A DNA stretch of 48,878 nucleotides from contig JBIOZN010000056.1 of assembly GCA_044871175.1 (NCBI GenBank), positions 1-48,878 of the forward strand, written 5' to 3'. Source of the DNA: Acidimicrobiales bacterium (GTDB taxonomy: Bacteria > Actinomycetota > Acidimicrobiia > Acidimicrobiales > Ilumatobacteraceae). Position numbers and translations under genes: made by a program. The notes beneath the pieces are model-generated. The model had not been told where the DNA came from. It was given only the letters and a program-made list of their open reading frames with translations, and ran no database searches. Positions within the stretch are counted from its first letter, which is position 1. Every line of letters starts with the position of its first letter. This document shows positions 1 through 48,878 of the stretch, in pieces.

Positions 1-171
1 CCGCCCGCTCCGCCCGAAGGCGGAGGCGGTGGTGGTGGGGGCGGCGGGCGGTGCGGGTGCGGGTGCCGCGGGGTTGGAGCAGGAAGGTGAGGCGGGCGCA
101 GGTGAGGAGCTGGGGGGGCCGGTGGTAGCGGCCGGCCAGACGGACCCGTAGGACAGGTTGGAGCCAGGCAT
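1..171 (-). CDS. hypothetical Pro/Ala-rich protein, partial (3' end lies beyond window start)
   Basis: ATG at 171, 3 nt after the stop of 175..381. The frame stays open to position 1. MPGSNLSYGSVWPAATTGPP..., mostly G/C third positions. Confidence 0.35.
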   Translation of the reverse strand, partial: MPGSNLSYGSVWPAATTGPPSSSPAPASPSCSNPAAPAPAPPAAPTTTASAFGRSGR

Positions 172-174
172 GGT

Positions 175-381
175 TCACCGCTGCAACAGCCGGTCGATGG
201 CGGCCAGCAGGACGAGCGCGGCGTTGGCCATGTCGTAGGCGTCGCACGGATGGCGGGTGTAGTGGCACAGGGCGCACCGCTCGTAGCCGTTGTCGGGCTG
301 TTGGGCGGGGTCGTGGGCGTCCTTGACCGCTTGAGCGTCCCGGCGTAGCTCTTCCCGGTTCACGCCCCCCAACGGTGTCAC
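175..381 (-). CDS. hypothetical protein (Cys/His cluster CALCHYTRHPC)
   Basis: ORF-track ORF with normal amino-acid composition. 4-nt overlap with the upstream gene 378..587. Confidence 0.6.
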   Translation of the reverse strand: MTPLGGVNREELRRDAQAVKDAHDPAQQPDNGYERCALCHYTRHPCDAYDMANAALVLLAAIDRLLQR

Positions 382-587
382 ATGCCGGTTGTAGGTGTCG
401 GGCCGGCAGGAAGGTCGCGGGGACGGGCTGGGCAGACCGACTCGTGGTCGGGGACGCCCATGGCCTGGGCGAACATGTCGGCCAGGACGGCAGGGTCAAG
501 CCGGGGACCCGAGTACACGACCCGGTCAGGCGGTCCGGGTAGCGGGGCGCCACACCAGCGGCACGTCTCAGAGGGTGTCGTCGTCAC
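378..587 (-). CDS. hypothetical protein with CxxC (CRWCG) motif
   Basis: GTG start at 587. Plausible composition. Chained to its neighbours by overlaps. Confidence 0.5.
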   Translation of the reverse strand: MTTTPSETCRWCGAPLPGPPDRVVYSGPRLDPAVLADMFAQAMGVPDHESVCPARPRDLPAGPTPTTGM

Positions 588-858
588 GGGAGGGTCCTAG
601 CCCGAACTGTTCACGCATCGCAGTGATGATGGCCTCGTCGTCATCGTTGGGGCCCAAGGCGACGGCGACCTCAGCCAGGGTCTGCTCCACCCGTTCAATG
701 TGGTCGGCGAGCAGGCCGGCGATGAGCGCCATGTCAGCGGCCAGCCAGCCTGCCTCGGTTGGGTGGGTGCTGGCGATGTCGTGCAGGGCTCGTACCTCCA
801 GGTCAGCGGCCTTGGCGCGTAGCAGGCGCACCACGTGTGCCGGGTCCAGCTCGGTCAT
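568..858 (-). CDS. hypothetical protein
   Basis: ATG at 858 preceded by CCCCTACCC-GAAGGAG-aaccg (strong SD at 7 nt). Helical, non-biased composition. Confidence 0.7.
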   Translation of the reverse strand: MTELDPAHVVRLLRAKAADLEVRALHDIASTHPTEAGWLAADMALIAGLLADHIERVEQTLAEVAVALGPNDDDEAIITAMREQFGLGPSRDDDTL

Positions 859-898
859 CGGTTCTCCTTCGGGTAGGGGGAGGAAGGGGGAGGAAGTG

Positions 899-940
899 GT
901 GGGGGCCCACTCCTGGGAGGCGGGCCCAGGGGGCCCCCAC
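899..940 (-). terminator. GC-rich extended hairpin downstream of rpf (intrinsic-terminator candidate)
   Basis: GTGGGGGCCC (899-908) pairs with GGGCCCCCAC (931-940). An inner CCTGGG/CCCAGG stem has a 7-nt loop. No U tract. Confidence 0.45.
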
Positions 941-992
941 CGGGCAAGAGAACGGCAGCGGGACGTCCCCTTGCGCTAGTCAGCCTAGCTGG

Positions 993-1457
993 TCAGCGGT
1001 AGCCGGCCCGCCGGGAGCAGGTCGGCCACGCCTGCCAGCCCTGATCGGCGAGCACCTTCTCGGCGATGGCGATCTGCTGGGCTGGGGTGGCGTCGTAGGC
1101 GTGGGCGGCGTAAGCGGTGCCGCCGTAGCCCCGCCAGGTGGACGGCTCGAACTGCAGCCCGCCCTCGAAGTGGCCTTCGGTGGCGTGCCAGTTGCCCCCG
1201 CTCTCGCACTGGAGGATGGGGGCCCACTTGCCGATGCCACCGGTGTTGCCGCCGCCGGTGCGCGAGTTGGTGGTGCCGTTCTTCTCCTTGTCGACACGAC
1301 AGCCGTCGGCGCCGGGGCAGCCCTTCCGGGCGTACGCCTCGGCTGCCTTGGGGTCCTTGTCGTGCCACTTGATCCACGCCACCCTCTGGGCGGGTGTGCA
1401 TGCGGTGAGAGCCAGGGCCAGGCCTGCTCCCGCCATCAGTGCTCGTGTTCGTCTCAT
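993..1457 (-). CDS. rpf: Rpf-like (resuscitation-promoting-factor / transglycosylase-like domain) lipoprotein
   Basis: - Trimmed from ORF 993..2159 to ATG 1457 (MRRTRALMAGAGLALALTAC; signal peptide with LTAC lipobox; SD-like GAAAGGGAAA upstream).
- The C-terminal CESGGNW...GGLQF...TW..YGG...QQIAIAEKVLADQGWQAWPTC matches the Rpf domain signature. Confidence 0.85.
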   Translation of the reverse strand: MRRTRALMAGAGLALALTACTPAQRVAWIKWHDKDPKAAEAYARKGCPGADGCRVDKEKNGTTNSRTGGGNTGGIGKWAPILQCESGGNWHATEGHFEGGLQFEPSTWRGYGGTAYAAHAYDATPAQQIAIAEKVLADQGWQAWPTCSRRAGYR

Positions 1458-1498
1458 GGGTTTCCCTTTCTGTGGTTTCCGCCCGCAGATTGGGTTGC

Positions 1499-1528
1499 GC
1501 CCGCCCGAGGCTCGCGCCCCGGGCGGGC
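1499..1528 (-). other. 9-bp GC hairpin between the pentanucleotide array and the rpf RBS
   Basis: GCCCGCCCG (1499-1507) pairs with CGGGCGGGC (1520-1528). The loop is 12 nt. Confidence 0.4.
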
Positions 1529-1530
1529 TT

Positions 1531-2236
1531 CCTTGCCTCGCCACACCTCGCCACGGCTCGCCTTGCCCCGCCCGGCCCAACCATGCCGAGCCACGCCGTG
1601 CCCCGCCTTGCCGTGCCACGCCCTGCCCCGCCAAGCCACGCCCAGCCTTGCCTCGCCCGACCAAGCCCCGCCGCGCCTTGCCTCGCCATGCCCAGCCAGG
1701 CCCGGCCGTGCCCGACCTTGCCGCGCCACGCCACGCCGCGCCGCGCCCCACCCTGCCCTGCCCTGCCTCGCCATGCCGCGCCAGGCCCTGCCGAGCCACG
1801 CCGCGCCCGGCCCTGCCGAGCCGTGCCACGCCACGCCGCGCCCGGCCCTGCCTGGCCTCGCCTTGCCTCGCCGCGCCCTGCCCCGCCCCACCGGACCCCG
1901 CCTCGCCGGGCCACGCCAGTCCCGGCCACGCCGGGCCTCGCCTTGCCCCGCCCCGCCAAACCCTGCCGCGCCGAACCCTGCCCAGCCACGCCCTGCCTCG
2001 CCCTGCCACGCCACGCCTTGCCGTGCCACGCCCCACCGGACCACGCCGTGCCGCGCCCCGCCCCGCCTGGCCATGCCATGCCGCGCCTCGCCTGGCCTCG
2101 CCTGGCCCGGCCAGGCCCAGCCATGCCTTGCCTCGCCGAGCCTTGCCAAGCCCGACCAAACCGCGCCCCGCCCTGCCGTGCCCTGCCAGGCCGGGCCTGG
2201 CCGAGCCGCGCCGCGCCGCGTCCCTGCCCCGCCAAG
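1531..2236. repeat. phase-locked degenerate pentanucleotide array (CCNNG)n, about 141 units; reads (CNNGG)n on the minus strand
   Basis: - Hand-read: 138 consecutive 5-nt units (1531-2220) without a phase break, then one extra T (2221) and 3 more units.
- Positions 1-2 are CC in all but one unit. Position 5 is G in about 124 units (otherwise A, once T). Positions 3-4 are variable.
- The array is open in all six frames, so the six ORF-track ORFs here are artefacts. Confidence 0.95.
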
Positions 2237-2237
2237 A

Positions 2238-2909
2238 TCAGGCTTCCTCGACGGAGAAGCTCTTGACCGCGAACCGTCCGAACGTCGGCCGGAAGTCCGC
2301 TAACCCCACAATGCGGCCCGCCACGGTGATCACGTCCAGCAAGTCAGCCGGCGGGATGTACTCGGGCAGCAGCACCTGCAAAGCGATCTCAGCCGTCCAC
2401 CCCGACAGGATCGCCGGGCGGGCCCTCGTCACCCCGTTGCGTTGCACCTCCACCCGGCGGCGATCCACGTAGTCCCAGTCCCGCACCCCCAGAGTGCCCA
2501 CGTCGGTCAGGCTCACGATGCCCGCCTTGTACAGGTCCAACGCGCTCTTGCGGGGCGAGCGGGGGTCCTGCCGGTACTTGGCGGCGCCCGCCTTGCCTGC
2601 CACCGCCGAACGCAGATACTCGCCGGGCAAACCCAGCGTGCCGTCCTCGCAGCGCCACACGTAGCTCTCCAGGTCGTCCGTCTTCTTCTTCGCCGAGCCT
2701 TTAGGCGCGGCCGCCTTGTCCTGCACGGCGTCGGACTGCCAGCGGTGGAACAGCATGTTGCTCGTGCCGAGCAAGGTGACGTTGGCGACGTAGGGGACGT
2801 GGATCGGGTTCAGGTAGGGCTCGTCGCCGCCCAAAGCGGTCATGCGGGGACCGTTGGGCTGGTCGGGCGGGTTGGGCTGGTCGGCCGATGGGGCCTTACG
2901 GGCAGTCAT
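2238..2909 (-). CDS. hypothetical protein (223 aa), function not recognised
   Basis: ORF-track ORF with ordinary composition (…GLPGEYLRSAV…RPTFGRFAVKSF). ATG 2909 lies 17 nt downstream of a TAGACAGGCTAG -10-like motif. An alternative ATG exists 22 codons in. Confidence 0.7.
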   Translation of the reverse strand: MTARKAPSADQPNPPDQPNGPRMTALGGDEPYLNPIHVPYVANVTLLGTSNMLFHRWQSDAVQDKAAAPKGSAKKKTDDLESYVWRCEDGTLGLPGEYLRSAVAGKAGAAKYRQDPRSPRKSALDLYKAGIVSLTDVGTLGVRDWDYVDRRRVEVQRNGVTRARPAILSGWTAEIALQVLLPEYIPPADLLDVITVAGRIVGLADFRPTFGRFAVKSFSVEEA

Positions 2910-2958
2910 GCCCGGGTAACCTAGCCTGTCTAGTGACTGGCGCTGGACGGCCCCCCGT

Positions 2959-3294
2959 TCACACCAGCGTGCCGACGGGGGTGGTGATGAACCGTGTAGC
3001 CGTCGTTGTGCCCCGATTGCGCCCGTCAGACCCCACCGCCCGGGACCGGCCCGAGTTGACCGGCCACGCGTACCGCAACGGCGTCACGATCACCTCCACC
3101 GCCCCGTCCGCCGACGACTGGGACACGTGCCGCAACGAACGGCGCAACGTCCCGGTGCGGGACGGGGTGCGCGCCGTGATCACCCCCAACGCGTTCTCGC
3201 CGGCCCGGTACAGCACGGGGGCCGCCCCCCGGCGGGCCGCCCGTTCCATGGCCGGCAGGTCCATGGTCAACGTCACCCGGTCCGACAGCCTCAC
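2959..3294 (-). CDS. HK97 gp10-like head-tail/neck protein (candidate)
   Basis: GTG 3294 sits in a GTGA overlap with the tape-measure stop. TGTLRRSLRHV…VEVIVTPLRYAWPVNSG resembles the gp10-family TGxLRxSI…Y motif. Confidence 0.5.
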   Translation of the reverse strand: MRLSDRVTLTMDLPAMERAARRGAAPVLYRAGENALGVITARTPSRTGTLRRSLRHVSQSSADGAVEVIVTPLRYAWPVNSGRSRAVGSDGRNRGTTTATRFITTPVGTLV

Positions 3295-5972
3295 AGTGAC
3301 CGCACCGATCGGGCCACCATTCGGGCCACCAGATCAGGGTTGGTGGCGGCCGTGTTCACGTTCACGGTGGCGTTCACGGTCCTGGTGGTGACGGCACCCG
3401 GGCCGGCCACCGCTGGGGCCGCCAACCCGGCCGCCCCCAGGCCTGCGGTGGCGGGCACGATCACAGGCATGGGCGTGGGCACCGGGCCCAACGTCCCCCC
3501 GCCACCGGCGCTGAACGGGTTCAAGGCCGAACCGATGCTGCTCACCGCGTTCCCCGCCCAGTCCGTCACCTTGTCGAAGGCTGACTTCATGCCGTTCCAC
3601 ATGCCCTCGATCAGCTTCACGCCCAGGTCGTACAGCACCCTGCTCACGTCACCGATGGCCCGCACAATGGCGCCGGGCAGATTCCGGAACCAGTCGACGA
3701 TGCGGCTCCACACCGCGTCGATGCCGTCGGACAGGCCGCCCATCAACTGCCGGCCCAGACCGAGCAGGGTCGACGCCAGGGAACCGATGGCGGCCAGGAT
3801 CTTGTTGGGCAGGTCAGCGAACCAGGACCGCACGCTGTCCCACACCGCCTGGATGCCGTCCCAGAAGCCCTGGATCAGGTCACGGCCCTTCTGCAGCAGC
3901 AAGCCGAGCATGTCGCCCAGCCGGCCTGGCAGCCCGGTGACGAAACCAACGATGGCGTCGATCACGTCGGAGGCGATCTGCTTGATGGCCTCCCACACCT
4001 CACCCCAGTCCACCTTGAAGTCGTTGAGGAAGGTGATCACCGCGGCGATCGCCGTCACCAGTCCCTGCACGGCCGTGATCAGGACCACGTTGATGACCTC
4101 GGCCACCTTGGTGATCACCGGGATCAGCAGGCCCAGCACCTGCAGCAGCGGGGGGAGCAGCAGCTGCACCAACTGCAACAGGGGAGGCAGCAACGGCATC
4201 AGCGCCGCCAGCAGCTCGGCCTGCGACGTCACCCACTGAGCGAAGTACTCGATGAGCATCGGCAGGATCGGGGCCAGCGAATCGGCCAGCACCGACACCG
4301 TTTCGACCAGCACCGGGAAGATCGGTTCCAGGGCCTCCATCACCTTGTCGAAGGCGGCCTGAAGGTCGGGGAGGACGGCCAGCAGGGCGTCACCGACGAC
4401 GCCGGCAAGCCGGGCGAACACGTCGGCGATGTCCATCAGCACCGGGAAGATCGCCTCCAGCCCGGTCTGCAAGAACTGGGCCAGCAAGTCGATCAGCGGG
4501 GCGAAGGCGCGGGCAACTGCGCCCACCACCTTTGCTAAAGGGACCAGGGCGTCCTGCACCAGTTGCGACAAGGGGATCAGCAGCGGCGCGATGGCCATGG
4601 CGACCTGGCCGAGCGCGTCCAGCACCGGGCCCAACGCCGAGCCCAGGTTGTTGAACACGGTGGCGAAGATGGGGGCCAGGTTCTCCAGCAGCGGGCCCAG
4701 CCCGGCGATGGCCGGCGCCAGGTTCTCGGCTAGCACCGTCAACAGGGGGGTGACCGCCGGCAGCACCTCCCGGAACGACGACAGCAGCTGGGTCATGGCC
4801 GGCATCAGCGCCGCGCCGATCGCCGCTTTGCTGTTCTCCAGCTCGGCGGCCAGGATGCGCTGGCTGTTCGCCATGCCCTCGGAGGTGTTCTCGAAGTCGC
4901 CGGCCACCTTGTCGGACTGGGCCATGATCAGCGCGTAGCTGGCCTGCGCCTTCTGGGCGTCGGTGAGCGCGGGGACGGTGCCCTGGGTGGCCTCGGTCAG
5001 CTTGTCCTGAGCGCTCTGGTTGGCGAGCGCGGCCTGTTGCGCCTGCAACGAGTCGGAGCCGTACTTCTTGACGGCGTCGTTGTATTTCTGCTGGGCGATG
5101 TCAGCCTTGGCTTGGGCGGTGGCGATCTTCTCGGTGTCACCGGTGGCCTGGACCAGGCCCATGCTCAACGCCTGCGCCTCGATGGCGCCCTGGTTGAGCA
5201 TGATCCCGAAACGGCGGGCCGGCTCCGACTCGCCCCGCAGGGCCGCCCCCAACGCGCCCACCACCTCGGCCGGTTCGGCGTTGAAGGCCGAACCGAGGTC
5301 GGCGCCGCGCTGCAACAGGTCCTGGGTGGCCTGGGCGGCCTGATCGGCGTTGTAGCCCAGGTTGCCCAGCAGGGCGCCGATGTTGGCGCCGGCCTGGCGG
5401 GCGTCGGACTCGGCCAGGCCGATGCCGGTGGCCGAGGTCTTGAAGAACTGGTCGAGCGCGGACGCTGACTGTTCGCTCATGCCGGCGAACACCAGGCCGG
5501 TCACGTTCACGGCCTCGTTGAGGTCGCCGGCCGCGCCCGTCAGCTCAACGAACTGGTCTTTGATCTGGCCGATGACGGCTGCGCCTCCGGCCGCCGCCAG
5601 ACCCCCGGCCACGATGCCCCCCAGGCCCCCGAAGGTGCGGGAGGCGTTGGTGCTGATGTCAGAGAACTGGCGGTTGGCGCCGTCGGCGTTCTCCTTGGCT
5701 GACCGTTCCACCTTCTCGAACTGCTGGTCGGCCTCCCGGGCGATGGCAGCGAAGTCGTCAGCGGTTTCCTCGTCCAGCTTGGCGAAGGCCCGCTCCACGC
5801 CGGACGCTGACTCCTTGGCCGCCGCCTCCACCTCACCGAACTCGTCGCGGGCGTCCGCCGAGATCTGGCCCAACACCCGGGACACCTCGCCCTGAGTGGA
5901 GCCCATGTTGGCGGACAACGACGACGTGTCGGCGGTGATGCGGAGCACCGCGTCGCCAATGGTCTCCGGCAC
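3291..5972 (-). CDS. tail tape measure protein
   Basis: 893 aa. Typical TMP N-terminus (IGDAVLRITADTSSL…), long Ala/Leu/Gly-rich helical repeats and a TP901-like core (…GESEPARRFGIMLNQGAIEAQALSMGL…). Confidence 0.85.
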   Translation of the reverse strand: MPETIGDAVLRITADTSSLSANMGSTQGEVSRVLGQISADARDEFGEVEAAAKESASGVERAFAKLDEETADDFAAIAREADQQFEKVERSAKENADGANRQFSDISTNASRTFGGLGGIVAGGLAAAGGAAVIGQIKDQFVELTGAAGDLNEAVNVTGLVFAGMSEQSASALDQFFKTSATGIGLAESDARQAGANIGALLGNLGYNADQAAQATQDLLQRGADLGSAFNAEPAEVVGALGAALRGESEPARRFGIMLNQGAIEAQALSMGLVQATGDTEKIATAQAKADIAQQKYNDAVKKYGSDSLQAQQAALANQSAQDKLTEATQGTVPALTDAQKAQASYALIMAQSDKVAGDFENTSEGMANSQRILAAELENSKAAIGAALMPAMTQLLSSFREVLPAVTPLLTVLAENLAPAIAGLGPLLENLAPIFATVFNNLGSALGPVLDALGQVAMAIAPLLIPLSQLVQDALVPLAKVVGAVARAFAPLIDLLAQFLQTGLEAIFPVLMDIADVFARLAGVVGDALLAVLPDLQAAFDKVMEALEPIFPVLVETVSVLADSLAPILPMLIEYFAQWVTSQAELLAALMPLLPPLLQLVQLLLPPLLQVLGLLIPVITKVAEVINVVLITAVQGLVTAIAAVITFLNDFKVDWGEVWEAIKQIASDVIDAIVGFVTGLPGRLGDMLGLLLQKGRDLIQGFWDGIQAVWDSVRSWFADLPNKILAAIGSLASTLLGLGRQLMGGLSDGIDAVWSRIVDWFRNLPGAIVRAIGDVSRVLYDLGVKLIEGMWNGMKSAFDKVTDWAGNAVSSIGSALNPFSAGGGGTLGPVPTPMPVIVPATAGLGAAGLAAPAVAGPGAVTTRTVNATVNVNTAATNPDLVARMVARSVRSL

Positions 5973-5981
5973 CGCTCCAGC

Positions 5982-6494
5982 GTGGCGCGCGCCGGCCCCG
6001 CCGCCTGGGACTGCGTGGCAAGCTCACCCATCCGCTACGGGTTCGACGTCTACACCCACACCGAGGTTGTGCCCCGGCCGCCGCCGGTCACCACCCGCTG
6101 GCGGGTGGGCCCGGTGCGGGCCAAGACGATCGTTCCCGCTCCCCAGGGTTTCACCCTCACCGCCGACCGCCAGGAGATCACCGTGCAACTCACCGCCGAC
6201 CAGCAGGTCGCCCTGTCCATCACCGGCCAAGACGACTACGGCAACCCCGTCGACATCACCGGTGACGTCGTCTGGTTGTCGTCCGACGAGACCATCGTCC
6301 GGGTTGACCAGGAGGACGCCCAGCACGCCACCGCCGTCGCCGTCGGCCCGGTGGGCACGGCCGCCGTCACCGTCACCAACGACGTCAACCAGGACGGGAC
6401 CGGCGACTTCCAGGGCTCCCTCGCCATTGACGTGGTGGCCGGCGACATCACCGAGATCGCCATCATTCCGGGTGACCCCACCGACAAGCCGTAG
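5982..6494 (+). CDS. bacterial Ig-like (Big_2-type) domain protein
   Basis: Plus strand. ITVQLTADQQVALSITGQDDYGNPVDITGDVVWLSSDETIVRVD…AVGPVGTAAVTVT is a typical Big_2 pattern. High GC3 from the first codons. Start uncertain (GTG 5982 or GTG 6015). Confidence 0.7.
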   Translation: MARAGPAAWDCVASSPIRYGFDVYTHTEVVPRPPPVTTRWRVGPVRAKTIVPAPQGFTLTADRQEITVQLTADQQVALSITGQDDYGNPVDITGDVVWLSSDETIVRVDQEDAQHATAVAVGPVGTAAVTVTNDVNQDGTGDFQGSLAIDVVAGDITEIAIIPGDPTDKP

Positions 6495-6504
6495 CGTTGC
6501 CGCC

Positions 6505-6780
6505 ATGAGGAAGACCCTGGCTGGCATTGGGCTCGGTGCTGCGCTGGTGTTCGGGCCCGTCGCCCACGCCGCCGCTCAGACCGTGCCCACCATCGACCGC
6601 GACATCGACGTGGACGACGACGATGACGGTGACGCCGGCTTGTGGGGATTGGCCGGGCTGGCCGGGCTGCTGGGTCTGGCGGGTCTGGCGGGGCGCAAGC
6701 GGCGTGAGGTCGTGGAGCGCCCCGGCACCACCTACCGGTCACCCCCGACCACGGGTGGGGCGTCCAGCACCAACCCGTAG
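6505..6780 (+). CDS. small secreted/anchored protein with Asp-rich segment and WGxxGxxG-type C-terminal Gly/Leu anchor
   Basis: Trimmed from ORF 5896..6780 to ATG 6505. Signal peptide MRKTLAGIGLGAALVFGPVAHAAAQ, then DRDIDVDDDDDGD, then WGLAGLAGLLGLAGLAGRKRRE. Confidence 0.65.
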   Translation: MRKTLAGIGLGAALVFGPVAHAAAQTVPTIDRDIDVDDDDDGDAGLWGLAGLAGLLGLAGLAGRKRREVVERPGTTYRSPPTTGGASSTNP

Positions 6781-6781
6781 C

Positions 6782-7096
6782 TCACTCGGAGAGGCGCACG
6801 TCGGCGGCGACCAGGATGGACGCCAGGCCGGCGGCCGCCCACGCCGTCACCAGCACCTCCCAGATGCCTGCCTGCCACAGGCCGGTGGCGAACGCCCACA
6901 CGGCGACGGCCGCCACGGCCGCCCACCACGACACGCAGAACGGGCACACGACCAGCTTCCCGAAGAAGCCCGGGTCCTCGCGGCCCACCGGGTTGAGCCG
7001 GTCACGTAACGGTTCGGTGATGCCGTCCAAGGCGAGCAGCCGGCCCACCCGGTAGGCGGCGAAGCCGGCCAGCAGCGCCGCCACCACGTAGCTCAA
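6782..7096 (-). CDS. DUF1360-like integral membrane protein
   Basis: Trimmed from ORF 6782..7387 to TTG 7096 (TTGA overlap with the protease stop). GITEPLRDRL…GKLVVCPFCVSWWAA plus hydrophobic segments. Confidence 0.55.
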   Translation of the reverse strand: MSYVVAALLAGFAAYRVGRLLALDGITEPLRDRLNPVGREDPGFFGKLVVCPFCVSWWAAVAAVAVWAFATGLWQAGIWEVLVTAWAAAGLASILVAADVRLSE

Positions 7097-8250
7097 GCCG
7101 GTTGGCCCTGCCGGTGTCCCCAGGCCCTGCGGCCCTCCTCGGGCCGGTTGCGGGGCCGGCCCCCCGGGGCCGCCGTGCGTGCCACCTCGTCGGACAGGCG
7201 CCGCTTGCGTTCGTCGCGCAGCACCGCCTTCAACCGGACTGCGCGAATCCGGTGACGGGCCGATGGTGAGATAGCGGCGATCACCGTCTTGGGGGTGCCG
7301 TCGGCCGCCGAGGCGACAATGGGGAAGCCGGGCGTGTTCACGCTCAGCAGAGCGATCAGCTTCAGGCCACCGTCGATGCGCCGCCAATCCCCCGACAGGG
7401 GGGCGCCAGCGGTGCGGGCCAGCAGGCCCGGGTCCACATCATCGAACGTCTCCCCTGACACCCAGCCGCCGTGGTCGTCGTCACCGATCGCCACTCGGGC
7501 CCAGGCGGTGGTCACGTCGCCGTACCAGCCGGCCGCCGCTTTGGCCCCCAGGTCCTCGGGGGCGTGGTCGGCGCCCCCCACCAGCACACCGGTGCGGACC
7601 GTGCCCCCGTCGGCCAGCAGGGTCGCCCCCGTGGCGAAGTACGGGTAGACGCCCTGGTCGCGGGGTGGGGTGACGCACTGGTCGCCGTACCCGGTGTGGC
7701 ACTGGTCCCAGGTCCAGGCGTGCCCGCGGACCACGCCGTTGCTGTCAACGGTAAGGGGGACGGGGCCGGCGAAACCGGGGTTGGTGTAGGCGGTGACCGG
7801 CCGGCCCTCGACTGGGGTGGCGGCGGTCAACCAGTACGAGGCGGTCTCAGCGTTCATCTCGAACGGCGGGGGTTCCCGGTTGTCGTCCCGGTAGTGGACG
7901 GACAGGTGCGTGTAGGCGCCCCGCCGGCCCTCCGGGGGGATCTGCACGTCCATGCCGGGCCCCTTGCCTCGGCCGCCGTGCAGCGCGGCGATCGCCGCGG
8001 CCATGCCCCGCAGGTTGGCCGGGCCGGGGATTCCGTCGGCGCTGACCATGTGGTGGATGAGCCGGCCGGCGTCCTTGGGCACGTTGCCGTCGGCGTCCAC
8101 CCGGTCCGGGTCCACCCAGGCGAACACCCGCCGGGCGACGCTCACCGGCAGCGGGCTCGGCAACCGCCGCTCGTTGCCCGGACCGTCCCAGGTGGCGTCC
8201 ACCACGGGCGTGTGGTGGGTGGCGGCGGTCAGGGTGTCGCACTCACACAT
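7093..8250 (-). CDS. capsid maturation protease (candidate)
   Basis: Lies immediately downstream of portal. GHAWTWDQCHTGYGDQCVTPPRD…YPYFATG matches the GHxAxWxxCHxG…CVxPP…Y motif I associate with actinophage capsid maturation proteases. Confidence 0.6.
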   Translation of the reverse strand: MCECDTLTAATHHTPVVDATWDGPGNERRLPSPLPVSVARRVFAWVDPDRVDADGNVPKDAGRLIHHMVSADGIPGPANLRGMAAAIAALHGGRGKGPGMDVQIPPEGRRGAYTHLSVHYRDDNREPPPFEMNAETASYWLTAATPVEGRPVTAYTNPGFAGPVPLTVDSNGVVRGHAWTWDQCHTGYGDQCVTPPRDQGVYPYFATGATLLADGGTVRTGVLVGGADHAPEDLGAKAAAGWYGDVTTAWARVAIGDDDHGGWVSGETFDDVDPGLLARTAGAPLSGDWRRIDGGLKLIALLSVNTPGFPIVASAADGTPKTVIAAISPSARHRIRAVRLKAVLRDERKRRLSDEVARTAAPGGRPRNRPEEGRRAWGHRQGQPA

Positions 8251-10105
8251 CGGCGGGCTCCTTGGTCACGGCGGCGCACAGGGCCTCAACGCAGATCGGC
8301 GCCGAAGGCGGGTCAGGGTCGTGGAGGTGGCGGAGGGCGGCCTCCCGGCAGGCGTCGTTCGCCACCGTCCACATCTCGTGCGGATCGGCGCCCAACGGTT
8401 CCGCCCAGGCGCGGGCCTGGTCCATGCGGATCACCGGGTCACCCTTCAACAGCTCCTCGGCGGAGATGCCGCACGCCGTCAGCACCTCCCGGCCCTGGGC
8501 CAGCCGGGTCTCGGTGGCGTTCAGCTTGCGGGCCCGGGCCCGGTTCTTGAGGCGGGCCTCGGCCCGGTCAATGAACCGGCGCACCCCCATCTCGGTGGCG
8601 CCGCCGATGGCGGCCATCAACTCGCGGCGGCTGTACTCCTGCAAGCCCCGGGCGTCGTGACGGTCGGTGTCGCCGGGGGCCGGCGGAGACGTGCGAGGTT
8701 GCGGCAGGAACCGTGTTTCCCGGTTCGGGGCCCCCAACGGTTGGGGAACGGGGCTTCCACCGCCTCCCGGGGCTTCGGCGGGCAAATCCAGGGCCGGATC
8801 GAAGTAGGTGTCGATGCCCTTGGCCGTCTGGTCGGTGGACAGGGGACCCTTGGAGCGGATCATCCGCTCGGCGATCTCCTTGTCGGTGGGGGCGTCGGTG
8901 TCGGTGAACCCGATGCGGAGCCGCAGCGCGGCGTCGGAGATGACCCCGGCGGCGTGGGCCTGGAACACGTCGGCCACCTTGGCCGTGTTGAGCGCCGCCA
9001 GCGAGAAACCGACCCGCCAGTAGGCGGGGTCGTCGCCGGCCAGCAGCACCGCCGGTCCCACCACCTCCCGGTTGATGGTGTCAGCGATCAGCCGCACCAG
9101 CGGATCGACATGCGCGCCCTGCATTGACTCTTCGACCGCGGCGCTCGCCCACTGCGTGGTTGACCCCAGACCGGTCACAATCTCCGGGGGGGCGTCCAAG
9201 CCCCGCACGATGCGGGCCAGCACCTCGTTGCGCAGCTGCGCCGACCGTTCATCGAACGGCCGCTCCCACGGGATGTACCGGACGCCCTTCTCGATCAGGT
9301 CGAGCGCCATCCGCATGATGAGCGGCGCCACCGCGCTCGCCTCACCCGGGGCCCGCAGGTTCGCCGAGAACGCCTCCGACAACGTGAGGGTCAGTTCGTC
9401 GCCCACCGGGGCGTCAGCGGCAGGGGCGTCACCGTCAGGCGTGGCCGCGTCGAAGCTGGCCTCGTCGGCGATGATGAGAATGCCCGACGTCTGGAGTCGT
9501 GACCGGATGGTGGCCCGGATGTCGGCGTCGAGCAGCATGAGCATGTCGATCAGGTCGAGCAGGCTCATCAGCTCAGAGAACGGGCGTGACCGAGACTGCG
9601 GGTCGGGCCGCCACACCCGCACCATGTTCGCCAACGGCCACGGGTCGCGCCGGTCCACACCCGTCGGGTCCCGGTACGTGTAGGACTCGGTGGCGTCCCA
9701 GCGGATCTCCTGGTCGGAGAACACCTCGACGGTGCCCGGCGACGTCTGAATCAGGTAGGCCTCGCCGCTCACCTTCAGCGGGATCGCCAGCGCCGCCAGC
9801 AACACGTCCGAGCCGCCAGCCGAGTCCAAGAAGGAGCCCAGCAGGTCTTGGGCGGGGCCCGGCTGGGGCGCCCACCGGTTGGTGGGCGGGTCACGCTGTT
9901 CCACCCGCAGCGCCGCCTTCGACGCCAACGACGCCACGTAGTCGATGACGTACCGCACCTCGGGCACGCAGCGGTAGGCAGCCCAGCAGCGGGCCTGCAA
10001 GTCGCGCAGCGGCCCCCGGTTGCGGGTCAGTTCCAGGGTGGGGGACAGGCCCCGGGCGCGCCGGTTGAGACGCTGGGAAGCGGCAGTGACAGTGGCGCGC
10101 GCCAT
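8243..10105 (-). CDS. portal protein
   Basis: 620 aa. …MVRVWRPDPQSRSRPFSELMSLLDLIDMLMLLDADIRATIRSRLQTSGILII… is typical of siphovirus portals. Confidence 0.8.
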   Translation of the reverse strand: MARATVTAASQRLNRRARGLSPTLELTRNRGPLRDLQARCWAAYRCVPEVRYVIDYVASLASKAALRVEQRDPPTNRWAPQPGPAQDLLGSFLDSAGGSDVLLAALAIPLKVSGEAYLIQTSPGTVEVFSDQEIRWDATESYTYRDPTGVDRRDPWPLANMVRVWRPDPQSRSRPFSELMSLLDLIDMLMLLDADIRATIRSRLQTSGILIIADEASFDAATPDGDAPAADAPVGDELTLTLSEAFSANLRAPGEASAVAPLIMRMALDLIEKGVRYIPWERPFDERSAQLRNEVLARIVRGLDAPPEIVTGLGSTTQWASAAVEESMQGAHVDPLVRLIADTINREVVGPAVLLAGDDPAYWRVGFSLAALNTAKVADVFQAHAAGVISDAALRLRIGFTDTDAPTDKEIAERMIRSKGPLSTDQTAKGIDTYFDPALDLPAEAPGGGGSPVPQPLGAPNRETRFLPQPRTSPPAPGDTDRHDARGLQEYSRRELMAAIGGATEMGVRRFIDRAEARLKNRARARKLNATETRLAQGREVLTACGISAEELLKGDPVIRMDQARAWAEPLGADPHEMWTVANDACREAALRHLHDPDPPSAPICVEALCAAVTKEPADV

Positions 10106-10121
10106 GGACGGGCGTGCGCCG

Positions 10122-10334
10122 CTAGACGCGAACTTCCAGCGGCGGGCTCGTCACGTCCTCAGCCGGAAGGGATTGGCCGGTCAGACGGGCCCGGTAGGCG
10201 CGGCGTCGCTCCGCCACCGTGGCCGGGTCGGGCGCGGGCCCGGGGCCCAGCGGCGCGGTGGCCGGCACCCGGCTCGCTCCGCTTCGGGCTGGCACGGTGG
10301 CGGTGCGGTTGCTGCCTCCGCAGCCGCACCCCAC
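10122..10334 (-). CDS. hypothetical small protein (MGCGCGG N-terminus)
   Basis: ORF-track ORF sitting between neighbours with short gaps. High GC3. Low-complexity composition. Confidence 0.4.
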   Translation of the reverse strand: MGCGCGGSNRTATVPARSGASRVPATAPLGPGPAPDPATVAERRRAYRARLTGQSLPAEDVTSPPLEVRV

Positions 10335-10337
10335 GGC

Positions 10338-10610
10338 TCAGGACCCCCGGGACGGGTTGGTCTGGGCCGTGGTGGCCGGCTCACGCCGGCTCTCGGTCGG
10401 CTCCCGCCGGCTCTCGGCCGGGCGGGACCGCTTCTGCTCGGAGGCTTCAGTGGCCTGCCGGTCCCGCTCGCCCAGGTCGACCACGCTCACGATTGTTCCG
10501 GCTACCCAGCCCTCGTGAGGGTTCTCCTCGGGGAGAGACGGCCGGTTCAAGACCTCGGCCAGCTGCCCGGACAAATCGCTCTTGCTTCCCATGGGCTCGC
10601 AGTCTGACAC
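10338..10610 (-). CDS. hypothetical acidic protein with a 21-bp tandem duplication (ESRREPT/ESRREPA)
   Basis: ORF-track ORF. Tandem 21-mers at about 10381-10422. Alternative ATG at codon 7. Confidence 0.5.
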   Translation of the reverse strand: MSDCEPMGSKSDLSGQLAEVLNRPSLPEENPHEGWVAGTIVSVVDLGERDRQATEASEQKRSRPAESRREPTESRREPATTAQTNPSRGS

Positions 10611-10625
10611 CGCGGCCGCCGCGAG

Positions 10626-10784
10626 TCACCCACCGGGCACTTCCACCTTCGCCACGATGACCCGGCAGCCAGGCTGAATGTCGACTTTGACGCCGCGCAC
10701 GTTGATGAGGAAGGTGCCCAGGTCACGGTCGAGCTTGCCGGCGATGGTGGTGCCCTTGCCCGCTGCGATCACGCCGGTCACCAC
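10626..10784 (-). CDS. hypothetical small protein
   Basis: C-terminal part of ORF 10626..11120 (…GVIAAGKGTTIAGKLDRDLGTFLINVRGVKVDIQPGCRVIVAKVEVPGG). GTG 10784 chosen. An alternative CTG at 10802 forms a CTGA overlap with the upstream stop. Confidence 0.4.
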   Translation of the reverse strand: MVTGVIAAGKGTTIAGKLDRDLGTFLINVRGVKVDIQPGCRVIVAKVEVPGG

Positions 10785-10798
10785 CCCGGCCAGGTCGA

Positions 10799-11434
10799 TC
10801 AGCTTCCTATCCCGACGCCGGGGTAGGCGGGCACGCCGATGAGCCGGATGGCGCACTGGTGGTTGTGCGCCGGCCAGCACAGGTCGGACGGGACGGCGTT
10901 GCCGTACTCGTCGAAGGTCGCCGCGGCGGCGTAGAACCGGAACGTCGAGGTGCCGCCGGCAGGGACGATGTGGGGGATGGTGTAGCCCTCGGCCAGGCTG
11001 GTGATGATGTGGTCGTTGAGCAGCCGCTGATCCCAGTGGGTGCGCGACACGATCTGGCCGATGTCGTAGAAGTTGACGCCGTCGTCGGACGCCATGAACC
11101 GGCCGTTGCGGTAGGACCACGACCAGTAGTCGCTGTTGAGCGCCACGCTGATGCTGATCTCGTAGCGGACGAAGGCGATCATGGGCACCGAGCCGGATGG
11201 GTTCTGCAACCGCGCGTCGACCGGCACGGTCACCTCGCCCGAGCCCAGGTCACCGGCCGGCCGGGCGGTGTTGGACGACTGCACCATGCTGCGCCGGTCC
11301 ACCGCCACCGCGCCGGGCACCATGAGGCAGCCGTCGGCGGTGCAGTGGAGCGAGTTGGCGCCGCCGCACAGGTAGGCGGACAGGATGCCGCTGCCATCCT
11401 GGATGAGGCCGCAACCGAGGCAGGCGCCGGGCAT
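10799..11434 (-). CDS. minor tail / receptor-binding-type protein, Cys-rich N-terminus
   Basis: The N-terminal CLGCGLIQDGSGILS resembles the CxC…G.GIS N-termini of the three fibre paralogs. ATGA overlap at 11434. Confidence 0.6.
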   Translation of the reverse strand: MPGACLGCGLIQDGSGILSAYLCGGANSLHCTADGCLMVPGAVAVDRRSMVQSSNTARPAGDLGSGEVTVPVDARLQNPSGSVPMIAFVRYEISISVALNSDYWSWSYRNGRFMASDDGVNFYDIGQIVSRTHWDQRLLNDHIITSLAEGYTIPHIVPAGGTSTFRFYAAAATFDEYGNAVPSDLCWPAHNHQCAIRLIGVPAYPGVGIGS

Positions 11435-11808
11435 CAGTAGGCCCCTTCCATGCCGGGACGGTCATCCACGATGGCCTGCTCCCCCCGCCACAGTTCGTCG
11501 CCGAACACGTCAGGCGGGACTTCGGGCGGCACGTCGTTCTTGGGTGTCGGCAGGCTGGCGGGGTCCACCGCCTCACCCGCCACCGTCACCGCCGGGTCGC
11601 CGATGAGCGTGACGCCGGGCCGGAGGTCGGCGTACGGGTCGGCGGCGTTGGTGCCGGCGATGTTGTCGAGGATGAGCGGAATCCACAAGCCCTCGTAGCC
11701 CGTCAGGGGGATGCCGTCCACCGCGCCCCACGCCTCGCCCCACACGATGGTTTCCTGGCGGGCGTTGCCGTTCTCGGTGTACTGCCGGTCAACGCGGATG
11801 CTGGTCAT
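11434..11808 (-). CDS. hypothetical virion-module protein
   Basis: ATG 11808 preceded by CTAGGAGGccgc (strong SD). Ordinary composition. Confidence 0.7.
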   Translation of the reverse strand: MTSIRVDRQYTENGNARQETIVWGEAWGAVDGIPLTGYEGLWIPLILDNIAGTNAADPYADLRPGVTLIGDPAVTVAGEAVDPASLPTPKNDVPPEVPPDVFGDELWRGEQAIVDDRPGMEGAY

Positions 11809-11816
11809 GCGGCCTC

Positions 11817-12791
11817 CTAGGCGGGCGCCAGGTAGCGCAGCGCCACCCGGCTCATACTCGTCGGTGAGCCGGCCCGCACCCGGTTACCCGGCCCGTCGCT
11901 GGCGGCGGTGACCTTGAAGCCGGCCAGGTTCAGGCCGAGCGGCATGACGTGCTTGATGCTGGCTGTCACCCACTTCTGGGGCGCATCGGTCGGCACCACC
12001 GTGTCCACCATGTTCGTGGCCGGCGCCGCGCCGGCCGGGTCACGGGCGATGGCGATGGCGGCCCATGTGCCCTGCTGCAAGGGGTCCGTCGGCATCTGGA
12101 TGGTGACGCTGGCGGATATCTCGTACCAGCCCGAGGTGGCGGGCACGATGGCGTCGATGGTGTCCCAGGTGCCCGCCGAGTTGGCGGCGGTGAACGTGAG
12201 GGGCTGCGAGGTGAGCGCCAACGGCTGGTCGGCCGCCAGGCGGCCCCACCACCACGACGGGTCGGGGTAGCGCAGGTCGAACAGGAACGTCCAGGTGCCG
12301 TCGGTGCCGAGCTGGAACACGGCGCCGCCCTGGTCGATGTACACGTCGCCCGCCCGCGATTCGGGCACGGTGACCGGGGGCGTGGTGGCCCCGGTGAACC
12401 AGCGGGTGCCCCGGTCGACGTCGGTGCGGTCGACGGGCGGGGCGTACACGTCGCCGTTGACGAAGCTGAGCAGGTTGCCGGCCGTGGTTGAGCGGCGCAG
12501 GTGCAGCCGGTCGGTGGCCCAGTACATGCCGGCGCCGGGCGGCAGGCAGGCGCGCACCGCGTCGCATGGCAGGCTCACCCGCACGCCGGCCGGCCCCACC
12601 GCCACGGGCAGCGCCGAGTACGGGTCGGCCACCAGGCCGACCAGCTTGGGCCGGCGTTCGGAGCCCTCGTTCTGGCTGACTGTCACCGCCGCGCCGCCGT
12701 TGATGACGCACACGCACGGCTTGTCGGCGCAGCGGCACTTCGGCATGGTGGTGGTGACGCGGGCGTCGTTGCGGTCGATGGTGGCGGTCAT
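11817..12791 (-). CDS. tail fibre / minor tail protein, CxC-x5-CxC paralog 1
   Basis: Trimmed to ATG 12791 (ATGA overlap). MPKCRCADKPCVCVI…, GDVYIDQGGAVFQL motif shared with the paralogs. Confidence 0.7.
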   Translation of the reverse strand: MTATIDRNDARVTTTMPKCRCADKPCVCVINGGAAVTVSQNEGSERRPKLVGLVADPYSALPVAVGPAGVRVSLPCDAVRACLPPGAGMYWATDRLHLRRSTTAGNLLSFVNGDVYAPPVDRTDVDRGTRWFTGATTPPVTVPESRAGDVYIDQGGAVFQLGTDGTWTFLFDLRYPDPSWWWGRLAADQPLALTSQPLTFTAANSAGTWDTIDAIVPATSGWYEISASVTIQMPTDPLQQGTWAAIAIARDPAGAAPATNMVDTVVPTDAPQKWVTASIKHVMPLGLNLAGFKVTAASDGPGNRVRAGSPTSMSRVALRYLAPA

Positions 12792-13738
12792 GCGGGTCCC
12801 ATCCACTTCACGGTCATCCGGGTGCGGGTGTCGGCCAGCACGTCCACCGAACCGGTGCCGGCCTGGTTGACGGCGACCTCGACCACGTTGTCGGCCGGTC
12901 CGAGCAGCCACACGTCGTCCACTGTGGCCTGCGCCCAGCCGGCCGGCGACGACGTGAAGGAGCCGTCAACGTTGGGGGACAACGCCCCTGCCGCCGAGCC
13001 GACGTGGGCGCGCGCCACCGCCCCCACGTAGTCGCGGGCGGCGGCCAGCTTGTATTGCACCTCGGCGTGCACCTCGTACCAGCCGCGCTTGTCGACCGGT
13101 GGCGCCACCGTCGTGCCCGTCGCCGCGATGGGGATCGACCACATGCCGCTGGAGCCCTCGCACTTCCAGGTGAGGGCCTGGTAGGCGTTGGTCACCGCCT
13201 TCTGGGTGGCGGCACTGCCGACGAACCAGGGCTCGTTGGGTGTGGCTCCGCCCAGGCTGAACTGGCGCACCCAGCCCGACACGGTCATCAACCAGATCGA
13301 GTCGGAGTTCTGGTCGAGGTACATGTCGCCGTCGCGGTCGCCGGTCTGCACCTTCGGCGCCCCGTAGCCGGCCCGCCACCGTGAACCGTGACCGCCGGGC
13401 ACCGGCCGTGACGGCAGCAGCAGCCCGTTGTCGATGGCGATGGACAGCGCGTTGTCGTCGTCGCCCGACAGGTGAGCGCTGAACACACCGGTCGGCTCGT
13501 CGTACAGCAAGCCGTCATCGGCGCTGAAACAGGTGCGCGCCTCGGAGCAGCGCATGCTGACGCTCATGCCGGTGCCGGGGGTCATCGTCACCGGCAGCGG
13601 GCTGTCGAGGTCAGCCCAGCCGTTGATGACGTACGGGCTCTGGGGCCGTCCGTCCTGGTGCGCGTCGATGGAGATGCCGGGCCCTGCCGTCAACATGCAG
13701 GCGCACGTGGTGCCGGCGCGGCACCGGCATGCGCTCAC
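12788..13738 (-). CDS. tail fibre / minor tail protein, CxC-x5-CxC paralog 2
   Basis: GTG 13738 (GTGA overlap). MSACRCRAGTTCACML…, GDMYLDQNSDSIWL motif. Confidence 0.7.
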   Translation of the reverse strand: MSACRCRAGTTCACMLTAGPGISIDAHQDGRPQSPYVINGWADLDSPLPVTMTPGTGMSVSMRCSEARTCFSADDGLLYDEPTGVFSAHLSGDDDNALSIAIDNGLLLPSRPVPGGHGSRWRAGYGAPKVQTGDRDGDMYLDQNSDSIWLMTVSGWVRQFSLGGATPNEPWFVGSAATQKAVTNAYQALTWKCEGSSGMWSIPIAATGTTVAPPVDKRGWYEVHAEVQYKLAAARDYVGAVARAHVGSAAGALSPNVDGSFTSSPAGWAQATVDDVWLLGPADNVVEVAVNQAGTGSVDVLADTRTRMTVKWMGPA

Positions 13739-14094
13739 GGCGTGCCGGCGGGCTTGGTCACGACCCCGGCAAGCTGGTCCCAGCCGTTGTAGAACAGGCT
13801 GTAGAAGGCGGCGTCCTCAGCGGCCAGGCCGGCGTCGGCGATGGGCTCGTCGGCCAGCGCGAACCACACGAACCGCTCCACCTGGGAGCTGGGCGACTGC
13901 ATGACGCTGGTGGCGAGGAACACCCGCTGGCGGTAGTACTTCTCCTCCTCGGTGGGCGGCGCGTCCTGCGAGCCGACCAGCGGCGCCTCGGCGGCGTAGA
14001 TGTCGTTGGCCGTCTTGATGGCGGCCATCTGGGCTTGGGCGCGGAAGCTGGTGGCGTTAGCCAGCAGGCCCCGCATCTCGTAGCTCGTGGGCAT
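13735..14094 (-). CDS. hypothetical virion-module protein
   Basis: ATG 14094 preceded by TAAGGAGaatcc. Ordinary composition. Confidence 0.7.
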   Translation of the reverse strand: MPTSYEMRGLLANATSFRAQAQMAAIKTANDIYAAEAPLVGSQDAPPTEEEKYYRQRVFLATSVMQSPSSQVERFVWFALADEPIADAGLAAEDAAFYSLFYNGWDQLAGVVTKPAGTP

Positions 14095-14103
14095 GGATTC
14101 TCC

Positions 14104-15579
14104 TTACCAGTAGATGCGCAGCAGGCCTGAATAGCTCGTGCCGGTGGTGGGGGCGCCGTACATGCGGCGGAACACGCCCTGGGCGGCGTCGGGGGCGTAG
14201 ACGACCAGGGCGTGGTAGCTGACCCCCCACTGGTCGACCTGCCAGTTGGCGTTGTCGCACCAGGCCGGCTGGTTGACGTAGAAGTACTGGTCAGGGTGCC
14301 ACCAGGAGCCGCCCACGCCGGGACGGGTCTGCGGTTGGCCGCCCGCCTTCCAGCGGTCCGAGCACGGTTGCAGGTCGATGCCGCCGGGCGGCCCGCTGTA
14401 GAGGGTGAAGCACACGTTGACGTGGTTGGGCGGGTCGTAGCCGTTCTGGGTCCACCCGGCGATCTGGTCGCCGTAGAAGTAGGTGGCGAAGTCACCGCCC
14501 TGGGACACGCCGGGCCAGAAGCCGAACGGCACCGACACGTCGGCTTCGAGCCAGCCGTTGTTGTCCTCCCAGCAATCGGACTGCGCCGGCCACAGGTCGA
14601 TGGAGGAGCCGCGAGCGTGCTTGGCGAGCCCGGCGGTGTTGCCGTCGGCGTAGCCGTAGCGGTTCCAGGCCCGCACGATGAAGCTGTGCCAGTTCCACCA
14701 CGCCCGCACCGGCAGGAACAGGGTGCGCGATGTCTCACCCGTCCACCCGCCGCTCCACGCCTGGACCCAGCCCTCGCCGTCGGCGTGATAGTGGACCTGC
14801 ATCTCGGTGATGCCGTTGGGGTAGGCGCCGTTGGCGGGGTCGGCCCAGTTCAAGTAGAAGCCGCCGCCGTTGTCCCACGTCCAGGTGGCGGTGACGTTCC
14901 ACGGTGCGGCGGGCGCGGCCGGACCGGGCGGCACGACGACCCGCACTGACGGTGCCGCCCCCGACTGGAACCACGTCTCACGGGCCCCCGGCCCGCGGGT
15001 GAACCGCGGGTCCACGTTGGTGCCGGTGTCCATGTGCGCGTAGGCCCACACGTCGTACGTCCAGCCCTGGATGCTTCCGCCCGGTGCCCAGCCGATCCAC
15101 GGCTGCACCACGTTGGCCGGGCCGGGGGGCCAATCGTTGCCCCAGGTGTCGCGGTACACGCCCATGTAGGGCAACAGGGGCACGTCGGCCGTGGCCTGCG
15201 CGCCGCCGCCGACGGCCGGGGCGGTCCAGTTCCACACCGACTTCCACACGCCGTCCTGCCAATAGGCGTCGGACTGGGTGAGCACCGCCTTCTGGGGCGG
15301 GGTGACGTAGGGGAAGTACTCGGACCAGTCGCCGGGCGTGCCGTCGCCGTCCAGGGCGCGCACCCGCAACTGGTGGCGACGCTGGCCCCAGTGCTCGATG
15401 GCGGTATCCCACGCCGTCTGCGTGCCCAGCGGCACGACGCCGCCGGTGATGCGGGTAAGCGGGGTGAGGTCACCGGGGGTGCGGCCGCGGGGGCCGTCCC
15501 AGATCTCCCACTCGTACGACGCCGCGCCGGGCACCTCGGTCCAGGCGAAGGTGGGAATCGGGTAGGTGGCGCCGGTCAT
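14104..15579 (-). CDS. Trp-rich minor tail protein with FN3-like N-terminal repeats
   Basis: 491 aa. PTFAWTEVPGAASYEWEIWDG… and APWNVTATWTWDNGGGFYLNW are FN3-like. ATGA overlap at 15579. Confidence 0.7.
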   Translation of the reverse strand: MTGATYPIPTFAWTEVPGAASYEWEIWDGPRGRTPGDLTPLTRITGGVVPLGTQTAWDTAIEHWGQRRHQLRVRALDGDGTPGDWSEYFPYVTPPQKAVLTQSDAYWQDGVWKSVWNWTAPAVGGGAQATADVPLLPYMGVYRDTWGNDWPPGPANVVQPWIGWAPGGSIQGWTYDVWAYAHMDTGTNVDPRFTRGPGARETWFQSGAAPSVRVVVPPGPAAPAAPWNVTATWTWDNGGGFYLNWADPANGAYPNGITEMQVHYHADGEGWVQAWSGGWTGETSRTLFLPVRAWWNWHSFIVRAWNRYGYADGNTAGLAKHARGSSIDLWPAQSDCWEDNNGWLEADVSVPFGFWPGVSQGGDFATYFYGDQIAGWTQNGYDPPNHVNVCFTLYSGPPGGIDLQPCSDRWKAGGQPQTRPGVGGSWWHPDQYFYVNQPAWCDNANWQVDQWGVSYHALVVYAPDAAQGVFRRMYGAPTTGTSYSGLLRIYW

Positions 15580-16601
15580 GGCTGGTACCGGTACGACAGC
15601 AGCCGCACGTTGATGGGAGCGGGCAGGGTCATGTTCGGGATGGGGCCGAGGTAGCGGGCGAAGGCACGGCAGCGTGAACTGGTGGGCACCATGCCGGCGG
15701 CGGCACGGCTGCCGGGCACGCCAGGGTCACCGCTGCGGGGACGGGTGACGCGCAGCATTCCCTCAACGTCCGGGCCGAACATGCCGATGGCGCTCACCTG
15801 CGCGTACGACCAGGTGGCGGTGTCGGTGGTCGTGGTGGCCTCCCAGTGGTCGACGGGCACGACGTCGTCGGTCTCGTAGCGCTCGACGGCGAACGACCAG
15901 GTGCCCGGCGTGCTCAGTTCGCATTGCAGTTCCACCGTGACCTCGTAGGCGCCAATCCAAGGCGGGCGGATGCTCTTGCCGTCCACGCTCACCTTCCACG
16001 GGCCCAGCGACGCATTGGTGAGCCAGGCCATGTGAGCCGCAGGATCGGCGCCGCCCAGGATGCCGGCGCCGCTCTGCGCCCCGGCGAAGCCCTGCCACCA
16101 CGGGCCGGCGGTGGACACGCCGAGCGTGAAGTTGAGCTGCCACACGCTGAGCGGGCTGAGCCGGTACACCTCGCCGGTGAGGGTGTTCAGGTACCAGTCG
16201 TTCGGGCGGCAGCCGGGCAGGACGGTGATGTCGGTGGGGGGCGGGCCGGCGCCGAAGAACCACAGGTCCGGCCAACCCTCGGCCGGGGGCGGCATCTCGG
16301 CGAACAGGCCGCCGTCGGTGCCGATGCTGATGCCGTTGGGCGCTGGCGCCAGGCGCGCCGACACCACCGGGCCGCCGCGGGCCACCCCGTCCCCGGGGAT
16401 GAGGCAGTCCTGTGCGAGCACGCAGGGCAGGGCGACGCTGACGCCATCCGCCGTGGCCGTGACCGGCAGTTGCGAGGCCGGGTCGGGCACGACGCTGATG
16501 ACGTAGGGGTCAGGCCGGGTGCCGACACCGGTGACGGAGATGCCGTCGGCTTCCTCGATGATGCACGAGCACTGCGACACGGCGCATCGGCATCTGGCCA
16601 T
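15576..16601 (-). CDS. tail fibre / minor tail protein, CxC-x5-CxC paralog 3
   Basis: Trimmed from ORF 15576..16919 to ATG 16601 (ATGA overlap with the lysin stop). MARCRCAVSQCSCII…. Confidence 0.7.
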   Translation of the reverse strand: MARCRCAVSQCSCIIEEADGISVTGVGTRPDPYVISVVPDPASQLPVTATADGVSVALPCVLAQDCLIPGDGVARGGPVVSARLAPAPNGISIGTDGGLFAEMPPPAEGWPDLWFFGAGPPPTDITVLPGCRPNDWYLNTLTGEVYRLSPLSVWQLNFTLGVSTAGPWWQGFAGAQSGAGILGGADPAAHMAWLTNASLGPWKVSVDGKSIRPPWIGAYEVTVELQCELSTPGTWSFAVERYETDDVVPVDHWEATTTTDTATWSYAQVSAIGMFGPDVEGMLRVTRPRSGDPGVPGSRAAAGMVPTSSRCRAFARYLGPIPNMTLPAPINVRLLSYRYQP

Positions 16602-18046
16602 CAGGCGAATCCCATCTTCTTGGCGCACGTCCACGGCTTCCACGAGCCGCCGTGGCTGGAGTTGTAGATGTAGCGGGCCATCCGCACGTTCTGGTCGGGG
16701 TCGAACATGTCGGTGAAGCCGAGCTTCTGCCAGGTCGAGCGCCACACCTTCGGGTACACCTGGAAGAGGCCTTGCTCTCCGTACTCGCGGCCGACGTTGC
16801 GGGGGTTGAAGTTCGATTCGCACCAGGCCACCCGGCAGGCGTGGTCCCACTCGCCGGCCGGGAAGTAGCGGCGGATGAGGTCGCTCACCATCACCGCGTT
16901 CTTGTGCTCGGAGTGGCACAACGCCCGGCCCTGCGGAACGGTGGGCCCGGCCCCGGTTCCGGTGTCCCCGCTGGTGCCCGAGTTGACGTCGGCCGGATAG
17001 CCGGGGTTCTGGGCCGGCGGGGTGTCCGGGGGCAGCGGAGGGGGCGGGGGCGGCGGCGGCGTGGGTGGCGGCGGTTCGGTGACGATGATGTCCTGAAAGC
17101 CGGACGCCGAGCTGTCGGTGTTGGCCACGGTGAGCCCGACCTTGTAGGTGCCGGGGTTGTTGTAGCGGTAGATGACGTTCTTGACCCCGGCGTCGGTCGA
17201 ACCGTTGCCGTCAAGGTCCCACGCCCAGGCCGTCGCGTACTGGGTCTGGTCGGCGAACTCGACGTCCAGGGGCAGCATGCCGGTGATGGCTGAGGCCGAG
17301 AACGACACCACGCTCAGGATGGGTGGTGGCGCGTTGATGCCGCACACCTGCGGGGCGGTCGGCGGCGCCGGTGGACGTGGGGCGGCCTTCTCGGCCGTGG
17401 ACTCCACCGGTAACGGGTCTGGGGCGCCAACGGCGGGGATGATGGTGTTCGGCGGCCGCTTGGGCTGAGTGGGGTTGCTGGTGCTGCTGCCGGCCGAGGC
17501 GGCGGGGCTGGTGTAGTCGCCGGTGACGCCGATCCCGCCGACCGAGCTGCCGCCGCCGCCTCCACTGCCGATGTACAGGTCCGAGAAGTCGATGTCGCCG
17601 GGCGAACCGATGCTGATCCCACTGCCGCCGCCGGTGGCGCACGCTGCCGACCAGTTCTGCGCCGTCTCCTCGAACATGCTCAGGTGGACGTGGTTCTTGT
17701 GGGCACCGCGCGGGTTGCACCGATCCGACCCGGCCCAATGGCCGACCTTGCAGTTCCAGTAGTCGTTCCACCAGCAGATGTAGGCGACGCCGACGCATCC
17801 GCTGTGGTGCATGTCGATGAGCCACTGGGCGATGGCTGAGCCGAGCGCGTGGTCGGTGGTCATGATGTCGAGCGCCCGTCCGCCGGCATGGTCGGACAAC
17901 GCGCTCGAACCGGCGATGGTGCGGCACACGTAGCCGCCGATGGAGTTGACGCCGGGGAACTTCTGCTTGATGTAGTTGCTGAGCGCCTGCGCGCCGGGCT
18001 TGAAGCCGCCAGAGCAACGCCCGGGTGACCCCTGACCGCAGCCCAT
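16601..18046 (-). CDS. tail-associated multidomain peptidoglycan hydrolase (M15-like peptidase + PKD domain + lytic transglycosylase)
   Basis: - N-terminal SDHAGGRALD (SxHxxGxAxD).
- Central PKD-like DLDGNGSTD…YNNPGTYKVGLTVAN.
- Pro-rich linker.
- C-terminal WCESNFNP…EQGLFQV SLT-like motif. Confidence 0.8.
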   Translation of the reverse strand: MGCGQGSPGRCSGGFKPGAQALSNYIKQKFPGVNSIGGYVCRTIAGSSALSDHAGGRALDIMTTDHALGSAIAQWLIDMHHSGCVGVAYICWWNDYWNCKVGHWAGSDRCNPRGAHKNHVHLSMFEETAQNWSAACATGGGSGISIGSPGDIDFSDLYIGSGGGGGSSVGGIGVTGDYTSPAASAGSSTSNPTQPKRPPNTIIPAVGAPDPLPVESTAEKAAPRPPAPPTAPQVCGINAPPPILSVVSFSASAITGMLPLDVEFADQTQYATAWAWDLDGNGSTDAGVKNVIYRYNNPGTYKVGLTVANTDSSASGFQDIIVTEPPPPTPPPPPPPPLPPDTPPAQNPGYPADVNSGTSGDTGTGAGPTVPQGRALCHSEHKNAVMVSDLIRRYFPAGEWDHACRVAWCESNFNPRNVGREYGEQGLFQVYPKVWRSTWQKLGFTDMFDPDQNVRMARYIYNSSHGGSWKPWTCAKKMGFA

Positions 18047-18049
18047 GGG

Positions 18050-18226
18050 CTAGGCGCCCTCGGGGTCGCCGTCGAAGGCGGCGATCGCCGCGCGCAGGAG
18101 GCGCACGGCGGGCGCGGACGTGGTGGAGGTGCCGGGGATCAGGTCGGCTTCCCACTGGCGGGCGGCGGCGAGAAGCGCCCGGCAGCGCTGCGCCCGGGCC
18201 AGGGGTATCCGGACGAACTCGTTCAC
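18050..18226 (-). CDS. hypothetical small protein (58 aa, below ORF-track cutoff)
   Basis: GTG 18226 in a GTGA overlap with the upstream stop. TAG 18050 lies 3 nt before the lysin ATG. VNEFVRIPLARAQRCRALLAAARQWEADL… with high GC3. Confidence 0.5.
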   Translation of the reverse strand: MNEFVRIPLARAQRCRALLAAARQWEADLIPGTSTTSAPAVRLLRAAIAAFDGDPEGA

Positions 18227-18543
18227 GGCGCCAGCCCGGCTTCGATCTCGGCCCAGTGCGCCTGGATGCCGGACTGGATCTCGTCGTCACCGATCACGCC
18301 GATGTCACGGCCGGGATGCGGGTTGCCCGAGTTGAGGGCGTACTCGTAGTCGGCCTCGTTGTCGATGGAGATGGGCCACATGAACGACAGCGCCACCTGC
18401 GCCGGGCCCTCGGCCTTGATGGCGAGCCCGAGCGGCGAGTCACCCAGCGTCGGGTTGGCCCACGCCTCCTTCGCCAGCCCGGCCTCGACACGCTGGCGCA
18501 GGTCGTAGTCCTGCGAGCAGATGGTGATGGTCTGGTAGCTCAT
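18223..18543 (-). CDS. hypothetical protein
   Basis: Trimmed from ORF 18223..18843 to ATG 18543 (ATGA overlap). [23 protein letters not shown]…. Confidence 0.65.
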   Translation of the reverse strand: MSYQTITICSQDYDLRQRVEAGLAKEAWANPTLGDSPLGLAIKAEGPAQVALSFMWPISIDNEADYEYALNSGNPHPGRDIGVIGDDEIQSGIQAHWAEIEAGLAP

Positions 18544-18728
18544 TTGGGCGTGGCCTCCGGGGGTGGCGCGGGGATGCTCGGGTCGGCGGGGATGGGCTGG
18601 CCGCACACGCCGCAGGCGATGCGGCCCTCGCGCAGCTCGCTGAGGTAGGCGTCGTCGACGGGCACCGAGCGCGCCCAGGCGTCGCAGTTCGGGTTGACGC
18701 AGCGGCAGGAGTACCGGGCGCTCACCAT
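18540..18728 (-). CDS. small zinc-ribbon-like protein
   Basis: CRCVNPNC…CGVCG. Start ambiguous: ATG 18740, ATG 18728, or GTG 18725 in a GTGA overlap with the fibre stop. Confidence 0.55.
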
Positions 18729-21181
18729 CCGAGGCACCACCAGTTGGCCCGATAGGCGCCGTTGTGGTTGGCGGCCAGATACACCCGAAAGCCGGTGCCC
18801 GAGTAGTTGGCGGTGCAGTAGACGGCCGGCCCGACGGCATCACCGCAGATGCACGAGGCGATTACCAACCCCGACAGCACCGTCCCCCATGACAGGTCGA
18901 ACCAGTTGCGGTCAGGGACGGTCAGCACGGTCGACGCCATGAGCCAGAACAGCCGGGCGCCGTTGGGCACGAGCCCGTGGATGCCGCTGCCAATCTGGGT
19001 GAGTCCCGGCACCTGATGGTTGTAGGTGTCGGCCTGGTTCCCGAACGGGAACGAGAGACGGAACGACAGCGGCGCAATGGCGAGCACCCCGTCGGCGCCG
19101 CCGAAGCGGGCCAAGTCAGCGTTGCCCTCCCGAATCGCCACCTGCTGGCCGGACTTGGCGTTGACCATGGTGAACCCAGCGGCCTCGGCCAGGAAGGCGT
19201 AGTTGTTGCCGCCCTTGCGGCTGGTGTGGCCGAACTCGGCGTAGTTGGTGTCGGTGCCGTTGTAGGGCTCGCCGTAGGCGGGAGCGACCAGCCCGGCCCC
19301 GGCGGCGCCCGCCGGTCCCTGCGCGCCGGTGTCACCCTTGGGTCCGCTCGCCAGCTTGGTGATCGTCATCGACGGGGCCGGCGGGTCGGTGGCGCCCGAG
19401 TCGGTGATGAGGGCCCAGGTGTAGGCGGCGCCGCCGTAGCAGTAGAGGTTCACCACGTCGTTGGCGGCGAGGTAGCCCTGCCAGGTCACCACCGCGGTGG
19501 CGAAGGCGGCCAGGTGCACGTACTGGCGGGCGAGGATGACCCCCGCCTTGCCGACCGCGACGAAGCTGCTGGCCGGCGGCGCGGCGCCCGTCGCGGTGAG
19601 GATGCCGGTGATGACGTAGATGCCGGCGCTGTTCACCCGGATGCCGTTGCCCGACTGGGTGAAGGCCCCGGCGACGTTCTGCTGTTCGTGGAGGAAGGTG
19701 CAGGCGATCGCGGTGACGGTGCCCGCCGCCATGGCTGGCCCGGCGGTGGCCCGCACCCGCATCATGGGAGCGTCGGCACCGCCGGGCAGCCCCTGGGGCC
19801 CTTGTGTCCCGCCCATCGAGGTGACGGTGAGGGCCGAGCGGTTGTCGACCGCAGGGGGGCCGCCAGCATCGGTATCGAGGGTGACCGAGAGGGTGTCGTT
19901 GACGAGCAGGTCGTACACGGCGGTGACGAAGCCCTCCCGCCAGCCGCCGCTGTTGAACACCGACGCCTGAGCCTGGATGGTCGTGGCGCCCCGCTTCTGA
20001 TACACGGTGGGCACGATGTAGGCGCCACCCGTGCTCATGGTGGTGATGTGGAGGTTGACCTCGTAGCGGCCGGGCTGGTCGCAGCGCAAGTCGGTGCCGC
20101 CGACCAGGGTGAAGCCGCTGGCCGACGAGACGCTCATCGGAATCTTGGTGGCGTTGACGAAGGCGCCGCCGGGGAAGCCGACGTAGGCGTAGTACTGGGT
20201 GGTCGTCGTGGGTGCGTTGACCCACTTCGTGTCGTAGTTCGTGCCGCTGGCCTTGGCGAGAATCTGGTCGAGCGTGCCGCCGGGTGCGACGCCCGGGCCC
20301 GTTGCGCCGGTCGCGCCGGCCGGCCCTTGCACGCCGGCCGGCCCCTGCACGCCCTGCGTGCCCTGGAGGCCCTGCGGCCCCTGCGCGCCGGTATCGCCCT
20401 TCGGCCCCTGGCTGCCGGTGGCGCCCGCTGGACCTTGGCTGCCGGTGGCACCGGTCGGCCCCTGCGTGCCCTGGATGCCTTGGGCGCCGGTGTCACCCTT
20501 GGCGCCCTGCGGCCCCTGCGCGCCGGTCGCACCAGCAGGGCCAGTGGGGCCGGGCGGGCCGACGATCTGACCGACGTCGACCCACTGCGTGCCATCCCAG
20601 AAGTACAGGTCGCCGTCGGACTCCACGATGTAGGCGTCACCCGGCTGGGCGCCCGGCGGCAGGTCACCCGGTGTCGGCACGCTGCCGATCAAGTCGACGC
20701 TGGTGCCCTGCTCGCCCTGTTCGCCCTGCGGACCGGTCGGACCTGTAGGACCTGCCGGGCCGATGGGCCCCTGCGTGCCGGTGTCACCCTTGACGCCTTG
20801 CGGGCCAGCCGGTCCGGTGGGGCCGGTGGGGCCGGCCGGCCCCTGGCTGCCGGTGGCGCCCGTGGCTCCGGTCGGGCCGCCTGGACCCTGCGGGCCGGGC
20901 ACGCCCTGCGTCCCCGGAGGGCCGGCCGGGCCAGTGGGACCGGGGGGGCCGGGAGGCCCCTGCTCGCCGGTGCCGGGCGTGGACGGCGCGATGACGTACG
21001 TGCTGCCGTCGCCCGTCCAGCGCACCACCAGCTGGCCGCCCGCGTCCTCCTCGATGATCCATTCCTGGGTCTTGGGGAACGGCCGCAACTCCAGTTCGTG
21101 GAGCCGGTCGTTGTGGTCCTTGAACAGCGCCAGGTTGTCCGGGTAGTGGCGGGGGTGGGCGCCGTTGTGCAGGTCAGACAT
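18722..21181 (-). CDS. collagen-like (Gly-X-Y) tail fibre protein
   Basis: 819 aa. Two long G-X-Y blocks ([19 protein letters not shown]…) separated by a [19 protein letters not shown] knob, then a C-terminal globular domain. Confidence 0.85.
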
Positions 21182-22256
21182 CGTCGGCGATGCCTTCCCA
21201 CTCGAAGCCGGCGGTGGTGGCGGCCATGGCCAGCTTCACCGACTCGGCCCCCTCGTCGACAGCCACCTCCAGGCGGGTCATCCGCATCATGGTGTCCACG
21301 TCGCGGTAGCCCGAGGTGAGCAGGATGGCGAACAGGTTGCCGGGCACCAGGTCCTCGATGCGGCACGGCGACGTCGGCATGAGGTCGGTCGCCCAGTTGT
21401 CGTCGCACTCGACCGGCGGGTAGTGCATCTCGTCCCAGATGCGCTGGGCGGCGGCCTGGGCGGCGGCGGCGTCCTTCAGGTTCGGCAGCTTGAACGTGCG
21501 CTCCACCAGCCCGTAGAAGGTGTCGACCGCGCCCACCTGGCCGACGACGAGGTTCGACTCGCCGATGACGGTGACCCGGGTGGCGGTGTCGCTGGCGCGC
21601 TGGGCGATGGCCGGGGTGCTGGTGAAGTCGTTGTCCGACAGGCGGCCCACGAACCGGCCGAGCCGGCTGCCCCCGATGAGCCGGCGGCAGTACACGGTCC
21701 AGTCCACCAGCCCGCGCGACAGCTCGTTGACCTGCGACAGCAGTGTCTTGTGCTCGCCGGCCTTGAAGAACATCTCCGCCATGGAACCCACCGGGCCCAC
21801 GTCGAGCGTCAGGCAGATGGGCTCGTAGGCGAAGCCTTCGGTGCACAGCTCGGTGAACACCTCGGAGGCTTCCTTGGCGCAGACACCGGTGAAATCCACG
21901 TTCTTGTGGATCTCACGCACCGACGCCCAGTGCATGAGGTCGGCCGCTTCGATGGTGCACGTCGCGCCTTCCCAGGAGACGTTGGTGACCGGGCCGACCC
22001 ACACCACCGCGCCGTTGCGGTAGATCCACAGCTCGTGGCCCCACGGCCGGATGCGCCCCAGGTCGCGGCCGCAGCCGGTCGGCGCCGGTATCTGGCACTT
22101 GGCGGTGCTCACGCCGTTGAGGGTGCGGGACCAGTTGGTCTGGGCGGTGTCAAAGCCGAGCAGGTGGAAGGTGCCGCAGCGGCTCTTGATGGCGTACTCG
22201 TAGTTGCCGCAGCCGAGGCGGAACTCGTCGGTGGGGCGTTCCAGCAGCAGGCTCAT
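21174..22256 (-). CDS. minor tail protein (distal tail/tip-type, candidate)
   Basis: Trimmed to ATG 22256 (ATGA overlap). [21 protein letters not shown]…[11 protein letters not shown]… resembles actinophage minor tail proteins. Confidence 0.65.
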
Positions 22257-22393
22257 CGTTGCTCCGCCCCGCAGGCACACCGGTGCCGGCCGTACGGATG
22301 CCGGGGCAGCATGCAGACGTGGACCACCGGCATCGACTTCGCCACGTCGTTGCGGGGCGCGTCCCAGCGCTCACCGCACACGGGCGGGCTCAT
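22253..22393 (-). CDS. small Cys/His-rich protein (46 aa)
   Basis: Fits exactly between two ATGA overlaps (22393 and 22253-22256). [46 protein letters not shown]. Confidence 0.55.
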   Translation of the reverse strand: MSPPVCGERWDAPRNDVAKSMPVVHVCMLPRHPYGRHRCACGAEQR

Positions 22394-23676
22394 ACGGCGA
22401 ACCGCCGTTCGGTGAAGGTGACGACGAACTCGGCGTCGGGGGCGACGGTGCCGAAGGCGGCCGAGAAGCACACGGTCGTCGGTTCGCAGCCACCGTCCAG
22501 CACGTCGTAGTTCATGAGGCCCCGGTCACCTCCGCTGAGCACGAACCGCTCGGCCGGGAAGCTGTAGGTGCCGCACTCGACGCGGGCCCGGCGGGACACG
22601 CCATCCACGATGAGCCGCGAACCGGCCGGGATCTTGGGCAGGTACATGGTGGCGCACGGCTCATCGCACCGGAACGCCTGCGGGTCGTTCTGCGGGTTGG
22701 TGCCGTGCTGCGACTGCGGCCAGAACGACACCTGCAGGGCGCGCATCTCCCGGCTGCCGGCGAACACCTCAACGGTGATAGCGCCGTCCCGCCACTCGGT
22801 GGTGGACACGTCGCAGCACAACGGCCCGGAGATGACGACGGGCTCGCATTCGCCGCACACGTCAATGATCGCGATGGCAGGGTCGGGCGGCGGGTCAGTT
22901 GAACCGCACGGCGCCACGCCGCAGTCGTCCGGTCCCGGCGGCGGGCAGTCGGGCGGCATGCACGGCAGGTTGATGCTGCACACCGACGGGAAGGCGGTGC
23001 CGGGCCAGCGGCACAGCTCGTTGGGGATGCCCCACAGGTACGGGTCGGCGGCGACGATGGAGAAGTCGGTCGTCATGAGGGTGCAGCCGCAACCGGAGCC
23101 CTCCAGCGGAACCGGCTGACTCGGCGCGTCGAGGATGCCGGCGCTACGGATTGTCCACAGGCCCGACCCGGCCGGTTCGTCGGGCTGGTCGCAGCACAGC
23201 CGCAACGTCAGGTCGCTGGCCACGCAGTCACCGCGGCAGGGGTCGTCGCTGAGCAGCTCGTACAACCACTCGATGCCGTACGACGCCCCCCGACAGGACG
23301 ACGCGACGAGGATGCCCTCGACGTTCACCTCGCGGGCCGCCATGCGTGCGCGTCGCAACGTGTCCGTCAGGGTGGCTTCCCACCCCACCTGCGGGCGTTT
23401 CATGCTCGAATGCCCGAGGCCGGTGATGCGGGTCACGTAGAAGCCGTAGAACTCGGCCGACGCCGGGCTGGTCGGGTCCCACCACGGCGCCGGGTTGGGC
23501 TGCTGCGAGGGCCCGCTGCCGAACCCGTCCTCGGGCACGTCCTCGGGGCAGTAGCAGGCCGCGCTGAGGGTCGGCGTGCACCCGCTGAGCGGGCTGCCCC
23601 GCAGCCACGAGTACAAGGCGGCGTGGTTCGCCAGCGGTTCGCCCGCCCAGCACGCCCAGCCGCCGAAACCGGGCAT
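22390..23676 (-). CDS. Cys-rich virion/minor tail protein
   Basis: Trimmed from ORF 22390..23910 to ATG 23676 (ATGA overlap). By hand count, about 26 Cys in 428 aa. Confidence 0.7.
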   Translation of the reverse strand: MPGFGGWACWAGEPLANHAALYSWLRGSPLSGCTPTLSAACYCPEDVPEDGFGSGPSQQPNPAPWWDPTSPASAEFYGFYVTRITGLGHSSMKRPQVGWEATLTDTLRRARMAAREVNVEGILVASSCRGASYGIEWLYELLSDDPCRGDCVASDLTLRLCCDQPDEPAGSGLWTIRSAGILDAPSQPVPLEGSGCGCTLMTTDFSIVAADPYLWGIPNELCRWPGTAFPSVCSINLPCMPPDCPPPGPDDCGVAPCGSTDPPPDPAIAIIDVCGECEPVVISGPLCCDVSTTEWRDGAITVEVFAGSREMRALQVSFWPQSQHGTNPQNDPQAFRCDEPCATMYLPKIPAGSRLIVDGVSRRARVECGTYSFPAERFVLSGGDRGLMNYDVLDGGCEPTTVCFSAAFGTVAPDAEFVVTFTERRFAV

Positions 23677-24343
23677 CAGCTGACCTGCGTTTCGCCGAGC
23701 GGCACCCCGCCCGACCGCCGGTCCAGCTCGGCCATGTCGTCGGCGGTGAGGGTGATGGTGCGGCCGGTGGCCGAGGCGACCTTGGCGACAACCTCGCTGG
23801 TCTTGCCGGTGAAGAACAGGTTGACCGCGTTCTCCACGAACTGCTGGCGCCGCTGCGGCTCCTCCTTGGTGTCGAACACCTGGGCGATCGTGCCCAGCCC
23901 GAGCACGCACAACGTCCGCACGTCCGGGCGGGGCGGCGGGCCGCCGGCAAGCAGCACCGACGCCTCGATCTCGGCCCAGTGGACGACGGACACTGCGATC
24001 AGCCCTGCGGCCCGGGCTGGCGGAAACCCGTGGCCGCCCGGATGGCCGCTTCCATCACGGGCAGCAGTTCCTTGACGGTGACACCGGCGTCGAAGTCGCG
24101 GACCAGCTTGGTGAAACGCTCCCGGTCCTCGCGCACCATGAGGCCCTGGCACACCCGCACCACCGCGTGGAGGCTGGCGGTGGAGGCGTCGGCGTACTCG
24201 GCCAGCCAGGCCGGCAGGTCACCGTCCACGAACGGCGAGATGCGGTAGTTGACGCCCCGGAAGGGGACGGTCGGCCTCTCATCGGCGGCGGCCTGGTGGG
24301 CGGCACCAACCGGGTCGAACACGGGGTTGGGCGTGAAGCTCAC
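23676..24343 (-). CDS. tail assembly chaperone, predicted -1 frameshift fusion product (GT-like)
   Basis: The slippery heptamer G_GGT_TTC lies in the correct 0-frame, 7 codons before the stop of 23999..24343. The -1 frame is open down to 23676 (…FPPARAAGLIAVSVVHWAEIE…). If not frameshifted, the distal part could initiate at GTG 23993. Confidence 0.5.
23999..24343 (-). CDS. tail assembly chaperone (G-like, candidate)
   Basis: 114 aa, GTG 24343. Carries a canonical -1 slippery site near its 3' end and an overlapping -1 ORF. Confidence 0.6.
   Translation of the reverse strand: MSFTPNPVFDPVGAAHQAAADERPTVPFRGVNYRISPFVDGDLPAWLAEYADASTASLHAVVRVCQGLMVREDRERFTKLVRDFDAGVTVKELLPVMEAAIRAATGFRQPGPQG
24023..24029 (-). 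other. -1 programmed ribosomal frameshift slippery heptamer GGGTTTC
   Basis: The 0-frame codons are ACG GGT TTC, giving X_XXY_YYZ. A CAGCCC/GGGCTG stem with an 8-nt loop starts 3 nt downstream. Confidence 0.5.
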
Positions 24344-24399
24344 CGGCCCAGCGTGGCGCGCGGCGGACCGCCGGCCGGGGATTCCACCCCGAGACGCGG

Positions 24400-24428
24400 A
24401 GCAGCCCCCGGGGGGGCCGGGGGCTGCT
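24400..24428 (-). terminator. 12-bp GC hairpin after the membrane-protein gene
   Basis: AGCAGCCCCCGG (24400-24411) pairs with CCGGGGGCTGCT (24417-24428). The loop is GGGGG. No U tract. Confidence 0.45.
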
Positions 24429-24451
24429 TCAGGGGTCCGGGCGGAGCCTAA

Positions 24452-24814
24452 TCAGGCGGCCCACCACTCCAGGCCCCACGGGCGCATCGCCAGCGGCTTG
24501 CGGCCGTTGGACAGGTTGCGGCTGGTGTCGCCGTGGATGTGGGCCATCTGCGCCTTGCGGATGCGGCCGCCCCGCATGAAGAACCAGGGGATGAGAGCGA
24601 AGCCGCAGGTGAAGATGATCGCCAGCGCCCAGCCCGAGGTGCGGCAGATCCGCAGGCCGAGGATGAACGGCCAGACGAGCCCGTACTGGATGAACCAGAT
24701 GAACGGGTAGACGACCAGGGCGAGGGCGGTCCGCTTGGCGATGAGCAGGGCCTTCGACGGCTCGGCGGCGGGCGTGGTGGGGGCGGGCAGGACAGGGGGC
24801 GGAAGGGTGGTCAT
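24452..24814 (-). CDS. small integral membrane protein
   Basis: 120 aa. Hydrophobic segments (ALALVVYPFIWFIQYGLVWPFILGL, WALAIIFTCGFALIPWFF). ATG 24814 follows CCCCTACCC…AAGGAA. Confidence 0.75.
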   Translation of the reverse strand: MTTLPPPVLPAPTTPAAEPSKALLIAKRTALALVVYPFIWFIQYGLVWPFILGLRICRTSGWALAIIFTCGFALIPWFFMRGGRIRKAQMAHIHGDTSRNLSNGRKPLAMRPWGLEWWAA

Positions 24815-25058
24815 TGGGGTTCCTTGCGTGTGGGTAGGGGGGGCGACCAGGCCACCCGCTCAAGTCGGGTGGGCACTCACCACGTCGCTGCTCGTCCCGG
24901 CATCCTCGCCCCGGAGGGCTGGTGTTCCCGGCGCCTAGCTTCGGCTCCTGCGCTTCCTGGTCGCTTGCGGCGACGTTTCCGTTGAGAGCGCCGGACCCGG
25001 AGCAGTCGATCCCCGCCGAGCGGTTCACCTCTCCGGACGCTTACCCGACGCCCTCAAC
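24815..25058 (-). promoter_or_regulatory. about 245-nt structured 5' leader (candidate cis-regulatory RNA / ncRNA)
   Basis: - Lies between promoter A and ATG 24814.
- 12-bp helix GUUGAGGGCGUC/GGCGCUCUCAAC; long-range GCGACCAGG/CCUGGUCGC.
- Hairpins CCACCCG-ACUUGAG-CGGGUGG and GCCC-UCCG-GGGC.
- A competing GUCGC-CGCAA-GCGAC hairpin. Confidence 0.45.
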
Positions 25059-25065
25059 ACCAGTC

Positions 25066-25095
25066 ACTCTAGCGTAAAGTAGCGCCCGGGCGCAA
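25066..25095 (-). promoter_or_regulatory. conserved sigma70-type promoter, copy A (TTGCGC-N18-TAGAGT)
   Basis: Minus strand: GTTGCGCCCGGGCGCTACTTTACGCTAGAGT. One of six near-identical copies. Confidence 0.65.
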
Positions 25096-25100
25096 CCCCG

Positions 25101-25304
25101 CTATTGTGGCTCTTTCGGAACCGGTTCGGGTGCCACCCGTCCCAGCAGCGTCCCCGGGGTCCCCTCGTCCACCAGTTCCAGCAGCCCGGCGGTGAACACC
25201 GACTCGGGCACCTCGTGATCCTCGGGCAGGTCCACCTCATCACCGGGACGCATGCCGTAGATGTTGGCCCGGGCCCGCACCCTCACCGCGTCCCCACCGC
25301 CCAC
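25101..25304 (-). CDS. hypothetical small protein
   Basis: ORF-track ORF. An alternative GTG 25286 forms a GTGA overlap with micro-ORF 25283..25351. Confidence 0.55.
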   Translation of the reverse strand: MGGGDAVRVRARANIYGMRPGDEVDLPEDHEVPESVFTAGLLELVDEGTPGTLLGRVAPEPVPKEPQ

Positions 25305-25351
25305 GCCACCAGCATCGTCACCGTCCAGATGAACACGACCCCGGTCACCAT
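25283..25351 (-). CDS. 22-aa hydrophobic micro-ORF (MVTGVVFIWTVTMLVAWAVGTR)
   Basis: ATG 25351. The stop overlaps a GTG of the next gene (GTGA). Below the ORF-track cutoff. Speculative. Confidence 0.25.
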   Translation of the reverse strand: MVTGVVFIWTVTMLVAWAVGTR

Positions 25352-25368
25352 CGTCAGGTGGGGCCGGT

Positions 25369-25848
25369 TCAGAGCGCCACGCGCAAGGTGAACGTGTAGC
25401 CGGCGCAGCCGCCCCCAGGATTCATGCACTCCATGTCGGGCGGGTCGAGCGCCTGGCAGCCGCTCACTTCGGTCGTCAGCCAGCCCTGCGACATCGCTGT
25501 CAGCAGGGCGCAGTAGATGGTCCATGCGTGACTCGTTATCCGCACGAAGTCCTCATCGAGACGGACTGCCGACGGAAACACCCCTTGGGCGTCAGGAGTG
25601 GCAACACACTCGCTCAACGTCAGCACATAGGTGGCGTTGGTGGCGTAGAAGCACTGGGCGAAGCCGAGCTGGCTGACCGAGGTGGGGGAGACGGGCGTCA
25701 GCGTGGCAACGCTGGGGACGTGGACGGCGAGCAGGTCGCAGCAGTCCAGCGGCGGCGCGCACAACGACCGGTACACCTGCATCGCCGCCGCCACCTCGGG
25801 GGGCAGGGCGGCCGCGGCGATGGAGAGGATGTCGGCCGCCACCGACAT
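25369..25848 (-). CDS. hypothetical head-tail connector-region protein
   Basis: Real part of ORF 25369..26085. Start is ATG 25848 or GTG 25866. Cys-containing, ordinary composition. Confidence 0.6.
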   Translation of the reverse strand: MSVAADILSIAAAALPPEVAAAMQVYRSLCAPPLDCCDLLAVHVPSVATLTPVSPTSVSQLGFAQCFYATNATYVLTLSECVATPDAQGVFPSAVRLDEDFVRITSHAWTIYCALLTAMSQGWLTTEVSGCQALDPPDMECMNPGGGCAGYTFTLRVAL

Positions 25849-25871
25849 GACGTCGGCCCGGACCACGGTCG

Positions 25872-26651
25872 TTACGGGGCCGGGCACGGTGCTGGCAGCC
25901 GCAACGGCCAGGCCACGTCGAGCGAAGTGAGCGTGGCCCGCCGCCGCAGCCCCTTCGGGTTGACCGCCCGCAGGAACCGGTCCACGGCGGGGATGCCCAT
26001 CACGTCGGTCAGCACCGACTGGTCGGCCATGTTGACGGTGACCCCCTGGCGGACCAGGTTGACCGTGCGGGGCGACACGGCGCACTCACCACCAGCGCAG
26101 CCCGCCGCCAGGTCGCAGGCCAAGGCGGCCGCCGCCATCACACCACTCGCCGGTGGCAGCCGGCCCCACGTGTACTCGGCGACCATGCGCGGCTCGGCGT
26201 CATCCAGCCCGGTGCAGGCCGGCCAGTGGGGCGTCACGTCCGGGTCGCCGCCCGCCGGCCGCACCCGGGTCAGCCAGCGGCCCGCGTCCAGCCGGTAGGT
26301 GGCCGGGTCGATCGGGGCGCCGTCAAGGGTGACAGCGGTGACCTCGACAACGTCCTCCCGGCTCAGCCGGTACCGGTCCATGCGACAGCAGCACGACTCC
26401 CGGTTGCATTCGCAGTCACGGCACAGGGCGTCCCGGCCAGTGCACAGGCCCGGGTAGCGCCGGCCCGACAGCCAGTACAGCAGCTCGGTGGCCGCCGTTC
26501 GCAGGGTGAGGGTGGCCGCCTCGAAGTCCTCCGGGGCGGCCGACTCGTCCCGGAGCCGCTCGATGGCGGGGCACGGGCAGACCAGCAGGTCGTCAGCCGT
26601 CAACCACAGTTGGCAGGGCCCGGGCGGGCACACGTCGGCCACGGGCGCCAT
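25872..26651 (-). CDS. head-to-tail adaptor (candidate)
   Basis: LYWLSGRRYPGLC…CRDCECNRESCCC…VEVTAVTLDGAPIDPATYRLD…WP matches the LSGRRFxG…C…V.vDG..l….Y.ld pattern of actinophage adaptors. Confidence 0.55.
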   Translation of the reverse strand: MAPVADVCPPGPCQLWLTADDLLVCPCPAIERLRDESAAPEDFEAATLTLRTAATELLYWLSGRRYPGLCTGRDALCRDCECNRESCCCRMDRYRLSREDVVEVTAVTLDGAPIDPATYRLDAGRWLTRVRPAGGDPDVTPHWPACTGLDDAEPRMVAEYTWGRLPPASGVMAAAALACDLAAGCAGGECAVSPRTVNLVRQGVTVNMADQSVLTDVMGIPAVDRFLRAVNPKGLRRRATLTSLDVAWPLRLPAPCPAP

Positions 26652-26662
26652 CTTGGCCTGTG

Positions 26663-27568
26663 TCAGGTGGCCCGGCCGGCTTCCCAGGAGTCGGCGTCCC
26701 AGTGCGCCTCACCGCCGGAGCCGGCGGTGCCGGTCTGCACGTACTGGCCGGTCGTCCAGGCGGTCGCCGGGCTGGCCGTCACCGACGACGACTGCAAGGC
26801 AGCCAGGCTGGCGGGCGGGGTGGCGCCGGACGGCGTCCACGTGCCCGGCGTGCCAGCGGTGGCGCCGGTGGCGGCGGCGGTCTCAGGCAGGTAGCCGCAC
26901 GTCGCCGGGGGCGGGCCGCCCGGGTCGAGCACCACGACGCCCACCTCTTCGGGATTCCACACGGCCGGGTCCCACGGCCAGTCGCCGTACGGGCCGCCGT
27001 CGGTCAGGTCGGCCAGGGCCGGGTTGGGTTCGGCGTAGCCCTCCACCGGGAGTGTGGTGATGTCGTTGTTGAGGGTGAGCGCGCCCGGCCGCAGGTAGGC
27101 GCGGCCCAGCACCGCCCGCCACCAGCGCCGACTGGACGCCCCACCGCACGCCGATCCCGTCGGGTCCACCGTCCGCACCCACATGTCCATGAGCACGCCC
27201 TCCGAGCAGGGCGCCTCCTTGCCGGGGGTGGCGAAACCGATGGCGTTGCCGTCGGCGTCGAGCTTGATGTTGTAGCCGAACACCAGGTCGTACAGGCCCT
27301 CGATGTCGTGCTTGCCGCACAGGGTCATGGCGATGTCCCAGCGGTCGGTGCCCGGCTTGACGCAGCCCTGCACCTTCAGACACTCGTTGTCGCAGGAGTC
27401 GGTGACCACCTTGGGTTCGACGTCGGTGAACGCCGGGGTCAGCTCGGCGTCGACGAAGCCCCAGTAGACGCTGGCGCCCACCGGCCCGCCCGTAGGCAGG
27501 CAGTTCTGGAGGCGGGTGAACCGCACGGCGCACAGGCCCTGCATGCCATAGCACTCGATCTGGGGCAT
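26663..27568 (-). CDS. major virion structural protein (major tail or capsid-associated; assignment uncertain)
   Basis: ATG 27568 after GAGGAGtcaaccc. The C-terminal TPGTWTPSGATPPASLAALQ…TAWTTGQYVQTG…AHWD..SWEAG is a domain I recall on actinophage major tail/capsid subunits. Confidence 0.6.
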   Translation of the reverse strand: MPQIECYGMQGLCAVRFTRLQNCLPTGGPVGASVYWGFVDAELTPAFTDVEPKVVTDSCDNECLKVQGCVKPGTDRWDIAMTLCGKHDIEGLYDLVFGYNIKLDADGNAIGFATPGKEAPCSEGVLMDMWVRTVDPTGSACGGASSRRWWRAVLGRAYLRPGALTLNNDITTLPVEGYAEPNPALADLTDGGPYGDWPWDPAVWNPEEVGVVVLDPGGPPPATCGYLPETAAATGATAGTPGTWTPSGATPPASLAALQSSSVTASPATAWTTGQYVQTGTAGSGGEAHWDADSWEAGRAT

Positions 27569-27584
27569 GGGTTGACTCCTCGGG

Positions 27585-28496
27585 TCAGGCCAGCGCGACG
27601 TTCAGGTGGCCGAAGGGGCAGTTGTCGAAGGCGATGGACGCCGGCCGGTAGGCGACCGCCCGCAGCATGTTCGTCTGGGGGGTGACGGTCCGGGTCGGGT
27701 CGGCGATCACGGTCGTCTCGCCGCCGATGAGCATGACGGTGCCGGTCACGTAGATGAACTCGCTGGCCGGCAGCGGCTCGGCCGTGATGTCGGTGTTCGG
27801 TTCCAGCCACACCTCGTCGGCCTCGGGAGGCTGGGGCCCCTCACCGGTGTAGCCGTAGCCGGCGATCACCAGGTGGTTGCCGACCCGGGTGCGGAGCTGG
27901 CCGGCGACGTCCCGGTACAGGCCCGCCGACGGGTGGCCCAGCAGGCGGGCCGCCATCTCCGGGGTCATGTGCAACACGAGGGTGGCCGCCCCGCACTTGT
28001 AGTTGCGGCGCGCCCAGTACTCCACCTGCGGCACGACGTCCTCGGCGGCGACCGGACCGGTGGCGATCTCGTTGGGTGACGAACACAGGTAGGTGCCGGC
28101 CGGCCAGGCCACCAGGCCCCGCCACAAGGCCCGTTCGGCGGCGACCGTGAAACAGGCGTCCATCTCCCGGCGCAACCGGCCTTCGACGTCGCGCGCTGCC
28201 CAGCCGGTGGTGGAGCACTCGTCTTGGATGGTCACCTCGAACGAGGTGCCTTCGGTGATGGTGCCGCCCGACGGCGCCGGCACGAGGGGCCGGGCGGCGC
28301 AGCCCAACGCCGTGACCACCAGTTCGGGGCAGGTCTCCGCCTCGTAGCCGAAGGCCCTGGTGGCGTCGAAACGGAAGGCGGGTTCGTCCCGCCCGACGGC
28401 GTTCCACAAGCCGTCGAGCGGGCCGTCCCGCAGCGGAGCAGGAATCGGGGTGAGGGCAACGCTGAGCGCCCGGGGCGCCATTTCGATCGCGCTCAT
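27585..28496 (-). CDS. HK97-fold-like capsid protein candidate (303 aa)
   Basis: ATG 28496 after GGAGAGGtagcaactc. Length and C-terminal pattern (…YVTGTVMLIGGETTVIADP…NMLRAVAYRPASIAFDN…) are capsid-like. Not verified. Confidence 0.6.
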   Translation of the reverse strand: MSAIEMAPRALSVALTPIPAPLRDGPLDGLWNAVGRDEPAFRFDATRAFGYEAETCPELVVTALGCAARPLVPAPSGGTITEGTSFEVTIQDECSTTGWAARDVEGRLRREMDACFTVAAERALWRGLVAWPAGTYLCSSPNEIATGPVAAEDVVPQVEYWARRNYKCGAATLVLHMTPEMAARLLGHPSAGLYRDVAGQLRTRVGNHLVIAGYGYTGEGPQPPEADEVWLEPNTDITAEPLPASEFIYVTGTVMLIGGETTVIADPTRTVTPQTNMLRAVAYRPASIAFDNCPFGHLNVALA

Positions 28497-28516
28497 GAGT
28501 TGCTACCTCTCCGGGT

Positions 28517-30220
28517 TCAGGCTGCGCCGCCGCCGCAGGTGATGGCCGTACCGGCCGGGGCCCGGGCGCCGCTCGGGCAGAGGTCGATGGTGATCGAAAG
28601 ACTGGTGCAGCCCAGCTTCGCCACGCCGACGAACTCCTCGGCGAACCACTGCGACTTGTTGGCGCTGACCAGCCCGGCGTCCCGGAAGAAGCCCAGGTTG
28701 AGTTCGCCACCGTCCAGGCCCACCATGGAGCCCTCCTCGTACATGAGGAGGTTGGCCGACGTGGGCAGGTCGGGCACGGCGGCCGCCGCCACTGGGGCGG
28801 TGTTGTAGCCGAGGTCGCCCGGGTAGCTCCACGTCACGTCGACACCCACCGAAGCCAGGGAGGCGGCGATCTGCGCCTCGGTGGCCTGGTACTGGTCGAG
28901 GCCAACACCCGACGGGGCCCGGAAGAAGTCGGTCTGGAGCGCCACCGCCACCCACGACGGGATGACCACCCGGTACCGGCGGTTGGACCGGTTGACGCCG
29001 GCCAGCCACTCGGCGGTGCGGGCCAGGCCGGCCAGCAGGTCGGGCAGCGCCCCCAGAGCGTCGGCGATGGTGACCTCGGTGGAGTGCGCCTTGATGGCGG
29101 CGAAGGTGGCCGCCTCCAGGGTGCGGTCGAGCATCGCGTACATGGTCGAGATCCACGAACGCAGGTACTCGGGGTTGAACCGCTCGATGCTGTTGGAGAC
29201 GGTGAGGCAGCCGTAGATGGCGTCAACGCATTCGGTGATGGCCGAGGTGCAGGTGACGTCGGCGCAGGTCTTGTTGGACGCCACCCCGCAGTCATCCACG
29301 CCCACGGCGCCCGCGGGCACGGTCGGCGGGCCCAGGTAGGTGATCTGGCCCCGGTTGGCGCCGATCTTGCGGAGCGAGTCCCAGATCGGGCGGCCCCGGT
29401 CGGAGCACACCATCACGTCGTACAGGGGTTGGGGCGGGCCGCACGGGGCGAGCGCCGCCGTCAACGCCCACGTCTCAGCCGTGGTGCGGGACAGATTGGG
29501 GGTGGCGCCCTCGGCCGCCGCCAGGAGGACGTCGGTGGCGTCCACGGTGGGGTCGGCGATGTAGGTGCCGTCGTCGGTGCGGTACCGGTCCAGCCAGCCG
29601 GCCGACGCCACCATCACCGTGTCCGAACCGGTGCGGCCGGCCCGGCGCATGCGGTCGGTGAACTCCGATGCCAGCCCGTCCCAGTCGGGGATGCGGCGGC
29701 CGGCGTCACCCCGCGATCCGCCAGCGGCGGCGTGCAGGCCGATGCGCTCTTCGGCGCTGACCGGCTCGGGGCTGGGGGCGGGCGACTGGCGGGCGAACTG
29801 GGCGAGGTCAAGCCGGGCGCGGGGCTGACGGGCGGCTGACGCCGGCACCAGGACCGGCTCGGCCTCGGCGGCCTCCTCCGGTTCCGGCTGGGCCTCGGCG
29901 GCTGGCCCCTGGGCTGCCGGCTCCGCTGCCTCCTCGGGCTGCTCGGGCGTGGCCTCGGCCGCCTCCGGGGTGGCGGGCCGCAACGTCTCCATCACACGGG
30001 CCCGGCGGGCCTCCATCTGCGCGCGCTGCTCGGCCCGGCGGGACATCTCGCCCCGCACCGCCGCCAGCCCGTTCTCCACCACGTCGAACGCATCATCGGT
30101 GGCGTCCTCGCTCTCGCACAGCTGCGTGGCACCGGCGATCAGCCGCTCCAGCAGTGCCGAAAGCTCCTCGGCGCTCAGACCGGTGAGGTCTTCGGGTACT
30201 TCGATCACGTTCTCGTCCAC
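28517..30220 (-). CDS. major capsid protein candidate with N-terminal scaffold-like (delta) domain
   Basis: - Trimmed from ORF 28517..30364 to GTG 30220 (GGAGGttccc upstream).
- N-terminal coiled coil plus a Pro/Glu/Ala-rich linker.
- C-terminal …LDGGELNLGFFRDAGLVSANKSQWFAEEFVGVAKLG… is capsid-like. Confidence 0.65.
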   Translation of the reverse strand: MDENVIEVPEDLTGLSAEELSALLERLIAGATQLCESEDATDDAFDVVENGLAAVRGEMSRRAEQRAQMEARRARVMETLRPATPEAAEATPEQPEEAAEPAAQGPAAEAQPEPEEAAEAEPVLVPASAARQPRARLDLAQFARQSPAPSPEPVSAEERIGLHAAAGGSRGDAGRRIPDWDGLASEFTDRMRRAGRTGSDTVMVASAGWLDRYRTDDGTYIADPTVDATDVLLAAAEGATPNLSRTTAETWALTAALAPCGPPQPLYDVMVCSDRGRPIWDSLRKIGANRGQITYLGPPTVPAGAVGVDDCGVASNKTCADVTCTSAITECVDAIYGCLTVSNSIERFNPEYLRSWISTMYAMLDRTLEAATFAAIKAHSTEVTIADALGALPDLLAGLARTAEWLAGVNRSNRRYRVVIPSWVAVALQTDFFRAPSGVGLDQYQATEAQIAASLASVGVDVTWSYPGDLGYNTAPVAAAAVPDLPTSANLLMYEEGSMVGLDGGELNLGFFRDAGLVSANKSQWFAEEFVGVAKLGCTSLSITIDLCPSGARAPAGTAITCGGGAA

Positions 30221-30305
30221 GGGAACCTCCGGGTGGGAAAGCACGAACACCAAGTGCCGGCCAACCCGGGCGACTAGGCAGACCCGGACCGCGACGTCAG
30301 GGCGC

Positions 30306-30334
30306 ATGGAAGCACGTTCGCCGGGCGCCCGCAA
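30306..30334 (-). promoter_or_regulatory. weak promoter-like element upstream of the capsid operon (TTGCGG-N17-TTCCAT)
   Basis: The -35 and flanking GCGCCCGG resemble the conserved promoters, but the -10 is poor. Lies in the 142-bp divergent intergenic region. Confidence 0.25.
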
Positions 30335-30362
30335 CGACCAAGGGTGTCTAGCGTGGGTGGGC

Positions 30363-30698
30363 ATGCCGCCCCGTCAGGCCACCGTCGATGTGCAACAAGC
30401 CGTTGACCTGTTGCGGACCGGGCAGCTCGCCTTCGCTGGGGAGGCGTTGCGGATGGCGCGGTGGTGCAACGAACGGCTCCACAACCCGTCGACCCAAGAC
30501 CCCGAACTGCTGCACGCCGAACGGATGGCGGTGGCGGCGGTGATGCGGGCCGCCGCCCAGGCCAACGCGTCGGTGGGGCGGCCGATGGCGAACGTGCTGC
30601 CACAGGTGAACGTGACCCTGGCCGCCGGCCCGGCCGCCCCTGCCATTGATGTCATGAGCCGGCTCTTGGAGGACATGGGCCTGCCGCCCGCGTCATGA
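30363..30698 (+). CDS. hypothetical protein, small terminase subunit by position only
   Basis: Trimmed from ORF 29949..30698 to ATG 30363. ATGA overlap with the terminase large subunit. Confidence 0.55.
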   Translation: MPPRQATVDVQQAVDLLRTGQLAFAGEALRMARWCNERLHNPSTQDPELLHAERMAVAAVMRAAAQANASVGRPMANVLPQVNVTLAAGPAAPAIDVMSRLLEDMGLPPAS

Positions 30699-32278
30699 CC
30701 GTGACCCGGTCGTGGGCGTTGCGGGCCGTGCAGGCGTTGGTGGCGGCCTGGCCGACGCTGCCCCCCGACTCGCACAGTGCCGCCCGCCGGTTGCACCGCG
30801 AACTGGTCGCGCTGGAGGCGCAGCAGGCCGGCTCCGCCGAAGCCGTCGGGCTCGTGCTGCAGTCACTGGTCGGCTCCGAGGAAGGGGCGGGCCCGGTGCT
30901 GGCGGGGGTGCGCCGCTCGTGGGCGTGGCGGGGCCGTGACGCCCAGCAGCCGCCGCCCGGGCCGTGGCTGTACTTCCTGGCGCTCGGGGGCCGGGGGGCC
31001 GGCAAATCGCAGACCGTCACCGAGTTTGCGTTGGCGATGGGCGGGGTGGCCGGGGCGGCCCTGCCCAACCTGCCGTTCATGCCCGGCTCGATCGGGGTGA
31101 TCCTGTCGCCCACCAACAACCTGGCTCGCAAGGTGACCGTGGAGGGGCCGTCGGGCCTGTTGCGGACCGCCGAGGGTTACGGGGCGGCGGCCCGTTGGAA
31201 GCCGACCGCGCTGGAGGTGGACCTGGGCAACGGCACCACCGTCCACGTCATGTCGGCCGAGAACCCTGACCGGTTGCGGGGCATCCAGTCGCACTGGACG
31301 GTCGTGGACGAGTTGGGGGCGTTCACCGACTTCGACGCCTGGAACCAGGTGCGTCTCCTCACCCGGCTCCCCATCCCCGGTGACCGCAACCGGATCATCG
31401 CCTCCACCACGCCCCGCCCGGTGGACCCGATCATCGAGTTGGACCGGCGGGCCCGGGAAGGCGACCCGGCGGTGGCGCTCAGCCGCATGACCACCTATGA
31501 GAACGCCGCCAACCTGGGCGAGGCGATCCTGACCGAACTGCGGGCCACCTACGAAGGCACGACGCTCGGCGCCCAGGAGCTTGAAGGGGTGCTGCTCGAC
31601 CCCGAGTCGCAGGGCGCCCTCCTCCAACCCCAGCACTTCCACTGGGTGGAATGGGATGAGGTGCCCCCGTTGGGCCGGGTCACCGTCTCGGTGGACCCGA
31701 CCATCGGCGGCGGCCAAGCCCACCACGACGAGTGCGGAGTGGCAGTGGTCGGGCGGTCCGGCAGCGACGGGTACGTGCTGGCCGACCTCAGCTTGCACGC
31801 CACCACCGAAGGCTGGTGCCGGGTGGTGGTCGACGCTGCCGTCAAGTACGACGCCGACGAGATCGTCTACGAAGGCAACGCCGGTGGCGACCTGATCCCG
31901 GCGATGCTGGCCCGCATCGCCATGGACACCGGGGAGACGCTGCCCCGGGTGCGGGCGGAACGGTCACGGGCCTCCAAGGTGGACCGGGCCCGGCCGGTGG
32001 CGCTCGCCTACGAACAGGGGCGCATCTTTCACGTTGGTGAACTGGCCGCCCTGGAACACGAGTGGGTGACGTGGATTCCGGGGGCCCGCGGCTCGGCCGG
32101 CCGCAGCCCCAACCGGATCGACGCGGTGGCGCAAGGGTTCATGGCGCTCGGGTTGGCGCGCATGCCGGGCCGGCCCGCCCGGGTGCACCGGGTGGGGGCG
32201 CCCGTCGGCCCGCCGCCAGCCGTCCCGCCGGTGGTGCCACGGCGGCGGTCGGCCGCCATCGTCATCCCCGGCCGCTAG
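30695..32278 (+). CDS. terL: terminase large subunit
   Basis: Walker A GGRGAGKS, Walker B-like WTVVDELGAF, C-terminal nuclease-like region. 527 aa. Confidence 0.85.
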   Translation: MTVTRSWALRAVQALVAAWPTLPPDSHSAARRLHRELVALEAQQAGSAEAVGLVLQSLVGSEEGAGPVLAGVRRSWAWRGRDAQQPPPGPWLYFLALGGRGAGKSQTVTEFALAMGGVAGAALPNLPFMPGSIGVILSPTNNLARKVTVEGPSGLLRTAEGYGAAARWKPTALEVDLGNGTTVHVMSAENPDRLRGIQSHWTVVDELGAFTDFDAWNQVRLLTRLPIPGDRNRIIASTTPRPVDPIIELDRRAREGDPAVALSRMTTYENAANLGEAILTELRATYEGTTLGAQELEGVLLDPESQGALLQPQHFHWVEWDEVPPLGRVTVSVDPTIGGGQAHHDECGVAVVGRSGSDGYVLADLSLHATTEGWCRVVVDAAVKYDADEIVYEGNAGGDLIPAMLARIAMDTGETLPRVRAERSRASKVDRARPVALAYEQGRIFHVGELAALEHEWVTWIPGARGSAGRSPNRIDAVAQGFMALGLARMPGRPARVHRVGAPVGPPPAVPPVVPRRRSAAIVIPGR

Positions 32279-32695
32279 TCAGACCGCCCACGAACGTTCC
32301 TGCCGGAAGCCCTCGGCGGCCTCGGCGGCCAGCGCGATCGCCGGGCCCGTGGGAATCAGGATGCGGGTCAGACCGGGCGGGGCCTGGGGCCCGACGCGCC
32401 AGGCCCCACCCAGCCCTCGCCACAATGCCACCTCGGCCGGCCAGTCCTCCACGGGGTCCGCCAACCCGCGCCAGACCGCCCCCACGAACACGGCCCGCAA
32501 CGGGATGGTGTCGGCGGCGGCGGCGATCACCGCCAGCCGGGCGACGTCATGCGTGCTCCACCGGCGCCGCGAGCCCGACCCGACGCCAGGCTGGGTGGGG
32601 GCGATGACCCCGAGGGCGATCCAATGGTCGATCACCCGGAAGGTGAGCCCGGTGGCGCGCGCCACCGCCGGGGTGGAGTGCATCACCACGGGCAT
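32279..32695 (-). CDS. MerR-like HTH DNA-binding protein
   Basis: Trimmed to ATG 32695 (ATGA overlap with the WhiB stop). ATGLTFRVIDHWIALGVIAP…RRRWSTHDVARL is MerR-type. Confidence 0.6.
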   Translation of the reverse strand: MPVVMHSTPAVARATGLTFRVIDHWIALGVIAPTQPGVGSGSRRRWSTHDVARLAVIAAAADTIPLRAVFVGAVWRGLADPVEDWPAEVALWRGLGGAWRVGPQAPPGLTRILIPTGPAIALAAEAAEGFRQERSWAV

Positions 32696-32925
32696 CACGC
32701 CACCTGCCGCCGCCGCTGCAACTGGCGCCGCTGGCGTTCGTTGCGGCCGCCCCACACGCCGAACTTCTCCCGCAGCCCGTAGGCGAGGCACTCAGCCGAG
32801 ACGCGACAGCCGGCGCAGATCTCCTGCGCCGGCCGAGGGTTGTCACCCCGGGAAGGGAAGAACAGTTCTGGGCTCATACCCCGGCAGGCAGCGTGCGCCT
32901 GCCAGGGCGGTCGTTCAGGGATCAG
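32695..32925 (-). CDS. whiB: WhiB-family Fe-S transcription factor, probably initiating at non-canonical CTG
   Basis: - The track ORF starts at ATG 32877, but the in-frame upstream sequence encodes W-QAHAAC-RG, the first WhiB Cys.
- No ATG/GTG/TTG occurs in that frame after the preceding stop.
- CTG 32925 has GGAGG 7 nt upstream and forms a CTGA overlap with the GGCT stop. Confidence 0.6.
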   Translation of the reverse strand: MIPERPPWQAHAACRGMSPELFFPSRGDNPRPAQEICAGCRVSAECLAYGLREKFGVWGGRNERQRRQLQRRRQVA

Positions 32926-33326
32926 GCGATTGCCTCCATCATCCAGTCGTTGTTGGGCACGGCCGGCAGGTTGGCGTACCGCTCCGGGTGGGCCGGCGTG
33001 TACACCCAGGCCAGGTGGTCATCCCCCCAAGCATCGGTGACGCGGGCGGCGACGCGACAGTAGAAGTGGGGCACGCCTTCCAACCGGTCCATGAGCGGCA
33101 GGCCGACCAGTTCGGCGGCCGCGTCGTCCCAGCGGATCAGGTCGACCACGGTCAGGGCGCCCGGCTCGGGAAGGGCGAACGGGAAGGCGCGGCCGTGGCC
33201 GACGAGACGGAAGCCGTGGAGAACGCCGGGCTCGGCCCGGGCCAGCCCGGACCACAGGCGGGCGTTGCCTCCGCCCTCCCGCAGGGTGCCGTACACGGCG
33301 ACGGGCCGGATCGTGTCGCAGCTCAT
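32922..33326 (-). CDS. gamma-glutamylcyclotransferase (GGCT/AIG2-like) family protein
   Basis: VAVYGTLREGGGNARLW… N-terminal YGTLxxG motif. 134 aa, typical size. Confidence 0.65.
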   Translation of the reverse strand: MSCDTIRPVAVYGTLREGGGNARLWSGLARAEPGVLHGFRLVGHGRAFPFALPEPGALTVVDLIRWDDAAAELVGLPLMDRLEGVPHFYCRVAARVTDAWGDDHLAWVYTPAHPERYANLPAVPNNDWMMEAIA

Positions 33327-33526
33327 CGGGCCGTCACCCCGTAGGACTCGGCGATCTCAGCGACCGGGGTGGACGCGGCGAAGCGTTGGGGTGGCTGGGC
33401 GATGCCCCGCTCCACCGTCCACGCCCACAGACAGCCGCGCGCCCGGCGCACGGTGAGCGTGCGCCGGGGACTGGTGACGATGGTGACGTAGCCGTCCTCG
33501 TCCAGGGCGGCCTGGTACTCACTCAT
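33323..33526 (-). CDS. hypothetical protein
   Basis: ORF-track ORF. ATGA overlaps at both ends. Confidence 0.65.
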   Translation of the reverse strand: MSEYQAALDEDGYVTIVTSPRRTLTVRRARGCLWAWTVERGIAQPPQRFAASTPVAEIAESYGVTAR

Positions 33527-33720
33527 CGGGCTGTCCGGCGGCGGGTGAGGTGGGCGGTGAGGGGGTCGGCCAGCACGGCGTCGCGCTGGGCGTCGGTCAG
33601 CCGGTCGTGGCGGATGATGACGGAGCCGCAGCGGGTGATGACGAGGTGCCGGCCGGACTGGCGGTCGGTGCCGGTGTGGAGCACGGCCACCGGGGGCGTC
33701 GGGGTAGGGGTGGGGTTCAC
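33523..33720 (-). CDS. hypothetical protein, apparently leaderless
   Basis: GTG 33720 lies 8 nt downstream of the promoter B -10. CCCCTACCC sits in codons 4-6. Confidence 0.6.
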   Translation of the reverse strand: MNPTPTPTPPVAVLHTGTDRQSGRHLVITRCGSVIIRHDRLTDAQRDAVLADPLTAHLTRRRTAR

Positions 33721-33728
33721 GACTAGCC

Positions 33729-33758
33729 AGTCTAGTACCCCGTAGCGCCCAGACGCAA
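33729..33758 (-). promoter_or_regulatory. conserved sigma70-type promoter, copy B (TTGCGT-N18-TAGACT)
   Basis: Minus strand: GTTGCGTCTGGGCGCTACGGGGTACTAGACTGGCTAGTC-GTG. Confidence 0.65.
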
Positions 33759-33765
33759 CCAGTGG

Positions 33766-34059
33766 TCAGGCGATGCGTTCCACCGCCACCGTGAACGCCG
33801 TCAGCGGCCGGTTCGGTTGGCCGTCAGCGCGCAGCGGCCGCACGGTGCTCTGCGTCTGCCAGGCCGTGAACGCCTCGCCCGCCGACGGGAACGTCAACGC
33901 CTCGGCGGCGTGCGAGGTGAGCATGGCGTCGCCACGCCCGTCGAAGGCGTCCACGTCGAACCACTTCACCCACTGGCCTGCCACCTCGGCGCCGCGTGCG
34001 GGGTTGCTCGCGACGCCGACGACCTGCAAGCCCCAGGCGCCCCGGGGCCGGCGGCTCAC
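33766..34059 (-). CDS. hypothetical protein
   Basis: GTG 34059 in a GTGA overlap with the DUF932-like stop. Ordinary composition. Confidence 0.65.
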   Translation of the reverse strand: MSRRPRGAWGLQVVGVASNPARGAEVAGQWVKWFDVDAFDGRGDAMLTSHAAEALTFPSAGEAFTAWQTQSTVRPLRADGQPNRPLTAFTVAVERIA

Positions 34060-35186
34060 GCCGCCACCGCCAGTTGGGCCGCCCGGAGCGCGCCCGCCTC
34101 CAACTCCAGCGCCGTGTCACCGTCGTCCACGTCCTGGGAGACGTAGGTGACCGCCTGGGCGACCCCCAGGGCCGACGTGTCACCGCCAGCGACGAAGGCG
34201 TTGAGGATGGCGTCGGCCTGCGCCGCCGAGTAGCCCATGCCCCGGGCCACCACCTGCAAAGCGGTGGCGGGCTCGGTCAGCTGGTGGCCGGCCAGGGTCC
34301 GCAGCCGGTTGATGGCGGTGTTCAGGTAGGCGGGCGACAGGAAGCTCGCCACCGCGTCACGGGTGCGGGCCTTCACCAGTTCCAGGTTGCGTTGGTGGGT
34401 GTCGTCGGACCACTGCACGACGCCCTCCTCCAGCACCCCGCCGAGGTGGACAGCCTTCTGGGCGTCCATGGTCTGGGTCATGCCGTTGGTGCAGACCTGC
34501 ACCACGATCCGGGGCACGATGCGGAACGCACCCTCACCCACCTCGCTGTTGGTGATGACCAGGCCGGCGTGGATGATCGGGTGGTCGCGGCCGGTGCGGC
34601 CGGAGCGGGGATCGCGGTACCGATCGAGCAGGTCGGGGGCGGCCGCTGTCACCTCCGGGGCGGTCACCCGCACGATCATGCGCCGCTCGGTCAGGTCGGC
34701 CCCGGTGACGGTGGCGGTGACGCCGGCAGCGTTGATGCCGTCCAGGGCGGCCAGGAGGATGTCGAGGTCGTCCATAGGCCGGTAGCGGTCCGACAGGATC
34801 GCCCGACAGAGGGGGGTGGAGCCTTCGCCGCCCCGCAGGGTGCGGACGTAGTGGGCCCGGTTGTCCTTCGCCAGCCAGTAGTTGGCGTTGGTGGCGAGCA
34901 GGTCGGGGGCGGTCTCCCGCATGCGCCGCCAGTAGGCGGTGGGCACGCCCAGCTTCTCGATGAGGTGGCCGTGAGCGACGTTGGTGAGGTCGTGGGCGAC
35001 GAGGGTGTCGGTGGTGGTGACGCCTTCCAGGCTCATCTCGTGGGCCTGTTCGGTGACGACGAGGTGGCCGGTGGCGCTCATGCGAAGCGCGCTGCTCGGG
35101 GCGACGAGGTCGTGGCGCTGGACCGAGCGGTCTTGCAGGGCTTTGACGATGACGTTGAGGTCGCCATCGCGGATCGGGTCGAACAT
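34056..35186 (-). CDS. DUF932-like phage/plasmid protein
   Basis: Trimmed from ORF 34056..35315 to ATG 35186 (CCCCTACCCaccAGGAGacacacaccc upstream). The overall pattern (…AILSDRYRPMDDLDIL…VITNSEVGEGAF…) resembles DUF932. Confidence 0.6.
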   Translation of the reverse strand: MFDPIRDGDLNVIVKALQDRSVQRHDLVAPSSALRMSATGHLVVTEQAHEMSLEGVTTTDTLVAHDLTNVAHGHLIEKLGVPTAYWRRMRETAPDLLATNANYWLAKDNRAHYVRTLRGGEGSTPLCRAILSDRYRPMDDLDILLAALDGINAAGVTATVTGADLTERRMIVRVTAPEVTAAAPDLLDRYRDPRSGRTGRDHPIIHAGLVITNSEVGEGAFRIVPRIVVQVCTNGMTQTMDAQKAVHLGGVLEEGVVQWSDDTHQRNLELVKARTRDAVASFLSPAYLNTAINRLRTLAGHQLTEPATALQVVARGMGYSAAQADAILNAFVAGGDTSALGVAQAVTYVSQDVDDGDTALELEAGALRAAQLAVAA

Positions 35187-35244
35187 GGGTGTGTGTCTCC
35201 TGGTGGGTAGGGGTTGATCTAGGAAGCCTAGCGCAGCGGGGGGC

Positions 35245-35970
35245 TCAGGCGCCCACGCTGAACAGGCGGGGCTCGTCCACCGGCACCCGCCGACGGACGA
35301 CCTCTTTGCCGTCACGCACCGCCAGGTACGTGCCGACGGGAACGTTGATGACCACGTCGGGCGACACTCGGGCGGCGACGCTCATGCGGGCCAGGCACTC
35401 CAGGGTGGAGGCGTAGACCCGGCTGCCGTCAGGCCAGTGGGCCTCCAGCAGCGGCCGGCCGGACAGGCGGGCGACGTGCAACGTGGGGTCCTCGGGGTGG
35501 AGCCAGGCCAGGGCGGCGGAACCCTCGATGGCGGCCAGCCGGGGCACGATCTCGCTCGGCTTGGCGTCGGCCAGGGCGGCGGCGACGGCGTCAGTGTCCA
35601 CCTCGGCCAGGGCGGTCGCTCCCGCCATGGCGTACAGCAACTCGGGGTTGGCGACGGTGCCGTTGTGGATGAGGACGATGCCGGGCCGCACGACGGGGTG
35701 GTTGTTCCGGTTGTCGCGGGGGCTGCCGGTGGTGGCGTAGCGGACGTGGCCGAGCACGTTGCCGGCGTCCCGGGACAGGCGCAGGGTGGGCGCCCACACG
35801 TCGGCCGGTTGGCCGGCCTTGGCGTACCAGACGGACTGGTCGGCCCGCTGCCAGGCGGCGCCGGTGGCGTGGTGACCGCGGGGAAGCAGGGCCTTGAGCC
35901 CGGCTCGGGTCATGCGCCCCAGGTGCAGGGTGGAGCCGGGGGCGGGGGCGATAGCGAAGATGCCGCACAT
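35245..35970 (-). CDS. class-II (Ntn) glutamine amidotransferase
   Basis: Trimmed from ORF 35245..36648 to ATG 35970. N-terminal MCGIFAI (catalytic Cys2), GHVRYATTGS, NNHPV, LIHNGTVANPELL. Confidence 0.8.
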   Translation of the reverse strand: MCGIFAIAPAPGSTLHLGRMTRAGLKALLPRGHHATGAAWQRADQSVWYAKAGQPADVWAPTLRLSRDAGNVLGHVRYATTGSPRDNRNNHPVVRPGIVLIHNGTVANPELLYAMAGATALAEVDTDAVAAALADAKPSEIVPRLAAIEGSAALAWLHPEDPTLHVARLSGRPLLEAHWPDGSRVYASTLECLARMSVAARVSPDVVINVPVGTYLAVRDGKEVVRRRVPVDEPRLFSVGA

Positions 35971-36004
35971 GGGTGCTCTTTCGGGTAGGGGTGAGGCGTT
36001 AGTC

Positions 36005-36033
36005 AGTCTAGCGGGCGTAGCGCCCCGCCGCAA
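36005..36033 (-). promoter_or_regulatory. conserved sigma70-type promoter, copy C (TTGCGG-N17-TAGACT)
   Basis: Minus strand: GTTGCGGCGGGGCGCTACGCCCGCTAGACTGACTAA. Its -35 overlaps the hairpin at 36021-36048. Confidence 0.65.
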
Positions 36034-36048
36034 CGTGGCGGCGGGGCG
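36021..36048 (-). terminator. 11-bp GC hairpin after the amidoligase gene, overlapping the promoter C -35
   Basis: CGCCCCGCCGC (36021-36031) pairs with GCGGCGGGGCG (36038-36048). The loop is 6 nt. Confidence 0.45.
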
Positions 36049-36053
36049 GAAGC

Positions 36054-37109
36054 TCAGTTGGAGCGGGCGACCCGGGCCCGCAGGGCCGTCACCGTGGCGG
36101 CCGGCAGGCTCAGGCTCTCGATCAGCCGGTCCACCGACCGGGTGCGGGCCGGCGGGGCCACCAGGGTGCCGGCGGCCGCGGCGGCCACCGCCGCCGCCAG
36201 CAGCCGCACCCACGTCCGCATCTCGGCGGAGCGCACCGTCCCGTGATGCTGCCTGAACTCCAGGCTGCCCCGGGTGAGCAGGTGGGCCGGGTTGATCGAC
36301 CGGTAGCGGTCCACGGCCGGGCGGAAGCCGATGCGCTTCGCCGCCTTGATGTTGTCGACCTCGGAGGCGCTGAGGCTCTGGCACCAGCGGCTCCGGGAGC
36401 GGCCCGCCCGGAACAGCCGGTTGATGGCCGACTGGCCGTGCGTGTACCAGTCGATCAGCGTGTCCAGCTGGTCGGCGTTCAGCATGCTCACGTCGACGTG
36501 GACGTGCATCCCGGTGCGGCCCGTGCCCTGGGCGCCCGCCGCCCGCAGGCTGTCCATGACCGTGACGGCCTCGGCCAGCCCGGCCTCGCCGGCCAGGATG
36601 GGGCTGACCACCTCGGCGTCCACGGTGCTGTCGCGCTCGGCGCTCCACTCGCGGTAGCCGGCCGCCTGAGCGGCGTGCCAGCCACCCGCCCGCACCGTCC
36701 GGCCCAGCGCCGTCTGCGTGGCGGCGGCGGCGGTGGTGATGCTGATGCCGTCCACCTCGATCTCGACGCCGAACCGGAACCAGTCGGCGATGAGCACCTC
36801 GACCGGGGTGGCGGCCGACTCGACCGGGGCGACCGGCTCGCCGGCCTGGGCCGGGCGGGGCAGGTGCGCCACCAGCGGGTGCTCCCAGTAGGTGCGGGCG
36901 TCGCGGGCCGCCTCACGGGCCGACCGGCGGTCGATGTTGGGGGCCTGGCCGGCCAGCCGGGCGCCGACGATGTGGGCGTCCCAGGCGGCGGCGAAGGTGG
37001 CGAGCCCGGCCAGTTCCTGGGTCCGGCGCCAGCTGGTGCCGATCTGGCGAAGCTCGAAGACCTGGGCGGCCTGCTCTGCGGTGAACCGGCTGCTGGTGGT
37101 GCGGGGCAT
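36054..37109 (-). CDS. amidoligase (COOH-NH2 ligase, Amidoligase_2 family)
   Basis: Trimmed to ATG 37109 (AGGAGcgcttcg upstream). FGVEIEV…WSAERDSTVDAEVVSPILAGEAGL…GRTGMHVHVD…SLEFRQHHGT matches the family pattern closely. Confidence 0.75.
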   Translation of the reverse strand: MPRTTSSRFTAEQAAQVFELRQIGTSWRRTQELAGLATFAAAWDAHIVGARLAGQAPNIDRRSAREAARDARTYWEHPLVAHLPRPAQAGEPVAPVESAATPVEVLIADWFRFGVEIEVDGISITTAAAATQTALGRTVRAGGWHAAQAAGYREWSAERDSTVDAEVVSPILAGEAGLAEAVTVMDSLRAAGAQGTGRTGMHVHVDVSMLNADQLDTLIDWYTHGQSAINRLFRAGRSRSRWCQSLSASEVDNIKAAKRIGFRPAVDRYRSINPAHLLTRGSLEFRQHHGTVRSAEMRTWVRLLAAAVAAAAAGTLVAPPARTRSVDRLIESLSLPAATVTALRARVARSN

Positions 37110-37141
37110 CGAAGCGCTCCTGGGTAGGGGGGGCACTAGTC

Positions 37142-37170
37142 ATACTAGTTGACGTAGCGCCCGGGCGCAA
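37142..37170 (-). promoter_or_regulatory. conserved sigma70-type promoter, copy D (TTGCGC-N17-TAGTAT)
   Basis: Minus strand: GTTGCGCCCGGGCGCTACGTCAACTAGTATGACTAGTG. Also shares about 25 bp upstream of the -35 with copy A (…GAAAGAGCCAC…). Confidence 0.65.
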
Positions 37171-37219
37171 CCCCACCCATGTGGCTCTTTCGGGAAAGAC
37201 TCGGGAACGGCCGAACGGC

Positions 37220-38287
37220 CTACGCGGCCAGCGCCGCCAGGCGGGCCCGCACCGCCAGGTCCACCACCACGTCCACCACCAAATGCACCCGGTCCACCGT
37301 CGTTGGGTTGTCGACAGCGTGCGGCTTGCGGGCGTCCAGGTAGTAGCAGTGGCCGGCCTGGAGGTGGCGCACCGTCTCCTCACCCTCCAACGACCAGGCC
37401 CGCATCACAATGCGCGGGTCGGTCACCAGTGGCACGTGGAACCGGGCGATCTGCCCAACACGAGTGCCGGCGGCCCGGTCGGTGATGTCGGTGTGCCGGC
37501 CCAGATGGCCGTCACCAGTGCCGGCCATGCGCAGCAGCCGCACCCGCTCAGTCCGCGACCACCACGGCACCGCCTCCACTGCCGCGCGCACGGCCGGGCA
37601 CCGCTCCGCCAGCACCGTCCAGTCGCACACGTACCGCAACGACTCAGGATGCTCGGCCTGCCAGGAGCGGGGCATCTCCGACGGCTTGACCCCCCAGCGG
37701 GGATCGTCAGGCCGGAAGCCGCGCAGGCTCACCGCGCTCCACGACCCGTCGCTGTAGAACGGGAAGTCGTCGTGCCAGGCGTCCACCGCCGCCACCTCGG
37801 CCAGCAACGGTCCCAGGTCGAAGGTTTCCGGTAGCTCGGCCAGAGTCACCCGGTCGGCCGGCCCCACCGGCACACCCGACCCGTAGCCCCAACCGGTGAT
37901 CAGCTCGCCGGCTGCTGTCACCCGGTGCAGGTCGGGGGTGCGGCCCTGCGCGGCCAGCCCGTCGGCCAGTCCCCGGTCCTCCCGGTAGGCGTACACGACG
38001 TCGTACCCGGCGAAGCTCGGGATCGGGCCGGCCGGCGTGCGGGCCACGTGGGTCACCTGCCGGGTGCCCGCCGGGAACACGACGGTGGCGCCAGTGAAGT
38101 CGGCCCGTCTCGACGGTCTCCGCAGCACGCTCGTCACCGCCACCGTTCGTTCGGGGCCGGCGGTCCATTCGCGCAGGCCCACCCGCCCGGAGCGCAACTC
38201 GTTGGCGCTGGGGGTGGCGAACGCGCCCGCGCCGAAGCCTTTGGCGTAGCCGGCCAGGAGCCGGGCGGCGGCCGCCACGTCAGTCAT
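37220..38287 (-). CDS. two-domain protein with C-terminal aspartyl/asparaginyl beta-hydroxylase-like 2OG-Fe(II) cupin
   Basis: HLGRHTDITD…RFHVPLVTDP…GHCYYLDARKPHAVDNPTTVDRVHLVVD fits the Asp/Asn-hydroxylase family pattern. The N-terminal ~200 aa are not recognised. Confidence 0.6.
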   Translation of the reverse strand: MTDVAAAARLLAGYAKGFGAGAFATPSANELRSGRVGLREWTAGPERTVAVTSVLRRPSRRADFTGATVVFPAGTRQVTHVARTPAGPIPSFAGYDVVYAYREDRGLADGLAAQGRTPDLHRVTAAGELITGWGYGSGVPVGPADRVTLAELPETFDLGPLLAEVAAVDAWHDDFPFYSDGSWSAVSLRGFRPDDPRWGVKPSEMPRSWQAEHPESLRYVCDWTVLAERCPAVRAAVEAVPWWSRTERVRLLRMAGTGDGHLGRHTDITDRAAGTRVGQIARFHVPLVTDPRIVMRAWSLEGEETVRHLQAGHCYYLDARKPHAVDNPTTVDRVHLVVDVVVDLAVRARLAALAA

Positions 38288-38435
38288 GGCGCTCCGCCTC
38301 GACCTTCCGTTGCAACTCCTCGCCCCACGCGATCAGGTCGATGATGTCCTGGTTGCGGTAGACGGCCTCCCCGCCGAAGGCGGCACCCAGCGACTGTGCC
38401 CGTCGCTTCAGCTGATCCCGCTGTTCAGGCGTCAC
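38280..38435 (-). CDS. hypothetical small protein
   Basis: Trimmed to GTG 38435 (GTGA overlap). VTPEQRDQLKRRAQSLGAAFGG…. Confidence 0.5.
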   Translation of the reverse strand: MTPEQRDQLKRRAQSLGAAFGGEAVYRNQDIIDLIAWGEELQRKVEAERHD

Positions 38436-38551
38436 GGCCGCACCTCGCGGCGCTCGCACCACCAGCACACTTCATCCCGGCCCCGCTCCTCGAACGAGCC
38501 CGTGCGCCAGATCGCCCCGCAGCGCGGGCACCGGACCGGGTGCTCGTTCAC
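38432..38551 (-). CDS. 39-aa zinc-ribbon micro-protein
   Basis: GTG 38551 in a GTGA overlap with the upstream stop. CPRCG…CWWC. Confidence 0.45.
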   Translation of the reverse strand: MNEHPVRCPRCGAIWRTGSFEERGRDEVCWWCERREVRP

Positions 38552-39432
38552 GGCCACGCCACGATCCTGCCTGAGTCCCGGTACCAACGCAGCCTGGACT
38601 TGTCGATGCCGGCGGCGATGCCCACCCACGGGTCGGGGATGGTGTTCTCCCACGCCCACTGGAGGATCGCCCGGTCTTGGGCGGGGGCGGCCTGGATCTC
38701 CGCTCTGAGGGCGGCGAGGTGGCGGCCCGGGTAGTAGCGGCCGTCCCGCATCACGTTGAAGTCGCAGATGACCGTCTCAAAGTCCACCCAGGCCAGGGGC
38801 ACGCCTGCGGCCGCCAGGTGGTCGCGGCACTCGGCGGCGATCGCGTCGAGCCGGGCCGGGGACGGGTTGGGTTCGTCCCAGATGCGTTCCAAGGCGCGCC
38901 GGGGCCCGGACGACTCCCACAAGCAGGCGTCGGGCGCGCTCACCGGCACCCCGTTGACCTTCATGGCGAACTCGGCCCACTCGAAGGCAGTCTGCCGTCC
39001 CACGCCCCACACCGTCCGCAGATGCACCAGGAGCTGCCCCCAGTCGGCCTCCGGGTGGTCGCCGGCCAGACAGGACCGCAGCCAGGCGTCCGGGTCGGGC
39101 AGGGCCCGGCGGGCGTAGTCGTTGAGATGGACGACGACCTTGCCGCCCCGCAGGTTGCGGCGCTCCTGGGTGCAGGGGAAGCGGGCGATGTCATCCCGGT
39201 CGAATGCCTCCAACCATGCGCCCAGCGACGGCCACAACCGGAACGCGGCCCAGGCCGACCCGAAGTCGTCGAAGGCGTTGTACAGCTTCACCAGCCAGCC
39301 GGCCTCGGCGTCGGTGACCACGTCGAGCCCGCGCAGGGTGCGGAGCAGCGCCGCCCACGGCTCCAGGTCACCGGAGTCGGCCTCGATGCGGGCGAAGGTG
39401 ACGAGGTCGGCGAGGGTGGCCCGGTCGATCAT
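38548..39432 (-). CDS. HhH/DNA-glycosylase-fold protein, candidate alpha-glutamyl/putrescinyl-thymine pyrophosphorylase-like (aGPT-Pplase-like)
   Basis: Trimmed to ATG 39432 (ATGA overlap with the kinase stop). VWGVGRQTAFEWAEF is a GxGxxTA helix-hairpin-helix-like motif. The family call is from context and memory, not verified. Confidence 0.4.
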   Translation of the reverse strand: MIDRATLADLVTFARIEADSGDLEPWAALLRTLRGLDVVTDAEAGWLVKLYNAFDDFGSAWAAFRLWPSLGAWLEAFDRDDIARFPCTQERRNLRGGKVVVHLNDYARRALPDPDAWLRSCLAGDHPEADWGQLLVHLRTVWGVGRQTAFEWAEFAMKVNGVPVSAPDACLWESSGPRRALERIWDEPNPSPARLDAIAAECRDHLAAAGVPLAWVDFETVICDFNVMRDGRYYPGRHLAALRAEIQAAPAQDRAILQWAWENTIPDPWVGIAAGIDKSRLRWYRDSGRIVAWP

Positions 39433-39965
39433 CGCAGCACGATGTCCACGAGGGAGCGGGCCAGCGTGCACACCGGGCCGTCGCCGGGCACGTCCAGTCG
39501 GGGCCCGTCCCAGGCGGCGACCAGGTTGTTGACCTTGGTGCGCCGGCCCGCCAGCCAGGCCGGGTTCGGGGCCCAGCCGCGGCTGGCCCGCCGCTCGGCG
39601 GCGACAGCCGGGTCGAGCGTGACCTGGACCAGGAGCACGTCGTAGCCGACGGCCCGGGCGGCGTCGAAGAACTTCAGGTTGGCGAGCCGGTCACCTTCAC
39701 CGAGGACGAACCGGCCGGGGGCGTCAGCCAGCCAGGCGCGCGCCCGGGGCCCCACGCTCATGCTCAACGCGTCGGTGCCAGCGAACCGGGCCCGGCGCAC
39801 CCCCAGGTAGCAGCCGTCGACCACGCCGGTCACCCGGTCCACCAGTTCCACGTGAGCGAAGGGTTTGGCCCGGGGATGTTCATGCCAGTCACCCACCGCC
39901 AGCGCCGCGCCCAGCAGAGTTGTCTTGCCCGCGCCCGGTTCGCCCACCACGTACACCAGCAGCAC
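39429..39965 (-). CDS. small P-loop NTPase/kinase (candidate 5-hmdU DNA kinase-like)
   Basis: Walker A VVGEPGAGKTTLL at the N-terminus. 178 aa. Translationally coupled to the HhH-fold gene. Confidence 0.6.
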   Translation of the reverse strand: MLLVYVVGEPGAGKTTLLGAALAVGDWHEHPRAKPFAHVELVDRVTGVVDGCYLGVRRARFAGTDALSMSVGPRARAWLADAPGRFVLGEGDRLANLKFFDAARAVGYDVLLVQVTLDPAVAAERRASRGWAPNPAWLAGRRTKVNNLVAAWDGPRLDVPGDGPVCTLARSLVDIVLR

Positions 39966-39977
39966 CCATCGAGCGTG

Positions 39978-40214
39978 TCACCCGCAGCGGTGAGGCGTGT
40001 ACAAGGTCTGCCCGTTGTCCCGGCGGGCCTTGGCCTCGTCGGCGTCCAACGCCTCCGCCCACGGGGGCGGGCCCCGATGCACCACCACTCGCCCCGAGCC
40101 CGGGTTGGGGGCGGCGTCCAGGGCCATGATGCGTTCGTCGGGGCCCAACACCCGCCACACGTAGGCGCCGCACCGGGTGCAGCAGTCGCCGGTGGTGCGC
40201 CGACGGAAACTCAC
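39978..40214 (-). CDS. Cys-rich small protein, paralog of 40211..40459
   Basis: GTG 40214 (GTGA overlap). CCTRCGAYVW…ALDAAPN…TLYTPHRCG parallels its neighbour. Confidence 0.55.
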   Translation of the reverse strand: MSFRRRTTGDCCTRCGAYVWRVLGPDERIMALDAAPNPGSGRVVVHRGPPPWAEALDADEAKARRDNGQTLYTPHRCG

Positions 40215-40459
40215 CGCCGCTTCCGCTTCCGCCATTCGCCGGCCTGCGGGCAGGTGACGAAGTGCGACAGGTACAACGGGCCTTCCACCAGGCTCGCCTC
40301 CATCGGCCCCAGCACCCGCGACGTGAGCAGGGCGCCGTCAGCGGTCACCTCCACGTTGCCACCCTCGATCGGTAGCTCGTTGACGGGCAAGGCTTTGCCC
40401 GCCTCGGTCACCGTCCACACGACGGCCGCCTGGCAGGAGCCGCACCGGGCCCCTGTCAC
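40211..40459 (-). CDS. Cys-rich small protein (CxxC…C), paralog of 39978..40214
   Basis: GTG 40459 (GTGA overlap). CGSCQAAVVW…LPVNELPIEGGNVEV…LSHFVTCPQ. Confidence 0.55.
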   Translation of the reverse strand: MTGARCGSCQAAVVWTVTEAGKALPVNELPIEGGNVEVTADGALLTSRVLGPMEASLVEGPLYLSHFVTCPQAGEWRKRKRR

Positions 40460-40554
40460 TCCGGGCCCTCGGCCAGGAGGCGGCCCACGACCAGGCCGAC
40501 CACGACCGACATCACGCACCAGACGGCGATCACGTAGCACGCCGTCGCGATCAC
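40456..40554 (-). CDS. 32-aa transmembrane micro-protein
   Basis: VIATACYVIAVWCVMSVVVGLVVGRLLAEGPE. GTGA overlaps at both ends. Below the ORF-track cutoff. Confidence 0.4.
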   Translation of the reverse strand: MIATACYVIAVWCVMSVVVGLVVGRLLAEGPE

Positions 40555-41411
40555 AGGTGGGCCTCCCGGCGGGAGGCGGCGTTCTCGTCCTGCAAGCGGG
40601 TGGCCTCCCGGGCGGCCCGCAACGGCTCGTCGGCCGGGTCAGGCGCGCATCTCGCCATGCCCGTGCGGGCGTACAACACCACCGTGTACCGGTAGCCGCC
40701 CGACTTGGTCAGCCGGAACGGGGTGACCCCGTGCAGCACCGACTGGCCGTCGAACATGAGCAGGCTGCCGTGGGGGACGGTGAACACGGTGTTGTAGTCG
40801 GCGAGGTGGAGCAGGCCACCCTCGCAGTGGCGTTTGGCGGCCAGCATCACGCTCCACGACCCGACCACGTTGCCGGCGTCACGGTGGTAGGGCAGGCCCG
40901 AGTTGCCGTTGACGATGCCACTGGTGAACGGGGTGCCCGGCAGCCGCCAGGCCGGCGGCACCCCCTTGGCGTCCACCCGGGCGACCGTGTCGGTGTACTG
41001 CTCGGGGGCGGCCACAGCGAAGCTCGCTGTCATCGCCCGGCTCGCCTCCCACAGCACCGCCCCCAGCGTCGGGTATTCGGACTCCAGGGCGCAGCGGCGG
41101 CAGTCGTACCGTTTCCGCAGCGGCACCGGAGGCAGGTAGCCGAACGTGCGGGCCGGGCTGCACAACCCGGACAGGCGGGCCTGGCTGTTGGACGAGAAGG
41201 TGTCCGAGTAGCGGATGTGGCGCAAGTGGTGGGCGACCGCGGTGGCCAGGGCCTCCCGGCCGGTGGCCTGAACGGCGATCAGCTTGCCGGTCGCGGCGTC
41301 CACCAGTCGGGCCGACCCGTCCAGCACCTGGGCGCCGGGCAGGGCGGCCGGGGCGTGGGCCCGGCGGCGGGCCGTCGGGTGCTCACGGCGGTGCGCCGCA
41401 TGGGTCAGCAT
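40551..41411 (-). CDS. 2OG-Fe(II) dioxygenase (TET/JBP-like candidate)
   Basis: HxD (LPYHRDAGN), distal His (SVLHGVTPF) and Arg (GYRYTVVLYAR) at the spacing expected for a DSBH oxygenase. The TET/JBP assignment is inferred from context. Confidence 0.55.
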   Translation of the reverse strand: MLTHAAHRREHPTARRRAHAPAALPGAQVLDGSARLVDAATGKLIAVQATGREALATAVAHHLRHIRYSDTFSSNSQARLSGLCSPARTFGYLPPVPLRKRYDCRRCALESEYPTLGAVLWEASRAMTASFAVAAPEQYTDTVARVDAKGVPPAWRLPGTPFTSGIVNGNSGLPYHRDAGNVVGSWSVMLAAKRHCEGGLLHLADYNTVFTVPHGSLLMFDGQSVLHGVTPFRLTKSGGYRYTVVLYARTGMARCAPDPADEPLRAAREATRLQDENAASRREAHL

Positions 41412-41629
41412 TCCGGCTCCGGTTCGGGCTCAGCGCTGTCGCCGTTGCCGCGCCGCTCGGCCCGGTCAATCACCGCCAACACCCGGCTCAACAGTTCCTC
41501 GGCGCCCACCAGGCCCCGAATGGAGGCGTTGATCTGGTCGCGCTGGGCCCGCAACTGGGCCAGCGACTCCCGCACGTCCAGCAGGCGGGTGGTGGTGTGC
41601 TCCTTCAACTCCTCCCGGGTGTCCATCAC
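41405..41629 (-). CDS. hypothetical coiled-coil protein
   Basis: ORF-track ORF. GTGA overlap with the ParB-like stop. Confidence 0.6.
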   Translation of the reverse strand: MMDTREELKEHTTTRLLDVRESLAQLRAQRDQINASIRGLVGAEELLSRVLAVIDRAERRGNGDSAEPEPEPEC

Positions 41630-42264
41630 GGCTCCGTTTCCACCTGCCGCACCGCTTCGATCACCAGTTGGTAGATGACGCCGGCATTGGTGTCCAGGTC
41701 CAGGGCCCGGCGCAACACGCCCAACGCCTCCACCATGGTGTCGAAGGTGGCCGTCGGGTAGGGCAACACGATCGACCGCAGGTCGGCGGCCTCGTACTCG
41801 TTGGCCCGTTCACCCGGTTCCTGGCCCTGACGGACGGCGCCGTAGCCGCCCTCGGTGAGCGACTGGAGCAGCAGCCCGTACGCCTCGGCGTCGAAGCCGG
41901 TGCCGGCGTAGTCACCGTCAAGCTCGTTGAGCAACGCCATCAGGGCGGCGTCGTCGTAGGCGGCCAGGTCGTTCGACCGGTTGTCGACCAGGAGGATGCG
42001 GCGGGCCTGCTCGTCGTCGACGTCGAGCCGGATCACGTCCACATGGGTCCAGCCGACCGACACGGCCGCCTCCACGGTGCCGTGACCGGCGATGATCCGG
42101 TTGGTGCTGGCCTGCACCAGGATCGGCCGGTACTGGCCGTGGGCCCGCAGCGAGTCGGCGATGACGGCGATGTCGTGGATGCGGGGGTTGCCCGGCCAGG
42201 GCTCCAGGTAGTCGATGGGCACCGACTCGACCTGGCGGGTAGGGGTGTCAGTCACGCTAGCCAC
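41626..42264 (-). CDS. ParB N-terminal-domain (ParB/Srx-fold) protein
   Basis: IDYLEPWPGNPRIHD…IIAGHGTVEAA… ParBc motifs. Start is GTG 42264, or GTG 42255 if leaderless from the TAGGGT element. Confidence 0.7.
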   Translation of the reverse strand: MASVTDTPTRQVESVPIDYLEPWPGNPRIHDIAVIADSLRAHGQYRPILVQASTNRIIAGHGTVEAAVSVGWTHVDVIRLDVDDEQARRILLVDNRSNDLAAYDDAALMALLNELDGDYAGTGFDAEAYGLLLQSLTEGGYGAVRQGQEPGERANEYEAADLRSIVLPYPTATFDTMVEALGVLRRALDLDTNAGVIYQLVIEAVRQVETEP

Positions 42265-42268
42265 CCTA
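42257..42268 (-). promoter_or_regulatory. partial promoter copy: -10-like TAGGGT + GGCTAG directly before the ParB-like start (no -35)
   Basis: Minus TAGGGTGGCTAGCGTGACTGACACCCCTACCC parallels promoter B, TAGACTGGCTAGTCGTGAACCCCACCCCTACCC. Confidence 0.3.
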
Positions 42269-42278
42269 GCCCGGAAGC

Positions 42279-42318
42279 ACAGCGACCCCCGAGCGGCGGG
42301 CCGCTCGGGGGTCGCTGT
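42279..42318 (-). terminator. perfect 18-bp stem / 4-nt loop hairpin
   Basis: ACAGCGACCCCCGAGCGG-CGGG-CCGCTCGGGGGTCGCTGT, between the stop at 42381 and the ParB-like start. No U tract. Confidence 0.55.
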
Positions 42319-42380
42319 CCCCTACCCAGGGGAGCCCCGAGGGGGCGCGCCCCAGGTTACCCGATGACCGCCTAGAGACG

Positions 42381-42569
42381 CTAGCGGGCGGGTCCGGCCA
42401 GGTCGGCGGCGTCAGGGTGAAGGGCGGTGGCGAGCGCGACGAACCAGCGGGCCGCCGCGGCACGGCCACCGACATCGGCGCCAAACCAGGCGGCGAGCGC
42501 CTCGGCGGTCACCCCTGCGTCCTCGTGCAAGGCCGTCCGGGCCAGCGCGCCCGGGGTCACCTCACTCAT
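42381..42569 (-). CDS. hypothetical small protein
   Basis: Trimmed from ORF 42381..42716 to ATG 42569 (ATGA overlap). Confidence 0.55.
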   Translation of the reverse strand: MSEVTPGALARTALHEDAGVTAEALAAWFGADVGGRAAAARWFVALATALHPDAADLAGPAR

Positions 42570-42736
42570 CGGGGCCTCACCGCGGCCACGATGCAGGACC
42601 GCCACCAGCCGCACATCGGGCAGCGCACCACCTCGGTGCGGGTGGTTTCGCCGTAGCCGCCATGGAAGAACAGGGCCGGCTGCTCCCAGGCCCTGGCCGC
42701 CAGCGGCCCCCCGCACTCGGCGCAGCCCGGCGGCAT
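42566..42736 (-). CDS. zinc-ribbon small protein
   Basis: ATG 42736, 1 nt after the upstream stop. CAECGG…CPMCG. Confidence 0.55.
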   Translation of the reverse strand: MPPGCAECGGPLAARAWEQPALFFHGGYGETTRTEVVRCPMCGWWRSCIVAAVRPR

Positions 42737-42737
42737 C

Positions 42738-43259
42738 TCAGTGACCGCGGCAGACACCACCGGAGCACGTCCACGCGTCAGGGCCCTGCTCGGCGAGGAT
42801 GAGCGCCGCCATGGCCGTGTTGCCGTCCAGGGTGCGGATGTCGAAGCCCTTGTCCCGGGCGACGTTCTGCCACACCTTCTCGTGGATCTGGAACGCGCCG
42901 ATCTCGCCGTACGGGCCCACCTTCTCCATGTGGAAGTCGCTTTCCGCCCAGGCGGTCTCGCACGCCCACTCCTGCCACAGCGCAGGGAAGTGAGCCCGGA
43001 TGGCGGCGGACACTTCGCCAGCGTTGCTCATCTCCGGGTGGCAGAGCGGGGTGGTGGGCGAGGTGGGCGGGACGGTGGGCAGGGTGGGCGGGGCCGGGGC
43101 CGGGGCCGGCTGGCCGGCGACCGTCGTGGTGGGGGCCGCGGTCGTGATGTCGAGCCGAGGGTCGTGCCAGGCGACGGCCAAGACGAACGCGGTGGTCACC
43201 CCGACCATCGCCAGCCACTGCAACACCTCCCAGACGCGTTCACCCCAGGTCACTCCCAC
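42738..43259 (-). CDS. membrane-anchored lytic transglycosylase (SLT-like)
   Basis: N-terminal TM (VLQWLAMVGVTTAFVLAVAW), Pro/Thr linker, ETAWAESDF…EIGAFQI catalytic-Glu motif. Confidence 0.75.
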   Translation of the reverse strand: MGVTWGERVWEVLQWLAMVGVTTAFVLAVAWHDPRLDITTAAPTTTVAGQPAPAPAPPTLPTVPPTSPTTPLCHPEMSNAGEVSAAIRAHFPALWQEWACETAWAESDFHMEKVGPYGEIGAFQIHEKVWQNVARDKGFDIRTLDGNTAMAALILAEQGPDAWTCSGGVCRGH

Positions 43260-43561
43260 GACCTCCGCAGCAGGCCCCGCCGGTGGGCGAGGGCGACATG
43301 GTCATGAACGGCCCGGTGATGGGAGGCGCACAACACGACCACGTTGTCCAGGTCCAGTTCGCCGCCCGGGCGCAACGAGCGTTGCACCCGTTCGTGGGCG
43401 TCGAGCCCGCCGTGGCAGCGGATCTCCGGCCAGACCTTCTCGGCCTCGCAGACGAAGTTGGCGCGCCGCAACGCCTCGTCCACGACGGCGCGCCGTTCCC
43501 GGGCCTGGGCGGCCCGGCGCAGGCTGACCTGCGACAGCCGGGCCCGGCGGCGCAGGGTCAC
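43250..43561 (-). CDS. HNH endonuclease
   Basis: Trimmed to GTG 43561 (GTGA overlap). CEAE…CHGGLDAHERV…DNVVVLCASHHRAVH. Confidence 0.75.
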   Translation of the reverse strand: MTLRRRARLSQVSLRRAAQARERRAVVDEALRRANFVCEAEKVWPEIRCHGGLDAHERVQRSLRPGGELDLDNVVVLCASHHRAVHDHVALAHRRGLLRRSWE

Positions 43562-43830
43562 GGCAGGTTGCGGGTGGAGTAGCTGACCCAGGCGGCCAAC
43601 CGGCGCAGGCTGGTCACGTTGGGCGGCACGGCGTGGCTGACCCAGCGGGACAGGTCGTAGCGGGACAGGTCGGCCTCGGCGGCGACCTGGGCCCACGGGA
43701 CCATGCGCCGGGCGTGCTCGGCTCGGACGGCGGCGAGGATGGTTTCACGGCAGGCGTCCAGGGCGGCCGCCGCCTCGTCCAGTGCGGCGGTCAGGTCGTC
43801 CAAGGGGACGCTGGGCATCACGCGAGGCAT
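43558..43830 (-). CDS. hypothetical protein
   Basis: ATG 43830 after GAAGGAGtccaccgtc. First gene downstream of promoter E. Confidence 0.7.
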   Translation of the reverse strand: MPRVMPSVPLDDLTAALDEAAAALDACRETILAAVRAEHARRMVPWAQVAAEADLSRYDLSRWVSHAVPPNVTSLRRLAAWVSYSTRNLP

Positions 43831-43867
43831 GACGGTGGACTCCTTCGGGTCAGGGGGGTGACTACCC

Positions 43868-43897
43868 AGTCTAGCCGGGCGTAGCGTCGTCGCGCAA
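43868..43897 (-). promoter_or_regulatory. conserved sigma70-type promoter, copy E (TTGCGC-N18-TAGACT), embedded in the 3' end of the upstream gene
   Basis: Minus strand: GTTGCGCGACGACGCTACGCCCGGCTAGACT. The TAG of the -10 is the stop codon of 43871..44332. Confidence 0.6.
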
Positions 43898-44332
43898 CGT
43901 CAGGCGGCCGGCGGAGGTGATGCGGCGCACCACGGCCCGACGGCCCGACCGGTTCACCCGCCGCTCCTCGGTGTCCACGGCCAACCCCTTCAGCACCAAA
44001 GCCCGCAACCGGGCGCTGAGCGACTGGTGCCGGCCGCCCAGCAGGGCCTCAACCTCGTCGCTGGTCAGCCCGTCCTCGTGGGCGGCCAGCACCCGCAGCA
44101 CCACCCGCTCCTGGGCCTGGACGTGGGGCAGCATCGAGTAAGCGGCATCAATGGAGGTGTCGGAGCCGGCCACGTAGCCGGGGGCGTCCGGGTAGTGGAA
44201 GCCAACCTCGGCCCGGCAGCCGGCGCACAGCCCGCCGGTGACGTCGTTGGGGTGGAGGCTGGTGGCACCGCACCGTTTGCACTCGGCCGGGTCATCCCAG
44301 AAGGAGGGTTGCTGCGGCGGGGCAGGGGGCAT
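43871..44332 (-). CDS. zinc-ribbon + winged-helix (MarR-like) DNA-binding protein, apparently leaderless
   Basis: CKRCG…CAGC, then VLRVLAAHEDGLTSDEVEALL…RLRALVLKGLAV. ATG 44332 lies 6 nt after a TAGAGT -10-like element. Confidence 0.7.
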   Translation of the reverse strand: MPPAPPQQPSFWDDPAECKRCGATSLHPNDVTGGLCAGCRAEVGFHYPDAPGYVAGSDTSIDAAYSMLPHVQAQERVVLRVLAAHEDGLTSDEVEALLGGRHQSLSARLRALVLKGLAVDTEERRVNRSGRRAVVRRITSAGRLTLRDDATPG

Positions 44333-44344
44333 CTAGCCACTCTA
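44333..44344 (-). promoter_or_regulatory. partial promoter copy: TAGAGT + GGCTAG immediately before ATG 44332 (no -35)
   Basis: Minus strand: TAGAGTGGCTAG-ATG. The TAG is the stop of 44342..44545. Confidence 0.3.
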
Positions 44345-44545
44345 GGCGTCCGGGCTGTCGCGGTCGCTCGGCCCCGAGTCCCGGGCGTACAGGGCGAGCG
44401 CGGCGCCGAACAGGACGGCTCCGAGGGTCAGCAGCGTGCCGGCCGCCAGCAGCCGCTCTTGACTCTGGTTGAGCAGCGCCACCGCCGCGGCGATGCACAC
44501 CGTGGCCGCCAGCACTAGTGGCCAACGGCCAACCTGCCGCCACAA
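44342..44545 (-). CDS. holin-like two-TM membrane protein (candidate)
   Basis: Downstream of the amidase. WPLVLAATVCIAAAVALL and LLTLGAVLFGAALALY segments. Start uncertain (TTG 44545 chosen; the track start 44626 would overlap the amidase by 74 nt). Confidence 0.5.
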   Translation of the reverse strand: MWRQVGRWPLVLAATVCIAAAVALLNQSQERLLAAGTLLTLGAVLFGAALALYARDSGPSDRDSPDA

Positions 44546-44552
44546 CCCCGGG

Positions 44553-45470
44553 TCAGCGCTTGGGTATGACGGCGTAGAAGTCGCGCTCGTTCCAGTCCTT
44601 GTAGCGGTCGCCGGTCGGGATGTCACCGACCAGCGTCACGTTGGTCATGTCCGCAGCGCCGATCTCCGCCTTGTGCGTCACCCCGGCGATGATGGCCGGC
44701 GCCCGCCAGGCCGAGCCCGGGCCGGTCCATTCCATGGTGCCCAGGATGAGCGGCTCCAGCTGGGCGGGACCGTAGAAGGCGGCGTCAGCGTCGCGGCACT
44801 GCACGAGGGTCAAAGGCATGTCGTCCTCCGGTTCGGGAGTGGGGCCGGGCAGCACGCCCCCGGCACGGCGGCGGCATTCCGCCTTCAGATCGCTGAGGTT
44901 CCAGGTGCCCGAGTTGTTGACCGACCCGGGCTGCCACGGGCCCTCCACCGCCGACGCCTTCGACGGGTCAACCTTGCGGTCCGGCGCCCACGTGTAGTGC
45001 AGGGCGACGTCGTCAGGCTGGTTGCCGCAGTGGGCGTTGATGGCGTTGGAGACGGCGAAGGCGGCGTCGACCTGCGCCTGGCTGTAGGAGCCGCCGCCGC
45101 CGTTGTTGCAAATCTCGATGCCGAAGGCGTAGCTGTTCATCGAGTCGCCGGGCACCGACCCCTTGGAGAACGACACCCCGTCGCCCGAGCCGTTGGTGTT
45201 CGTCGGTCCACCGGCGAGCAGCCACACGTCGCCGTTGCGGTCGATGCACACGTTGGCGATGGGCGCGGCGTCAGCGCCGTAGCACATGTAATGCGACTCG
45301 CTCTCCGCCGAGTTGTTCGACCCGGTGTGGTGCCACATGCACCCCCACGGCCGGCCCGAGTTGTAACCGCCGCTCGACTTGCACCGGTACTTCCAGTCAT
45401 CGAACTCGATGACGTTGCAACCAGCGGCTCGCAGCCAGTGCGCGGCTTCGGTCAGGAACACGTCACCCAT
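44553..45470 (-). CDS. N-acetylmuramoyl-L-alanine amidase (amidase_2/PGRP-type) endolysin
   Basis: WHHTGS…NVCIDRNGDVWL…AFGIEICNNGGG…ALHYTWAPDRKVDP pattern, plus a C-terminal domain. Confidence 0.8.
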   Translation of the reverse strand: MGDVFLTEAAHWLRAAGCNVIEFDDWKYRCKSSGGYNSGRPWGCMWHHTGSNNSAESESHYMCYGADAAPIANVCIDRNGDVWLLAGGPTNTNGSGDGVSFSKGSVPGDSMNSYAFGIEICNNGGGGSYSQAQVDAAFAVSNAINAHCGNQPDDVALHYTWAPDRKVDPSKASAVEGPWQPGSVNNSGTWNLSDLKAECRRRAGGVLPGPTPEPEDDMPLTLVQCRDADAAFYGPAQLEPLILGTMEWTGPGSAWRAPAIIAGVTHKAEIGAADMTNVTLVGDIPTGDRYKDWNERDFYAVIPKR

Positions 45471-45676
45471 CAGGCATGCCCTTCGATCGCTTCCAACAGT
45501 TCCAGCCAGCGGCGCATCCGGCGGCGGGACGGCTTGAACTCGTCGTCGCCACGGTCCCGGCGGAGGGCCACGTTGGCGACCTCGGTGCCGAAGTCGCAGC
45601 CCGCCTCGGCGTCGAACGCGTCACGCGGGTCGAAGTCCTCGAAGACCCGGTGGCCCGTGTTGATGTCTCGGGGCAT
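45470..45676 (-). CDS. hypothetical protein
   Basis: Trimmed to ATG 45676 (GAGGTGAgc upstream). ATGA overlap with the amidase start. Confidence 0.6.
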   Translation of the reverse strand: MPRDINTGHRVFEDFDPRDAFDAEAGCDFGTEVANVALRRDRGDDEFKPSRRRMRRWLELLEAIEGHA

Positions 45677-45678
45677 GC

Positions 45679-45876
45679 TCACCTCACGATCACTTTCAGT
45701 AGGGCCAGCACGCGCGATGGCGGCCACTGGCGGAGAAGCTGCACGCCCTGGTCGGTCCCCGCCCACACCAGCGGCTCCACGTCGGACTCGCCGAACTCGG
45801 CGCTCTGCAACGCGATGATGAACTCGCCGAGGTCGGACAGCGCTTCCGGTTCGATGGGGCGGCGGCGGCGGCGCAC
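45679..45876 (-). CDS. hypothetical protein
   Basis: Real C-terminal part of ORF 45679..45954. GTG 45876 chosen. Start uncertain. Confidence 0.45.
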   Translation of the reverse strand: MRRRRRPIEPEALSDLGEFIIALQSAEFGESDVEPLVWAGTDQGVQLLRQWPPSRVLALLKVIVR

Positions 45877-45938
45877 TACCTGGCCTGCCCGTTCTCGGTC
45901 ACGCCCGCCATCGTCGCACGGCGCGAGGCTGGACGGGT

Positions 45939-46181
45939 ATGAGCACCCAGACACCCGATGATCCCCAGGGCGGCCGCCCCGCCACTCCCCCCGGCCAGCA
46001 GGGCACCCAGCCCGGTAACCGGCCTGACGTTCCCCCCGGCCAGGACCCCAACCGGGTGCCGCCCGGGCAGCAGGAGCAGCCGGCGACCAAGCCGGTCGAG
46101 CCGGAGGAAGAGCCCGAAGCCGAACCGAAGGACGCCGAGACCGAGGCCGACCGGCGGGCCGACCGGGGCCTGGACCGCTAG
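45939..46181 (+). CDS. plus-strand low-complexity Pro/Gln/Glu-rich (PPGQ repeats) small protein
   Basis: ATG 45939, high GC3, followed by a canonical terminator. Convergent with the minus-strand gene 46234..46545. Confidence 0.5.
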   Translation: MSTQTPDDPQGGRPATPPGQQGTQPGNRPDVPPGQDPNRVPPGQQEQPATKPVEPEEEPEAEPKDAETEADRRADRGLDR

Positions 46182-46197
46182 CGGGCCAGGCTCGCCA

Positions 46198-46230
46198 CGA
46201 GGGGCCGCCCGGAAGCGGCCCCTCGTTTGT
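46198..46230 (+). terminator. canonical rho-independent terminator (bidirectional position)
   Basis: 11-bp stem CGAGGGGCCGC/GCGGCCCCTCG, 6-nt loop, then TTTGT. Lies between convergent genes. Confidence 0.7.
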
Positions 46231-46233
46231 CGC

Positions 46234-46545
46234 TCAGAGGTCGTCCACGGGAAGCTCGACGGGGGCGGGCCGGACGACGAGGCGGGCGGCCTCGTTCAGG
46301 GCCGTGTTGAGCCGGGCGGCCTCGGTGACCGTGCCCCACAAGACCACGCCGTGCCGGCCCCGCAGTTCCACCCGGACCGGGGCCAGCCCGGTCATGGGCC
46401 CGCCCCGCACTGCGGCGACGACGATGCGGGCGTTGGGTGGGCCCCAGATGGTGACGGGGGTGTCGGGGCCGCGGCTCAGGCGCAGCAGCGCGCGGGTGGC
46501 GGCGAAATCGGTGAACGGGTCGGAGGGAGTGAGAAACAGGCTCAC
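46234..46545 (-). CDS. hypothetical protein
   Basis: Trimmed from ORF 46234..46881 to GTG 46545. CCCCTACCCccGAAAGGccaccccc upstream. First gene downstream of promoter F. Confidence 0.6.
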   Translation of the reverse strand: MSLFLTPSDPFTDFAATRALLRLSRGPDTPVTIWGPPNARIVVAAVRGGPMTGLAPVRVELRGRHGVVLWGTVTEAARLNTALNEAARLVVRPAPVELPVDDL

Positions 46546-46579
46546 GGGGGTGGCCTTTCGGGGGTAGGGGTACCTACCC

Positions 46580-46608
46580 ACTCTAGCCGGTGTAGCGCCC
46601 CGCCGCAA
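46580..46608 (-). promoter_or_regulatory. conserved sigma70-type promoter, copy F (TTGCGG-N17-TAGAGT)
   Basis: Minus strand: GTTGCGGCGGGGCGCTACACCGGCTAGAGTGGGTAGG. Confidence 0.65.
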
Positions 46609-46684
46609 CCGCGGGTGGGCCCGGGAAGCGGTCATTGGCGGACGCGTCCCCCGGGCCCGGGACGACCGTAGGCCAGGACGGCGC

Positions 46685-46981
46685 TCAACGGCGGCGCGGC
46701 CGCCGGCGCGCCCGTGGCCGGGCCCGGTTGTCCACCCGCCACGCCCGGCCGGCACGGTCCAGGTCGGCCTCCTCCCAGATGTTCCGCAACCAGTCCGCCG
46801 CGCCATCCGGGCGGGAGACGCCAATGCTGAACGACGCGGCGGGGCCCGGCAGCCGCCACACCTGCGGATGCCACCAGTCACCGGACTCGGCGACGACGGT
46901 CAGGTACGGGGCGCCGTCGGGCAGGCGGCCGGTCTGCAACCACCACCGGTACGGGATGGGCGGGCCGTAGACGTCGCTCAC
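46685..46981 (-). CDS. hypothetical Trp-rich protein
   Basis: Trimmed from ORF 46685..47398 to GTG 46981 (GTGA overlap). Confidence 0.55.
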   Translation of the reverse strand: MSDVYGPPIPYRWWLQTGRLPDGAPYLTVVAESGDWWHPQVWRLPGPAASFSIGVSRPDGAADWLRNIWEEADLDRAGRAWRVDNRARPRARRRPRRR

Positions 46982-47250
46982 CGGTCCTCGACGTAGGCCA
47001 CCACGCCCAAGGCGTGGGCGAGGCGGAGTGGCACGGTGACGTTGAGGTGGGCGAAGCCCGCGCACACCGGTTCGACCGGCTCGTCGCCGTACAGGTGGTG
47101 GTGGCAGGGGATCACACCCTGGTCGCCGCAGGTGGTGACCAGCTCCTGCCGCCGCTCCACGCTGACCGGGGAGCGGGGCCCGAAGATGCAGGTGTCGCAC
47201 TGGCGTCGGCGGACGTGGACCCGACCGCCGACGTAGATGCGGTGGGTCAC
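46978..47250 (-). CDS. hypothetical Cys/His-rich protein
   Basis: Trimmed to GTG 47250 (GTGA overlap). CDTC…C…CHHH…C. Confidence 0.55.
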   Translation of the reverse strand: MTHRIYVGGRVHVRRRQCDTCIFGPRSPVSVERRQELVTTCGDQGVIPCHHHLYGDEPVEPVCAGFAHLNVTVPLRLAHALGVVAYVEDR

Positions 47251-47465
47251 TCGGGCGGCTCCTCGTCGAAGTACTCGACGGTGGCGGGGTCGGGATCGTG
47301 CGGCCGCACGTCGACCCCGGCGTACGCGGCCGCCACGGCGCACGAGCAGTCCCCGTAGGTGTCGCTCCACTCCCGGCCGCGGCGGACCAGGGAGGCACGG
47401 CACCAGCGGCACACGCCGAACAGGGCGACGTCGGGGGGCGTCGCCCGCCAGTTGATGTCGGTCAT
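47247..47465 (-). CDS. hypothetical Cys-rich small protein
   Basis: Trimmed to ATG 47465 (ATGA overlap). CRWC…CSC. Confidence 0.55.
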   Translation of the reverse strand: MTDINWRATPPDVALFGVCRWCRASLVRRGREWSDTYGDCSCAVAAAYAGVDVRPHDPDPATVEYFDEEPPE

Positions 47466-47974
47466 GCCCGCACCGCCTGGTAGACGCCGTTGCCGGTCCG
47501 CTCGATCAGGTGCTCGTTGGAGAGCCGGCGCAACGCCCGGCTCAGGCTGGAGGCGGGCGGTTCCCCGGCGACGGTCTTGATGACCTGGGTGGACACCGGT
47601 TCGCCGGCCAGGCGCAGATGATCGAGGATGCGGGTCGGCAGGCTCGGCATCTCCGGGGTCGGCGGCCACTCGCCCGTGGTCACCGTCGCGTCACTGGCGG
47701 CCTCCGGTGCGCCCGACTGGAGCAGGCGGAAGCTGCGGTCGGCGCCGGTGCCCAGCTTGGGGACCGTCCAGCCGGTCGTGGCGGCGTGGGCCCGGATGTA
47801 GTCGAGGCTGTCCAGCAGCTGGTTGCGGGTGATGCCAACAGCGGTGGCGAGGTCGGCGGCCGGGCCCGTGAACGGGCCGTTGGCCGCCAGGTAGTCGTGG
47901 ATGAGGGTGGCGTTCTGCTCGACCTTGGGGCCTGAGCGAACGGTGGTGGTAACGGTGGTCATGAGCCGAACCAT
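47462..47974 (-). CDS. winged-helix DNA-binding protein (two wHTH-like halves)
   Basis: …LATAVGITRNQLLDSLDYIR… and …SSLSRALRRLSNEHLIERTGNGVY. Start is ATG 47974 or ATG 47962. Confidence 0.65.
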   Translation of the reverse strand: MVRLMTTVTTTVRSGPKVEQNATLIHDYLAANGPFTGPAADLATAVGITRNQLLDSLDYIRAHAATTGWTVPKLGTGADRSFRLLQSGAPEAASDATVTTGEWPPTPEMPSLPTRILDHLRLAGEPVSTQVIKTVAGEPPASSLSRALRRLSNEHLIERTGNGVYQAVRA

Positions 47975-48069
47975 ATGAGGCGACCGGCCCTCCCGCTACG
48001 CTCCCTAGCGGAAGGGCCGTTGGGCCTACGAGCCCGACGCCACGCCGTCCAACTCCGGCAGCGCCGCGA

Positions 48070-48354
48070 TCAAGTCGGCCAGTTCCTCGTATCGGGCCAC
48101 GTCACCAGCGGCCACCGTGCGGGCGCGGCTGATCCTGGGTTGCTCAGGCCGGCGATGCCGCGACGGGCGAACTCACGGCAGGAAACCGCGCGGGTTTCCG
48201 CGCGGTTTCCTGCCGGCCGCCCGCCTCGGTCCTCGCGGGTGAAGGCGTAGACGAGCGCGGCGCGCTCCCACTCCTTGGCGACCAGGAGCCGGTCCAGGCC
48301 GGCCAGTCTTTCGGTGGCCTCGTCAAGCGAGGCGGGGATGGTGATGTTTGGCAT
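48070..48354 (-). CDS. HTH DNA-binding protein, probably carrying a 1-nt frameshift near 48125-48135 (true stop possibly TAG 48026)
   Basis: The N-terminus is good (MPNITIPASLDEATERLAGLDRLLVAKEWERAALVYAFT…EFARRGIAGLSNP). After AACCCAGG the -1/+2 frame looks more coding (RISRARTVAAGDVARYEELADLIAALPELDGVASGS*). Confidence 0.5.
   Translation of the reverse strand: MPNITIPASLDEATERLAGLDRLLVAKEWERAALVYAFTREDRGGRPAGNRAETRAVSCREFARRGIAGLSNPGSAAPARWPLVTWPDTRNWPT
48177..48214. repeat. 38-nt perfect palindrome (16-17-bp stem, 6-nt loop) inside a coding region
   Basis: GGCAGGAAACCGCGCG-GGTTTC-CGCGCGGTTTCCTGCC. C48176/G48215 extend the stem by one pair. Confidence 0.9.
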
Positions 48355-48420
48355 AGGCCGCGGACCATAACTCCGCCCGCTGCGCCCCCGCTACTGACCG
48401 TAGTGAACGAGCCGGACGGC

Positions 48421-48633
48421 CTACCCGGGTGTCCGCCGTTCGTCGCGCAGCACCTCGGCCTCGGCGGCGACGTGCTCGACCGCCCGCTTCTGCACGACCT
48501 CCCACGCCTCGATGTAGTCCTCCCACCCGGTGGTCGCGGTGGCGGCGAGCCGCACCACGGCGCAGAAGTGGAGCGCGTCGTCCAGCGCCACCCGGACGGC
48601 CCGCAGCCGTTCGGCGTTCGAGGGTTGGGCCAT
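48421..48633 (-). CDS. hypothetical protein
   Basis: Trimmed to ATG 48633 (GAAGGGAGGtagccac upstream). Confidence 0.65.
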   Translation of the reverse strand: MAQPSNAERLRAVRVALDDALHFCAVVRLAATATTGWEDYIEAWEVVQKRAVEHVAAEAEVLRDERRTPG

Positions 48634-48637
48634 GTGG

Positions 48638-48878
48638 CTACCTCCCTTCGGGGACGCGGCGGGCGTCGCGCAGCCGCCGCCGGACGTAGTCGCCAAGATC
48701 GGCGGCCGGTGAAGTGCCCTCATCCCGCATGAGCAGCTTGTACAGCCGCCACTCCTCCTCGGTGGTGTTGACCGAACGTTGCTTCTGCTGGATCGGCGCG
48801 CGTGCCGGTGGGGTCGCCGGTGGGGCCGCCGGTGGGGCCGTGCCGGGTTCCTCGGGGGGTGGCCCGTTCCGTAAATGA
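48638..48878 (-). CDS. ribbon-helix-helix-like small protein, partial (5' end beyond window end)
   Basis: The frame is open from the window edge to TAG 48638. …QQKQRSVNTTEEEWRLYKLLMRDEGTSPAADLGDYVRRRL… is RHH-like. Confidence 0.5.
   Translation of the reverse strand, partial: HLRNGPPPEEPGTAPPAAPPATPPARAPIQQKQRSVNTTEEEWRLYKLLMRDEGTSPAADLGDYVRRRLRDARRVPEGR
48804..48839. repeat. 3 x 12-bp tandem repeat (GCCGGTGGGGYC) encoding APPA/TPPA repeats
   Basis: Read directly from the sequence. Lies inside the partial CDS. Confidence 0.85.

What the first reader, a model, noticed from the sequence alone, without database searches (positions are those of the whole stretch)
1531..2236. ~700-bp phase-locked degenerate pentanucleotide array (CCNNG)x~141 filling the whole gap upstream of the phage rpf gene
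**Seen in the sequence**
- From 1531 to 2220 I read 138 consecutive 5-nt units with no phase slip.
- Positions 1-2 are CC in all but one unit (GCTCG at 1556).
- Position 5 is G in about 124 units; the rest are A, with one T.
- Positions 3-4 look free. 15 of 16 dinucleotides occur and only TA is missing, so CTAG never occurs.
- A single extra T (2221) is followed by 3 more units.
- Within perfect units, the only way to make a stop is CTAG. The segment is therefore open in all six frames, which explains the six nested 230-514 aa ORFs in the track.
- Period 5 is not a multiple of 3. Every frame cycles through all repeat positions and no frame shows the GC3 bias of real genes here. I read it as non-coding.
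- It starts 1 nt after the stop of 2238..2909. It ends at a hairpin (1499-1528) and the rpf RBS, so it would form a ~700-nt leader or spacer on the minus-strand transcript.
- It is strongly strand-asymmetric. The sense (minus) strand carries GG every 5 nt (CNNGG) and the plus strand carries CC runs.

**Inference**
- Fixed GCC with free NN is not what decay of a simple microsatellite gives. It suggests selection on the GCC triplet at half-helical-turn spacing, for example a protein or RNA-binding lattice, or targeted diversification of NN.
- The G-rich non-template strand could support two-tetrad G-quadruplexes or R-loops. It is formally reminiscent of pentameric immunoglobulin switch repeats.
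- I know of no described phage element like this.
Basis: partly seen in the sequence, partly recalled or inferred. Interest (0 to 1): 0.92.

Follow-up and report, generated by a model that had tools for sequence, protein, structure and literature searches.

The report
Giant VIPR guide-RNA array in phage
The 700-base CCNNG repeat is the DNA template of a very long guide-RNA array of a VIPR system, a recently described CRISPR-like weapon that phages use against other phages, and the gene just upstream of it encodes the protein that reads the array.

Summary
Window 1531-2220 holds 138 phase-locked CCNNG units, and three more follow one extra base.

Read on the minus strand, the units are YNNGG. 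This is the signature of the vrRNAs of VIPR systems, described in two 2026 bioRxiv preprints.

The gene that ends 1 nt before the array (2238-2909, minus strand) is a Vipr homologue:
- Its only PDB sequence match is "SUSP1 Vipr protein" (profile E = 4.6e-12).
- The residues that hold the GGY motif in SUSP1 Vipr are conserved.
- Its AlphaFold model matches Cas7-type RAMPs.

Array and gene go together elsewhere:
- 81 of 120 viral contigs found by the DNA pattern alone encode a Vipr-family ORF.
- 77 of 80 contigs found by the protein alone carry YNNGG arrays, almost all on the vipr strand.

Within this Vipr clade I found natural guide-target pairs that obey the published 1-nt-skip (wobble-skipping) rule. 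They hit nuclease and helicase genes of other VIPR-bearing prophages.

So the array is non-coding and is not an rpf leader, a G-quadruplex element or an artefact. It is a new member of a known kind.

What remains unusual is its size and lack of punctuation: 138 in-phase units, against 9-16 in the published vrRNAs and a maximum of 116 in my unbiased sample. I found no target for it, and how it is processed is unknown.

The parts
2238..2909 (-). vipr gene: 223-aa minimal RAMP (Cas7-like) protein. It is predicted to polymerise along the array RNA, one protomer per YNNGG unit.
   Evidence: - phmmer against PDB hits only 36pp_D "SUSP1 Vipr protein" (E = 1.4e-5). A profile of 34 homologues gives E = 4.6e-12.
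- SUSP1 residues H17, R138, D177, W178 and R179, which contact GGY, align with H55, R164, D205, F206 and R207. All five are invariant in the family alignment.
- The AF2 model has pLDDT 84. Top Foldseek PDB hits are Csm3, type VII Cas7 and Cas7-11 (E from 5e-6).
- No Pfam or PADLOC hit; phrog_4652, unknown function.
2222..2236 (-). First three YNNGG units (CTTGG CGGGG CAGGG on the RNA strand). They start 1 nt after the vipr stop codon and are separated from the main run by one extra base (2221).
1531..2220 (-). Main vrRNA array: 138 phase-locked YNNGG units. GGY is conserved in 136 of them; the exceptions are ACTGG at 1916-1920 and CGAGC at 1556-1560. Y is C in 124 units and T in 13. The NN string is non-redundant.
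   Evidence: - Count matrix and autocorrelation and pattern statistics.
- The NN string has no internal duplication beyond shuffles.
- NN composition excludes wobble-containing dinucleotides by about 60-120 bits.
- No Rfam family and no tRNA.
1499..1528 (-). 3' stem-loop (13-bp G+C stem, GCGA loop) 2 nt after the last unit. It is a candidate terminator, 3' stabiliser or cap of the array transcript.
   Evidence: - Fold of 1455-1545 on the minus strand: -46.9 kcal/mol, z = -3.4, 0/200 shuffles as stable.
- Relatives L014, L113, L119, L065 and L185 also have a hairpin right after the array.
- There is no U-tract, so the role is inferred.
2918..2923 (-). Possible -10-like hexamer TAGGTT (TANNNT type) 8 nt upstream of the vipr ATG, in the 49-nt gap after the tail-completion gene. 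Weak; from direct reading only.
   Evidence: Direct reading. The sigma-70 consensus scan found no promoter in 900-3400, so this is an inference only.

Best explanation
**What it is**
Window 1499-2909 (minus strand) is a VIPR (Viral Interference Programmable Repeat) cassette carried by an actinophage-like genome. The cassette consists of vipr (2238-2909) followed at once by an array of 141 YNNGG units.

**How it most likely works**
1. vipr and the array are most likely transcribed as one RNA. That RNA ends at, or is stabilised by, the 3' hairpin at 1499-1528.
2. Vipr protomers bind the RNA one per 5-nt unit. Each GGY is flipped out and held by the RRM sheet, thumb and G-loop. The two variable bases of every unit are left exposed.
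3. The resulting helical ribonucleoprotein filament reads double-stranded DNA by the 1-nt-skip rule. Each NN pairs with two target bases and every third target base is skipped. In coding targets the skipped base is the codon wobble position.
4. Binding silences the bound gene of a competing phage or other mobile element.

The 282 variable bases here show no internal redundancy. The array probably stores on the order of ten specificities as in-phase concatenated guides.

**Shown here**
- The repeat and its statistics.
- Homology of the neighbouring protein to Vipr, with conserved GGY-contact residues and a RAMP fold.
- The genome-wide, strand-locked linkage of such arrays to vipr.
- The 1-nt-skip rule operating in natural guide-target pairs of this same Vipr clade.

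**Taken from the two preprints**
- Filament structure.
- dsDNA binding, R-loop triplex formation and transcriptional repression.

**Inferred**
- Co-transcription.
- The role of the hairpin.
- The mosaic (multi-guide) nature of the array.
- That the targets are competing phages.
For: **Literature**
- vrRNAs are YNNGG repeats with conserved GGY and hypervariable NN next to vipr. The 1-nt-skip rule and wobble skipping are described there, and architectures vary.
- One protomer binds per repeat, and the GGY-contact residues are named.

**Protein**
- PDB sequence hit to SUSP1 Vipr.
- Invariant H55, R164, D205, F206 and R207.
- Cas7-like fold.
- 4694 homologues, none with a Pfam domain.

**Linkage of array and gene**
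- (CCNNG)x15 alone retrieved at least 120 IMG/VR contigs. Of these, 81 encode a Vipr-family ORF. They carry 4960 units on the vipr strand and 208 on the opposite strand.
- In the reverse direction, 77 of the 80 best Vipr loci in IMG/VR carry arrays: 4749 units on the vipr strand and 8 opposite.
- Genome-borne relatives across many phyla also have flanking arrays.

**Targeting rule in this clade**
- L161 guide units 0-16 match 32/34 bases, in frame and skipping wobble, of a DUF3799/PDDEXK nuclease gene in four other VIPR loci.
- The L144/L145 guide matches 23/24 bases of the Walker-A region of an SF2 helicase in L014 and L156.

**Non-coding**
- The spanning ORFs have no Pfam or PHROG hits.
- Long arrays in relatives are closed in all six frames.

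**Other**
- No self-target beyond shuffles, as reported for VIPR.
- The sequence is reproduced in independent assemblies.
Against: - No natural target was found for any part of this array. Searched: the window itself, about 280 loaded loci, six exact 9-10-unit scans of IMG/VR, one scan of JGI metagenomes (chance hits only), tblastn of the NN-derived pseudo-peptide against phages, and a pseudo-peptide profile against 5.8 billion proteins.
- The array differs from the characterised vrRNAs, which have 9-16 repeats plus a structured tail and are under 100 nt. Here 138 units run in phase without tails, ribozymes or phase shifts, so processing is unexplained.
- No vap-like accessory gene is recognisable.
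- Identity to SUSP1 Vipr is confined to the C-terminal about 75 residues at the sequence level.
- There are no expression data.
- The VIPR literature itself consists of two preprints.
Confidence: 0.92

Rival explanations
1. The cassette is VIPR-derived, but the array is an over-expanded or decaying relic. The 5-nt repeat would have grown by slippage or unequal crossing-over and no longer guides anything.
For: - No target was found for any segment.
- The length exceeds every array in the unbiased sample.
- NN = AG (CAGGG units) is over-represented: 15 observed against 2.9-9.6 expected.
Against: - GGY is intact in 139 of 141 units and the phase is kept over 690 nt. Neutral decay would erode both.
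- The NN string shows no block duplication beyond shuffles, which argues against recent slippage expansion.
- vipr is intact, with all contact residues.
- Other long arrays (143, 116, 100, 99 and 96 units) recur in the same clade.
- The target searches were shallow: exact matches only, few windows, and the host's phages are probably unsampled.
Confidence: 0.05
2. The repeat is translated as a frame-insensitive repeat protein. Any frame of (CNNGG)n gives X-G-X-A-X pentapeptides. It could, for example, be an N-terminal extension of Rpf or a separate basic protein.
For: - All six frames are open, and the rpf frame runs through the array as the 388-aa ORF 993-2159.
Against: - Constraint falls on fixed nucleotides of every 5-nt unit, including would-be wobble positions, and not on a codon frame.
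- No Pfam or PHROG hit for any spanning ORF, including the pentapeptide-repeat family.
- Rpf has its own RBS, ATG and lipoprotein signal peptide at 1458.
- Homologous long arrays have stops in all three sense frames and often in all six.
- Openness here follows from the chance absence of TA, for which about 3 units are expected.
Confidence: 0.01
3. The array is a cis-acting nucleic-acid structure: a two-tetrad G-quadruplex or R-loop-forming G-rich leader, or a DNA-level protein-binding lattice, that regulates rpf or recombination.
For: - GG every 5 nt on the sense strand and strong GC skew.
- The RNA folds better than shuffles in silico (z about -4.7).
Against: - It does not explain the conserved pyrimidine after GG, the free NN, or the strand-locked linkage to vipr in 77/80 and 81/120 loci.
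- rpf is not a conserved neighbour.
- The in-silico fold is a by-product of the 5-nt periodicity, being full of 1-nt bulges.
- NN strings of relatives match foreign genes by the skip rule, which is a guide function and not a structural one.
Confidence: 0.01
4. The array is an assembly or sequencing artefact (chimeric or collapsed repeat).
For: Two short-read assemblies end inside the array. Only the window contig spans all 706 nt.
Against: - The first 449-493 nt are identical in three assemblies from different runs.
- All 25-mers are unique.
- Hundreds of independent contigs carry the same kind of array next to the same gene.
Confidence: 0.01

Closest known systems
VIPR systems (Vipr + vrRNA), bioRxiv 10.64898/2026.04.26.720920 and 10.64898/2026.04.26.720927; characterised examples are Escherichia phage SUSP1 and a Pseudomonas fulva prophage (type II)
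   Same: - A small stand-alone RAMP protein of about 20 kDa with conserved GGY-binding residues.
- YNNGG tandem repeats with conserved GGY and hypervariable NN, directly flanking vipr on the same strand.
- Phage-borne.
- No self-targeting.
- In this clade the 1-nt-skip, wobble-skipping rule holds for natural targets in other mobile elements.
   Different: - 138 units in one phase (141 in all), against 9-16 per vrRNA.
- No per-guide 3' tail or pseudoknot, only one terminal hairpin.
- No recognisable vap gene.
- The cassette sits after tail genes, not in a two-gene operon or a replication module.
- The protein is only distantly related to SUSP1 Vipr: the sequence match is limited to the C-terminal third.
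- The VIPR type (I-VII) could not be assigned, because the classification figures and tables are not available in text.
Class 1 CRISPR-Cas backbone (Cas7/Csm3/Cmr4 filament on crRNA)
   Same: - RAMP fold; the top structural matches are Csm3, type VII Cas7 and Cas7-11.
- Protomers polymerise on a guide RNA at a fixed nucleotide period, and a thumb interrupts the pairing.
   Different: - A 5-nt period with three of five guide bases sequestered, against a 6-nt period with one flipped base.
- The guide information is interleaved with the "repeat" rather than held in separate spacers.
- No Cas6-type repeat hairpins, and no cas genes nearby among the ORFs I examined.
- dsDNA binding without a PAM, according to the preprint.
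TRAP (trp RNA-binding attenuation protein) and its (G/U)AG-NN(N) repeat RNA (from my own knowledge)
   Same: A protein oligomer reads a conserved triplet that recurs about every 5 nt in single-stranded RNA, with unconstrained spacer bases between triplets.
   Different: - TRAP binds 11 triplets on a closed ring and acts in attenuation.
- Its spacers carry no information.
- There is no homology to Vipr.
- This is an analogy of geometry only.
Immunoglobulin class-switch pentamer repeats and G-quadruplex-forming microsatellites
   Same: G-rich pentameric periodicity with strand asymmetry.
   Different: Those are degenerate copies of fixed pentamers that act in cis as DNA or R-loop structures. Here two of the five positions are information-bearing, and the element is tied to a dedicated RNA-binding protein.

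Membership tests
VIPR system (general definition) | Encodes a Vipr protein: a minimal RAMP with an RRM core, a glycine-rich loop and a thumb | tested here: met
   - AF2 model with pLDDT 84.
- All top Foldseek PDB hits are Cas7-type RAMPs, E 5e-6 to 2e-4.
- C-terminal G-loop motif G-x-x-D-F-R-P-x-F-G-R-F.
- Arg-rich, low-confidence hairpin at residues 150-164, which corresponds to the thumb.
VIPR system (general definition) | Sequence homology to an experimentally characterised Vipr | tested here: met
   - The only PDB hit is 36pp "SUSP1 Vipr protein": E = 1.4e-5 with the single sequence and 4.6e-12 with the family profile.
- The alignment covers only residues 143-219.
VIPR system (general definition) | Residues that recognise G1, G2 and Y3 of the GGY motif are conserved | tested here: met
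   - SUSP1 H17, R138, D177, W178 and R179 align with H55, R164, D205, F206 and R207. The N-terminal stretch of that alignment is weak.
- All five are invariant in 34 homologues.
- W to F is a conservative change for stacking.
VIPR system (general definition) | Tandem YNNGG repeats (conserved GGY, hypervariable NN) flanking vipr on the same strand | tested here: met
   - 141 units start 1 nt after the vipr stop codon, and 139 fit YNNGG.
- Across the clade the strand lock is 4749 to 8 units.
VIPR system (general definition) | NN dinucleotides match foreign DNA by the 1-nt-skip rule, and there is no self-targeting | tested here: inconclusive
   - No self-target beyond shuffles.
- No foreign target found for this array.
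- The rule does hold for other arrays of the same Vipr clade.
- NN composition excludes wobble-containing dinucleotides.
VIPR system (general definition) | The array is transcribed, and the RNA co-purifies with Vipr as a ribonucleoprotein | not testable with these tools
   This needs RNA-seq and a pull-down.
VIPR system (general definition) | An accessory vap gene lies next to vipr (typical, not universal) | tested here: inconclusive
   - The neighbours are a tail-completion protein, the tape measure protein and an Rpf-like transglycosylase, plus small ORFs with no hits.
- No neighbour family is shared with more than 32 of 158 relatives, and none of these families is in the window.
VIPR type II architecture (SUSP1 / P. 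fulva-like) | Discrete vrRNAs of 9-16 repeats, each followed by a conserved structured 3' tail, about 100 nt in total | tested here: not met
   - 138 units run in one phase with no internal tails, ribozymes or tRNA-like elements, and there is a single terminal hairpin.
- I therefore do not file it under type II.
- The preprint mentions other architectures (staggered, ribozyme-interspersed, single), but their details are in figures that are not available.
Pentapeptide-repeat or other repeat protein | A translated repeat with a family match and frame-specific constraint | tested here: not met
   - No Pfam or PHROG hit for the six spanning ORFs.
- The constraint has a 5-nt period.
- Relatives are closed in all frames.
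CRISPR array | Direct repeats of about 24-40 nt separated by unique spacers, with cas genes nearby | tested here: not met
   - The array has a 5-nt unit with interleaved variable bases.
- The only RAMP-like gene is vipr.
- No PADLOC hit for the ORFs from 175 to 3294 that I tested.

The most novel reading that the evidence does not exclude
The 138-unit in-phase run may not be diced into discrete vrRNAs of 16 units or fewer. Instead it may be used as an unpunctuated "guide tape". Vipr would coat the whole RNA of about 700 nt as one long filament, roughly 140 protomers, or the RNA would be cut at arbitrary places. Any run of about 10-17 consecutive units could then act as a guide. That would be a new array logic, with many specificities concatenated in one register and no repeat, tail or processing signals. 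It could allow one particle to engage several loci of a rival genome at once.
Probability: 0.2. Interest if true: 0.7.

Novelty: new member of a known kind. Interest (0 to 1): 0.5.

Why it matters
- The element that looked unprecedented from raw sequence belongs to VIPR, an RNA-guided DNA-recognition system described in 2026 and proposed to predate CRISPR.
- This locus extends VIPR to an actinophage-like genome. Its portal protein's relatives are almost all actinophages.
- It is the longest uninterrupted array among the roughly 280 loci I examined.
- It poses a concrete open question for the field: how is a tail-less, unpunctuated array of about 140 units processed or used?
- The side results give independent computational support for the 1-nt-skip code in a Vipr clade that has not been studied experimentally. 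That clade has 4694 homologues (E <= 0.001), and the genomic relatives retrieved span many bacterial phyla. The natural targets found are conserved nuclease and helicase motifs of rival VIPR-bearing prophages.
- A practical point: gene callers routinely emit spurious ORFs over these arrays, and the one Vipr homologue found in GenBank phage records is annotated as an HTH regulator.

Tried and rejected
**Similarity searches**
- Megablast of window 1-6000 against GenBank phages gave no match.

**Target searches for this array (all negative or at chance level)**
- Ungapped NNx scan of the window: best score 16, shuffles 12-16.
- The same scan over 120 viral loci and 78 genomic loci.
- Six exact IMG/VR scans with 9-10-unit windows (units 29-38, 57-66, 105-114, 117-125, 86-94, 72-80). 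Five gave 0 hits. One gave a single hit with no extension, in a 46% GC contig.
- One JGI metagenome scan (units 19-27) gave 12 hits. None extends beyond 10 units. Of the eight whose frame I translated, five lie in long ORFs (149-747 aa) that look like cellular genes and three in short ORFs of about 42 aa; contig GC is 33-61%. This is about the chance expectation.
- I translated NN as codon positions 1-2 into a pseudo-peptide. tblastn of the forward version against phages gave nothing.
- A 12-variant profile of the forward and reverse versions against 5.8 billion proteins gave nothing at E <= 10. This argues against one long contiguous coding target.

**Search for internal punctuation**
- No block duplication in the NN string.
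- No Rfam family, no tRNA, no sigma-70 promoter and no minus-strand terminator by consensus scan.
- Sense/antisense codon-composition segmentation gave blocks of 10-44 units. This is only marginally better than shuffles (15-33 of 300 shuffles reach it). It is not associated with the 13 T-type units (P about 0.3).

**Other**
- RNA folding of the array gives z about -4.7. I judged this a by-product of the periodicity.
- NN composition against codon models shows that wobble-containing dinucleotides are excluded, but positions 1-2 fit no better than a uniform model.
- VIPR type assignment was not possible: the supplementary tables are not held.
- A T-arm-like hairpin in relative L213 is not a tRNA by ARAGORN.
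Full report
**1.

Window 1531-2220 is 138 consecutive 5-nt units with no phase slip.
- Position 1 is C in 137/138 units and position 2 is C in 138/138.
- Position 5 is G in 124, A in 13 and T in 1.
- Positions 3-4 use 15 of 16 dinucleotides.
- Autocorrelation is 0.62-0.68 at multiples of 5 and 0.27-0.37 at other lags.
- (CCNNG)x5 occurs 78 times, all within the array. Shuffles give 0.04.
- One extra T (2221) separates the run from three more units at 2222-2236.
- The array begins 1 nt after the stop codon of the minus-strand ORF 2238-2909. It ends 2 nt before a 13-bp GNRA hairpin at 1499-1528.

The sequence is not an artefact.
- Two independent Logan assemblies are identical to the window over 7.1 and 6.2 kb. 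That includes the first 449 and 493 nt of the array, although both contigs stop inside it.
- All 25-mers of the array are unique.

The missing TA dinucleotide is not significant. About 3.2 units are expected, and homologous arrays contain CTAG units.

**2. It is a widespread class**

- Their arrays have the same matrix, with CC and G fixed and NN free. They come from contigs of 59-69% GC.
- In-phase runs reach 143, 100 and 99 units.

**3. What the class is**

A full-text search found two 2026 bioRxiv preprints that describe VIPR systems.
- A small RAMP protein, Vipr, works with vrRNAs made of YNNGG repeats. GGY is conserved and NN is hypervariable.
- The systems are mostly phage-borne and repress competing mobile elements.
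- The structural paper shows one Vipr protomer per repeat in a right-handed filament. G1 is read by H17 and D177, G2 by R138 and W178, and Y3 sits in a pocket that includes R179.

On the minus strand the window array reads YNNGG. The + strand position 5 (G or A) becomes C or T, which is the pyrimidine Y.

**4. The neighbouring gene is vipr**

- The 223-aa product of 2238-2909 has no Pfam or PADLOC hit. Its only PHROG hit is a family of unknown function.
- Its only sequence match in the PDB is "SUSP1 Vipr protein" (36pp): E = 1.4e-5 alone and 4.6e-12 with a profile of 34 homologues.
- The alignment places SUSP1 H17, R138, D177, W178 and R179 on H55, R164, D205, F206 and R207. All five are invariant in the family.
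- An AlphaFold model (pLDDT 84) matches Cas7-type RAMPs best: Csm3, type VII Cas7 and Cas7-11.
- The family is large, with 4694 hits at E <= 0.001.
- Relatives at 45-63% identity occur in prophage-like regions of Planctomycetota, Actinomycetota, Proteobacteria, Bacillota, Acidobacteriota, Cyanobacteria and others.

**5. Array and gene are linked**

- Of the 120 contigs found by DNA pattern alone, 81 encode a Vipr-family ORF by an iterated profile. They carry 4960 repeat units on the vipr strand and 208 on the other strand.
- In the reverse direction, 77 of the 80 best Vipr loci in IMG/VR carry YNNGG arrays. There are 4749 units on the vipr strand and 8 opposite.
- In that unbiased sample the longest in-phase run per locus has a median of 19 units, a 95th percentile of 52 and a maximum of 116.
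- Genome-borne relatives have runs of 8-43 units on either side of vipr.
- The window's 138-unit run is therefore the extreme of a continuum, not a separate category.
- The nearest relative (79% identity, L217) has about 122 units upstream of vipr in seven segments.

**6. The code operates in this clade**

I ran an all-against-all spaced-seed search of every array against every loaded locus. It found non-trivial guide-target pairs.
- The 19-unit array upstream of vipr in L161 matches 32 of 34 bases over units 0-16. The match lies in frame, with NN as codon positions 1-2 and the skipped base at wobble. It covers the motif IAVEK[KR]EPFRCGVWR of a DUF3799/PDDEXK-like nuclease gene in four other VIPR-bearing loci of different phyla.
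- Units 10-21 of the L144/L145 array match 23 of 24 bases of the Walker-A segment VIPTGGGKTPVI of an SF2 helicase in L014 and L156.
- A 13-unit array in L180 matches 20 of 20 bases in the helicase gene of L002.

These pairs support the published rule and the picture of conflict between phages, independently of the preprints and for the clade that contains the window's Vipr.

**7. What could not be shown for this array**

- No target was found in the window itself, where the score equals that of shuffles. This is also the expected absence of self-targeting.
- None was found in about 280 loaded loci.
- Six exact IMG/VR scans gave 0 hits or one chance hit.
- One metagenome scan gave 12 hits at the chance level.
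- Reading NN as codon positions 1-2 gives a pseudo-peptide. It finds nothing in phage genomes.
- As a profile in both orientations, it finds nothing among 5.8 billion proteins at E <= 10.
- A single long contiguous coding target is therefore unlikely. A mosaic of short guides against unsampled phages is the simplest reading.
- The 141 NN dinucleotides show no block duplication.
- Their composition excludes dinucleotides that contain a wobble base by about 60-120 bits, but fits positions 1-2 no better than a uniform model.
- I found no punctuation: no Rfam family, tRNA, ribozyme or phase shift.
- A composition-based strand segmentation was only marginal.

**8. Context**

- The cassette lies after the tape measure gene (3291-5972) and a tail-completion gene (2959-3294). 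It lies before an Rpf-like transglycosylase lipoprotein (993-1458).
- The portal protein's relatives are almost all actinophages.
- Relatives of the cassette usually sit in replication or recombination modules next to RusA-like and helicase genes.
- No accessory gene is shared by more than 32 of 158 loci, and none of these is present in the window.
- The cassette therefore looks like a mobile two-part unit: vipr plus array.

**9. Rivals**

- A translated repeat is contradicted by the 5-nt constraint, by the lack of family hits, and by stops in all frames of homologous long arrays.
- A G-quadruplex or R-loop leader of rpf explains neither the conserved pyrimidine nor the linkage to vipr.
- Artefact is excluded by independent assemblies.
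- A decayed, functionless array remains possible at low probability, because no target was found. However, 139 of 141 units keep the YNNGG form and the phase is intact.

**10. Verdict**

- The finding is real and biologically important, but it is an instance of a kind already described in preprints.
- Its remaining interest lies in the extreme, unpunctuated array, which the published 9-16-repeat, tail-capped model does not explain.
- Further interest lies in the actinophage-like host range and in the clade-level targets found here.

Noticed in passing
L161:3815-3909 (guide); targets L137:1000-1050, L199:2098-2148, L163:2114-2164, L170:1987-2037: A natural vrRNA-target pair in this Vipr clade. 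It matches 32/34 NN bases, in frame and skipping wobble, in the IAVEK[KR]EPFRCGVWR motif of a DUF3799/PDDEXK-like nuclease gene. That gene lies 2-3 kb upstream of vipr in four other prophages from different phyla.
   Followed up: yes
L144:4960-5074 and L145:1349- (guides); targets L014 (minus strand, around + coordinate 3872) and L156:5269-5304; also L180:7004-7068 -> L002:9191-9220: Array units match the Walker-A segment VIPTGGGKTPVI (23/24 bases) of a ResIII/DEAD SF2 helicase that lies just downstream of other VIPR cassettes. A third guide matches the C-terminal part of the L002 helicase gene (20/20 bases). Only part of a 23-unit in-phase array matches, so one in-phase run can hold more than one specificity.
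   Followed up: partly
window:18725-21181 (minus strand): An 819-aa ORF with two blocks of 30 collagen-like G-X-Y triplets (residues 72-161 and 208-297). It is probably a tail fibre. It accounts for the period-9/18/27 tandem repeats that TRF reports at 20278-20879.
   Followed up: partly
window:993-1458 (minus strand): An Rpf-like transglycosylase (PF06737, E = 4e-24) with a lipoprotein-type signal peptide lies directly downstream of the array. It is not a conserved neighbour of VIPR cassettes elsewhere.
   Followed up: partly
L121 and L122 (Logan SRR30692725 and SRR30692728; window 1789-8909 and 1745-7915): Two independent short-read assemblies of the same phage are 100% identical to the window, but both end inside the array. 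This happens even though all 25-mers are unique. The cause may be a coverage drop in the 83% GC stretch.
   Followed up: partly
L217:1-699; also array-derived ORF clusters in 129 of 158 loci: Gene callers, and simple ORF extraction, produce spurious ORFs across YNNGG arrays. An example is a 232-aa "gene" in L217. Array-derived ORFs form one of the largest "protein" clusters around vipr.
   Followed up: no
GenBank OR003939.1 (Phage DSL-LC04) 22438-22974: This is the only record among 50,697 GenBank phage records with a homologue of this Vipr clade (55% identity). The feature there is annotated "helix-turn-helix transcriptional regulator".
   Followed up: no
L213:5660-6100 (also L214, L215): In a relative with 66% identity the array segments are interrupted by a hairpin that carries a tRNA T-arm-like sequence (GGTTCGAGCCCC). 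ARAGORN finds no tRNA. It could be a processing signal.
   Followed up: partly
window:1531-2236, minus-strand units: NN = AG (CAGGG units) occurs 15 times, against 2.9 (sense) or 9.6 (antisense) expected from codon positions 1-2. The 13 units with T as the pyrimidine include three adjacent pairs: units 15/16, 39/40 and 68/69. Two of the pairs are the same TCCGG TGGGG. No explanation was found.
   Followed up: partly
L074:1859-2013 and L099 (array around 2524-2643); L035:9447-9540: A few pattern-found "arrays" are true low-complexity pentanucleotide microsatellites, with the same NN repeated. They give meaningless skip-rule matches to a triplet repeat in L035. Not every (CCNNG)n hit is a VIPR array.
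   Followed up: no
arrays in L140, L141, L163, L174, L161, L014, L119 and window 1531-1540: Many arrays of this clade end with CATGG or CAAGG units; in the one validated guide whose ends I checked (L161) the last two CATGG units lie outside the matched part. After them comes a hairpin, and often a RusA-like gene (LPYPPSxN motif).
   Followed up: partly

Follow-up and report, generated by a model that had tools for sequence, protein, structure and literature searches.

What is the function of a short sequence that stands, always in the same orientation, in front of one gene after another along a phage genome? The window analysed here, a contig of 48,878 nt, belongs to an orphan actinobacterial phage, whose TerL finds no match above 39% identity among 5.8 billion proteins, and this phage repeats one short cassette before at least eleven genes. 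The minus strand of the contig carries all six copies of GTTGCG-N6-CGCTAC-N5/6-CTAGAsT, and at another five sites the 13-nt box CTAG..TG..TAG occurs without a -35; all are located in or bordering intergenic gaps and are oriented toward the downstream gene (Table 1). We propose that the cassettes are probably a family of phage promoters that would be read by the σA RNA polymerase of the host and that carry further conserved positions, an interpretation that appears well supported by the sequence. The host was assigned by binning, and the contig is the composition outlier of its assembly.

Table 1. Cassettes, module iii elements and terminator-like hairpins, ordered along the minus strand
Feature	Coordinates	Strand	Sequence and signals	Context
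Copy F	46574..46609	-	GTTGCGGCGGGGCGCTAC-accgg-CTAGAGTGGGTAG; -35 TTGCGG, spacer 17 nt, -10 TAGAGT	heads 103-aa gene (GTG 46545)
Module iii after F	46562..46570	-	CCCCTACCC	end 16 nt before GTG 46545
p44345	44333..44345	-	CTAGAGTGGCTAG	directly abuts ATG 44332, -10 to start 6 nt; heads Zn-ribbon and winged-helix gene
Copy E	43862..43898	-	GTTGCGCGACGACGCTAC-gcccgg-CTAGACTGGGTAG; spacer 18 nt	heads 90-aa gene (ATG 43830)
Module iii variant after E	43847..43858	-	CCCCCCTGACCC	then GAAGGAG, ATG 43830
Terminator-like hairpin	42275..42322	-	stem of about 20 bp; 84-nt fold -62.5 kcal/mol, z = -5.7	
p42269	42257..42269	-	CTAGGGTGGCTAG	immediately 3' of the very strong hairpin; heads block from ParB-like gene through Tet/JBP, kinase and DNA transferase
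Module iii after p42269	42237..42245	-	CCCCTACCC	end 14 nt before GTG 42222
Copy D	37136..37171	-	GTTGCGCCCGGGCGCTAC-gtcaa-CTAGTATGACTAG; spacer 17 nt	heads amidoligase gene (ATG 37109)
Module iii after D	37122..37130	-	CCCCTACCC	end 12 nt before ATG 37109
Copy C	35999..36034	-	GTTGCGGCGGGGCGCTAC-gcccg-CTAGACTGACTAA; spacer 17 nt	heads class-II glutamine amidotransferase gene (ATG 35970)
Module iii after C	35983..35991	-	CCCCTACCC	end 12 nt before ATG 35970
p35231	35219..35231	-	CTAGGCTTCCTAG	then CCCCTACCC, SD, ATG 35186 (376-aa gene)
Module iii after p35231	35205..35213	-	CCCCTACCC	end 18 nt before ATG 35186
Copy B	33723..33759	-	GTTGCGTCTGGGCGCTAC-ggggta-CTAGACTGGCTAG; spacer 18 nt	heads operon: 65-aa gene, 67-aa gene, GGACT, WhiB, MerR-like gene
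Module iii after B	33702..33710	-	CCCCTACCC	past annotated GTG 33720
Copy A	25060..25096	-	GTTGCGCCCGGGCGCTAC-tttacg-CTAGAGTGACTGG; spacer 18 nt	within virion module; then 251-nt leader, 120-aa membrane-protein gene (ATG 24814), terminator-like hairpin
Module iii after A	24832..24840	-	CCCCTACCC	226 nt from A's -10; end 17 nt before ATG 24814
Terminator-like hairpin	24400..24428	-	12-bp G+C stem, z = -3.9	after copy A's membrane-protein gene
p2933	2918..2933	-	CTAGACAGGCTAGGTT; overlapping TAGGTT	TAGGTT 8 nt before ATG 2909; heads 223-aa gene, upstream of pentanucleotide array
p988	976..988	-	CTAGGCTGACTAG	directly after stop codon of Rpf-like gene
Module iii after p988	871..879	-	CCCCTACCC	103 nt downstream of p988; end 12 nt before ATG 858

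The six full and five partial copies listed in a first-pass annotation of this DNA were all recovered, the full ones on the minus strand, and its spacer length of 17-18 nt was borne out for the six full copies, which combine a -35 of TTGCGs, an N17/18 spacer and a -10 of TAGAsT. Its finer description needs trimming: the spacer element GCGCTAC, said to be in every copy, is present in five of six (copy E reads ACGCTAC), and the G(A/G)CTAG reported to follow the -10 holds strictly for B and D, the others reading GACTGG, GACTAA and, twice, GGGTAG. The full-copy pattern has no match elsewhere in the 3.76-Mb assembly, of which the other 550 contigs were scanned, and none in 400 other genomes of the same family; neither the dyad GTTGCG-N6-CGCTAC nor the strict 13-nt box has a copy in the putative host, and the motif was absent from the other sequence collections searched. 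TTGCG-N6-CGCTAC is matched six times with no mismatch, where 0.86 matches are expected even if one mismatch is allowed, and the 18-nt dyad, which includes the flanking G, has six perfect copies and none at one mismatch, the count at up to three mismatches being at chance level (82 vs 77). CTAGAsTGrsTAG is matched nine times at up to one mismatch, always on the minus strand (0.04 expected), and TAGA[CG]T occurs six times on the minus strand, each time within the motif, and never on the plus strand.

When the six full copies are compared, the N6 centre and the linker of 5-6 nt are fully variable whereas the boxes are invariant, which argues for selection rather than recent copying. The same pattern bears on the idea that the repeats are boundaries left by, or promoting, recombinational shuffling of gene cassettes and have no regulatory role. 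Copies A and D do share extra homology, as noted in the first pass; we find 52 nt common to both at 83% identity, reaching about 35 nt upstream of the -35. The virion module, moreover, contains a moron-like insert that begins with copy A as its head. However, flanking homology is limited to these two copies, the divergence around invariant boxes indicates that selection acts on the boxes, and neither strict orientation nor a constant spacing from start codons would be expected of scars, so that we regard this origin as very improbable.

The promoter reading agrees with signals that the host itself uses. Against it, a scan with an E. coli-type consensus called none of the sites, TTGCGs agrees with TTGACA at TTG only, and TTGCGN as such is only weakly enriched in the host at 16, 17 and 18 nt (5, 4 and 3 matches vs about 1.5). 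In its favour, the distance from the end of a host TANNNT to a candidate start codon is 6 nt in 151 cases, 7 nt in 134, 8 nt in 115 and 9 nt in 74, against a background of about 15; we read these 474 sites as leaderless -10-only promoters, and they contain no -35 information at all. Host TTGNNN-Nx-TANNNT peaks at x = 17 (47 matches) and x = 18 (29), compared to about 11 at spacings outside 15-19. In the phage, 10 of the 11 boxes conform to TANNNT, and the -10 ends 32-40 nt before the start codon at the seven sites with a leader of standard length. Of the 24 coding-strand TANNNT hexamers, 21 touch non-coding DNA, which makes up 12% of the sequence (P = 8e-17), and non-coding hexamers number 21 on the minus strand vs 7 on the plus strand, despite an intergenic G+C content of 73.7%. 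TAGAGT is rare in the host (4 of 474 sites), the phage -10 being more A/T-rich than typical host hexamers. Of the first-pass interpretation, which is supported in part, the promoter reading is supported indirectly, through its match to the host -10, to the leaderless offset of 6-9 nt, to TTG at 17-18 nt and to the mycobacterial optimum discussed below.

From the sequence we infer promoter activity, start sites and a regulator, as follows. The full copies would serve as strong promoters for host RNA polymerase carrying the primary sigma factor (σA). Transcription would begin some 6-8 nt past the -10, at or just beyond the conserved TAG, so that most 5' leaders would measure about 25-35 nt. Four of the partial copies would be ordinary -10-only promoters by host standards, one of them clearly leaderless; they are credible as promoters because host leaderless promoters do without -35 information. 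The fifth, p988, is doubtful, since two stable hairpins intervene between its box and the CCCCTACCC, Shine-Dalgarno sequence (SD) and ATG 858 of the gene.

CCCCTACCC together with the SD constitutes a third linked module, overlooked in the first pass and found at most sites. It has eight exact minus-strand copies, every one downstream of a -10 box, and in seven of them the gap between its end and the start codon measures 12-18 nt, which puts it immediately 5' of the SD, even for promoters at a distance of 100-250 nt; the host has 28 copies, none of them in such a context. Because the element of copy A lies far from its -10 and close to the ATG (Table 1), module iii keeps its place relative to the start codon, not the promoter. 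We infer a role for CCCCTACCC. One could extend this to the entire cassette, as an element of the start-associated (SAS) or extended start-associated (ESAS) type that acts on RNA or translation, through processing, ribosome recruitment or an RNA-binding protein, within long polycistronic messages initiated elsewhere. Read-through messages are indeed likely, as the genes all run in one direction and are tightly packed. In addition, the distance from CCCCTACCC to the start is fixed wherever the -10 box lies, and Cluster K and EF phages have boxes at the ribosome-binding site that are tied to an upstream conserved box (PMC3203893, PMC7302621). Folding of modules i and ii, however, gave nothing consistent: only copy C was significant (the others had z between -1.4 and +0.7), and it overlaps the 11-bp hairpin described in the first pass (-28 kcal/mol, z = -3.0), with the -35 as the 3' arm. 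Their sequence is conserved without covariation, and the -35/-10 geometry with its host-matched spacing would be left as an unexplained coincidence. For the cassette as a whole we find this quite unlikely; it may hold for module iii alone, which the promoter interpretation already permits.

The position of module iii also affects the choice of start codons. It lies in the 5' leader at six sites, and at B and p42269 past the proposed start. Of three genes considered leaderless in the first pass, 42255 only possibly so, 44332 has a 6-nt gap that coincides with the host peak, and 33720 and 42255 are ambiguous. For copy B, the alternatives are a leaderless GTG 33720 (8-nt gap) and a downstream GTG, and the latter may be the real start because module iii follows GTG 33720; the ParB-like gene has a downstream GTG 42222 with an SD-like sequence, coinciding with the start of its Pfam domain. 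The best candidate for a leaderless promoter is p44345. Both there and in copy E, the TAG stop codon of the upstream ORF lies inside the box and provides the first three bases of the -10, as had been observed, and the -35 and dyad of copy E fall within the final codons of the upstream winged-helix gene. At p2933 the reported -10 copy is present, but the aligned hexamer, TAGACA, is not TANNNT, whereas the overlapping TAGGTT is.

If the cassettes are promoters, they would divide the co-directional early region, and with it the DNA-hypermodification genes, into units that are each driven separately, and cassette A would drive the moron-like membrane-protein gene within the virion module. A boundary between transcription units is marked by the very strong hairpin that precedes p42269, and the hairpin after the membrane-protein gene closes the moron-like unit headed by copy A; both positions speak for promoters. 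The capsid operon contains no copy of the motif and no TANNNT at all, hence the family is not the only type of promoter in this phage. Such reuse of a cassette would be a tidy yet fairly ordinary means of phage gene expression.

Compared with host σA promoters, the phage copies have extra invariant positions, namely G-36, the spacer CGCTAC, C-13, G-6 and TAG at -3 to -1. Since neither σA nor host promoters need these or the perfect dyad (-36 to -19), the putative site of a phage-encoded regulator is likely overlaid on the promoters, and the dyad, with invariant half-sites around a variable centre and no consistent RNA fold, is a plausible operator. As C-13, G-6 and the TAG are not accounted for by the host profile, the box could be mainly a protein-binding site: a phage-repressor site, accompanied by the dyad in six cases, that blocks or stops transcription at many places, its likeness to a -10 being incidental or secondary. 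An asymmetric 13-nt sequence that recurs eleven times in one orientation in short intergenic gaps, twice overlapping a stop codon, would fit such a function, as would the (near-)invariance of C1, G8, T11, A12 and G13, which the host -10 profile does not require, and the location of p988, after a stop codon and before hairpins, is poor for a promoter. Candidate DNA binders of the phage comprise a MerR-type HTH protein, WhiB and weak winged-helix matches, but no integrase or recognisable immunity repressor was found in the contig. Moreover, repression alone leaves aside that TANNNT is present at 10 of 11 sites, that six pair with TTG at the host-preferred 17-18 nt, that distances to start codons are regular and that the 6 nt of p44345 equal the host leaderless peak exactly. 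We therefore consider it unlikely as the main function, and it is compatible with a promoter role, the two not being mutually exclusive.

MerR-type promoters have over-long spacers of 19-20 nt. The phage cassettes resemble such promoter-operators in having a dyad between or over the -35 and the spacer, and the phage encodes a MerR-type HTH protein (26.6 bits); their spacers of 17-18 nt, the host optimum, led us to reject a MerR-type mechanism. The MerR-like gene adjoins the terminase genes, and its role may be of the packaging or excision type.

The stoperators of Cluster A mycobacteriophages are asymmetric repressor sites of 13-14 bp (PMC9283540, PMC6550527), and the phage box is similar in its many co-oriented 13-nt copies in short intergenic gaps, some over stop codons and one class over a promoter. 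Unlike stoperators, it is itself -10-like, it has only 11 copies, of which only A, p2933 and p988 are in the long late operon, and the contig has no recognisable repressor of the L5 gp71 type or integrase. Start-associated sequences, with their extended form, were described in Cluster K mycobacteriophages (Pope et al., 2011; PMC3203893), and Cluster EF Microbacterium phages have an upstream box centred on GTAGAG (Jacobs-Sera et al., 2020; PMC7302621), which resembles the phage CTAGAG. There, too, some ten copies of a short asymmetric motif closely precede start codons and all point the same way, the host lacks the motif in such a position, and a subset of the copies is tied to another conserved element, directly upstream, with an inverted repeat in it. 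The motif sequences, CCCCTACCC in this phage and GGGATAGGAGCCC or GGGAAAGGACCCC in those, are unrelated, and the phages share no protein or nucleotide similarity; our box precedes the SD, at 12-18 nt from the start, whereas theirs contains the SD at 3-7 nt, and a clear -35/-10 geometry marks our upstream element. By mutagenesis in mycobacteria, Agarwal and Tyagi (2006) arrived at an optimum of TTGCGA-N18±1-TANNNT (PMC1616969). The phage cassettes match it at five of six -35 positions (TTGCGs), in their spacer of 17-18 nt and in their TANNNT -10, and like its host the phage also has -10-only variants and putative leaderless starts.

Six full copies of the motif, all on the minus strand, were recovered where the first-pass annotation had placed them, and the five partial copies, in which the TAG box occurs without a -35, were likewise present as it had described. 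The pattern TTGCG-N6-CGCTAC has six matches at zero mismatches, while 0.86 would be expected with one mismatch allowed. When the conserved flanking G is included, the resulting 18-nt imperfect dyad, GTTGCG-N6-CGCTAC, has six perfect copies and none with a single mismatch, and at up to three mismatches the count is at chance level (82 matches vs 77 expected), indicating that the dyads form a discrete family. The dyad pattern was not found when the other contigs of the assembly were scanned, and the full-copy pattern was absent from 400 further genomes of the same bacterial family, among which a reversed-pattern control gave scattered matches. The 13-nt box CTAGAsTGrsTAG matches nine times with at most one mismatch, always on the minus strand (0.04 expected), and 18 of the 32 CTAG tetramers of the contig fall in the eleven sites. 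Finer details of the earlier description were also borne out: copies A and D have a shared flank, with 52 nt in common at 83% identity, copy C carries a hairpin with an 11-bp stem (z = -3.0), and stop codons are overlapped at copy E and p44345, where the -35 box of the former and the latter site itself cover the last codons of the upstream gene.

Coordinates of the cassette copies and of other features in the contig (partial copies are named by their upstream coordinate)
Feature	Position	Strand	Remarks
Copy A	25060-25096	minus	full copy
Copy B	33723-33759	minus	full copy; heads the WhiB operon
Copy C	35999-36034	minus	full copy
Copy D	37136-37171	minus	full copy
Copy E	43862-43898	minus	full copy
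Copy F	46574-46609	minus	full copy
p988	988		partial copy
p2933	2933		partial copy
p35231	35231		partial copy
p42269	42269		partial copy
p44345	44345		partial copy
TAGGTT	8 nt before ATG 2909		non-family TANNNT, leaderless-compatible
TATGGT	47962-47975	minus	non-family TANNNT, 7 nt before ATG 47962
TATGGT	48354-48369	minus	non-family TANNNT, 9 nt before ATG 48354
5-nt-periodic region	~1461-2236		~700 bp, strict periodicity
223-aa gene	2238-2909
Leader after copy A	24815-25065	minus	251 nt, to ATG 24814
Divergent region	30221-30452		upstream of capsid operon
Large terminase (TerL)	30695-32278	plus	Pfam/PHROGs
WhiB-family gene	32695-32925	minus	Pfam Whib, 70.8 bits; absent from Logan gene calls
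DNA hypermodification set	32922-42264	minus	ParB_N-like, Tet/JBP dioxygenase, P-loop nucleotide kinase 3, ADDT, Asp/Arg-hydroxylase-like, amidoligase_2, class-II GATase, GGACT
CCCCTACCC behind p42269	42237-42245		module iii
GGGTAGGGG	42319-42327	minus (RNA)	exact complement of CCCCTACCC, ~73 nt upstream of it

Two modules of the motif anatomy proposed earlier stand, and a third had been overlooked. Module i, GTTGCG-N6-CGCTAC (6 sites), has invariant half-sites around a variable centre and is joined by a linker of 5-6 unconserved bases to module ii, C-TAG-N-N-T-G-N-c-T-A-G (11 sites), in which CTAG and T11 are invariant and T7, G8, A12 and G13 are kept in 10 of 11. Module iii, the part that had been missed, consists of CCCCTACCC followed by a purine-rich Shine-Dalgarno (SD) sequence. 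The minus strand carries eight copies of the exact 9-mer and the plus strand one (expectation for an 8-mer, 1.4); each of the eight has a module ii box upstream of it, copy E carries the variant CCCCCCTGACCC, and six of these nine module iii sites are linked to an upstream dyad. The -10 ends 32-40 nt from the start codon in the seven sites with leaders of standard length. For the end of module iii the corresponding distance is 12-18 nt, and it is kept at A and p988, where module ii lies 226 and 103 nt further upstream, so that module iii tracks the start codon and modules i and ii constitute a separate upstream unit. None of the 28 copies of CCCCTACCC in the putative host, the bacterium represented by the rest of the assembly, is found together with an SD and a start codon; the 3' end of the 16S rRNA, a possible pairing partner of CCCCUACCC, is missing from the assembly.

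Promoter rules of the host were read from the rest of the assembly, using about 20,500 candidate start codons of confidently coding ORFs. The hexamer TANNNT ends 6, 7, 8 and 9 nt before these codons 151, 134, 115 and 74 times (474 sites), compared with about 15 at other offsets, and this enrichment points to abundant leaderless genes. Alignment of the 474 sites gives a -10 of TA(G/C)(C/G)(G/C)T and a -35 region essentially without information. Genome-wide, TTGNNN-Nx-TANNNT peaks at x = 17 (47) and x = 18 (29), with about 11 at spacings outside 15-19, which indicates that some of the host promoters have a -35 of the TTG type at 17-18 nt; the optimum defined by mutagenesis in mycobacteria is TTGCGA-N18±1-TANNNT (PMC1616969).

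The full copies of the phage, TTGCGs-N17/18-TAGAsT, combine a proper -10 with optimal spacing (17, 17, 17, 18, 18 and 18 nt) and, in all six, a TTGCGs -35 that is a 5/6 match to the mycobacterial optimum. Ten of the eleven aligned -10 boxes are TANNNT (TAGAGT, TAGACT, TAGTAT, TAGGGT or TAGGCT), the exception being p2933, which in register reads TAGACA and has an overlapping TAGGTT. The five partial copies have no -35, as is the case for the aligned host leaderless promoters, and their hexamers TAGGGT, TAGGCT and TAGAGT account for 38, 23 and 4 of the 474 host sites; at p44345 a gap of 6 nt separates the -10 from the ATG, which is the leaderless mode of the host. All eleven sites share the orientation of the genes and are followed by a start codon. 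Of the 24 TANNNT hexamers on the coding strand, 21 lie wholly or partly in non-coding DNA, whose share of the contig is 12% (P = 8e-17), and non-coding TANNNT number 21 on the minus and 7 on the plus strand. AT-richness is not the cause of this bias, since intergenic DNA has a G+C content of 73.7%. All six minus-strand occurrences of TAGA[CG]T fall within the motif, and the plus strand has none. Outside the cassette family, the two TATGGT hexamers are likely leaderless promoters, and the 170-aa winged-helix gene probably starts at 47962, not 47974.

We consider it probable that the cassettes are σA-type promoters, a reading that is well supported, if indirectly, by the fit to host signals and to the mycobacterial optimum. 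A σB/σF-type -10 (GGGTAT-like), suggested by the GGGTAG of E and F, was rejected, as it would account for just two of the eleven sites and a suitably spaced GTTT-type -35 is lacking. The -35/-10 assignment made earlier is upheld to this extent, and it leaves unexplained the C at -13, the G at -6, the TAG at -3 to -1 and the CGCTAC of the spacer. The 474-site profile shows no host preference for the first three of these, and the spacer CGCTAC and the G at -36 likewise fall outside it. All of them vary little or not at all among the phage copies, against a random N6 centre and a random linker, which argues for selection on the boxes rather than recent copying. An RNA hairpin or intrinsic terminator in module i was rejected, since significant folding is confined to copy C, the other five giving z between -1.4 and +0.7; there are no U-tracts, and a consensus scan for E. 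coli-type promoters and terminators called 0 sites of either kind, a result judged to carry little information in a high-G+C actinobacterial setting. Given the lack of a common RNA fold, a DNA-binding protein is the simplest source of the constraint. The dyad keeps its place with respect to the -35, not to the -10, and spans about -36 to -19, a position that would be typical of a repressor, and a candidate regulator site is likely overlaid on the promoters. The first-pass annotation had nominated WhiB, MerR or winged-helix proteins for this role. A MerR-type promoter-operator is at odds with the spacers, which have the 17-18 nt of the host optimum rather than an over-long 19-20 nt. WhiB-family proteins normally act via region 4 of σA and do not themselves bind dyads, and the winged-helix matches in the phage fall below Pfam thresholds. 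Candidate binders of the dyad or of the 13-nt box are the proteins encoded at 43871-44332, 47462-47962 and 43558-43830, the MerR-like protein (32279-32695), and WhiB acting with σA region 4.

The informative conserved positions of the cassette are nearly all T or A (TTG, CTAC, CTAG..T, TAG) in a 72% G+C genome, and the cassettes lie within, and would drive, a gene set for hypermodification of thymidine or other bases (Tet/JBP, DNA kinase, amino-acid:DNA transferase, amidoligase, GATase). If the box thymines were modified in packaged or replicated DNA, modified and unmodified templates would be recognised differently, and the cassette could be a three-part control unit whose strength is set by the phage's own DNA chemistry, with an early-to-late switch through modified thymines. 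We regard this as very improbable. Were it true, the reader could be σA, a phage WhiB-σA complex or a dyad-binding protein, and a capsid operon devoid of TANNNT would fit a separate late mode.

The 48,878-base window comprises one entire contig (G+C 71.8%), the largest of a 551-contig, 3.76-Mb metagenome-assembled genome, and the pairing of phage and host rests on binning, the contig being a composition outlier: its tetranucleotide correlation with the remaining assembly, 0.973, is the lowest (median 0.996), and its CTAG density is 4x higher. An actinobacterial host is indicated by the Rpf-like and WhiB genes of the phage. Pfam and PHROGs scans identify a siphovirus, with major head, major tail, head-tail adaptor, minor tail, portal and tape measure proteins, and found no replication genes or integrase in the contig. 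Nearly all genes lie on the minus strand, and the virion gene order is unusual (capsid, major tail, adaptor, minor tails, fibres, portal, MuF-like, tape measure, with TerL on the opposite strand). The contig ends are open and a terminal repeat is absent, so the phage genome is probably incomplete. Gene starts come from a simple GC3-based caller and were checked against those called for this phage on Logan contigs. Among the products of the early region are Tet/JBP, P-loop nucleotide kinase 3, amino-acid:DNA transferase, Asp/Arg-hydroxylase-like, amidoligase, class-II GATase and GGACT proteins, together with WhiB, a MerR-type HTH protein and weak winged-helix candidates. In the WhiB gene a conserved N-terminal Cys segment lies upstream of the sole ATG, and its start codon is hence ambiguous. 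Between the 223-aa gene, directly upstream of which p2933 is located, and the Rpf-like transglycosylase domain lies the region of strict 5-nt periodicity.

With the σA-type reading, four cassettes (p42269, D, C and p35231) divide the hypermodification set into separately driven units. A very strong terminator-like hairpin precedes p42269 (-62.5 kcal/mol, z = -5.7), and the GGGTAGGGG/CCCCTACCC pair flanks both hairpin and p42269, so that long-range pairing could mask module iii in read-through transcripts. Another hairpin (z = -3.9) lies 3' of the membrane-protein gene behind copy A; promoter A, this gene and the hairpin make up a predicted moron-like unit between head and tail genes. Folding of the long leader after copy A (-111 kcal/mol) does not exceed that of shuffled sequence (z = +0.35), so that a special structure lacks statistical support, and Rfam and tRNA scans of the window gave no matches. 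Copy B and p42269 could be leaderless, with gaps of 8 and 7 nt, which would put CCCCTACCC inside the first codons; six other sites have it in the leader. For the ParB-like gene, the GTG at 42222, with an SD-like AGGTCGAG, coincides with the start of the Pfam domain. A promoter role of p988 is doubtful, as two stable hairpins (z = -2.9) separate the box from the gene. The divergent region, which separates the capsid operon (minus) from a small gene and TerL (plus), contains neither a cassette copy nor TANNNT on its minus strand, and the late operon would thus need a different promoter type or an activator.

Relatives of the phage were sought in several ways. A 5-kb megablast query had no match among isolated phages, tblastn reached at most 37% identity for TerL and 33% for the capsid, homologue searches at most 43% for the amidoligase and 39% for TerL, and a search of IMG/VR with the capsid-neighbour protein returned nothing. 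Three other contigs with an identical protein are the same phage (99.99% identity), and L132 (P0005), considered as a relative, is an unrelated temperate element. A motif scan of IMG/VR gave 2 single matches. A metagenome scan gave 120 matching stretches, and among the 80 that were listed each had one match and none the extended motif. The linked module ii and iii pattern had 9 viral and 84 genome matches, most of them a conserved rRNA-like segment of Bacteroidia. Two IMG/VR contigs (60% G+C) each have one CTAG-rich look-alike, CTAGCTAGACTAGAATGACTAG-N8-CCCCCCTACCC, on the minus strand (L133, 4518-4557; L138, 1939-1978), with no recurring family in the fetched DNA and no Rfam match.

The cassette family provides a usable transcription map for an orphan, uncultured actinophage with an unusual DNA-hypermodification set, in which the amidoligase, the GATase, the ParB-through-Tet/JBP block and the WhiB operon appear as separately driven units. 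Moreover, the leaderless -10 signal allows host promoter rules to be read from a fragmented metagenome-assembled genome without RNA data, an approach that can be reused to judge phage promoters, and the full copies could serve as compact and strong promoters in high-G+C actinobacteria.

In function, the closest match to the cassette is the actinobacterial σA promoter. Among phage elements, the stoperators of Cluster A resemble it in orientation, asymmetry and number of copies, the cassette family having 11 co-oriented 13-nt boxes in short intergenic regions; no stoperator-type immunity repressor or integrase was recognisable by Pfam and PHROGs in the contig, which may be an incomplete genome. 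In architecture, the closest match is the start-associated sequence (SAS) and extended SAS (ESAS) of Cluster K mycobacteriophages and Cluster EF Microbacterium phages, in which a conserved box close to the start codon has, linked to it on the upstream side, an element with inverted repeats that is centred in Cluster EF on GTAGAG (PMC3203893, PMC7302621). Like these, module iii has about ten copies in one orientation (8 exact and 1 variant), absent from the host in this context and dyad-linked in 6 of 9 cases. However, the SAS occupies the ribosome-binding site 3-7 nt before the start, whereas CCCCTACCC ends 12-18 nt before it, upstream of a separate SD that it does not contain, and is unrelated in sequence to the published SAS consensus; judged by sequence and by position relative to the SD, the cassette is not a member of the SAS/ESAS family. 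Because its upstream box has a clear -35/-10 geometry, the comparison suggests that ESAS-type elements elsewhere may be promoter/operator units, the start-associated box then being a signal of its own that is linked to translation.

Follow-up and report, generated by a model that had tools for sequence, protein, structure and literature searches.

Genes for an amidoligase, a stand-alone Ntn glutaminase and a gamma-glutamyl cyclotransferase beside a thymine-modification operon in a phage genome

The window, that is, the whole stretch of 48,878 nucleotides analyzed, is a phage genome of 72% GC that carries a ParB, T-dioxygenase (Tet_JBP), 5hmU-kinase and ADDT cluster. The core genes are arranged on the minus strand, as are all features described below, in the order ParB, T-dioxygenase, 5hmU kinase, AADT and cupin. 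The ParB-like protein (41626..42264; Pfam ParB_N, 4.3e-6), encoded outside the region under study (32922..38287), is likely the partner of the T-dioxygenase; phage T-dioxygenases that depend on ParB have been reported (PMC13229309, PNAS 2026). The Tet_JBP-family dioxygenase (40551..41411; Pfam Tet_JBP, 6.7e-16), with homologs in 104 phage records, is predicted to turn thymine in DNA into 5hmU, and the P-loop kinase of the Ploopntkinase3 family (39429..39965; Pfam, 4e-33), with homologs in 404 phage records, is predicted to be the 5hmU DNA kinase. The amino-acid:DNA transferase (AADT, also called ADDT or aGPT-Pplase; 38548..39432; Pfam ADDT, 1.2e-12) is called as a protein of 294 aa with 53% identity to LilMcDreamy gp3. 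The stop codon of a small ORF (38280..38468; 51–62 aa in the ORF and gene calls), for which family searches gave no match, overlaps the start of the cupin gene. A dUMP hydroxymethylase is absent from the window gene set, and no PLP decarboxylase, radical-SAM or FAD oxidase genes are found in or adjoining the modification cluster.

The core operon ends with a gene (37220..38287) for a two-domain protein of 355 aa, hereafter the cupin. Residues 1 to ~175 form the N-terminal domain, and residues ~180 to 355 are an Fe(II)/2OG oxygenase of the AspH/proline-hydroxylase type, in which Pfam Asp_Arg_Hydrox matches residues 224–341 only (E 5.4e-9; score 36.5 against a cut-off of 22.6). His265, Asp267, His323 and Arg333, which include the His-x-Asp…His triad, are invariant among 43 homologs. 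The AF2 model (pLDDT 94) gives amino-acid hydroxylases and AspH as its top fold matches (E 5e-9 to 1e-5). The first-pass annotation described an unrecognised N-terminal domain of ~200 aa; homolog searches indeed find the domain only in fusion with the oxygenase domain, but in each of two libraries its top fold matches, although not significant, are GNAT acetyltransferases (Foldseek E ~0.02–0.04), so that it may be weakly GNAT-like. No acetyl-CoA motif was recognised in it by eye.

The gene order ADDT→cupin→kinase is found in a Kribbella prophage, two JGI phage contigs, Mycobacterium phage LilMcDreamy and about 37 IMG/VR loci. The stop codon of one gene often overlaps the start of the next, and every context read has the cupin between ADDT and the kinase. 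At 60 IMG/VR cupin loci, ADDT occurs 34 times, the kinase 38, Tet_JBP 32 and ParB 42; at the 37 loci where cupin identity is 42% or higher, the kinase is present at all 37 and ADDT at 34. The strong co-occurrence with the kinase/HhH module places the cupin in the core, not in the separate adduct-synthesis arm to which it had been assigned. Moreover, a promoter copy is missing between ADDT and the cupin, so the cupin closes the core operon and does not open an arm. The hydroxylase-like cupin is thus a standard component of a known kind of phage thymine-decorating pathway.

Next to the core operon lie the genes of an amidoligase, a GATase and a GGCT (the trio). The four domain calls made earlier for these three proteins and the Asp/Asn-hydroxylase-like cupin all stand above the Pfam cut-offs, PHROGs concurs on the three trio identities, and the boundaries (351, 241, 134 and 355 aa) are identical in independent gene calls made on further assemblies of this phage. 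The amidoligase (36054..37109), a single-gene unit, is a glutamine-synthetase-like carboxylate-amine ligase of the Amidoligase_2 family (Pfam E 5.5e-25; score 89.1 against a cut-off of 22) with a 110-aa N-terminal extension. It retains all invariant columns of its subfamily, including FGxExE, D..E.VSP, GMHVH and ExRQH. In GATase-linked homologs of the amidoligase, the N-terminal extension repeatedly gives weak HTH matches, and an HTH search of the window amidoligase's own extension gave no match. The GATase (35245..35970; Pfam GATase_6, E 6.7e-11; score 42.8 against a cut-off of 27) is a stand-alone class-II (Ntn) glutaminase or gamma-glutamyl amidohydrolase domain of 241 aa, with no synthase domain. 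Its ORF starts with MCGIF. When it is aligned with the N-terminal domain of GlmS, Cys2, Arg in HVRYAT, Asn-Gly in HNG and Asp in DTD fall on residues of the glutamine site. Its match to the EgtC model reaches 22 bits, where the cut-off is 219. The GATase unit also encodes a 376-aa protein (34056..35186) that belongs to phrog_1362 (function unknown; PHROGs, 1.6e-73) and has no match in Pfam or NCBIfam. A 97-aa ORF at 33766..34059 (ORF list) is without a family match in PHROGs. The gamma-glutamyl cyclotransferase-like protein (GGCT; 32922..33326) is of the GGACT/AIG2 family (Pfam GGACT, E 4.7e-14; score 53.4 against a cut-off of 22.8). Its unit comprises two small ORFs of 65 and 67 aa (33323..33720; ORF and gene calls) without a family match in PHROGs, the GGCT gene and, as the last gene, a WhiB-family regulator (32695..32877; Pfam Whib, 1.8e-14).

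The motif GTTGCG-N5-RCGCTAC-N4-7-CTAGNNTG occurs in six exact copies in the window, all on the coding (minus) strand, compared with 0 expected from 100 shuffles. Copy D (37141..37171) lies in front of the amidoligase, copy C (36004..36034) in front of the GATase unit and copy B (33728..33759) in front of the 65aa-67aa-GGCT-WhiB unit, exactly where the first-pass annotation had put them; its view that each enzyme has a copy of its own applies to these three units and not to the cupin. The three further copies, at 25065, 43867 and 46579, lie beyond the arm, indicating that the motif is not arm-specific but serves the phage as a general sigma-A-like promoter (TTGCGN, a 17–18 nt spacer and TAGNNT), used genome-wide. 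A GC-rich hairpin read from the sequence (GCCCCGCCGC, loop cacgtt, GCGGCGGGGC; 36022..36047) lies directly 3' of the amidoligase stop codon and overlaps the −35 element of promoter C. The amidoligase's own promoter and this hairpin divide it from the core operon, which counts against a role of the trio in tailoring a DNA adduct, and the separate promoters are what would be seen if the trio were an autonomous module with no part in DNA modification.

The distribution of the trio bears on the same question. The trio is mobile and widely travelling, and is only occasionally found beside a thymine-modification pathway: it is present at one of the 60 IMG/VR cupin loci and absent at 59. Among 56 dereplicated amidoligase lineages, at least 32 have GGCT alongside the amidoligase and at least 14 have the GATase. 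The commoner surroundings of the trio are ParB (near 24 of the 56), PAPS-reductase-like genes, DNA methylases and terminase, the most frequent neighbour (22 of 56). In most lineages, TET, kinase and ADDT are all missing from the neighbourhood. Tet_JBP is near about 3 of the 56, two of these being IMG/VR contigs, which is a minority yet above the base rate (2,323 5mYOX sequences, ~0.1% of IMG/VR contigs; PMC13229309). Eleven amidoligase and GATase loci without ParB or TET have terminases (9 of 11), DNA methylases, GGACT and WhiB as neighbours; their 25 commonest neighbour families include none of the ADDT, kinase and TET families. The kinase, ADDT and TET profiles used here derive from proteins of actinophages and may overlook distant clades. 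On the other hand, the trio adjoins TET-linked DNA-modification genes in at least five lineages, the window included: IMG/VR contig 3300005438_000007 has the full set of trio and core, Arthrobacter phages Ottawa and Kharcho have the trio with ParB, TET and kinase, lineage L046 has it with ParB and TET, and lineages L003 and L091 with ParB and a TET-associated glycosyltransferase. The link with such genes therefore recurs in separate lineages, yet the co-occurrence test suggested by the first-pass annotation splits the region: co-occurrence with the kinase/HhH module, strong for the cupin, is weak for the trio.

These counts leave room for the trio as an autonomous module whose target is a small molecule, peptide or cell-wall precursor, for example, a gamma-glutamyl compound or, following the cell-wall role proposed for related modules of LUZ24-like phages (PMC11945000), peptidoglycan stem peptides. 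The trio or its parts occur without TET, kinase and ADDT in Salgado-like Arthrobacter, Bacillus 031MP and Porphyromonas phages and at most IMG/VR loci. Its usual site, directly upstream of terminase, is also a common site of DNA-modification genes, so that adjacency may be positional. However, the Tet_JBP link is ~30-fold over the base rate and recurs in differing gene orders, the recurrent enzymatic neighbours are not cell-wall genes but ParB or further genes of DNA modification, namely PAPS-reductase-like genes, methylases, TAGT and one Mom-family protein, and the GATase-linked amidoligases bear the HTH-like extension. We regard the autonomous module as the chief competitor of the reading adopted below, a serious possibility though not a probable one.

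A role of the trio in DNA-adduct chemistry is plausible, and the reading that we adopt tentatively, giving it slightly less than an even chance, is that the trio uses gamma-glutamyl or amide chemistry to tailor a DNA adduct. In the core pathway, thymine in phage DNA would be oxidised to 5hmU, the 5hmU would be phosphorylated, and AADT would then put an amino acid in place of the phosphate. The two-domain Fe(II)/2OG oxygenase may then oxidise the amino-acid adduct on DNA, either by hydroxylation or by oxidative N-dealkylation, comparable to the action of the FAD oxidase gp47 of phage PaMx11 on N-alpha-glycinylthymidine, and its N-terminal domain might bind the adduct or acylate the product like PaMx11 gp48. 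The trio would be an accessory set that makes and breaks gamma-glutamyl or amide bonds, recruited as a tailoring arm in the window phage, and we infer that DNA would be its substrate. The ATP-dependent amidoligase could form an amide bond between a carboxylate and an amine, one of them borne by the modified base; the Ntn enzyme could supply ammonia from glutamine or hydrolyse a gamma-glutamyl amide; and GGCT could take off the gamma-glutamyl group as 5-oxoproline. To our knowledge, no Amidoligase_2 enzyme is biochemically known to act on DNA, which weighs against such tailoring.

The trio might instead act upstream of the transferase and make, activate or recycle the free amino acid or amine that AADT puts on DNA, through release of glutamate or ammonia from glutamine or through building and trimming of a gamma-glutamyl-amine. 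The glutamine-binding residues kept by the stand-alone Ntn domain agree with this, as does the normal use of free gamma-glutamyl compounds by GGCT and glutamine-synthetase-like ligases in the gamma-glutamyl cycle, PuuA/PuuD, EgtA/EgtC and butirosin BtrJ/BtrG, and it would account for the trio being optional to the core. Nevertheless, such supply seems unlikely, given that the trio also lies beside modification cassettes without AADT (Ottawa, Salgado, L003 and L091) and that the HTH-like amidoligase extension suggests DNA contact. We consider it very improbable that a gamma-glutamyl or peptide tag is attached to a virion or host protein by the amidoligase and stripped off by the Ntn enzyme and GGCT. 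The first-pass annotation offered this alternative, and Iyer et al. reportedly made a prediction of this type for amidoligase neighbourhoods in general in 2009; structural or protein-substrate genes are not consistently adjacent, the neighbours being DNA-metabolism genes.

Returning to the tailoring of a DNA adduct, the window shares ParB, Tet_JBP, the P-loop kinase and AADT with post-replicative thymidine hypermodification (Lee et al. 2018, 2021) and its ParB-dependent, TET-initiated variant (PMC13229309), in which GATases are among the genes linked with ParB-dependent T-dioxygenases. Amidoligase and amidotransferase genes near the modification genes are likewise found among the 5-HMUDK/aGPT-Pplase2 virome contigs of Lee et al. 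2021 (PMC8989533), where their function was given as unknown; the link with thymidine hypermodification is thus already published as an unexplained observation. The window differs in its tailoring genes, the two-domain Fe/2OG oxygenase, amidoligase, Ntn glutaminase and GGCT, none of which has previously been characterised in such a pathway. In Pseudomonas phage PaMx11, gp46, gp47 and gp48 are AADT, an FAD-dependent N-alpha-GlyT oxidase and an acetyltransferase that yield 5-AcNmdU (PMC11472151), and this series is a precedent for the proposed AADT and cupin steps. In both phages the gene of an oxidising enzyme adjoins AADT, with a GNAT-fold partner (possibly, in the window), whereas the PaMx11 oxidase is a flavoprotein and that of the window an Fe/2OG cupin fused to the possibly weakly GNAT-like domain; sequence comparison of the window ADDT with the PaMx11 gp46 structure gave no match. 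The amidoligase-type neighbourhood of LUZ24-like phages is termed a 'cell-wall modification module' (PMC11945000). That module also includes ATP-grasp and other ligases, which the window lacks, and the window trio, unlike it, forms three transcription units beside a thymine-modification operon. A gamma-glutamyl-amide ligase paired with an Ntn or cyclotransferase remover, as in the trio, is found in EgtA/EgtC (ergothioneine), PuuA/PuuD (putrescine) and BtrJ/BtrG (butirosin protecting group), a likeness of logic only. Phage neighbourhoods of Amidoligase_2, class-II GATase and GGCT were reportedly noted by Iyer et al. in 2009, and the same three families stand together in the window.

The core of thymidine-hypermodification genes comprises a ParB_N protein (41626-42264), a Tet_JBP thymine dioxygenase (40551-41411), the 5hmU kinase Ploopntkinase3 (39429-39965) and the amino-acid:DNA transferase ADDT (38548-39432), all identified with Pfam upstream of the cupin gene (37220-38287, minus strand), ADDT being in the region directly upstream of it. 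Judging from the sequences, these genes, encoded together, make up the set known from thymidine hypermodification of the TET-initiated, ParB-dependent kind, and modified thymidine is predicted in the virion DNA. In this pathway, thymine is converted to 5hmU in DNA, the product is phosphorylated, and the phosphate is then replaced through the amino-acid:DNA transferase (PMC8989533, PMC13229309, PMC11472151). No cytosine C5-methyltransferase was found among the window proteins scanned. Actinobacteriophages commonly carry the core set, with kinase matches in 404 phage records and dioxygenase matches in 104. Thymidine hypermodifications shield phage DNA from restriction and other nucleases, and the enzymes also serve as tools to label and sequence modified bases. 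The names of these genes in public records should be noted. In many cluster-B-like mycobacteriophage RefSeq records (e.g. NC_051582.1, genes 2 and 5), the label "queuine tRNA-ribosyltransferase" is attached to the Tet_JBP-like gene and "terminase small subunit" to that of the Ploopntkinase3 kinase; these look like annotation errors, the GenBank versions giving "oxidoreductase" or "thymidine hydroxylase" and "adenylate kinase", respectively.

The window itself has a GC content of 72% along its whole length, carries almost all its genes on the minus strand, encodes phage proteins that include a large terminase and an amidase, and recurs on three other assemblies of sequencing runs. A near-identity DNA search with 32600-38500 found no close relative among 50,697 deposited phage records. 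The large terminase gene (30695-32278), one of very few on the plus strand, has minus-strand genes on either side, the structural genes on one and the MerR-WhiB-GGCT end of the putative adduct-synthesis arm on the other.

The first-pass annotation had grouped into this arm an amidoligase, a glutamine amidotransferase-like protein (GATase), a γ-glutamyl cyclotransferase (GGCT) and the cupin. Pfam searches upheld the four family identities, each domain passing its cut-off at the coordinates given here, and the catalytic residues of the GATase, the amidoligase and the cupin are in place. The assignment of the cupin to the arm was mistaken. In every context read (one Kribbella prophage, two JGI phage contigs and Mycobacterium phage LilMcDreamy), the cupin gene has ADDT on one side and the kinase on the other, and stop and start codons often overlap; LilMcDreamy has the order ParB, TET-like, ADDT, cupin, kinase. 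Of 60 IMG/VR cupin loci, the 37 closer ones all have the kinase; 34 of these have ADDT and 31 Tet_JBP, and most of the missing cases are on contigs that are short or truncated. The window has no promoter copy between ADDT and the cupin, and the promoter of the amidoligase follows the cupin stop codon. The ADDT-cupin-kinase contexts and the 60 IMG/VR loci rule out the cupin as part of the arm, and it very probably belongs to the thymidine-hypermodification pathway.

The C-terminal third of the 355-residue cupin matches Asp_Arg_Hydrox (PF05118, 36.5 bits against a cut-off of 22.6), and the residues of the His-x-Asp...His iron triad (H265, D267 and H323) are invariant in the homolog alignment, as is one Arg. 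In Foldseek searches with the confident AF2 model (pLDDT 94), the C-terminal half best matches Fe/2OG oxygenases (4p7w, 5.4e-9; AspH, 1e-6), the top fold matches being L-proline cis-4-hydroxylase (E = 5e-9), a nucleoside-antibiotic hydroxylase, AspH and proline 3-hydroxylase. As modelled, this half is an Asp/Asn β-hydroxylase-like Fe(II)/2OG oxygenase with a double-stranded β-helix fold. The context of ADDT and the kinase suggests that its substrate would be a DNA adduct or an amino acid rather than an Asp/Asn residue of an EGF-domain protein.

The N-terminal 175 residues, modelled alone with a pLDDT of 91, have no Pfam match in isolation and no significant structural match in the PDB or BFVD. 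The best weak matches in both databases are GNAT acetyltransferases (E = 0.02-0.04, TM about 0.3-0.4), and no clear acetyl-CoA Q/RxxGxG/A motif is visible by eye. A HMMER scan of 1.84 billion representatives placed this domain in no more than 35 clusters, almost all of them proteins of the cupin size class; of five odd-sized ones that were checked, three have the hydroxylase domain as well. Full-length homologs number more than 300, at about 50-60% identity. The two-domain oxygenase is conserved in one widespread clade of clusters, which takes in Kribbella prophages and a laboratory-cultivable Mycobacterium phage, and is undescribed in the literature searched; its reaction, once defined, would add new tailoring chemistry. 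More distant homologs (30-35% identity; L132:8403-11846 and IMG/VR loci L130-L146 and L152) lie directly 3' of a fusion of ParB with an N6/N4 DNA methylase and are followed by a weak PLP-enzyme-like ORF and then the terminase. Profiles built from actinophage proteins detected no ADDT, kinase or TET at these distant loci. The position after the fusion ties the cupin family to ParB-linked DNA modification more generally, and its members may have further modified bases as substrates.

The three remaining proteins of the arm, hereafter the trio, are all encoded on the minus strand. The amidoligase (36054-37109) matches PF12224 with 89.1 bits against a cut-off of 22 and phrog_2443 with E = 1.8e-30. 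It keeps all 24 invariant columns of its subfamily, including FGVEIE, D160..E166-VSP, GMHVH and E284-R-Q-H, and is predicted from these to be an ATP-dependent carboxylate-amine ligase with a glutamine synthetase (GS)-like core. No usable solved structure in the PDB matches it by sequence, and we know of no characterised Amidoligase_2 member. Two sub-types are told apart by an N-terminal extension. Amidoligases without it accompany GGCT, ParB and PAPS reductase but not GATase, whereas those with an extension of 60-110 residues accompany GATase. The extensions of homologs repeatedly give weak helix-turn-helix matches (HTH_7 in 4 of 14, HTH_23 in 3 and HTH_18 in 3; best E = 0.003); in the window amidoligase, the extension has no such match, and the isolated N-terminal part has no Pfam match.

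The GATase (35245-35970) passes the curated Pfam cut-off of GATase_6 and starts with MCGIF, placing the nucleophile Cys right after the initiator Met. BLASTP against the GlmS N-terminal domain (E = 2e-10) aligns its HVRYAT, HNG and DTD segments with the glutamine-pocket residues Arg, Asn-Gly and Asp of that enzyme, and PDB entry 1xff matches at 1.2e-6. Domain searches found only the class-II (Ntn) domain in its 241 residues, with no fused acceptor (synthase) domain. The missing synthase domain rules out a canonical amidotransferase and makes the protein a stand-alone glutaminase or amidohydrolase. The EgtC-type γ-glutamyl amidohydrolase model TIGR03442 scores 22.4 bits, not reaching its cut-off of 218.65. 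The GGCT (32922-33326) matches PF06094 (GGACT) with 53.4 bits against 22.8 over profile positions 1-119 of 120, and its YGTL motif and the Glu in DRLEG are visible by eye. PHROGs also gave the GGACT, GATase_6 and Amidoligase_2 assignments. Neither GGCT nor ADDT has a usable PDB sequence match. The GATase transcription unit also encodes a 376-residue protein of phrog_1362, a family with no assigned function (34056-35186, minus strand; E = 1.6e-73), which is common in phages and elsewhere has no consistent link to the trio.

Each unit of the arm had been described as having its own copy of a conserved promoter. The motif GTTGCG-N5-RCGCTAC-N4-7-CTAGNNTG is indeed found 25-40 nt 5' of three genes, those of the amidoligase and the GATase and the small ORF that opens the GGCT-WhiB unit, but this was over-read, the motif being genome-wide. 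It occurs six times in the window, always on the coding strand, against zero expected, and three exact copies are outside the arm (25065-25096, 43867-43898 and 46579-46609, minus strand). These outlying copies indicate that the element is the general promoter of the phage, and the spread of the six copies rules out a promoter specific to the arm. One of the three precedes genes of the structural half of the genome. The layout, TTGCGN and TAGNNT separated by a 17-18 nt spacer, closely resembles the form of actinobacterial housekeeping promoters. A consensus promoter and terminator scan of 32500-42500 gave no match, the phage promoter differing from TTGACA/TATAAT, and none of the 154 loci retrieved from other phages and prophages has the motif. 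The -35/-10 spacer holds a conserved, partly palindromic GCG-N6-CGCTAC, which could be a candidate binding site for a regulator. A hairpin with a 10-bp GC stem (36022-36047, minus strand), directly 3' of the amidoligase stop codon, overlaps the -35 element of the GATase promoter; termination of one unit may be coupled here to initiation of the next.

An IMG/VR scan with the single amidoligase sequence found no relatives, an alignment query being needed to find loci, and word-indexed protein searches gave only 9 and 19. The resulting 80 IMG/VR loci, together with Arthrobacter phage Ottawa, the temperate phage contig L003 and the window, represent 56 lineages at 70% identity. Within 7 kb of the amidoligase, at least 32 lineages have GGCT and at least 14 have GATase; ParB occurs in 24, the large terminase in 22, a PAPS-reductase/DUF3440 protein in 15 and Tet_JBP in about 3. 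These counts are lower bounds because the gene calls and profiles are crude, and the gene caller missed even the GATase of the window. About 15 of the 56 lineages (IMG/VR loci L019, L024, L053, L064, L066 and others) have amidoligase and GGCT without GATase, alongside ParB and PAPS-reductase/DUF3440, a pairing that resembles IbrA/IbrB.

The trio is a separate, mobile module. Its recurrent block runs helicase, GGCT, amidoligase, GATase, small ORF and long ParB, and the genes that follow vary. In Ottawa (L002, OQ938580.1 29515-46204), the trio and three ParB-like genes are followed by a Tet_JBP-like "oxidoreductase" and a Ploopntkinase3 "adenylate kinase". Ottawa was rejected as a carrier of ADDT or the cupin, neither being detectable, so that gp67-gp71 may conceal a divergent transferase, or else the pathway is different. 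In two temperate phage contigs (L003:6540-15259 and L091:9454-18431), GGACT, amidoligase, GATase and two ParB genes precede a TET-associated glycosyltransferase (PF20691), after which come MgsA_C, ATP-grasp and PIG-L deacetylase genes; no recognisable Tet_JBP is present at either locus. In Arthrobacter phage Salgado (L155, L157), the block wraps round the genome ends: after the amidoligase-GATase part at the right end, the left end carries long ParB, a second ParB gene, PAPS reductase, a third ParB gene and a methylase.

Whether the trio acts on DNA was judged from these neighbourhoods. Two IMG/VR contigs, each a lineage of its own among the 56, have Tet_JBP near the amidoligase; the window and Ottawa are further independent cases. 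Against a Tet_JBP base rate of about 0.1% of IMG/VR contigs (2,323 sequences; PMC13229309), this is a clear enrichment, yet a minority association. The co-occurrence with the core expected from the first-pass annotation is enriched but rare: about 3 of 56 from the amidoligase side and 1 of 60 from the core side, the single IMG/VR cupin locus with all three trio genes (contig 3300005438_000007) having the full gene set of the window in a different order. The annotation was right about the neighbourhood and the kind of chemistry, but the association was already published and holds for only a minority of phages. Lee et al. (2021) found amidoligase and glutaminotransferase-domain genes among 5-HMUDK/aGPT-Pplase2 contigs, with no role assigned (PMC8989533), and GATases are listed among genes linked to the ParB-dependent subclass of T-dioxygenases (PMC13229309).

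The enzyme set fits the handling of γ-glutamyl groups or amides. The GS-like ligase would make an amide at the cost of ATP; the stand-alone Ntn domain, with its glutamine pocket intact, could release ammonia for the ligation or hydrolyse a γ-glutamyl amide; and the cyclotransferase would take off a γ-glutamyl group as 5-oxoproline. An adduct on DNA as the substrate of the trio is the best reading, with a probability approaching even, and would be new biochemistry; the enrichment near Tet_JBP points to it. That the substrate is something unrelated to DNA is a serious possibility as well. The trio usually lies where the DNA-metabolism region ends beside the terminase, and DNA-modification genes tend to sit there too, which makes position a real confounder of the enrichment, and cell-wall modification has been proposed for related modules in LUZ24-like Pseudomonas phages (PMC11945000). 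At 11 amidoligase-GATase loci without ParB or TET, the commonest neighbours are terminases, DNA methylases, GGACT, exonucleases, WhiB and dCMP deaminases, and ADDT, kinase and TET are absent from the 25 commonest neighbour families. Within 8 kb of these 11 pairs are one Mom-family protein, five N6/N4 methylases, one C5 methylase, three dCMP deaminases and three WhiB genes. The free nucleophile used by the transferase is an unlikely substrate of the trio, and a protein a highly improbable one.

The amidoligase, GATase and GGCT are among the commonest unexplained enzyme sets in phage genomes, and few phages join them to a defined DNA-modification core: the window phage, Ottawa and one IMG/VR contig. 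Such phages offer the most direct route to testing DNA as the substrate of the trio, and direct tests are possible since both Ottawa and LilMcDreamy, the latter having the core and the cupin but no trio, can be grown. Taking DNA as the substrate, one could tentatively propose an undescribed hypermodified thymine, in which the adduct of the amino-acid:DNA transferase would undergo oxidation by the fused GNAT-like/Fe-2OG protein, extension or amidation by a DNA-acting amidoligase, and γ-glutamyl editing by the Ntn amidohydrolase and the cyclotransferase. If this is true, it would be the first nucleic-acid-directed Amidoligase_2 and the first γ-glutamyl "protecting group" cycle on DNA.

The system as a whole is a TET-initiated thymidine-hypermodification cluster with uncharacterised tailoring enzymes, and its product is probably a new base. 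By analogy, the cupin would oxidise the adduct that ADDT puts in place, and binding or acylation of that adduct may be further roles. With an oxygenase and a possibly GNAT-like domain encoded beside ADDT, the cluster resembles the system of PaMx11, in which the transferase is followed by an FAD oxidase that cleaves the glycine adduct and then by an acetyltransferase (PMC11472151).

Follow-up and report, generated by a model that had tools for sequence, protein, structure and literature searches.

Gene content of the locus

The window, by which we mean the whole stretch of 48,878 nucleotides analysed here, is a siphovirus contig from a high-GC siphovirus of actinobacteria. The genes and ORFs that concern us are listed below from high to low coordinates.

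41626–42264, minus strand: ParB-like protein (212 aa; Pfam ParB_N), predicted to activate the neighbouring thymine dioxygenase
41405–41629, minus strand: helical ORF of 74 aa with an acidic tail, between ParB and the dioxygenase and overlapping both
40551–41411, minus strand: TET/JBP-family 5-methylpyrimidine dioxygenase (286 aa; Pfam Tet_JBP), predicted to convert thymine into 5-hydroxymethyluracil in DNA
40456–40554, minus strand: hydrophobic ORF of 32 aa, overlapping the dioxygenase stop by 4 nt
40211–40540 (109 aa, start uncertain) and 39978–40235, minus strand: two Cys-pair (zinc-ribbon-like) ORFs, from their translations
39429–39965, minus strand: P-loop kinase (178 aa; Pfam Ploopntkinase3) whose predicted substrate is 5-hydroxymethyluracil in DNA
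38548–39432, minus strand: amino-acid:DNA transferase (AADT/aGPT-Pplase, 294 aa; Pfam ADDT), predicted to exchange the phosphate of 5-phosphomethyl-dU for a nucleophile
38432–38659 (start uncertain), minus strand: CxxC ORF of 75 aa, from its translation
38280–38468, minus strand: ORF of 51–62 aa (51 aa according to gene callers on sister contigs)
37220–38287, minus strand: two-domain 2OG/Fe(II) oxygenase (355 aa; Pfam Asp_Arg_Hydrox), predicted tailoring enzyme for a DNA-bound adduct
36054–37136, minus strand: Amidoligase_2 (COOH-NH2 ligase, glutamine-synthetase-like; Pfam 5.5e-25), putative accessory tailoring or donor-synthesis enzyme
35245–35970, minus strand: stand-alone class-II (Ntn) glutamine amidotransferase domain (241 aa; Pfam GATase_6, 6e-11)
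32922–33326, minus strand: γ-glutamyl(amine) cyclotransferase, AIG2-like (134 aa; Pfam GGACT, 4.7e-14)

The original prediction had proposed the ParB, dioxygenase, kinase and transferase genes as the core of a thymidine hypermodification system. These four minus-strand ORFs have a strong GC3 coding signal, and they and every motif claimed for them were found exactly where they had been placed. The members of this core were thus correct, but their number was not: the conserved core has five genes, including the oxygenase at 37220–38287. Judged from their sequences, the five are recognisable as a putative gene set for decorating the phage's own thymines after replication.

The small CxxC and transmembrane ORFs said to be interleaved with the core are present but not conserved: we found no convincing counterpart in related loci, the sole match being a 25-residue fragment in one of them (L011). 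No homologue of the 74-aa ORF was detected in these loci by tblastn, and it appears to be lineage-specific. The Cys-pair ORFs within 39978–40540 have no Pfam match, the 32-aa ORF may or may not be expressed, and the two ORFs within 38280–38659 show essentially no conservation. The claim that all genes are chained by GTGA/ATGA overlaps was overstated. Three 4-nt overlaps are real (ParB with the 74-aa ORF, dioxygenase with the 32-aa ORF, and kinase with transferase, an ATGA), but the others measure 7 nt (74-aa ORF and dioxygenase), 8 nt (62-aa ORF and oxygenase) and, as drawn, 85 nt (109-aa and 32-aa ORFs) and 112 nt (75-aa CxxC ORF and transferase), and a 12-nt gap precedes the kinase. The two longest overlaps make the true starts of the 109-aa and 75-aa CxxC ORFs uncertain. 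The longest transferase ORF begins at 39471 (GTG), and a start at the ATG at 39432 agrees with the homologues as well as with the kinase coupling.

Assignment of the core proteins to families

Pfam matches were judged against the gathering thresholds, and all four families score above them: ParB_N (E 4.3e-6, 27.1 bits, cut-off 26.3), Tet_JBP (E 6.7e-16, 58.4 bits, cut-off 34.9), ADDT (E 1.2e-12, 48.5 bits, cut-off 26.2) and Ploopntkinase3 (PF18751; E 4e-33, 115 bits, cut-off 27). Profile searches, which the original prediction had named as a check, thus bear out its family assignments: TET/JBP, a P-loop kinase of phage DNA modification, and aGPT-Pplase. The order ParB-TET-ADDT-oxygenase-kinase recurs in over 30 distinct loci from phages, prophages and metagenomes; given these scores and this synteny in independent loci, the gene set is more than a chance finding.

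The ParB-like protein also matches PHROG 723 (8e-41) and has its GNPR motif at residues 25–28. Its sequence matches in the PDB are Noc, Spo0J and ParB, and are confined to the N-terminal domain. An alignment of the clade shows that NPR and DNR boxes are retained, that AGHGT or AGNHT stands in place of the canonical GERR box, and that the C-terminal domain is conserved. Neither the PDB matches nor this alignment revealed a recognisable DNA-binding HTH. An N-terminal ParB/CTPase-type domain (NBD) followed by a conserved CTD is the architecture of the 5mYOX-associated ParBs recently characterised as activators of phage T-dioxygenases (PMC13229309), which offer a better precedent than the role in the Dpd system to which the protein had been likened.

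In the dioxygenase, YHRDAGN, LHGVTPF and RYTVVLY occupy residues 175–181, 226–232 and 241–247, and the HRD and HGV motifs line up with the fungal TET structure 7vpn. H176, D178, H227, R241 and C255 are invariant in the clade, whose members continue for about 31 aa after C255. Such a C-terminal extension is reported to be specific to ParB-dependent enzymes, and thymine oxidation has been demonstrated for homologous pairs of T-dioxygenase and ParB (PMC13229309).

The transferase, with GVGRQTAFEW at residues 143–152 (38977–39006), shares the ADDT family with M6 gp51 and PaMx11 gp46, both shown by experiment to be glycine transferases. The profile of its clade matches the solved AADT structures 25qc (3e-12) and 8z2m, which is PaMx11 gp46 (2.6e-4). 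Residues D22, E90, E219, T220 and C223 align with D24, E92, E243, T244 and C247 of gp46, the last being a nucleophile proposed from modelling rather than proven (PMC11472151). The glycine-binding W146 and K150 of gp46 (PMC11472151) are replaced by Q147 and E151, so the donor is probably not glycine.

The Walker A motif of the kinase (GEPGAGKTT, residues 8–16, 39918–39944) is invariant across the family, as are FxGTDAL and GEGxRL. The protein had been proposed to be a 5-HMUDK. It does belong to a family of phage DNA-modification P-loop kinases, but this is PF18751, whereas the validated 5-HMUDKs form PF18748. Pfam found no HMUDK_hel partner, and the protein looks like a non-orthologous replacement of 5-HMUDK. 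A related locus (L013) encodes a transferase 45% identical to that of the window, flanked on one side by a thymidylate-synthase-like dUMP hydroxymethylase and on the other by a bona fide HMUDK with HMUDK_hel, an arrangement suggesting that the same transferase clade works downstream of 5hmU and a kinase. By comparison of the two gene sets, the TET-ParB pair and Ploopntkinase3 of the window would fill the roles of that hydroxymethylase and HMUDK.

The two-domain oxygenase (Asp_Arg_Hydrox, 5.4e-9) has a C-terminal double-stranded β-helix of the AspH/proline-hydroxylase type, in which H265-x-D267...H323 is invariant in 30 homologues. Its AF2 model (pLDDT 93.8) has proline hydroxylases and AspH as top Foldseek matches in the PDB, and these nearest structural relatives use free amino acids as substrates. 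A fold search with the N-terminal domain gave non-significant matches only. The gene always lies between those of the transferase and the kinase in the more than 30 related loci. Family members are fused to an M6 gp52-type PLP enzyme or to ParB_N and DNA methylase domains, and an M6 gp52-like PLP gene adjoins the short marine relatives. These associations point to a family that works in a DNA context.

A predicted pathway of thymidine hypermodification

No DNA polymerase, dUMP hydroxymethylase/thymidylate-synthase homologue or C5-methyltransferase was found in any coding ORF of the window, and this part of the genome encodes no route to 5-hmdUTP. Thymine would therefore need to be oxidised in situ. 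The predicted sequence of dioxygenase, kinase and transferase is the best reading of the gene set, and we think it probable that the cluster is an operon that hypermodifies thymidine after replication and belongs to the type with a ParB-dependent T-dioxygenase. By analogy with the homologous pairs, the ParB-activated dioxygenase (40551–41411) would oxidise thymine in double-stranded DNA to 5-hydroxymethyluracil, the kinase (39429–39965) would add a phosphate to the new hydroxyl, and the transferase (38548–39432) would exchange this phosphate for an amine or hydroxyl nucleophile through its conserved Cys/Glu-Thr/Asp site. In the weakest of the core steps, the oxygenase (37220–38287) might tailor the DNA-bound adduct, either by hydroxylating it or by trimming it oxidatively in analogy with the flavin lyase step of PaMx11. 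More speculatively, the amidoligase, the Ntn-GATase and probably GGACT might amidate or extend a carboxylate or amine of the adduct, or else prepare or deprotect a γ-glutamylated donor.

Systems of this type have already been described. Their architecture was noted by O'Toole 2026 and by Lee 2021, which credits its prediction in 2013 to Aravind and colleagues. The suggestion that the set, combined with the amidoligase arm, specifies an uncharacterised chemistry thus holds for the end product but not for the architecture, which is published, amidoligase/GATase association included (PMC8989533, PMC13229309, PMC11955845).

Alternative substrates and roles

Membership in TET/JBP by itself leaves the substrate undefined. 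Phage TET enzymes that oxidise 5-methylcytosine exist (PMC8256090), and the characterised T-dioxygenases are reported to oxidise 5mC in vitro as well (PMC13229309). Were 5mC and not thymine the substrate here, the product of the cluster might be a hypermodified cytosine, comparable to those of the TET-dependent 5hmC pathways known from other phages. We regard this as very improbable: the coding ORFs of the window include no C5-methyltransferase, the partners are a thymidine-pathway kinase and an AADT instead of glycosyltransferases, and the enzyme shares its ParB partner and its C-terminal extension with the T-dioxygenase subclass. The kinase raises a different doubt, since its family also occurs in mycobacteriophages lacking the rest of the module and its substrate may be broader or different. 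Hundreds of cluster B mycobacteriophages, including B1 phages without dioxygenase and transferase, have a member of this family as gene 1, beside the terminase; Mycobacterium-phage records number about 376 for the kinase, 64 for the dioxygenase and 6 for the transferase, and in PG1 the rest of the module is absent from both genome ends. Homologues are annotated as 'terminase small subunit', also the label of PHROG 800, or as 'adenylate kinase'. Together with its membership in PF18751, this could indicate a packaging-associated or nucleotide kinase, the transferase using another activated intermediate. Yet the proven 5-HMUDKs of M6 and PaMx11 share the same mis-annotation, and the gene of the window lies about 7 kb from TerL, overlaps the transferase, is strictly syntenic with transferase and oxygenase, and occupies the position that HMUDK holds in L013, all of which makes that explanation improbable.

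The modification likely shields packaged DNA from host nucleases, the function ascribed to all thymidine hypermodifications described in PMC5889632 and PMC8989533. The T oxidation reported in PMC13229309 is only partial and sequence-selective, so bulk protection against restriction is not assured. That work describes NTR/YTY preferences and itself raises an epigenetic-like role, and sparse sequence-specific marks could regulate packaging, replication or gene expression instead. The clade's ParB looks like a DNA-loading clamp protein, and the module almost always adjoins terminase genes in related phages; however, this adjacency could merely mirror late expression, and the cluster of the window is itself away from the terminase. 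We hold such a regulatory role to be rather unlikely.

The amidoligase arm

The glutamine amidotransferase domain, whose PDB matches are the glutaminase domains of GlmS and PurF, starts with MCGIF, placing the catalytic Cys right after the initiator Met. It is paired with an amidoligase in five other loci (L007, L056, L022, L081 and L082). The GGACT gene, about 2 kb downstream and transcribed in the same direction, also accompanies both genes in L007/L049 and L081, and is possibly a third member of the arm. There is nevertheless an appreciable possibility, if not one we favour, that the three genes are an auxiliary module of their own, next to the operon but unconnected with it, and modify for example a protein or a metabolite. 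Only a minority of lineages have them beside such a cluster, most of the loci that carry the five-gene core do without them, and amidoligase-GATase pairs occur in phages without known T modification. Amidoligases are found in many unrelated phages (38 records, from Arthrobacter, Bacillus, Porphyromonas and gut phages) and, according to the literature, in LUZ24-like Pseudomonas phages, and between GATase and GGACT lie three small ORFs and a generic DUF932 gene. Against this, genes of the arm stand beside ParB/TET-type clusters in no fewer than five different settings (the window, Arthrobacter phage Ottawa, L007/L049, L056, and L081, where a TET-associated glycosyltransferase is present), and the same association with amidoligase/GATase genes has been reported (PMC8989533, PMC13229309).

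A candidate thymidine hypermodification cluster built on five conserved genes

The original prediction proposed a thymidine hypermodification core of four genes, and all four open reading frames were found where it placed them, together with every motif it quoted. Among the predicted families, Tet_JBP, ParB_N, and ADDT were all matched by profile search in Pfam. All four genes are thus present, but the conserved module has five: the prediction left out a 355-aa oxygenase.

Core genes of the module
41626-42264, minus strand: ParB-like protein (ParB_N, Pfam 4.3e-6)
40551-41411, minus strand: TET/JBP-type dioxygenase (Tet_JBP, Pfam 6.7e-16)
39429-39965, minus strand: P-loop kinase (Ploopntkinase3, Pfam 4e-33)
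38548-39432, minus strand: amino acid:DNA transferase (ADDT, formerly aGPT-Pplase, Pfam 1.2e-12)
37220-38287, minus strand: two-domain 2OG oxygenase

The module emerged from a synteny survey in which the proteins of the window were compared by tblastn with 75 loci from cultured phages, IMG/VR, metagenomes, and genomes. The transferase, the 355-aa protein, and the kinase are consecutive in more than 30 distinct loci, usually with the ParB and dioxygenase genes directly upstream and the terminase directly downstream. In the window, the five core genes occur in a permuted order, with lineage-specific small ORFs interspersed. The ATGA overlap between kinase and transferase and several other overlaps of 4-8 nt are real, but the coupling does not extend to every junction, contrary to what had been claimed. 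Four of the small ORFs (38432-38659, 39978-40235, 40211-40540, and 42566-42760, all on the minus strand) have two Cys pairs each and are zinc-ribbon-like; the start is uncertain for two small ORFs of the operon. We considered the small CxxC and transmembrane ORFs as conserved parts of the pathway and dropped them because they are not conserved in related loci. With these corrections, the interpretation of the cluster as a thymidine hypermodification system is supported.

This type of system is already known. According to the account given by Lee et al. 2021 (PMC8989533), Aravind and colleagues predicted in 2013 the kinase and its glycosylase-like transferase partner. Lee et al. also catalogued contigs with TET_JBP in the place of the hydroxymethylase (PMC8989533), actinophage genome notes already annotate such systems (PMC11955845), and the first step, by dioxygenase and ParB, was reconstituted in 2026 (PMC13229309). 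In the literature that we searched, this first step is the only one shown experimentally for the actinophage branch relying on in situ oxidation, and no end product is reported. What we add is the conserved five-gene module, whose fifth member belongs to a large and so far uncharacterised family of 2OG oxygenases with two domains.

The dioxygenase and its ParB partner

For one subclass of phage TET/JBP enzymes, experiments by O'Toole et al. (PNAS 2026) demonstrated that thymine in dsDNA is oxidised only when a cognate ParB is present (PMC13229309). The activator ParB keeps the nucleotide-binding and C-terminal domains and lacks the DNA-binding domain, the dioxygenases that depend on it extend C-terminally past the last conserved Cys, and mutations in the NTP site of such a ParB had little effect (PMC13229309). 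The pair in the window fits each sequence-level feature described for these systems of 5mYOX (the TET/JBP-type dioxygenase) and ParB.

The dioxygenase matches PF12851 with 58.4 bits (cut-off 34.9), and its HRD and HGV motifs align with the solved fungal TET structure 7vpn. The clade alignment shows no variation at H176, D178, H227, R241, and C255, and all aligned relatives have an extension of ~31 residues after C255. Homologues of the dioxygenase carry the name 'queuine tRNA-ribosyltransferase' in error: they are Tet_JBP proteins. As for the ParB, the ParB_N match covers only residues 11-95 of its 212 residues, the PDB matches to ParB/Noc proteins are restricted to the N-terminal domain, and the clade alignment reveals an acidic linker and a conserved C-terminal block. 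We infer that this ParB lacks the DNA-binding HTH. In the whole clade, residues 59-63 read AGHGT/AGNHT in place of the canonical GERR arginine box, and the NPR and DNR boxes are kept. CTP binding or hydrolysis may be unlike that of chromosomal ParBs, and the altered box fits the small effect of the NTP-site mutations in PMC13229309.

By its published description, the ParB-dependent 5mYOX clade C1 resembles the window in several respects: the TET/JBP gene adjoins a ParB without a DNA-binding domain, the enzyme has the post-Cys extension, there is no C5-methyltransferase, and the neighbours in both include a P-loop kinase, an amino-acid:DNA transferase (AADT), and a glutamine amidotransferase (GATase). 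It differs in that the window has a 74-aa ORF between ParB and dioxygenase and in that the window's ParB clade has AGHGT instead of GERR. The downstream steps of the 5mYOX systems are not characterised in PMC13229309.

Profile searches of all coding ORFs of the 48.9-kb window found no C5-methyltransferase, no thymidylate-synthase homologue, and no DNA polymerase. Hence, the phage most likely replicates with host dTTP and creates 5hmU within the DNA polymer, which is precisely the activity of a T-dioxygenase. The ParB had also been likened to that of the Dpd system of 7-deazaguanine modification. This parallel fails, as does Dpd-type modification itself: the window lacks TGT and preQ0 genes, and its ORFs have no match to TGT, QueC, QueD, or QueE in profile searches.

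The transferase has an altered glycine pocket

The transferase matches PF18724 (ADDT) with 48.5 bits (cut-off 26.2). A PDB search with the single sequence gave nothing meaningful; it took a profile of the clade to match 25qc (3e-12) and 8z2m (PaMx11 gp46, 2.6e-4), both solved AADTs. The proven glycine:DNA transferases M6 gp51 and PaMx11 gp46 (PMC8989533) fall in the same Pfam family. For gp46, a modelled reaction scheme proposes Cys247 as the nucleophile, with metal-binding Glu243/Thr244, Asp24, and Glu92, and the glycine is held by Trp146 and Lys150 (PMC11472151). The catalytic residues correspond to C223, E219/T220, D22, and E90 of the window's transferase and are invariant in its clade and in M6, PaMx11, and ΦW-14. 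The positions of Trp146 and Lys150 are occupied by Q147 and E151, within the clade-conserved motif GRQxAFEW. The protein is therefore a member of the AADT family and not an orthologue of the glycine transferases; its predicted donor is an entity other than glycine.

On the IMG/VR contig L013, the stretch 7884-12269 holds HMUDK_hel, HMUDK_HMUD1, and a thymidylate-synthase-like gene together with a transferase that is 45% identical to the window's and belongs to its clade. There, the transferase is flanked by the thymidylate-synthase-like gene on one side and by HMUDK with HMUDK_hel on the other, the arrangement of the canonical pre-replicative route. This transferase clade thus serves both the pre-replicative route and that of in situ oxidation. 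In the position expected for the oxygenase, this contig has an unassigned 227-aa ORF.

The kinase belongs to another P-loop family

The original prediction anticipated a 5-HMUDK, the 5-hmdU DNA kinase. The P-loop kinase is intact, with the Walker A, FxGTDAL, and GEGxRL motifs invariant in the family, but the family is PF18751 and not the 5-HMUDK profile PF18748, which is absent from the matches listed for this protein and is matched by M6 gp54. In BLASTP against M6 gp54, only the P-loop aligns, and a single-sequence search of the PDB gave nothing meaningful. In M6 and PaMx11, validated 5-hmdU DNA kinases of family PF18748 precede an HMUDK_hel protein, which is also found in L013; no ORF of the window matches HMUDK_hel (PF18723) in profile searches.

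Genomic context nevertheless supports a 5-HMUDK-like function, because the kinase is strictly linked to the transferase (by the ATGA overlap and by synteny in more than 30 loci) and because L013 pairs the window's transferase clade with an HMUDK, in the slot that this kinase fills in the window. Against this function, hundreds of cluster B mycobacteriophages have a member of the same kinase family as their gene 1, next to the terminase. Among Mycobacterium-phage records, the kinase occurs in ~376, the dioxygenase in 64, and the transferase in 6, and neither end of the genome of PG1 (L076, L084) has a ParB, dioxygenase, or transferase gene.

In cluster B1 mycobacteriophages, gene 1 is a family-3 P-loop kinase adjoining the terminase large subunit. 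In public records, the P-loop kinases of DNA modification are systematically named 'terminase small subunit' or 'adenylate kinase', even the proven M6 gp54 and PaMx11 gp49. TET/JBP genes are labelled as 'queuine tRNA-ribosyltransferase' or 'oxidoreductase' (mislabels were examined in L001, L017, L018, and L076). These errors are widespread, and we flag 'queuine tRNA-ribosyltransferase', 'terminase small subunit', and 'adenylate kinase' in particular.

A large family of two-domain 2OG oxygenases

The fifth core protein has a C-terminal 2OG/Fe(II) domain of the AspH/proline-hydroxylase type (PF05118, 36.5 bits, cut-off 22.6), with the DSBH fold and an invariant facial triad H265-x-D267...H323. 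Its AF2 model (pLDDT 93.8) retrieved 4p7w (1.8e-8), 1e5r, and AspH structures with Foldseek. We searched by modelling for a DNA- or base-binding fold in the N-terminal domain and found none. Modelled alone (pLDDT 84.5), this domain had GNATs as its best PDB matches (E ≥0.02, TM ≤0.43), and the acetyl-CoA-binding motif Q/RxxGxG/A is not visible in its alignment. Since the GNAT-like matches are weak, we left the domain without a fold assignment.

The family comprises at least 352 clusters at 50% identity (E ≤1e-30). Fusions occur in the family, either with a PLP enzyme (M6 gp52 type) or with ParB_N plus DNA-methylase domains. Among the cultured phages of our collection, none apart from Mycobacterium phage LilMcDreamy has this oxygenase. 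In the pathway, the enzyme would tailor the DNA-bound adduct, by side-chain hydroxylation or by an oxidative trimming like that of the PaMx11 flavin lyase. Marine metagenome loci (L062-L071) encode short proteins that match only the C-terminal domain (~38% identity); they lie ~600 nt upstream of an M6 gp52-like PLP gene, a different, marine version of the pairing.

The amidoligase arm

Three further genes of the window form what we call the amidoligase arm.

Genes of the amidoligase arm
36054-37136, minus strand: Amidoligase_2 (PF12224, 5.5e-25)
35245-35970, minus strand: Ntn glutamine amidotransferase (GATase; PF13522, 6e-11), starting with MCGIF, which provides the N-terminal nucleophile Cys
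32922-33326, minus strand: AIG2-like γ-glutamyl(amine) cyclotransferase (GGACT), 134 aa, downstream and in the cluster's orientation (PF06094, 4.7e-14)

Between members of the arm lies a DUF932 protein (34056-35186, minus strand), which we excluded as a pathway member: proteins of this kind are frequent in plasmids and prophages of Streptomyces, whose chromosomes, plasmids, and phages encode hundreds of homologues, and the gene is not specific to the cluster. Drawn as a 419-aa ORF (34056-35315), it probably starts at the ATG at 35186 and has 376 aa.

The association of amidoligase and GATase with these systems was noted, without a function, by Lee et al. 2021 (PMC8989533) and O'Toole et al. 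2026 (PMC13229309). The arm accompanies the module in a minority of the related loci. A word-indexed search with the amidoligase returned only 9 homologous proteins, so the statistics of association rest on a handful of loci; a single-sequence PDB search with it gave nothing meaningful. That the arm plays a role independent of DNA modification is a live explanation, in line with the amidoligase genes found in many unrelated phages and with the amidoligase/GATase pairs described in the literature for LUZ24-like Pseudomonas phages. Yet genes of the arm are neighbours of ParB/TET-type DNA-modification genes in five separate settings: the window, L007/L049, L056, L081, and Arthrobacter phage Ottawa. 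The GGACT gene is likewise found with amidoligase and GATase in L007/L049 and L081, the latter also carrying a TET-associated glycosyltransferase. Ottawa (L022, 37401-44903) encodes the amidoligase, the GATase, three or four ParB-like genes, the dioxygenase, and the kinase, and has no detectable amino-acid:DNA transferase, which suggests a variant pathway with something else in the transferase's place.

If the arm does take part in DNA modification, it could act on an amine-bearing side chain of the adduct, either by adding and removing a protective γ-glutamyl group or by amidation. We put slightly below even the chance that the altered-pocket transferase, the two-domain 2OG oxygenase, and the family-3 kinase together install a chemically undescribed thymine adduct that the amidoligase arm elaborates further. 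The less specific claim, in which the product is simply some hypermodified thymine that is chemically new, has a roughly even chance of being correct. If the fuller reading is true, this phage and the hundreds of relatives that carry the oxygenase family would possess both a new hypermodified base and a 2OG oxygenase of a new, DNA-acting class. Thymidine hypermodifications are a major means for phages to evade restriction and CRISPR-type nucleases, and also yield enzymes for DNA labelling and sequencing chemistry.

Comparison with known systems

The pathways of phages M6 and PaMx11 (Pseudomonas), ViI (Salmonella), and ΦW-14 (Delftia) follow the same logic as that proposed here, from 5hmU in DNA through a kinase and an amino-acid:DNA transferase to tailoring (Lee et al. 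2018, Lee et al. 2021, Wen et al. 2024). The window's transferase belongs to the same Pfam family as theirs, with Asp, Glu, Glu-Thr, and Cys conserved, and the gene order of PaMx11 (transferase, oxidative lyase, acetyltransferase, kinase) parallels the transferase-oxygenase-kinase order of the window's relatives. However, their 5hmU comes from a dUMP hydroxymethylase, whereas the window's route is in situ oxidation; their kinases are PF18748 with HMUDK_hel, that of the window PF18751; and the glycine-binding Trp and Lys are not conserved in the window's transferase. Tailoring also differs, relying on PLP, radical-SAM, flavin, and acetyltransferase enzymes in these phages and on the 2OG oxygenase, amidoligase, and GATase in the window.

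A cultured counterpart of the module is in LilMcDreamy, whose genes 1-5 (L001, 1-4333) encode consecutively the ParB, the TET protein, the transferase (54% identity), the two-domain oxygenase (49-50%), and the kinase (45%). In contrast to the window, these genes are in the canonical order adjoining the terminase, and the amidoligase, GATase, GGACT, and interleaved small ORFs are absent. RefSeq labels them as queuine tRNA-ribosyltransferase, hypothetical, and terminase small subunit. With the same core and M. smegmatis as host, LilMcDreamy is a tractable test system. Rhodococcus phage Tonitrus has an annotated five-gene 'THM system' (PMC11955845); its transferase is more distant (27%), and no homologue of the oxygenase is detectable. 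Base J of trypanosomatids (JBP1/2 and a glucosyltransferase) resembles the proposed pathway in that a TET/JBP enzyme oxidises T to 5hmU post-replicatively and the hydroxymethyl is then decorated. It differs by its direct glucosylation, with neither kinase/transferase chemistry nor a ParB partner, and by its eukaryotic organisms.

The contig outside the cluster

The following genes were identified outside the cluster.

Phage genes of the window
3291-5972: tape measure (profile search)
8243-10105: portal (profile search)
16601-18046, minus strand: 481-aa protein with PKD, SLT transglycosylase, and extensin-like domains, probably a tail-associated lysin
18722-21181, minus strand: 819-aa collagen-repeat fibre (collagen triple-helix repeats, 1e-24), probably a tail fibre
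26663-27568: major tail protein (profile search)
28517-30364: major head protein (profile search)
30695-32278, plus strand: terminase large subunit (profile search)
44553-45470: amidase endolysin (profile search)

Given the phage genes identified by profiles, the window is a siphovirus-type phage contig. Its G+C content is 72%, and nearly every gene lies on the minus strand. The nearest relatives of its proteins are in actinobacterial phages and prophages of Mycobacterium, Kribbella, Microbacterium, and Arthrobacter. At the DNA level, megablast of the region 34000-44000 against 50,697 phage records gave no match, and no tRNA or terminal repeat was found in the window. At ~1440-2160, G+C is high in all three codon positions and no reading frame stands out. 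Long overlapping ORFs run across this stretch on both strands, and the 416-aa ORF at 985-2235 has no Pfam match; the stretch is either a low-complexity protein region or non-coding. Upstream of the cluster are an HNH endonuclease-like ORF (43250-43696, minus strand; PHROG 740/144) and a gene for a 153-aa protein (43871-44332, minus strand) with an N-terminal CxxC...CxxC and a weak MarR/HTH match.
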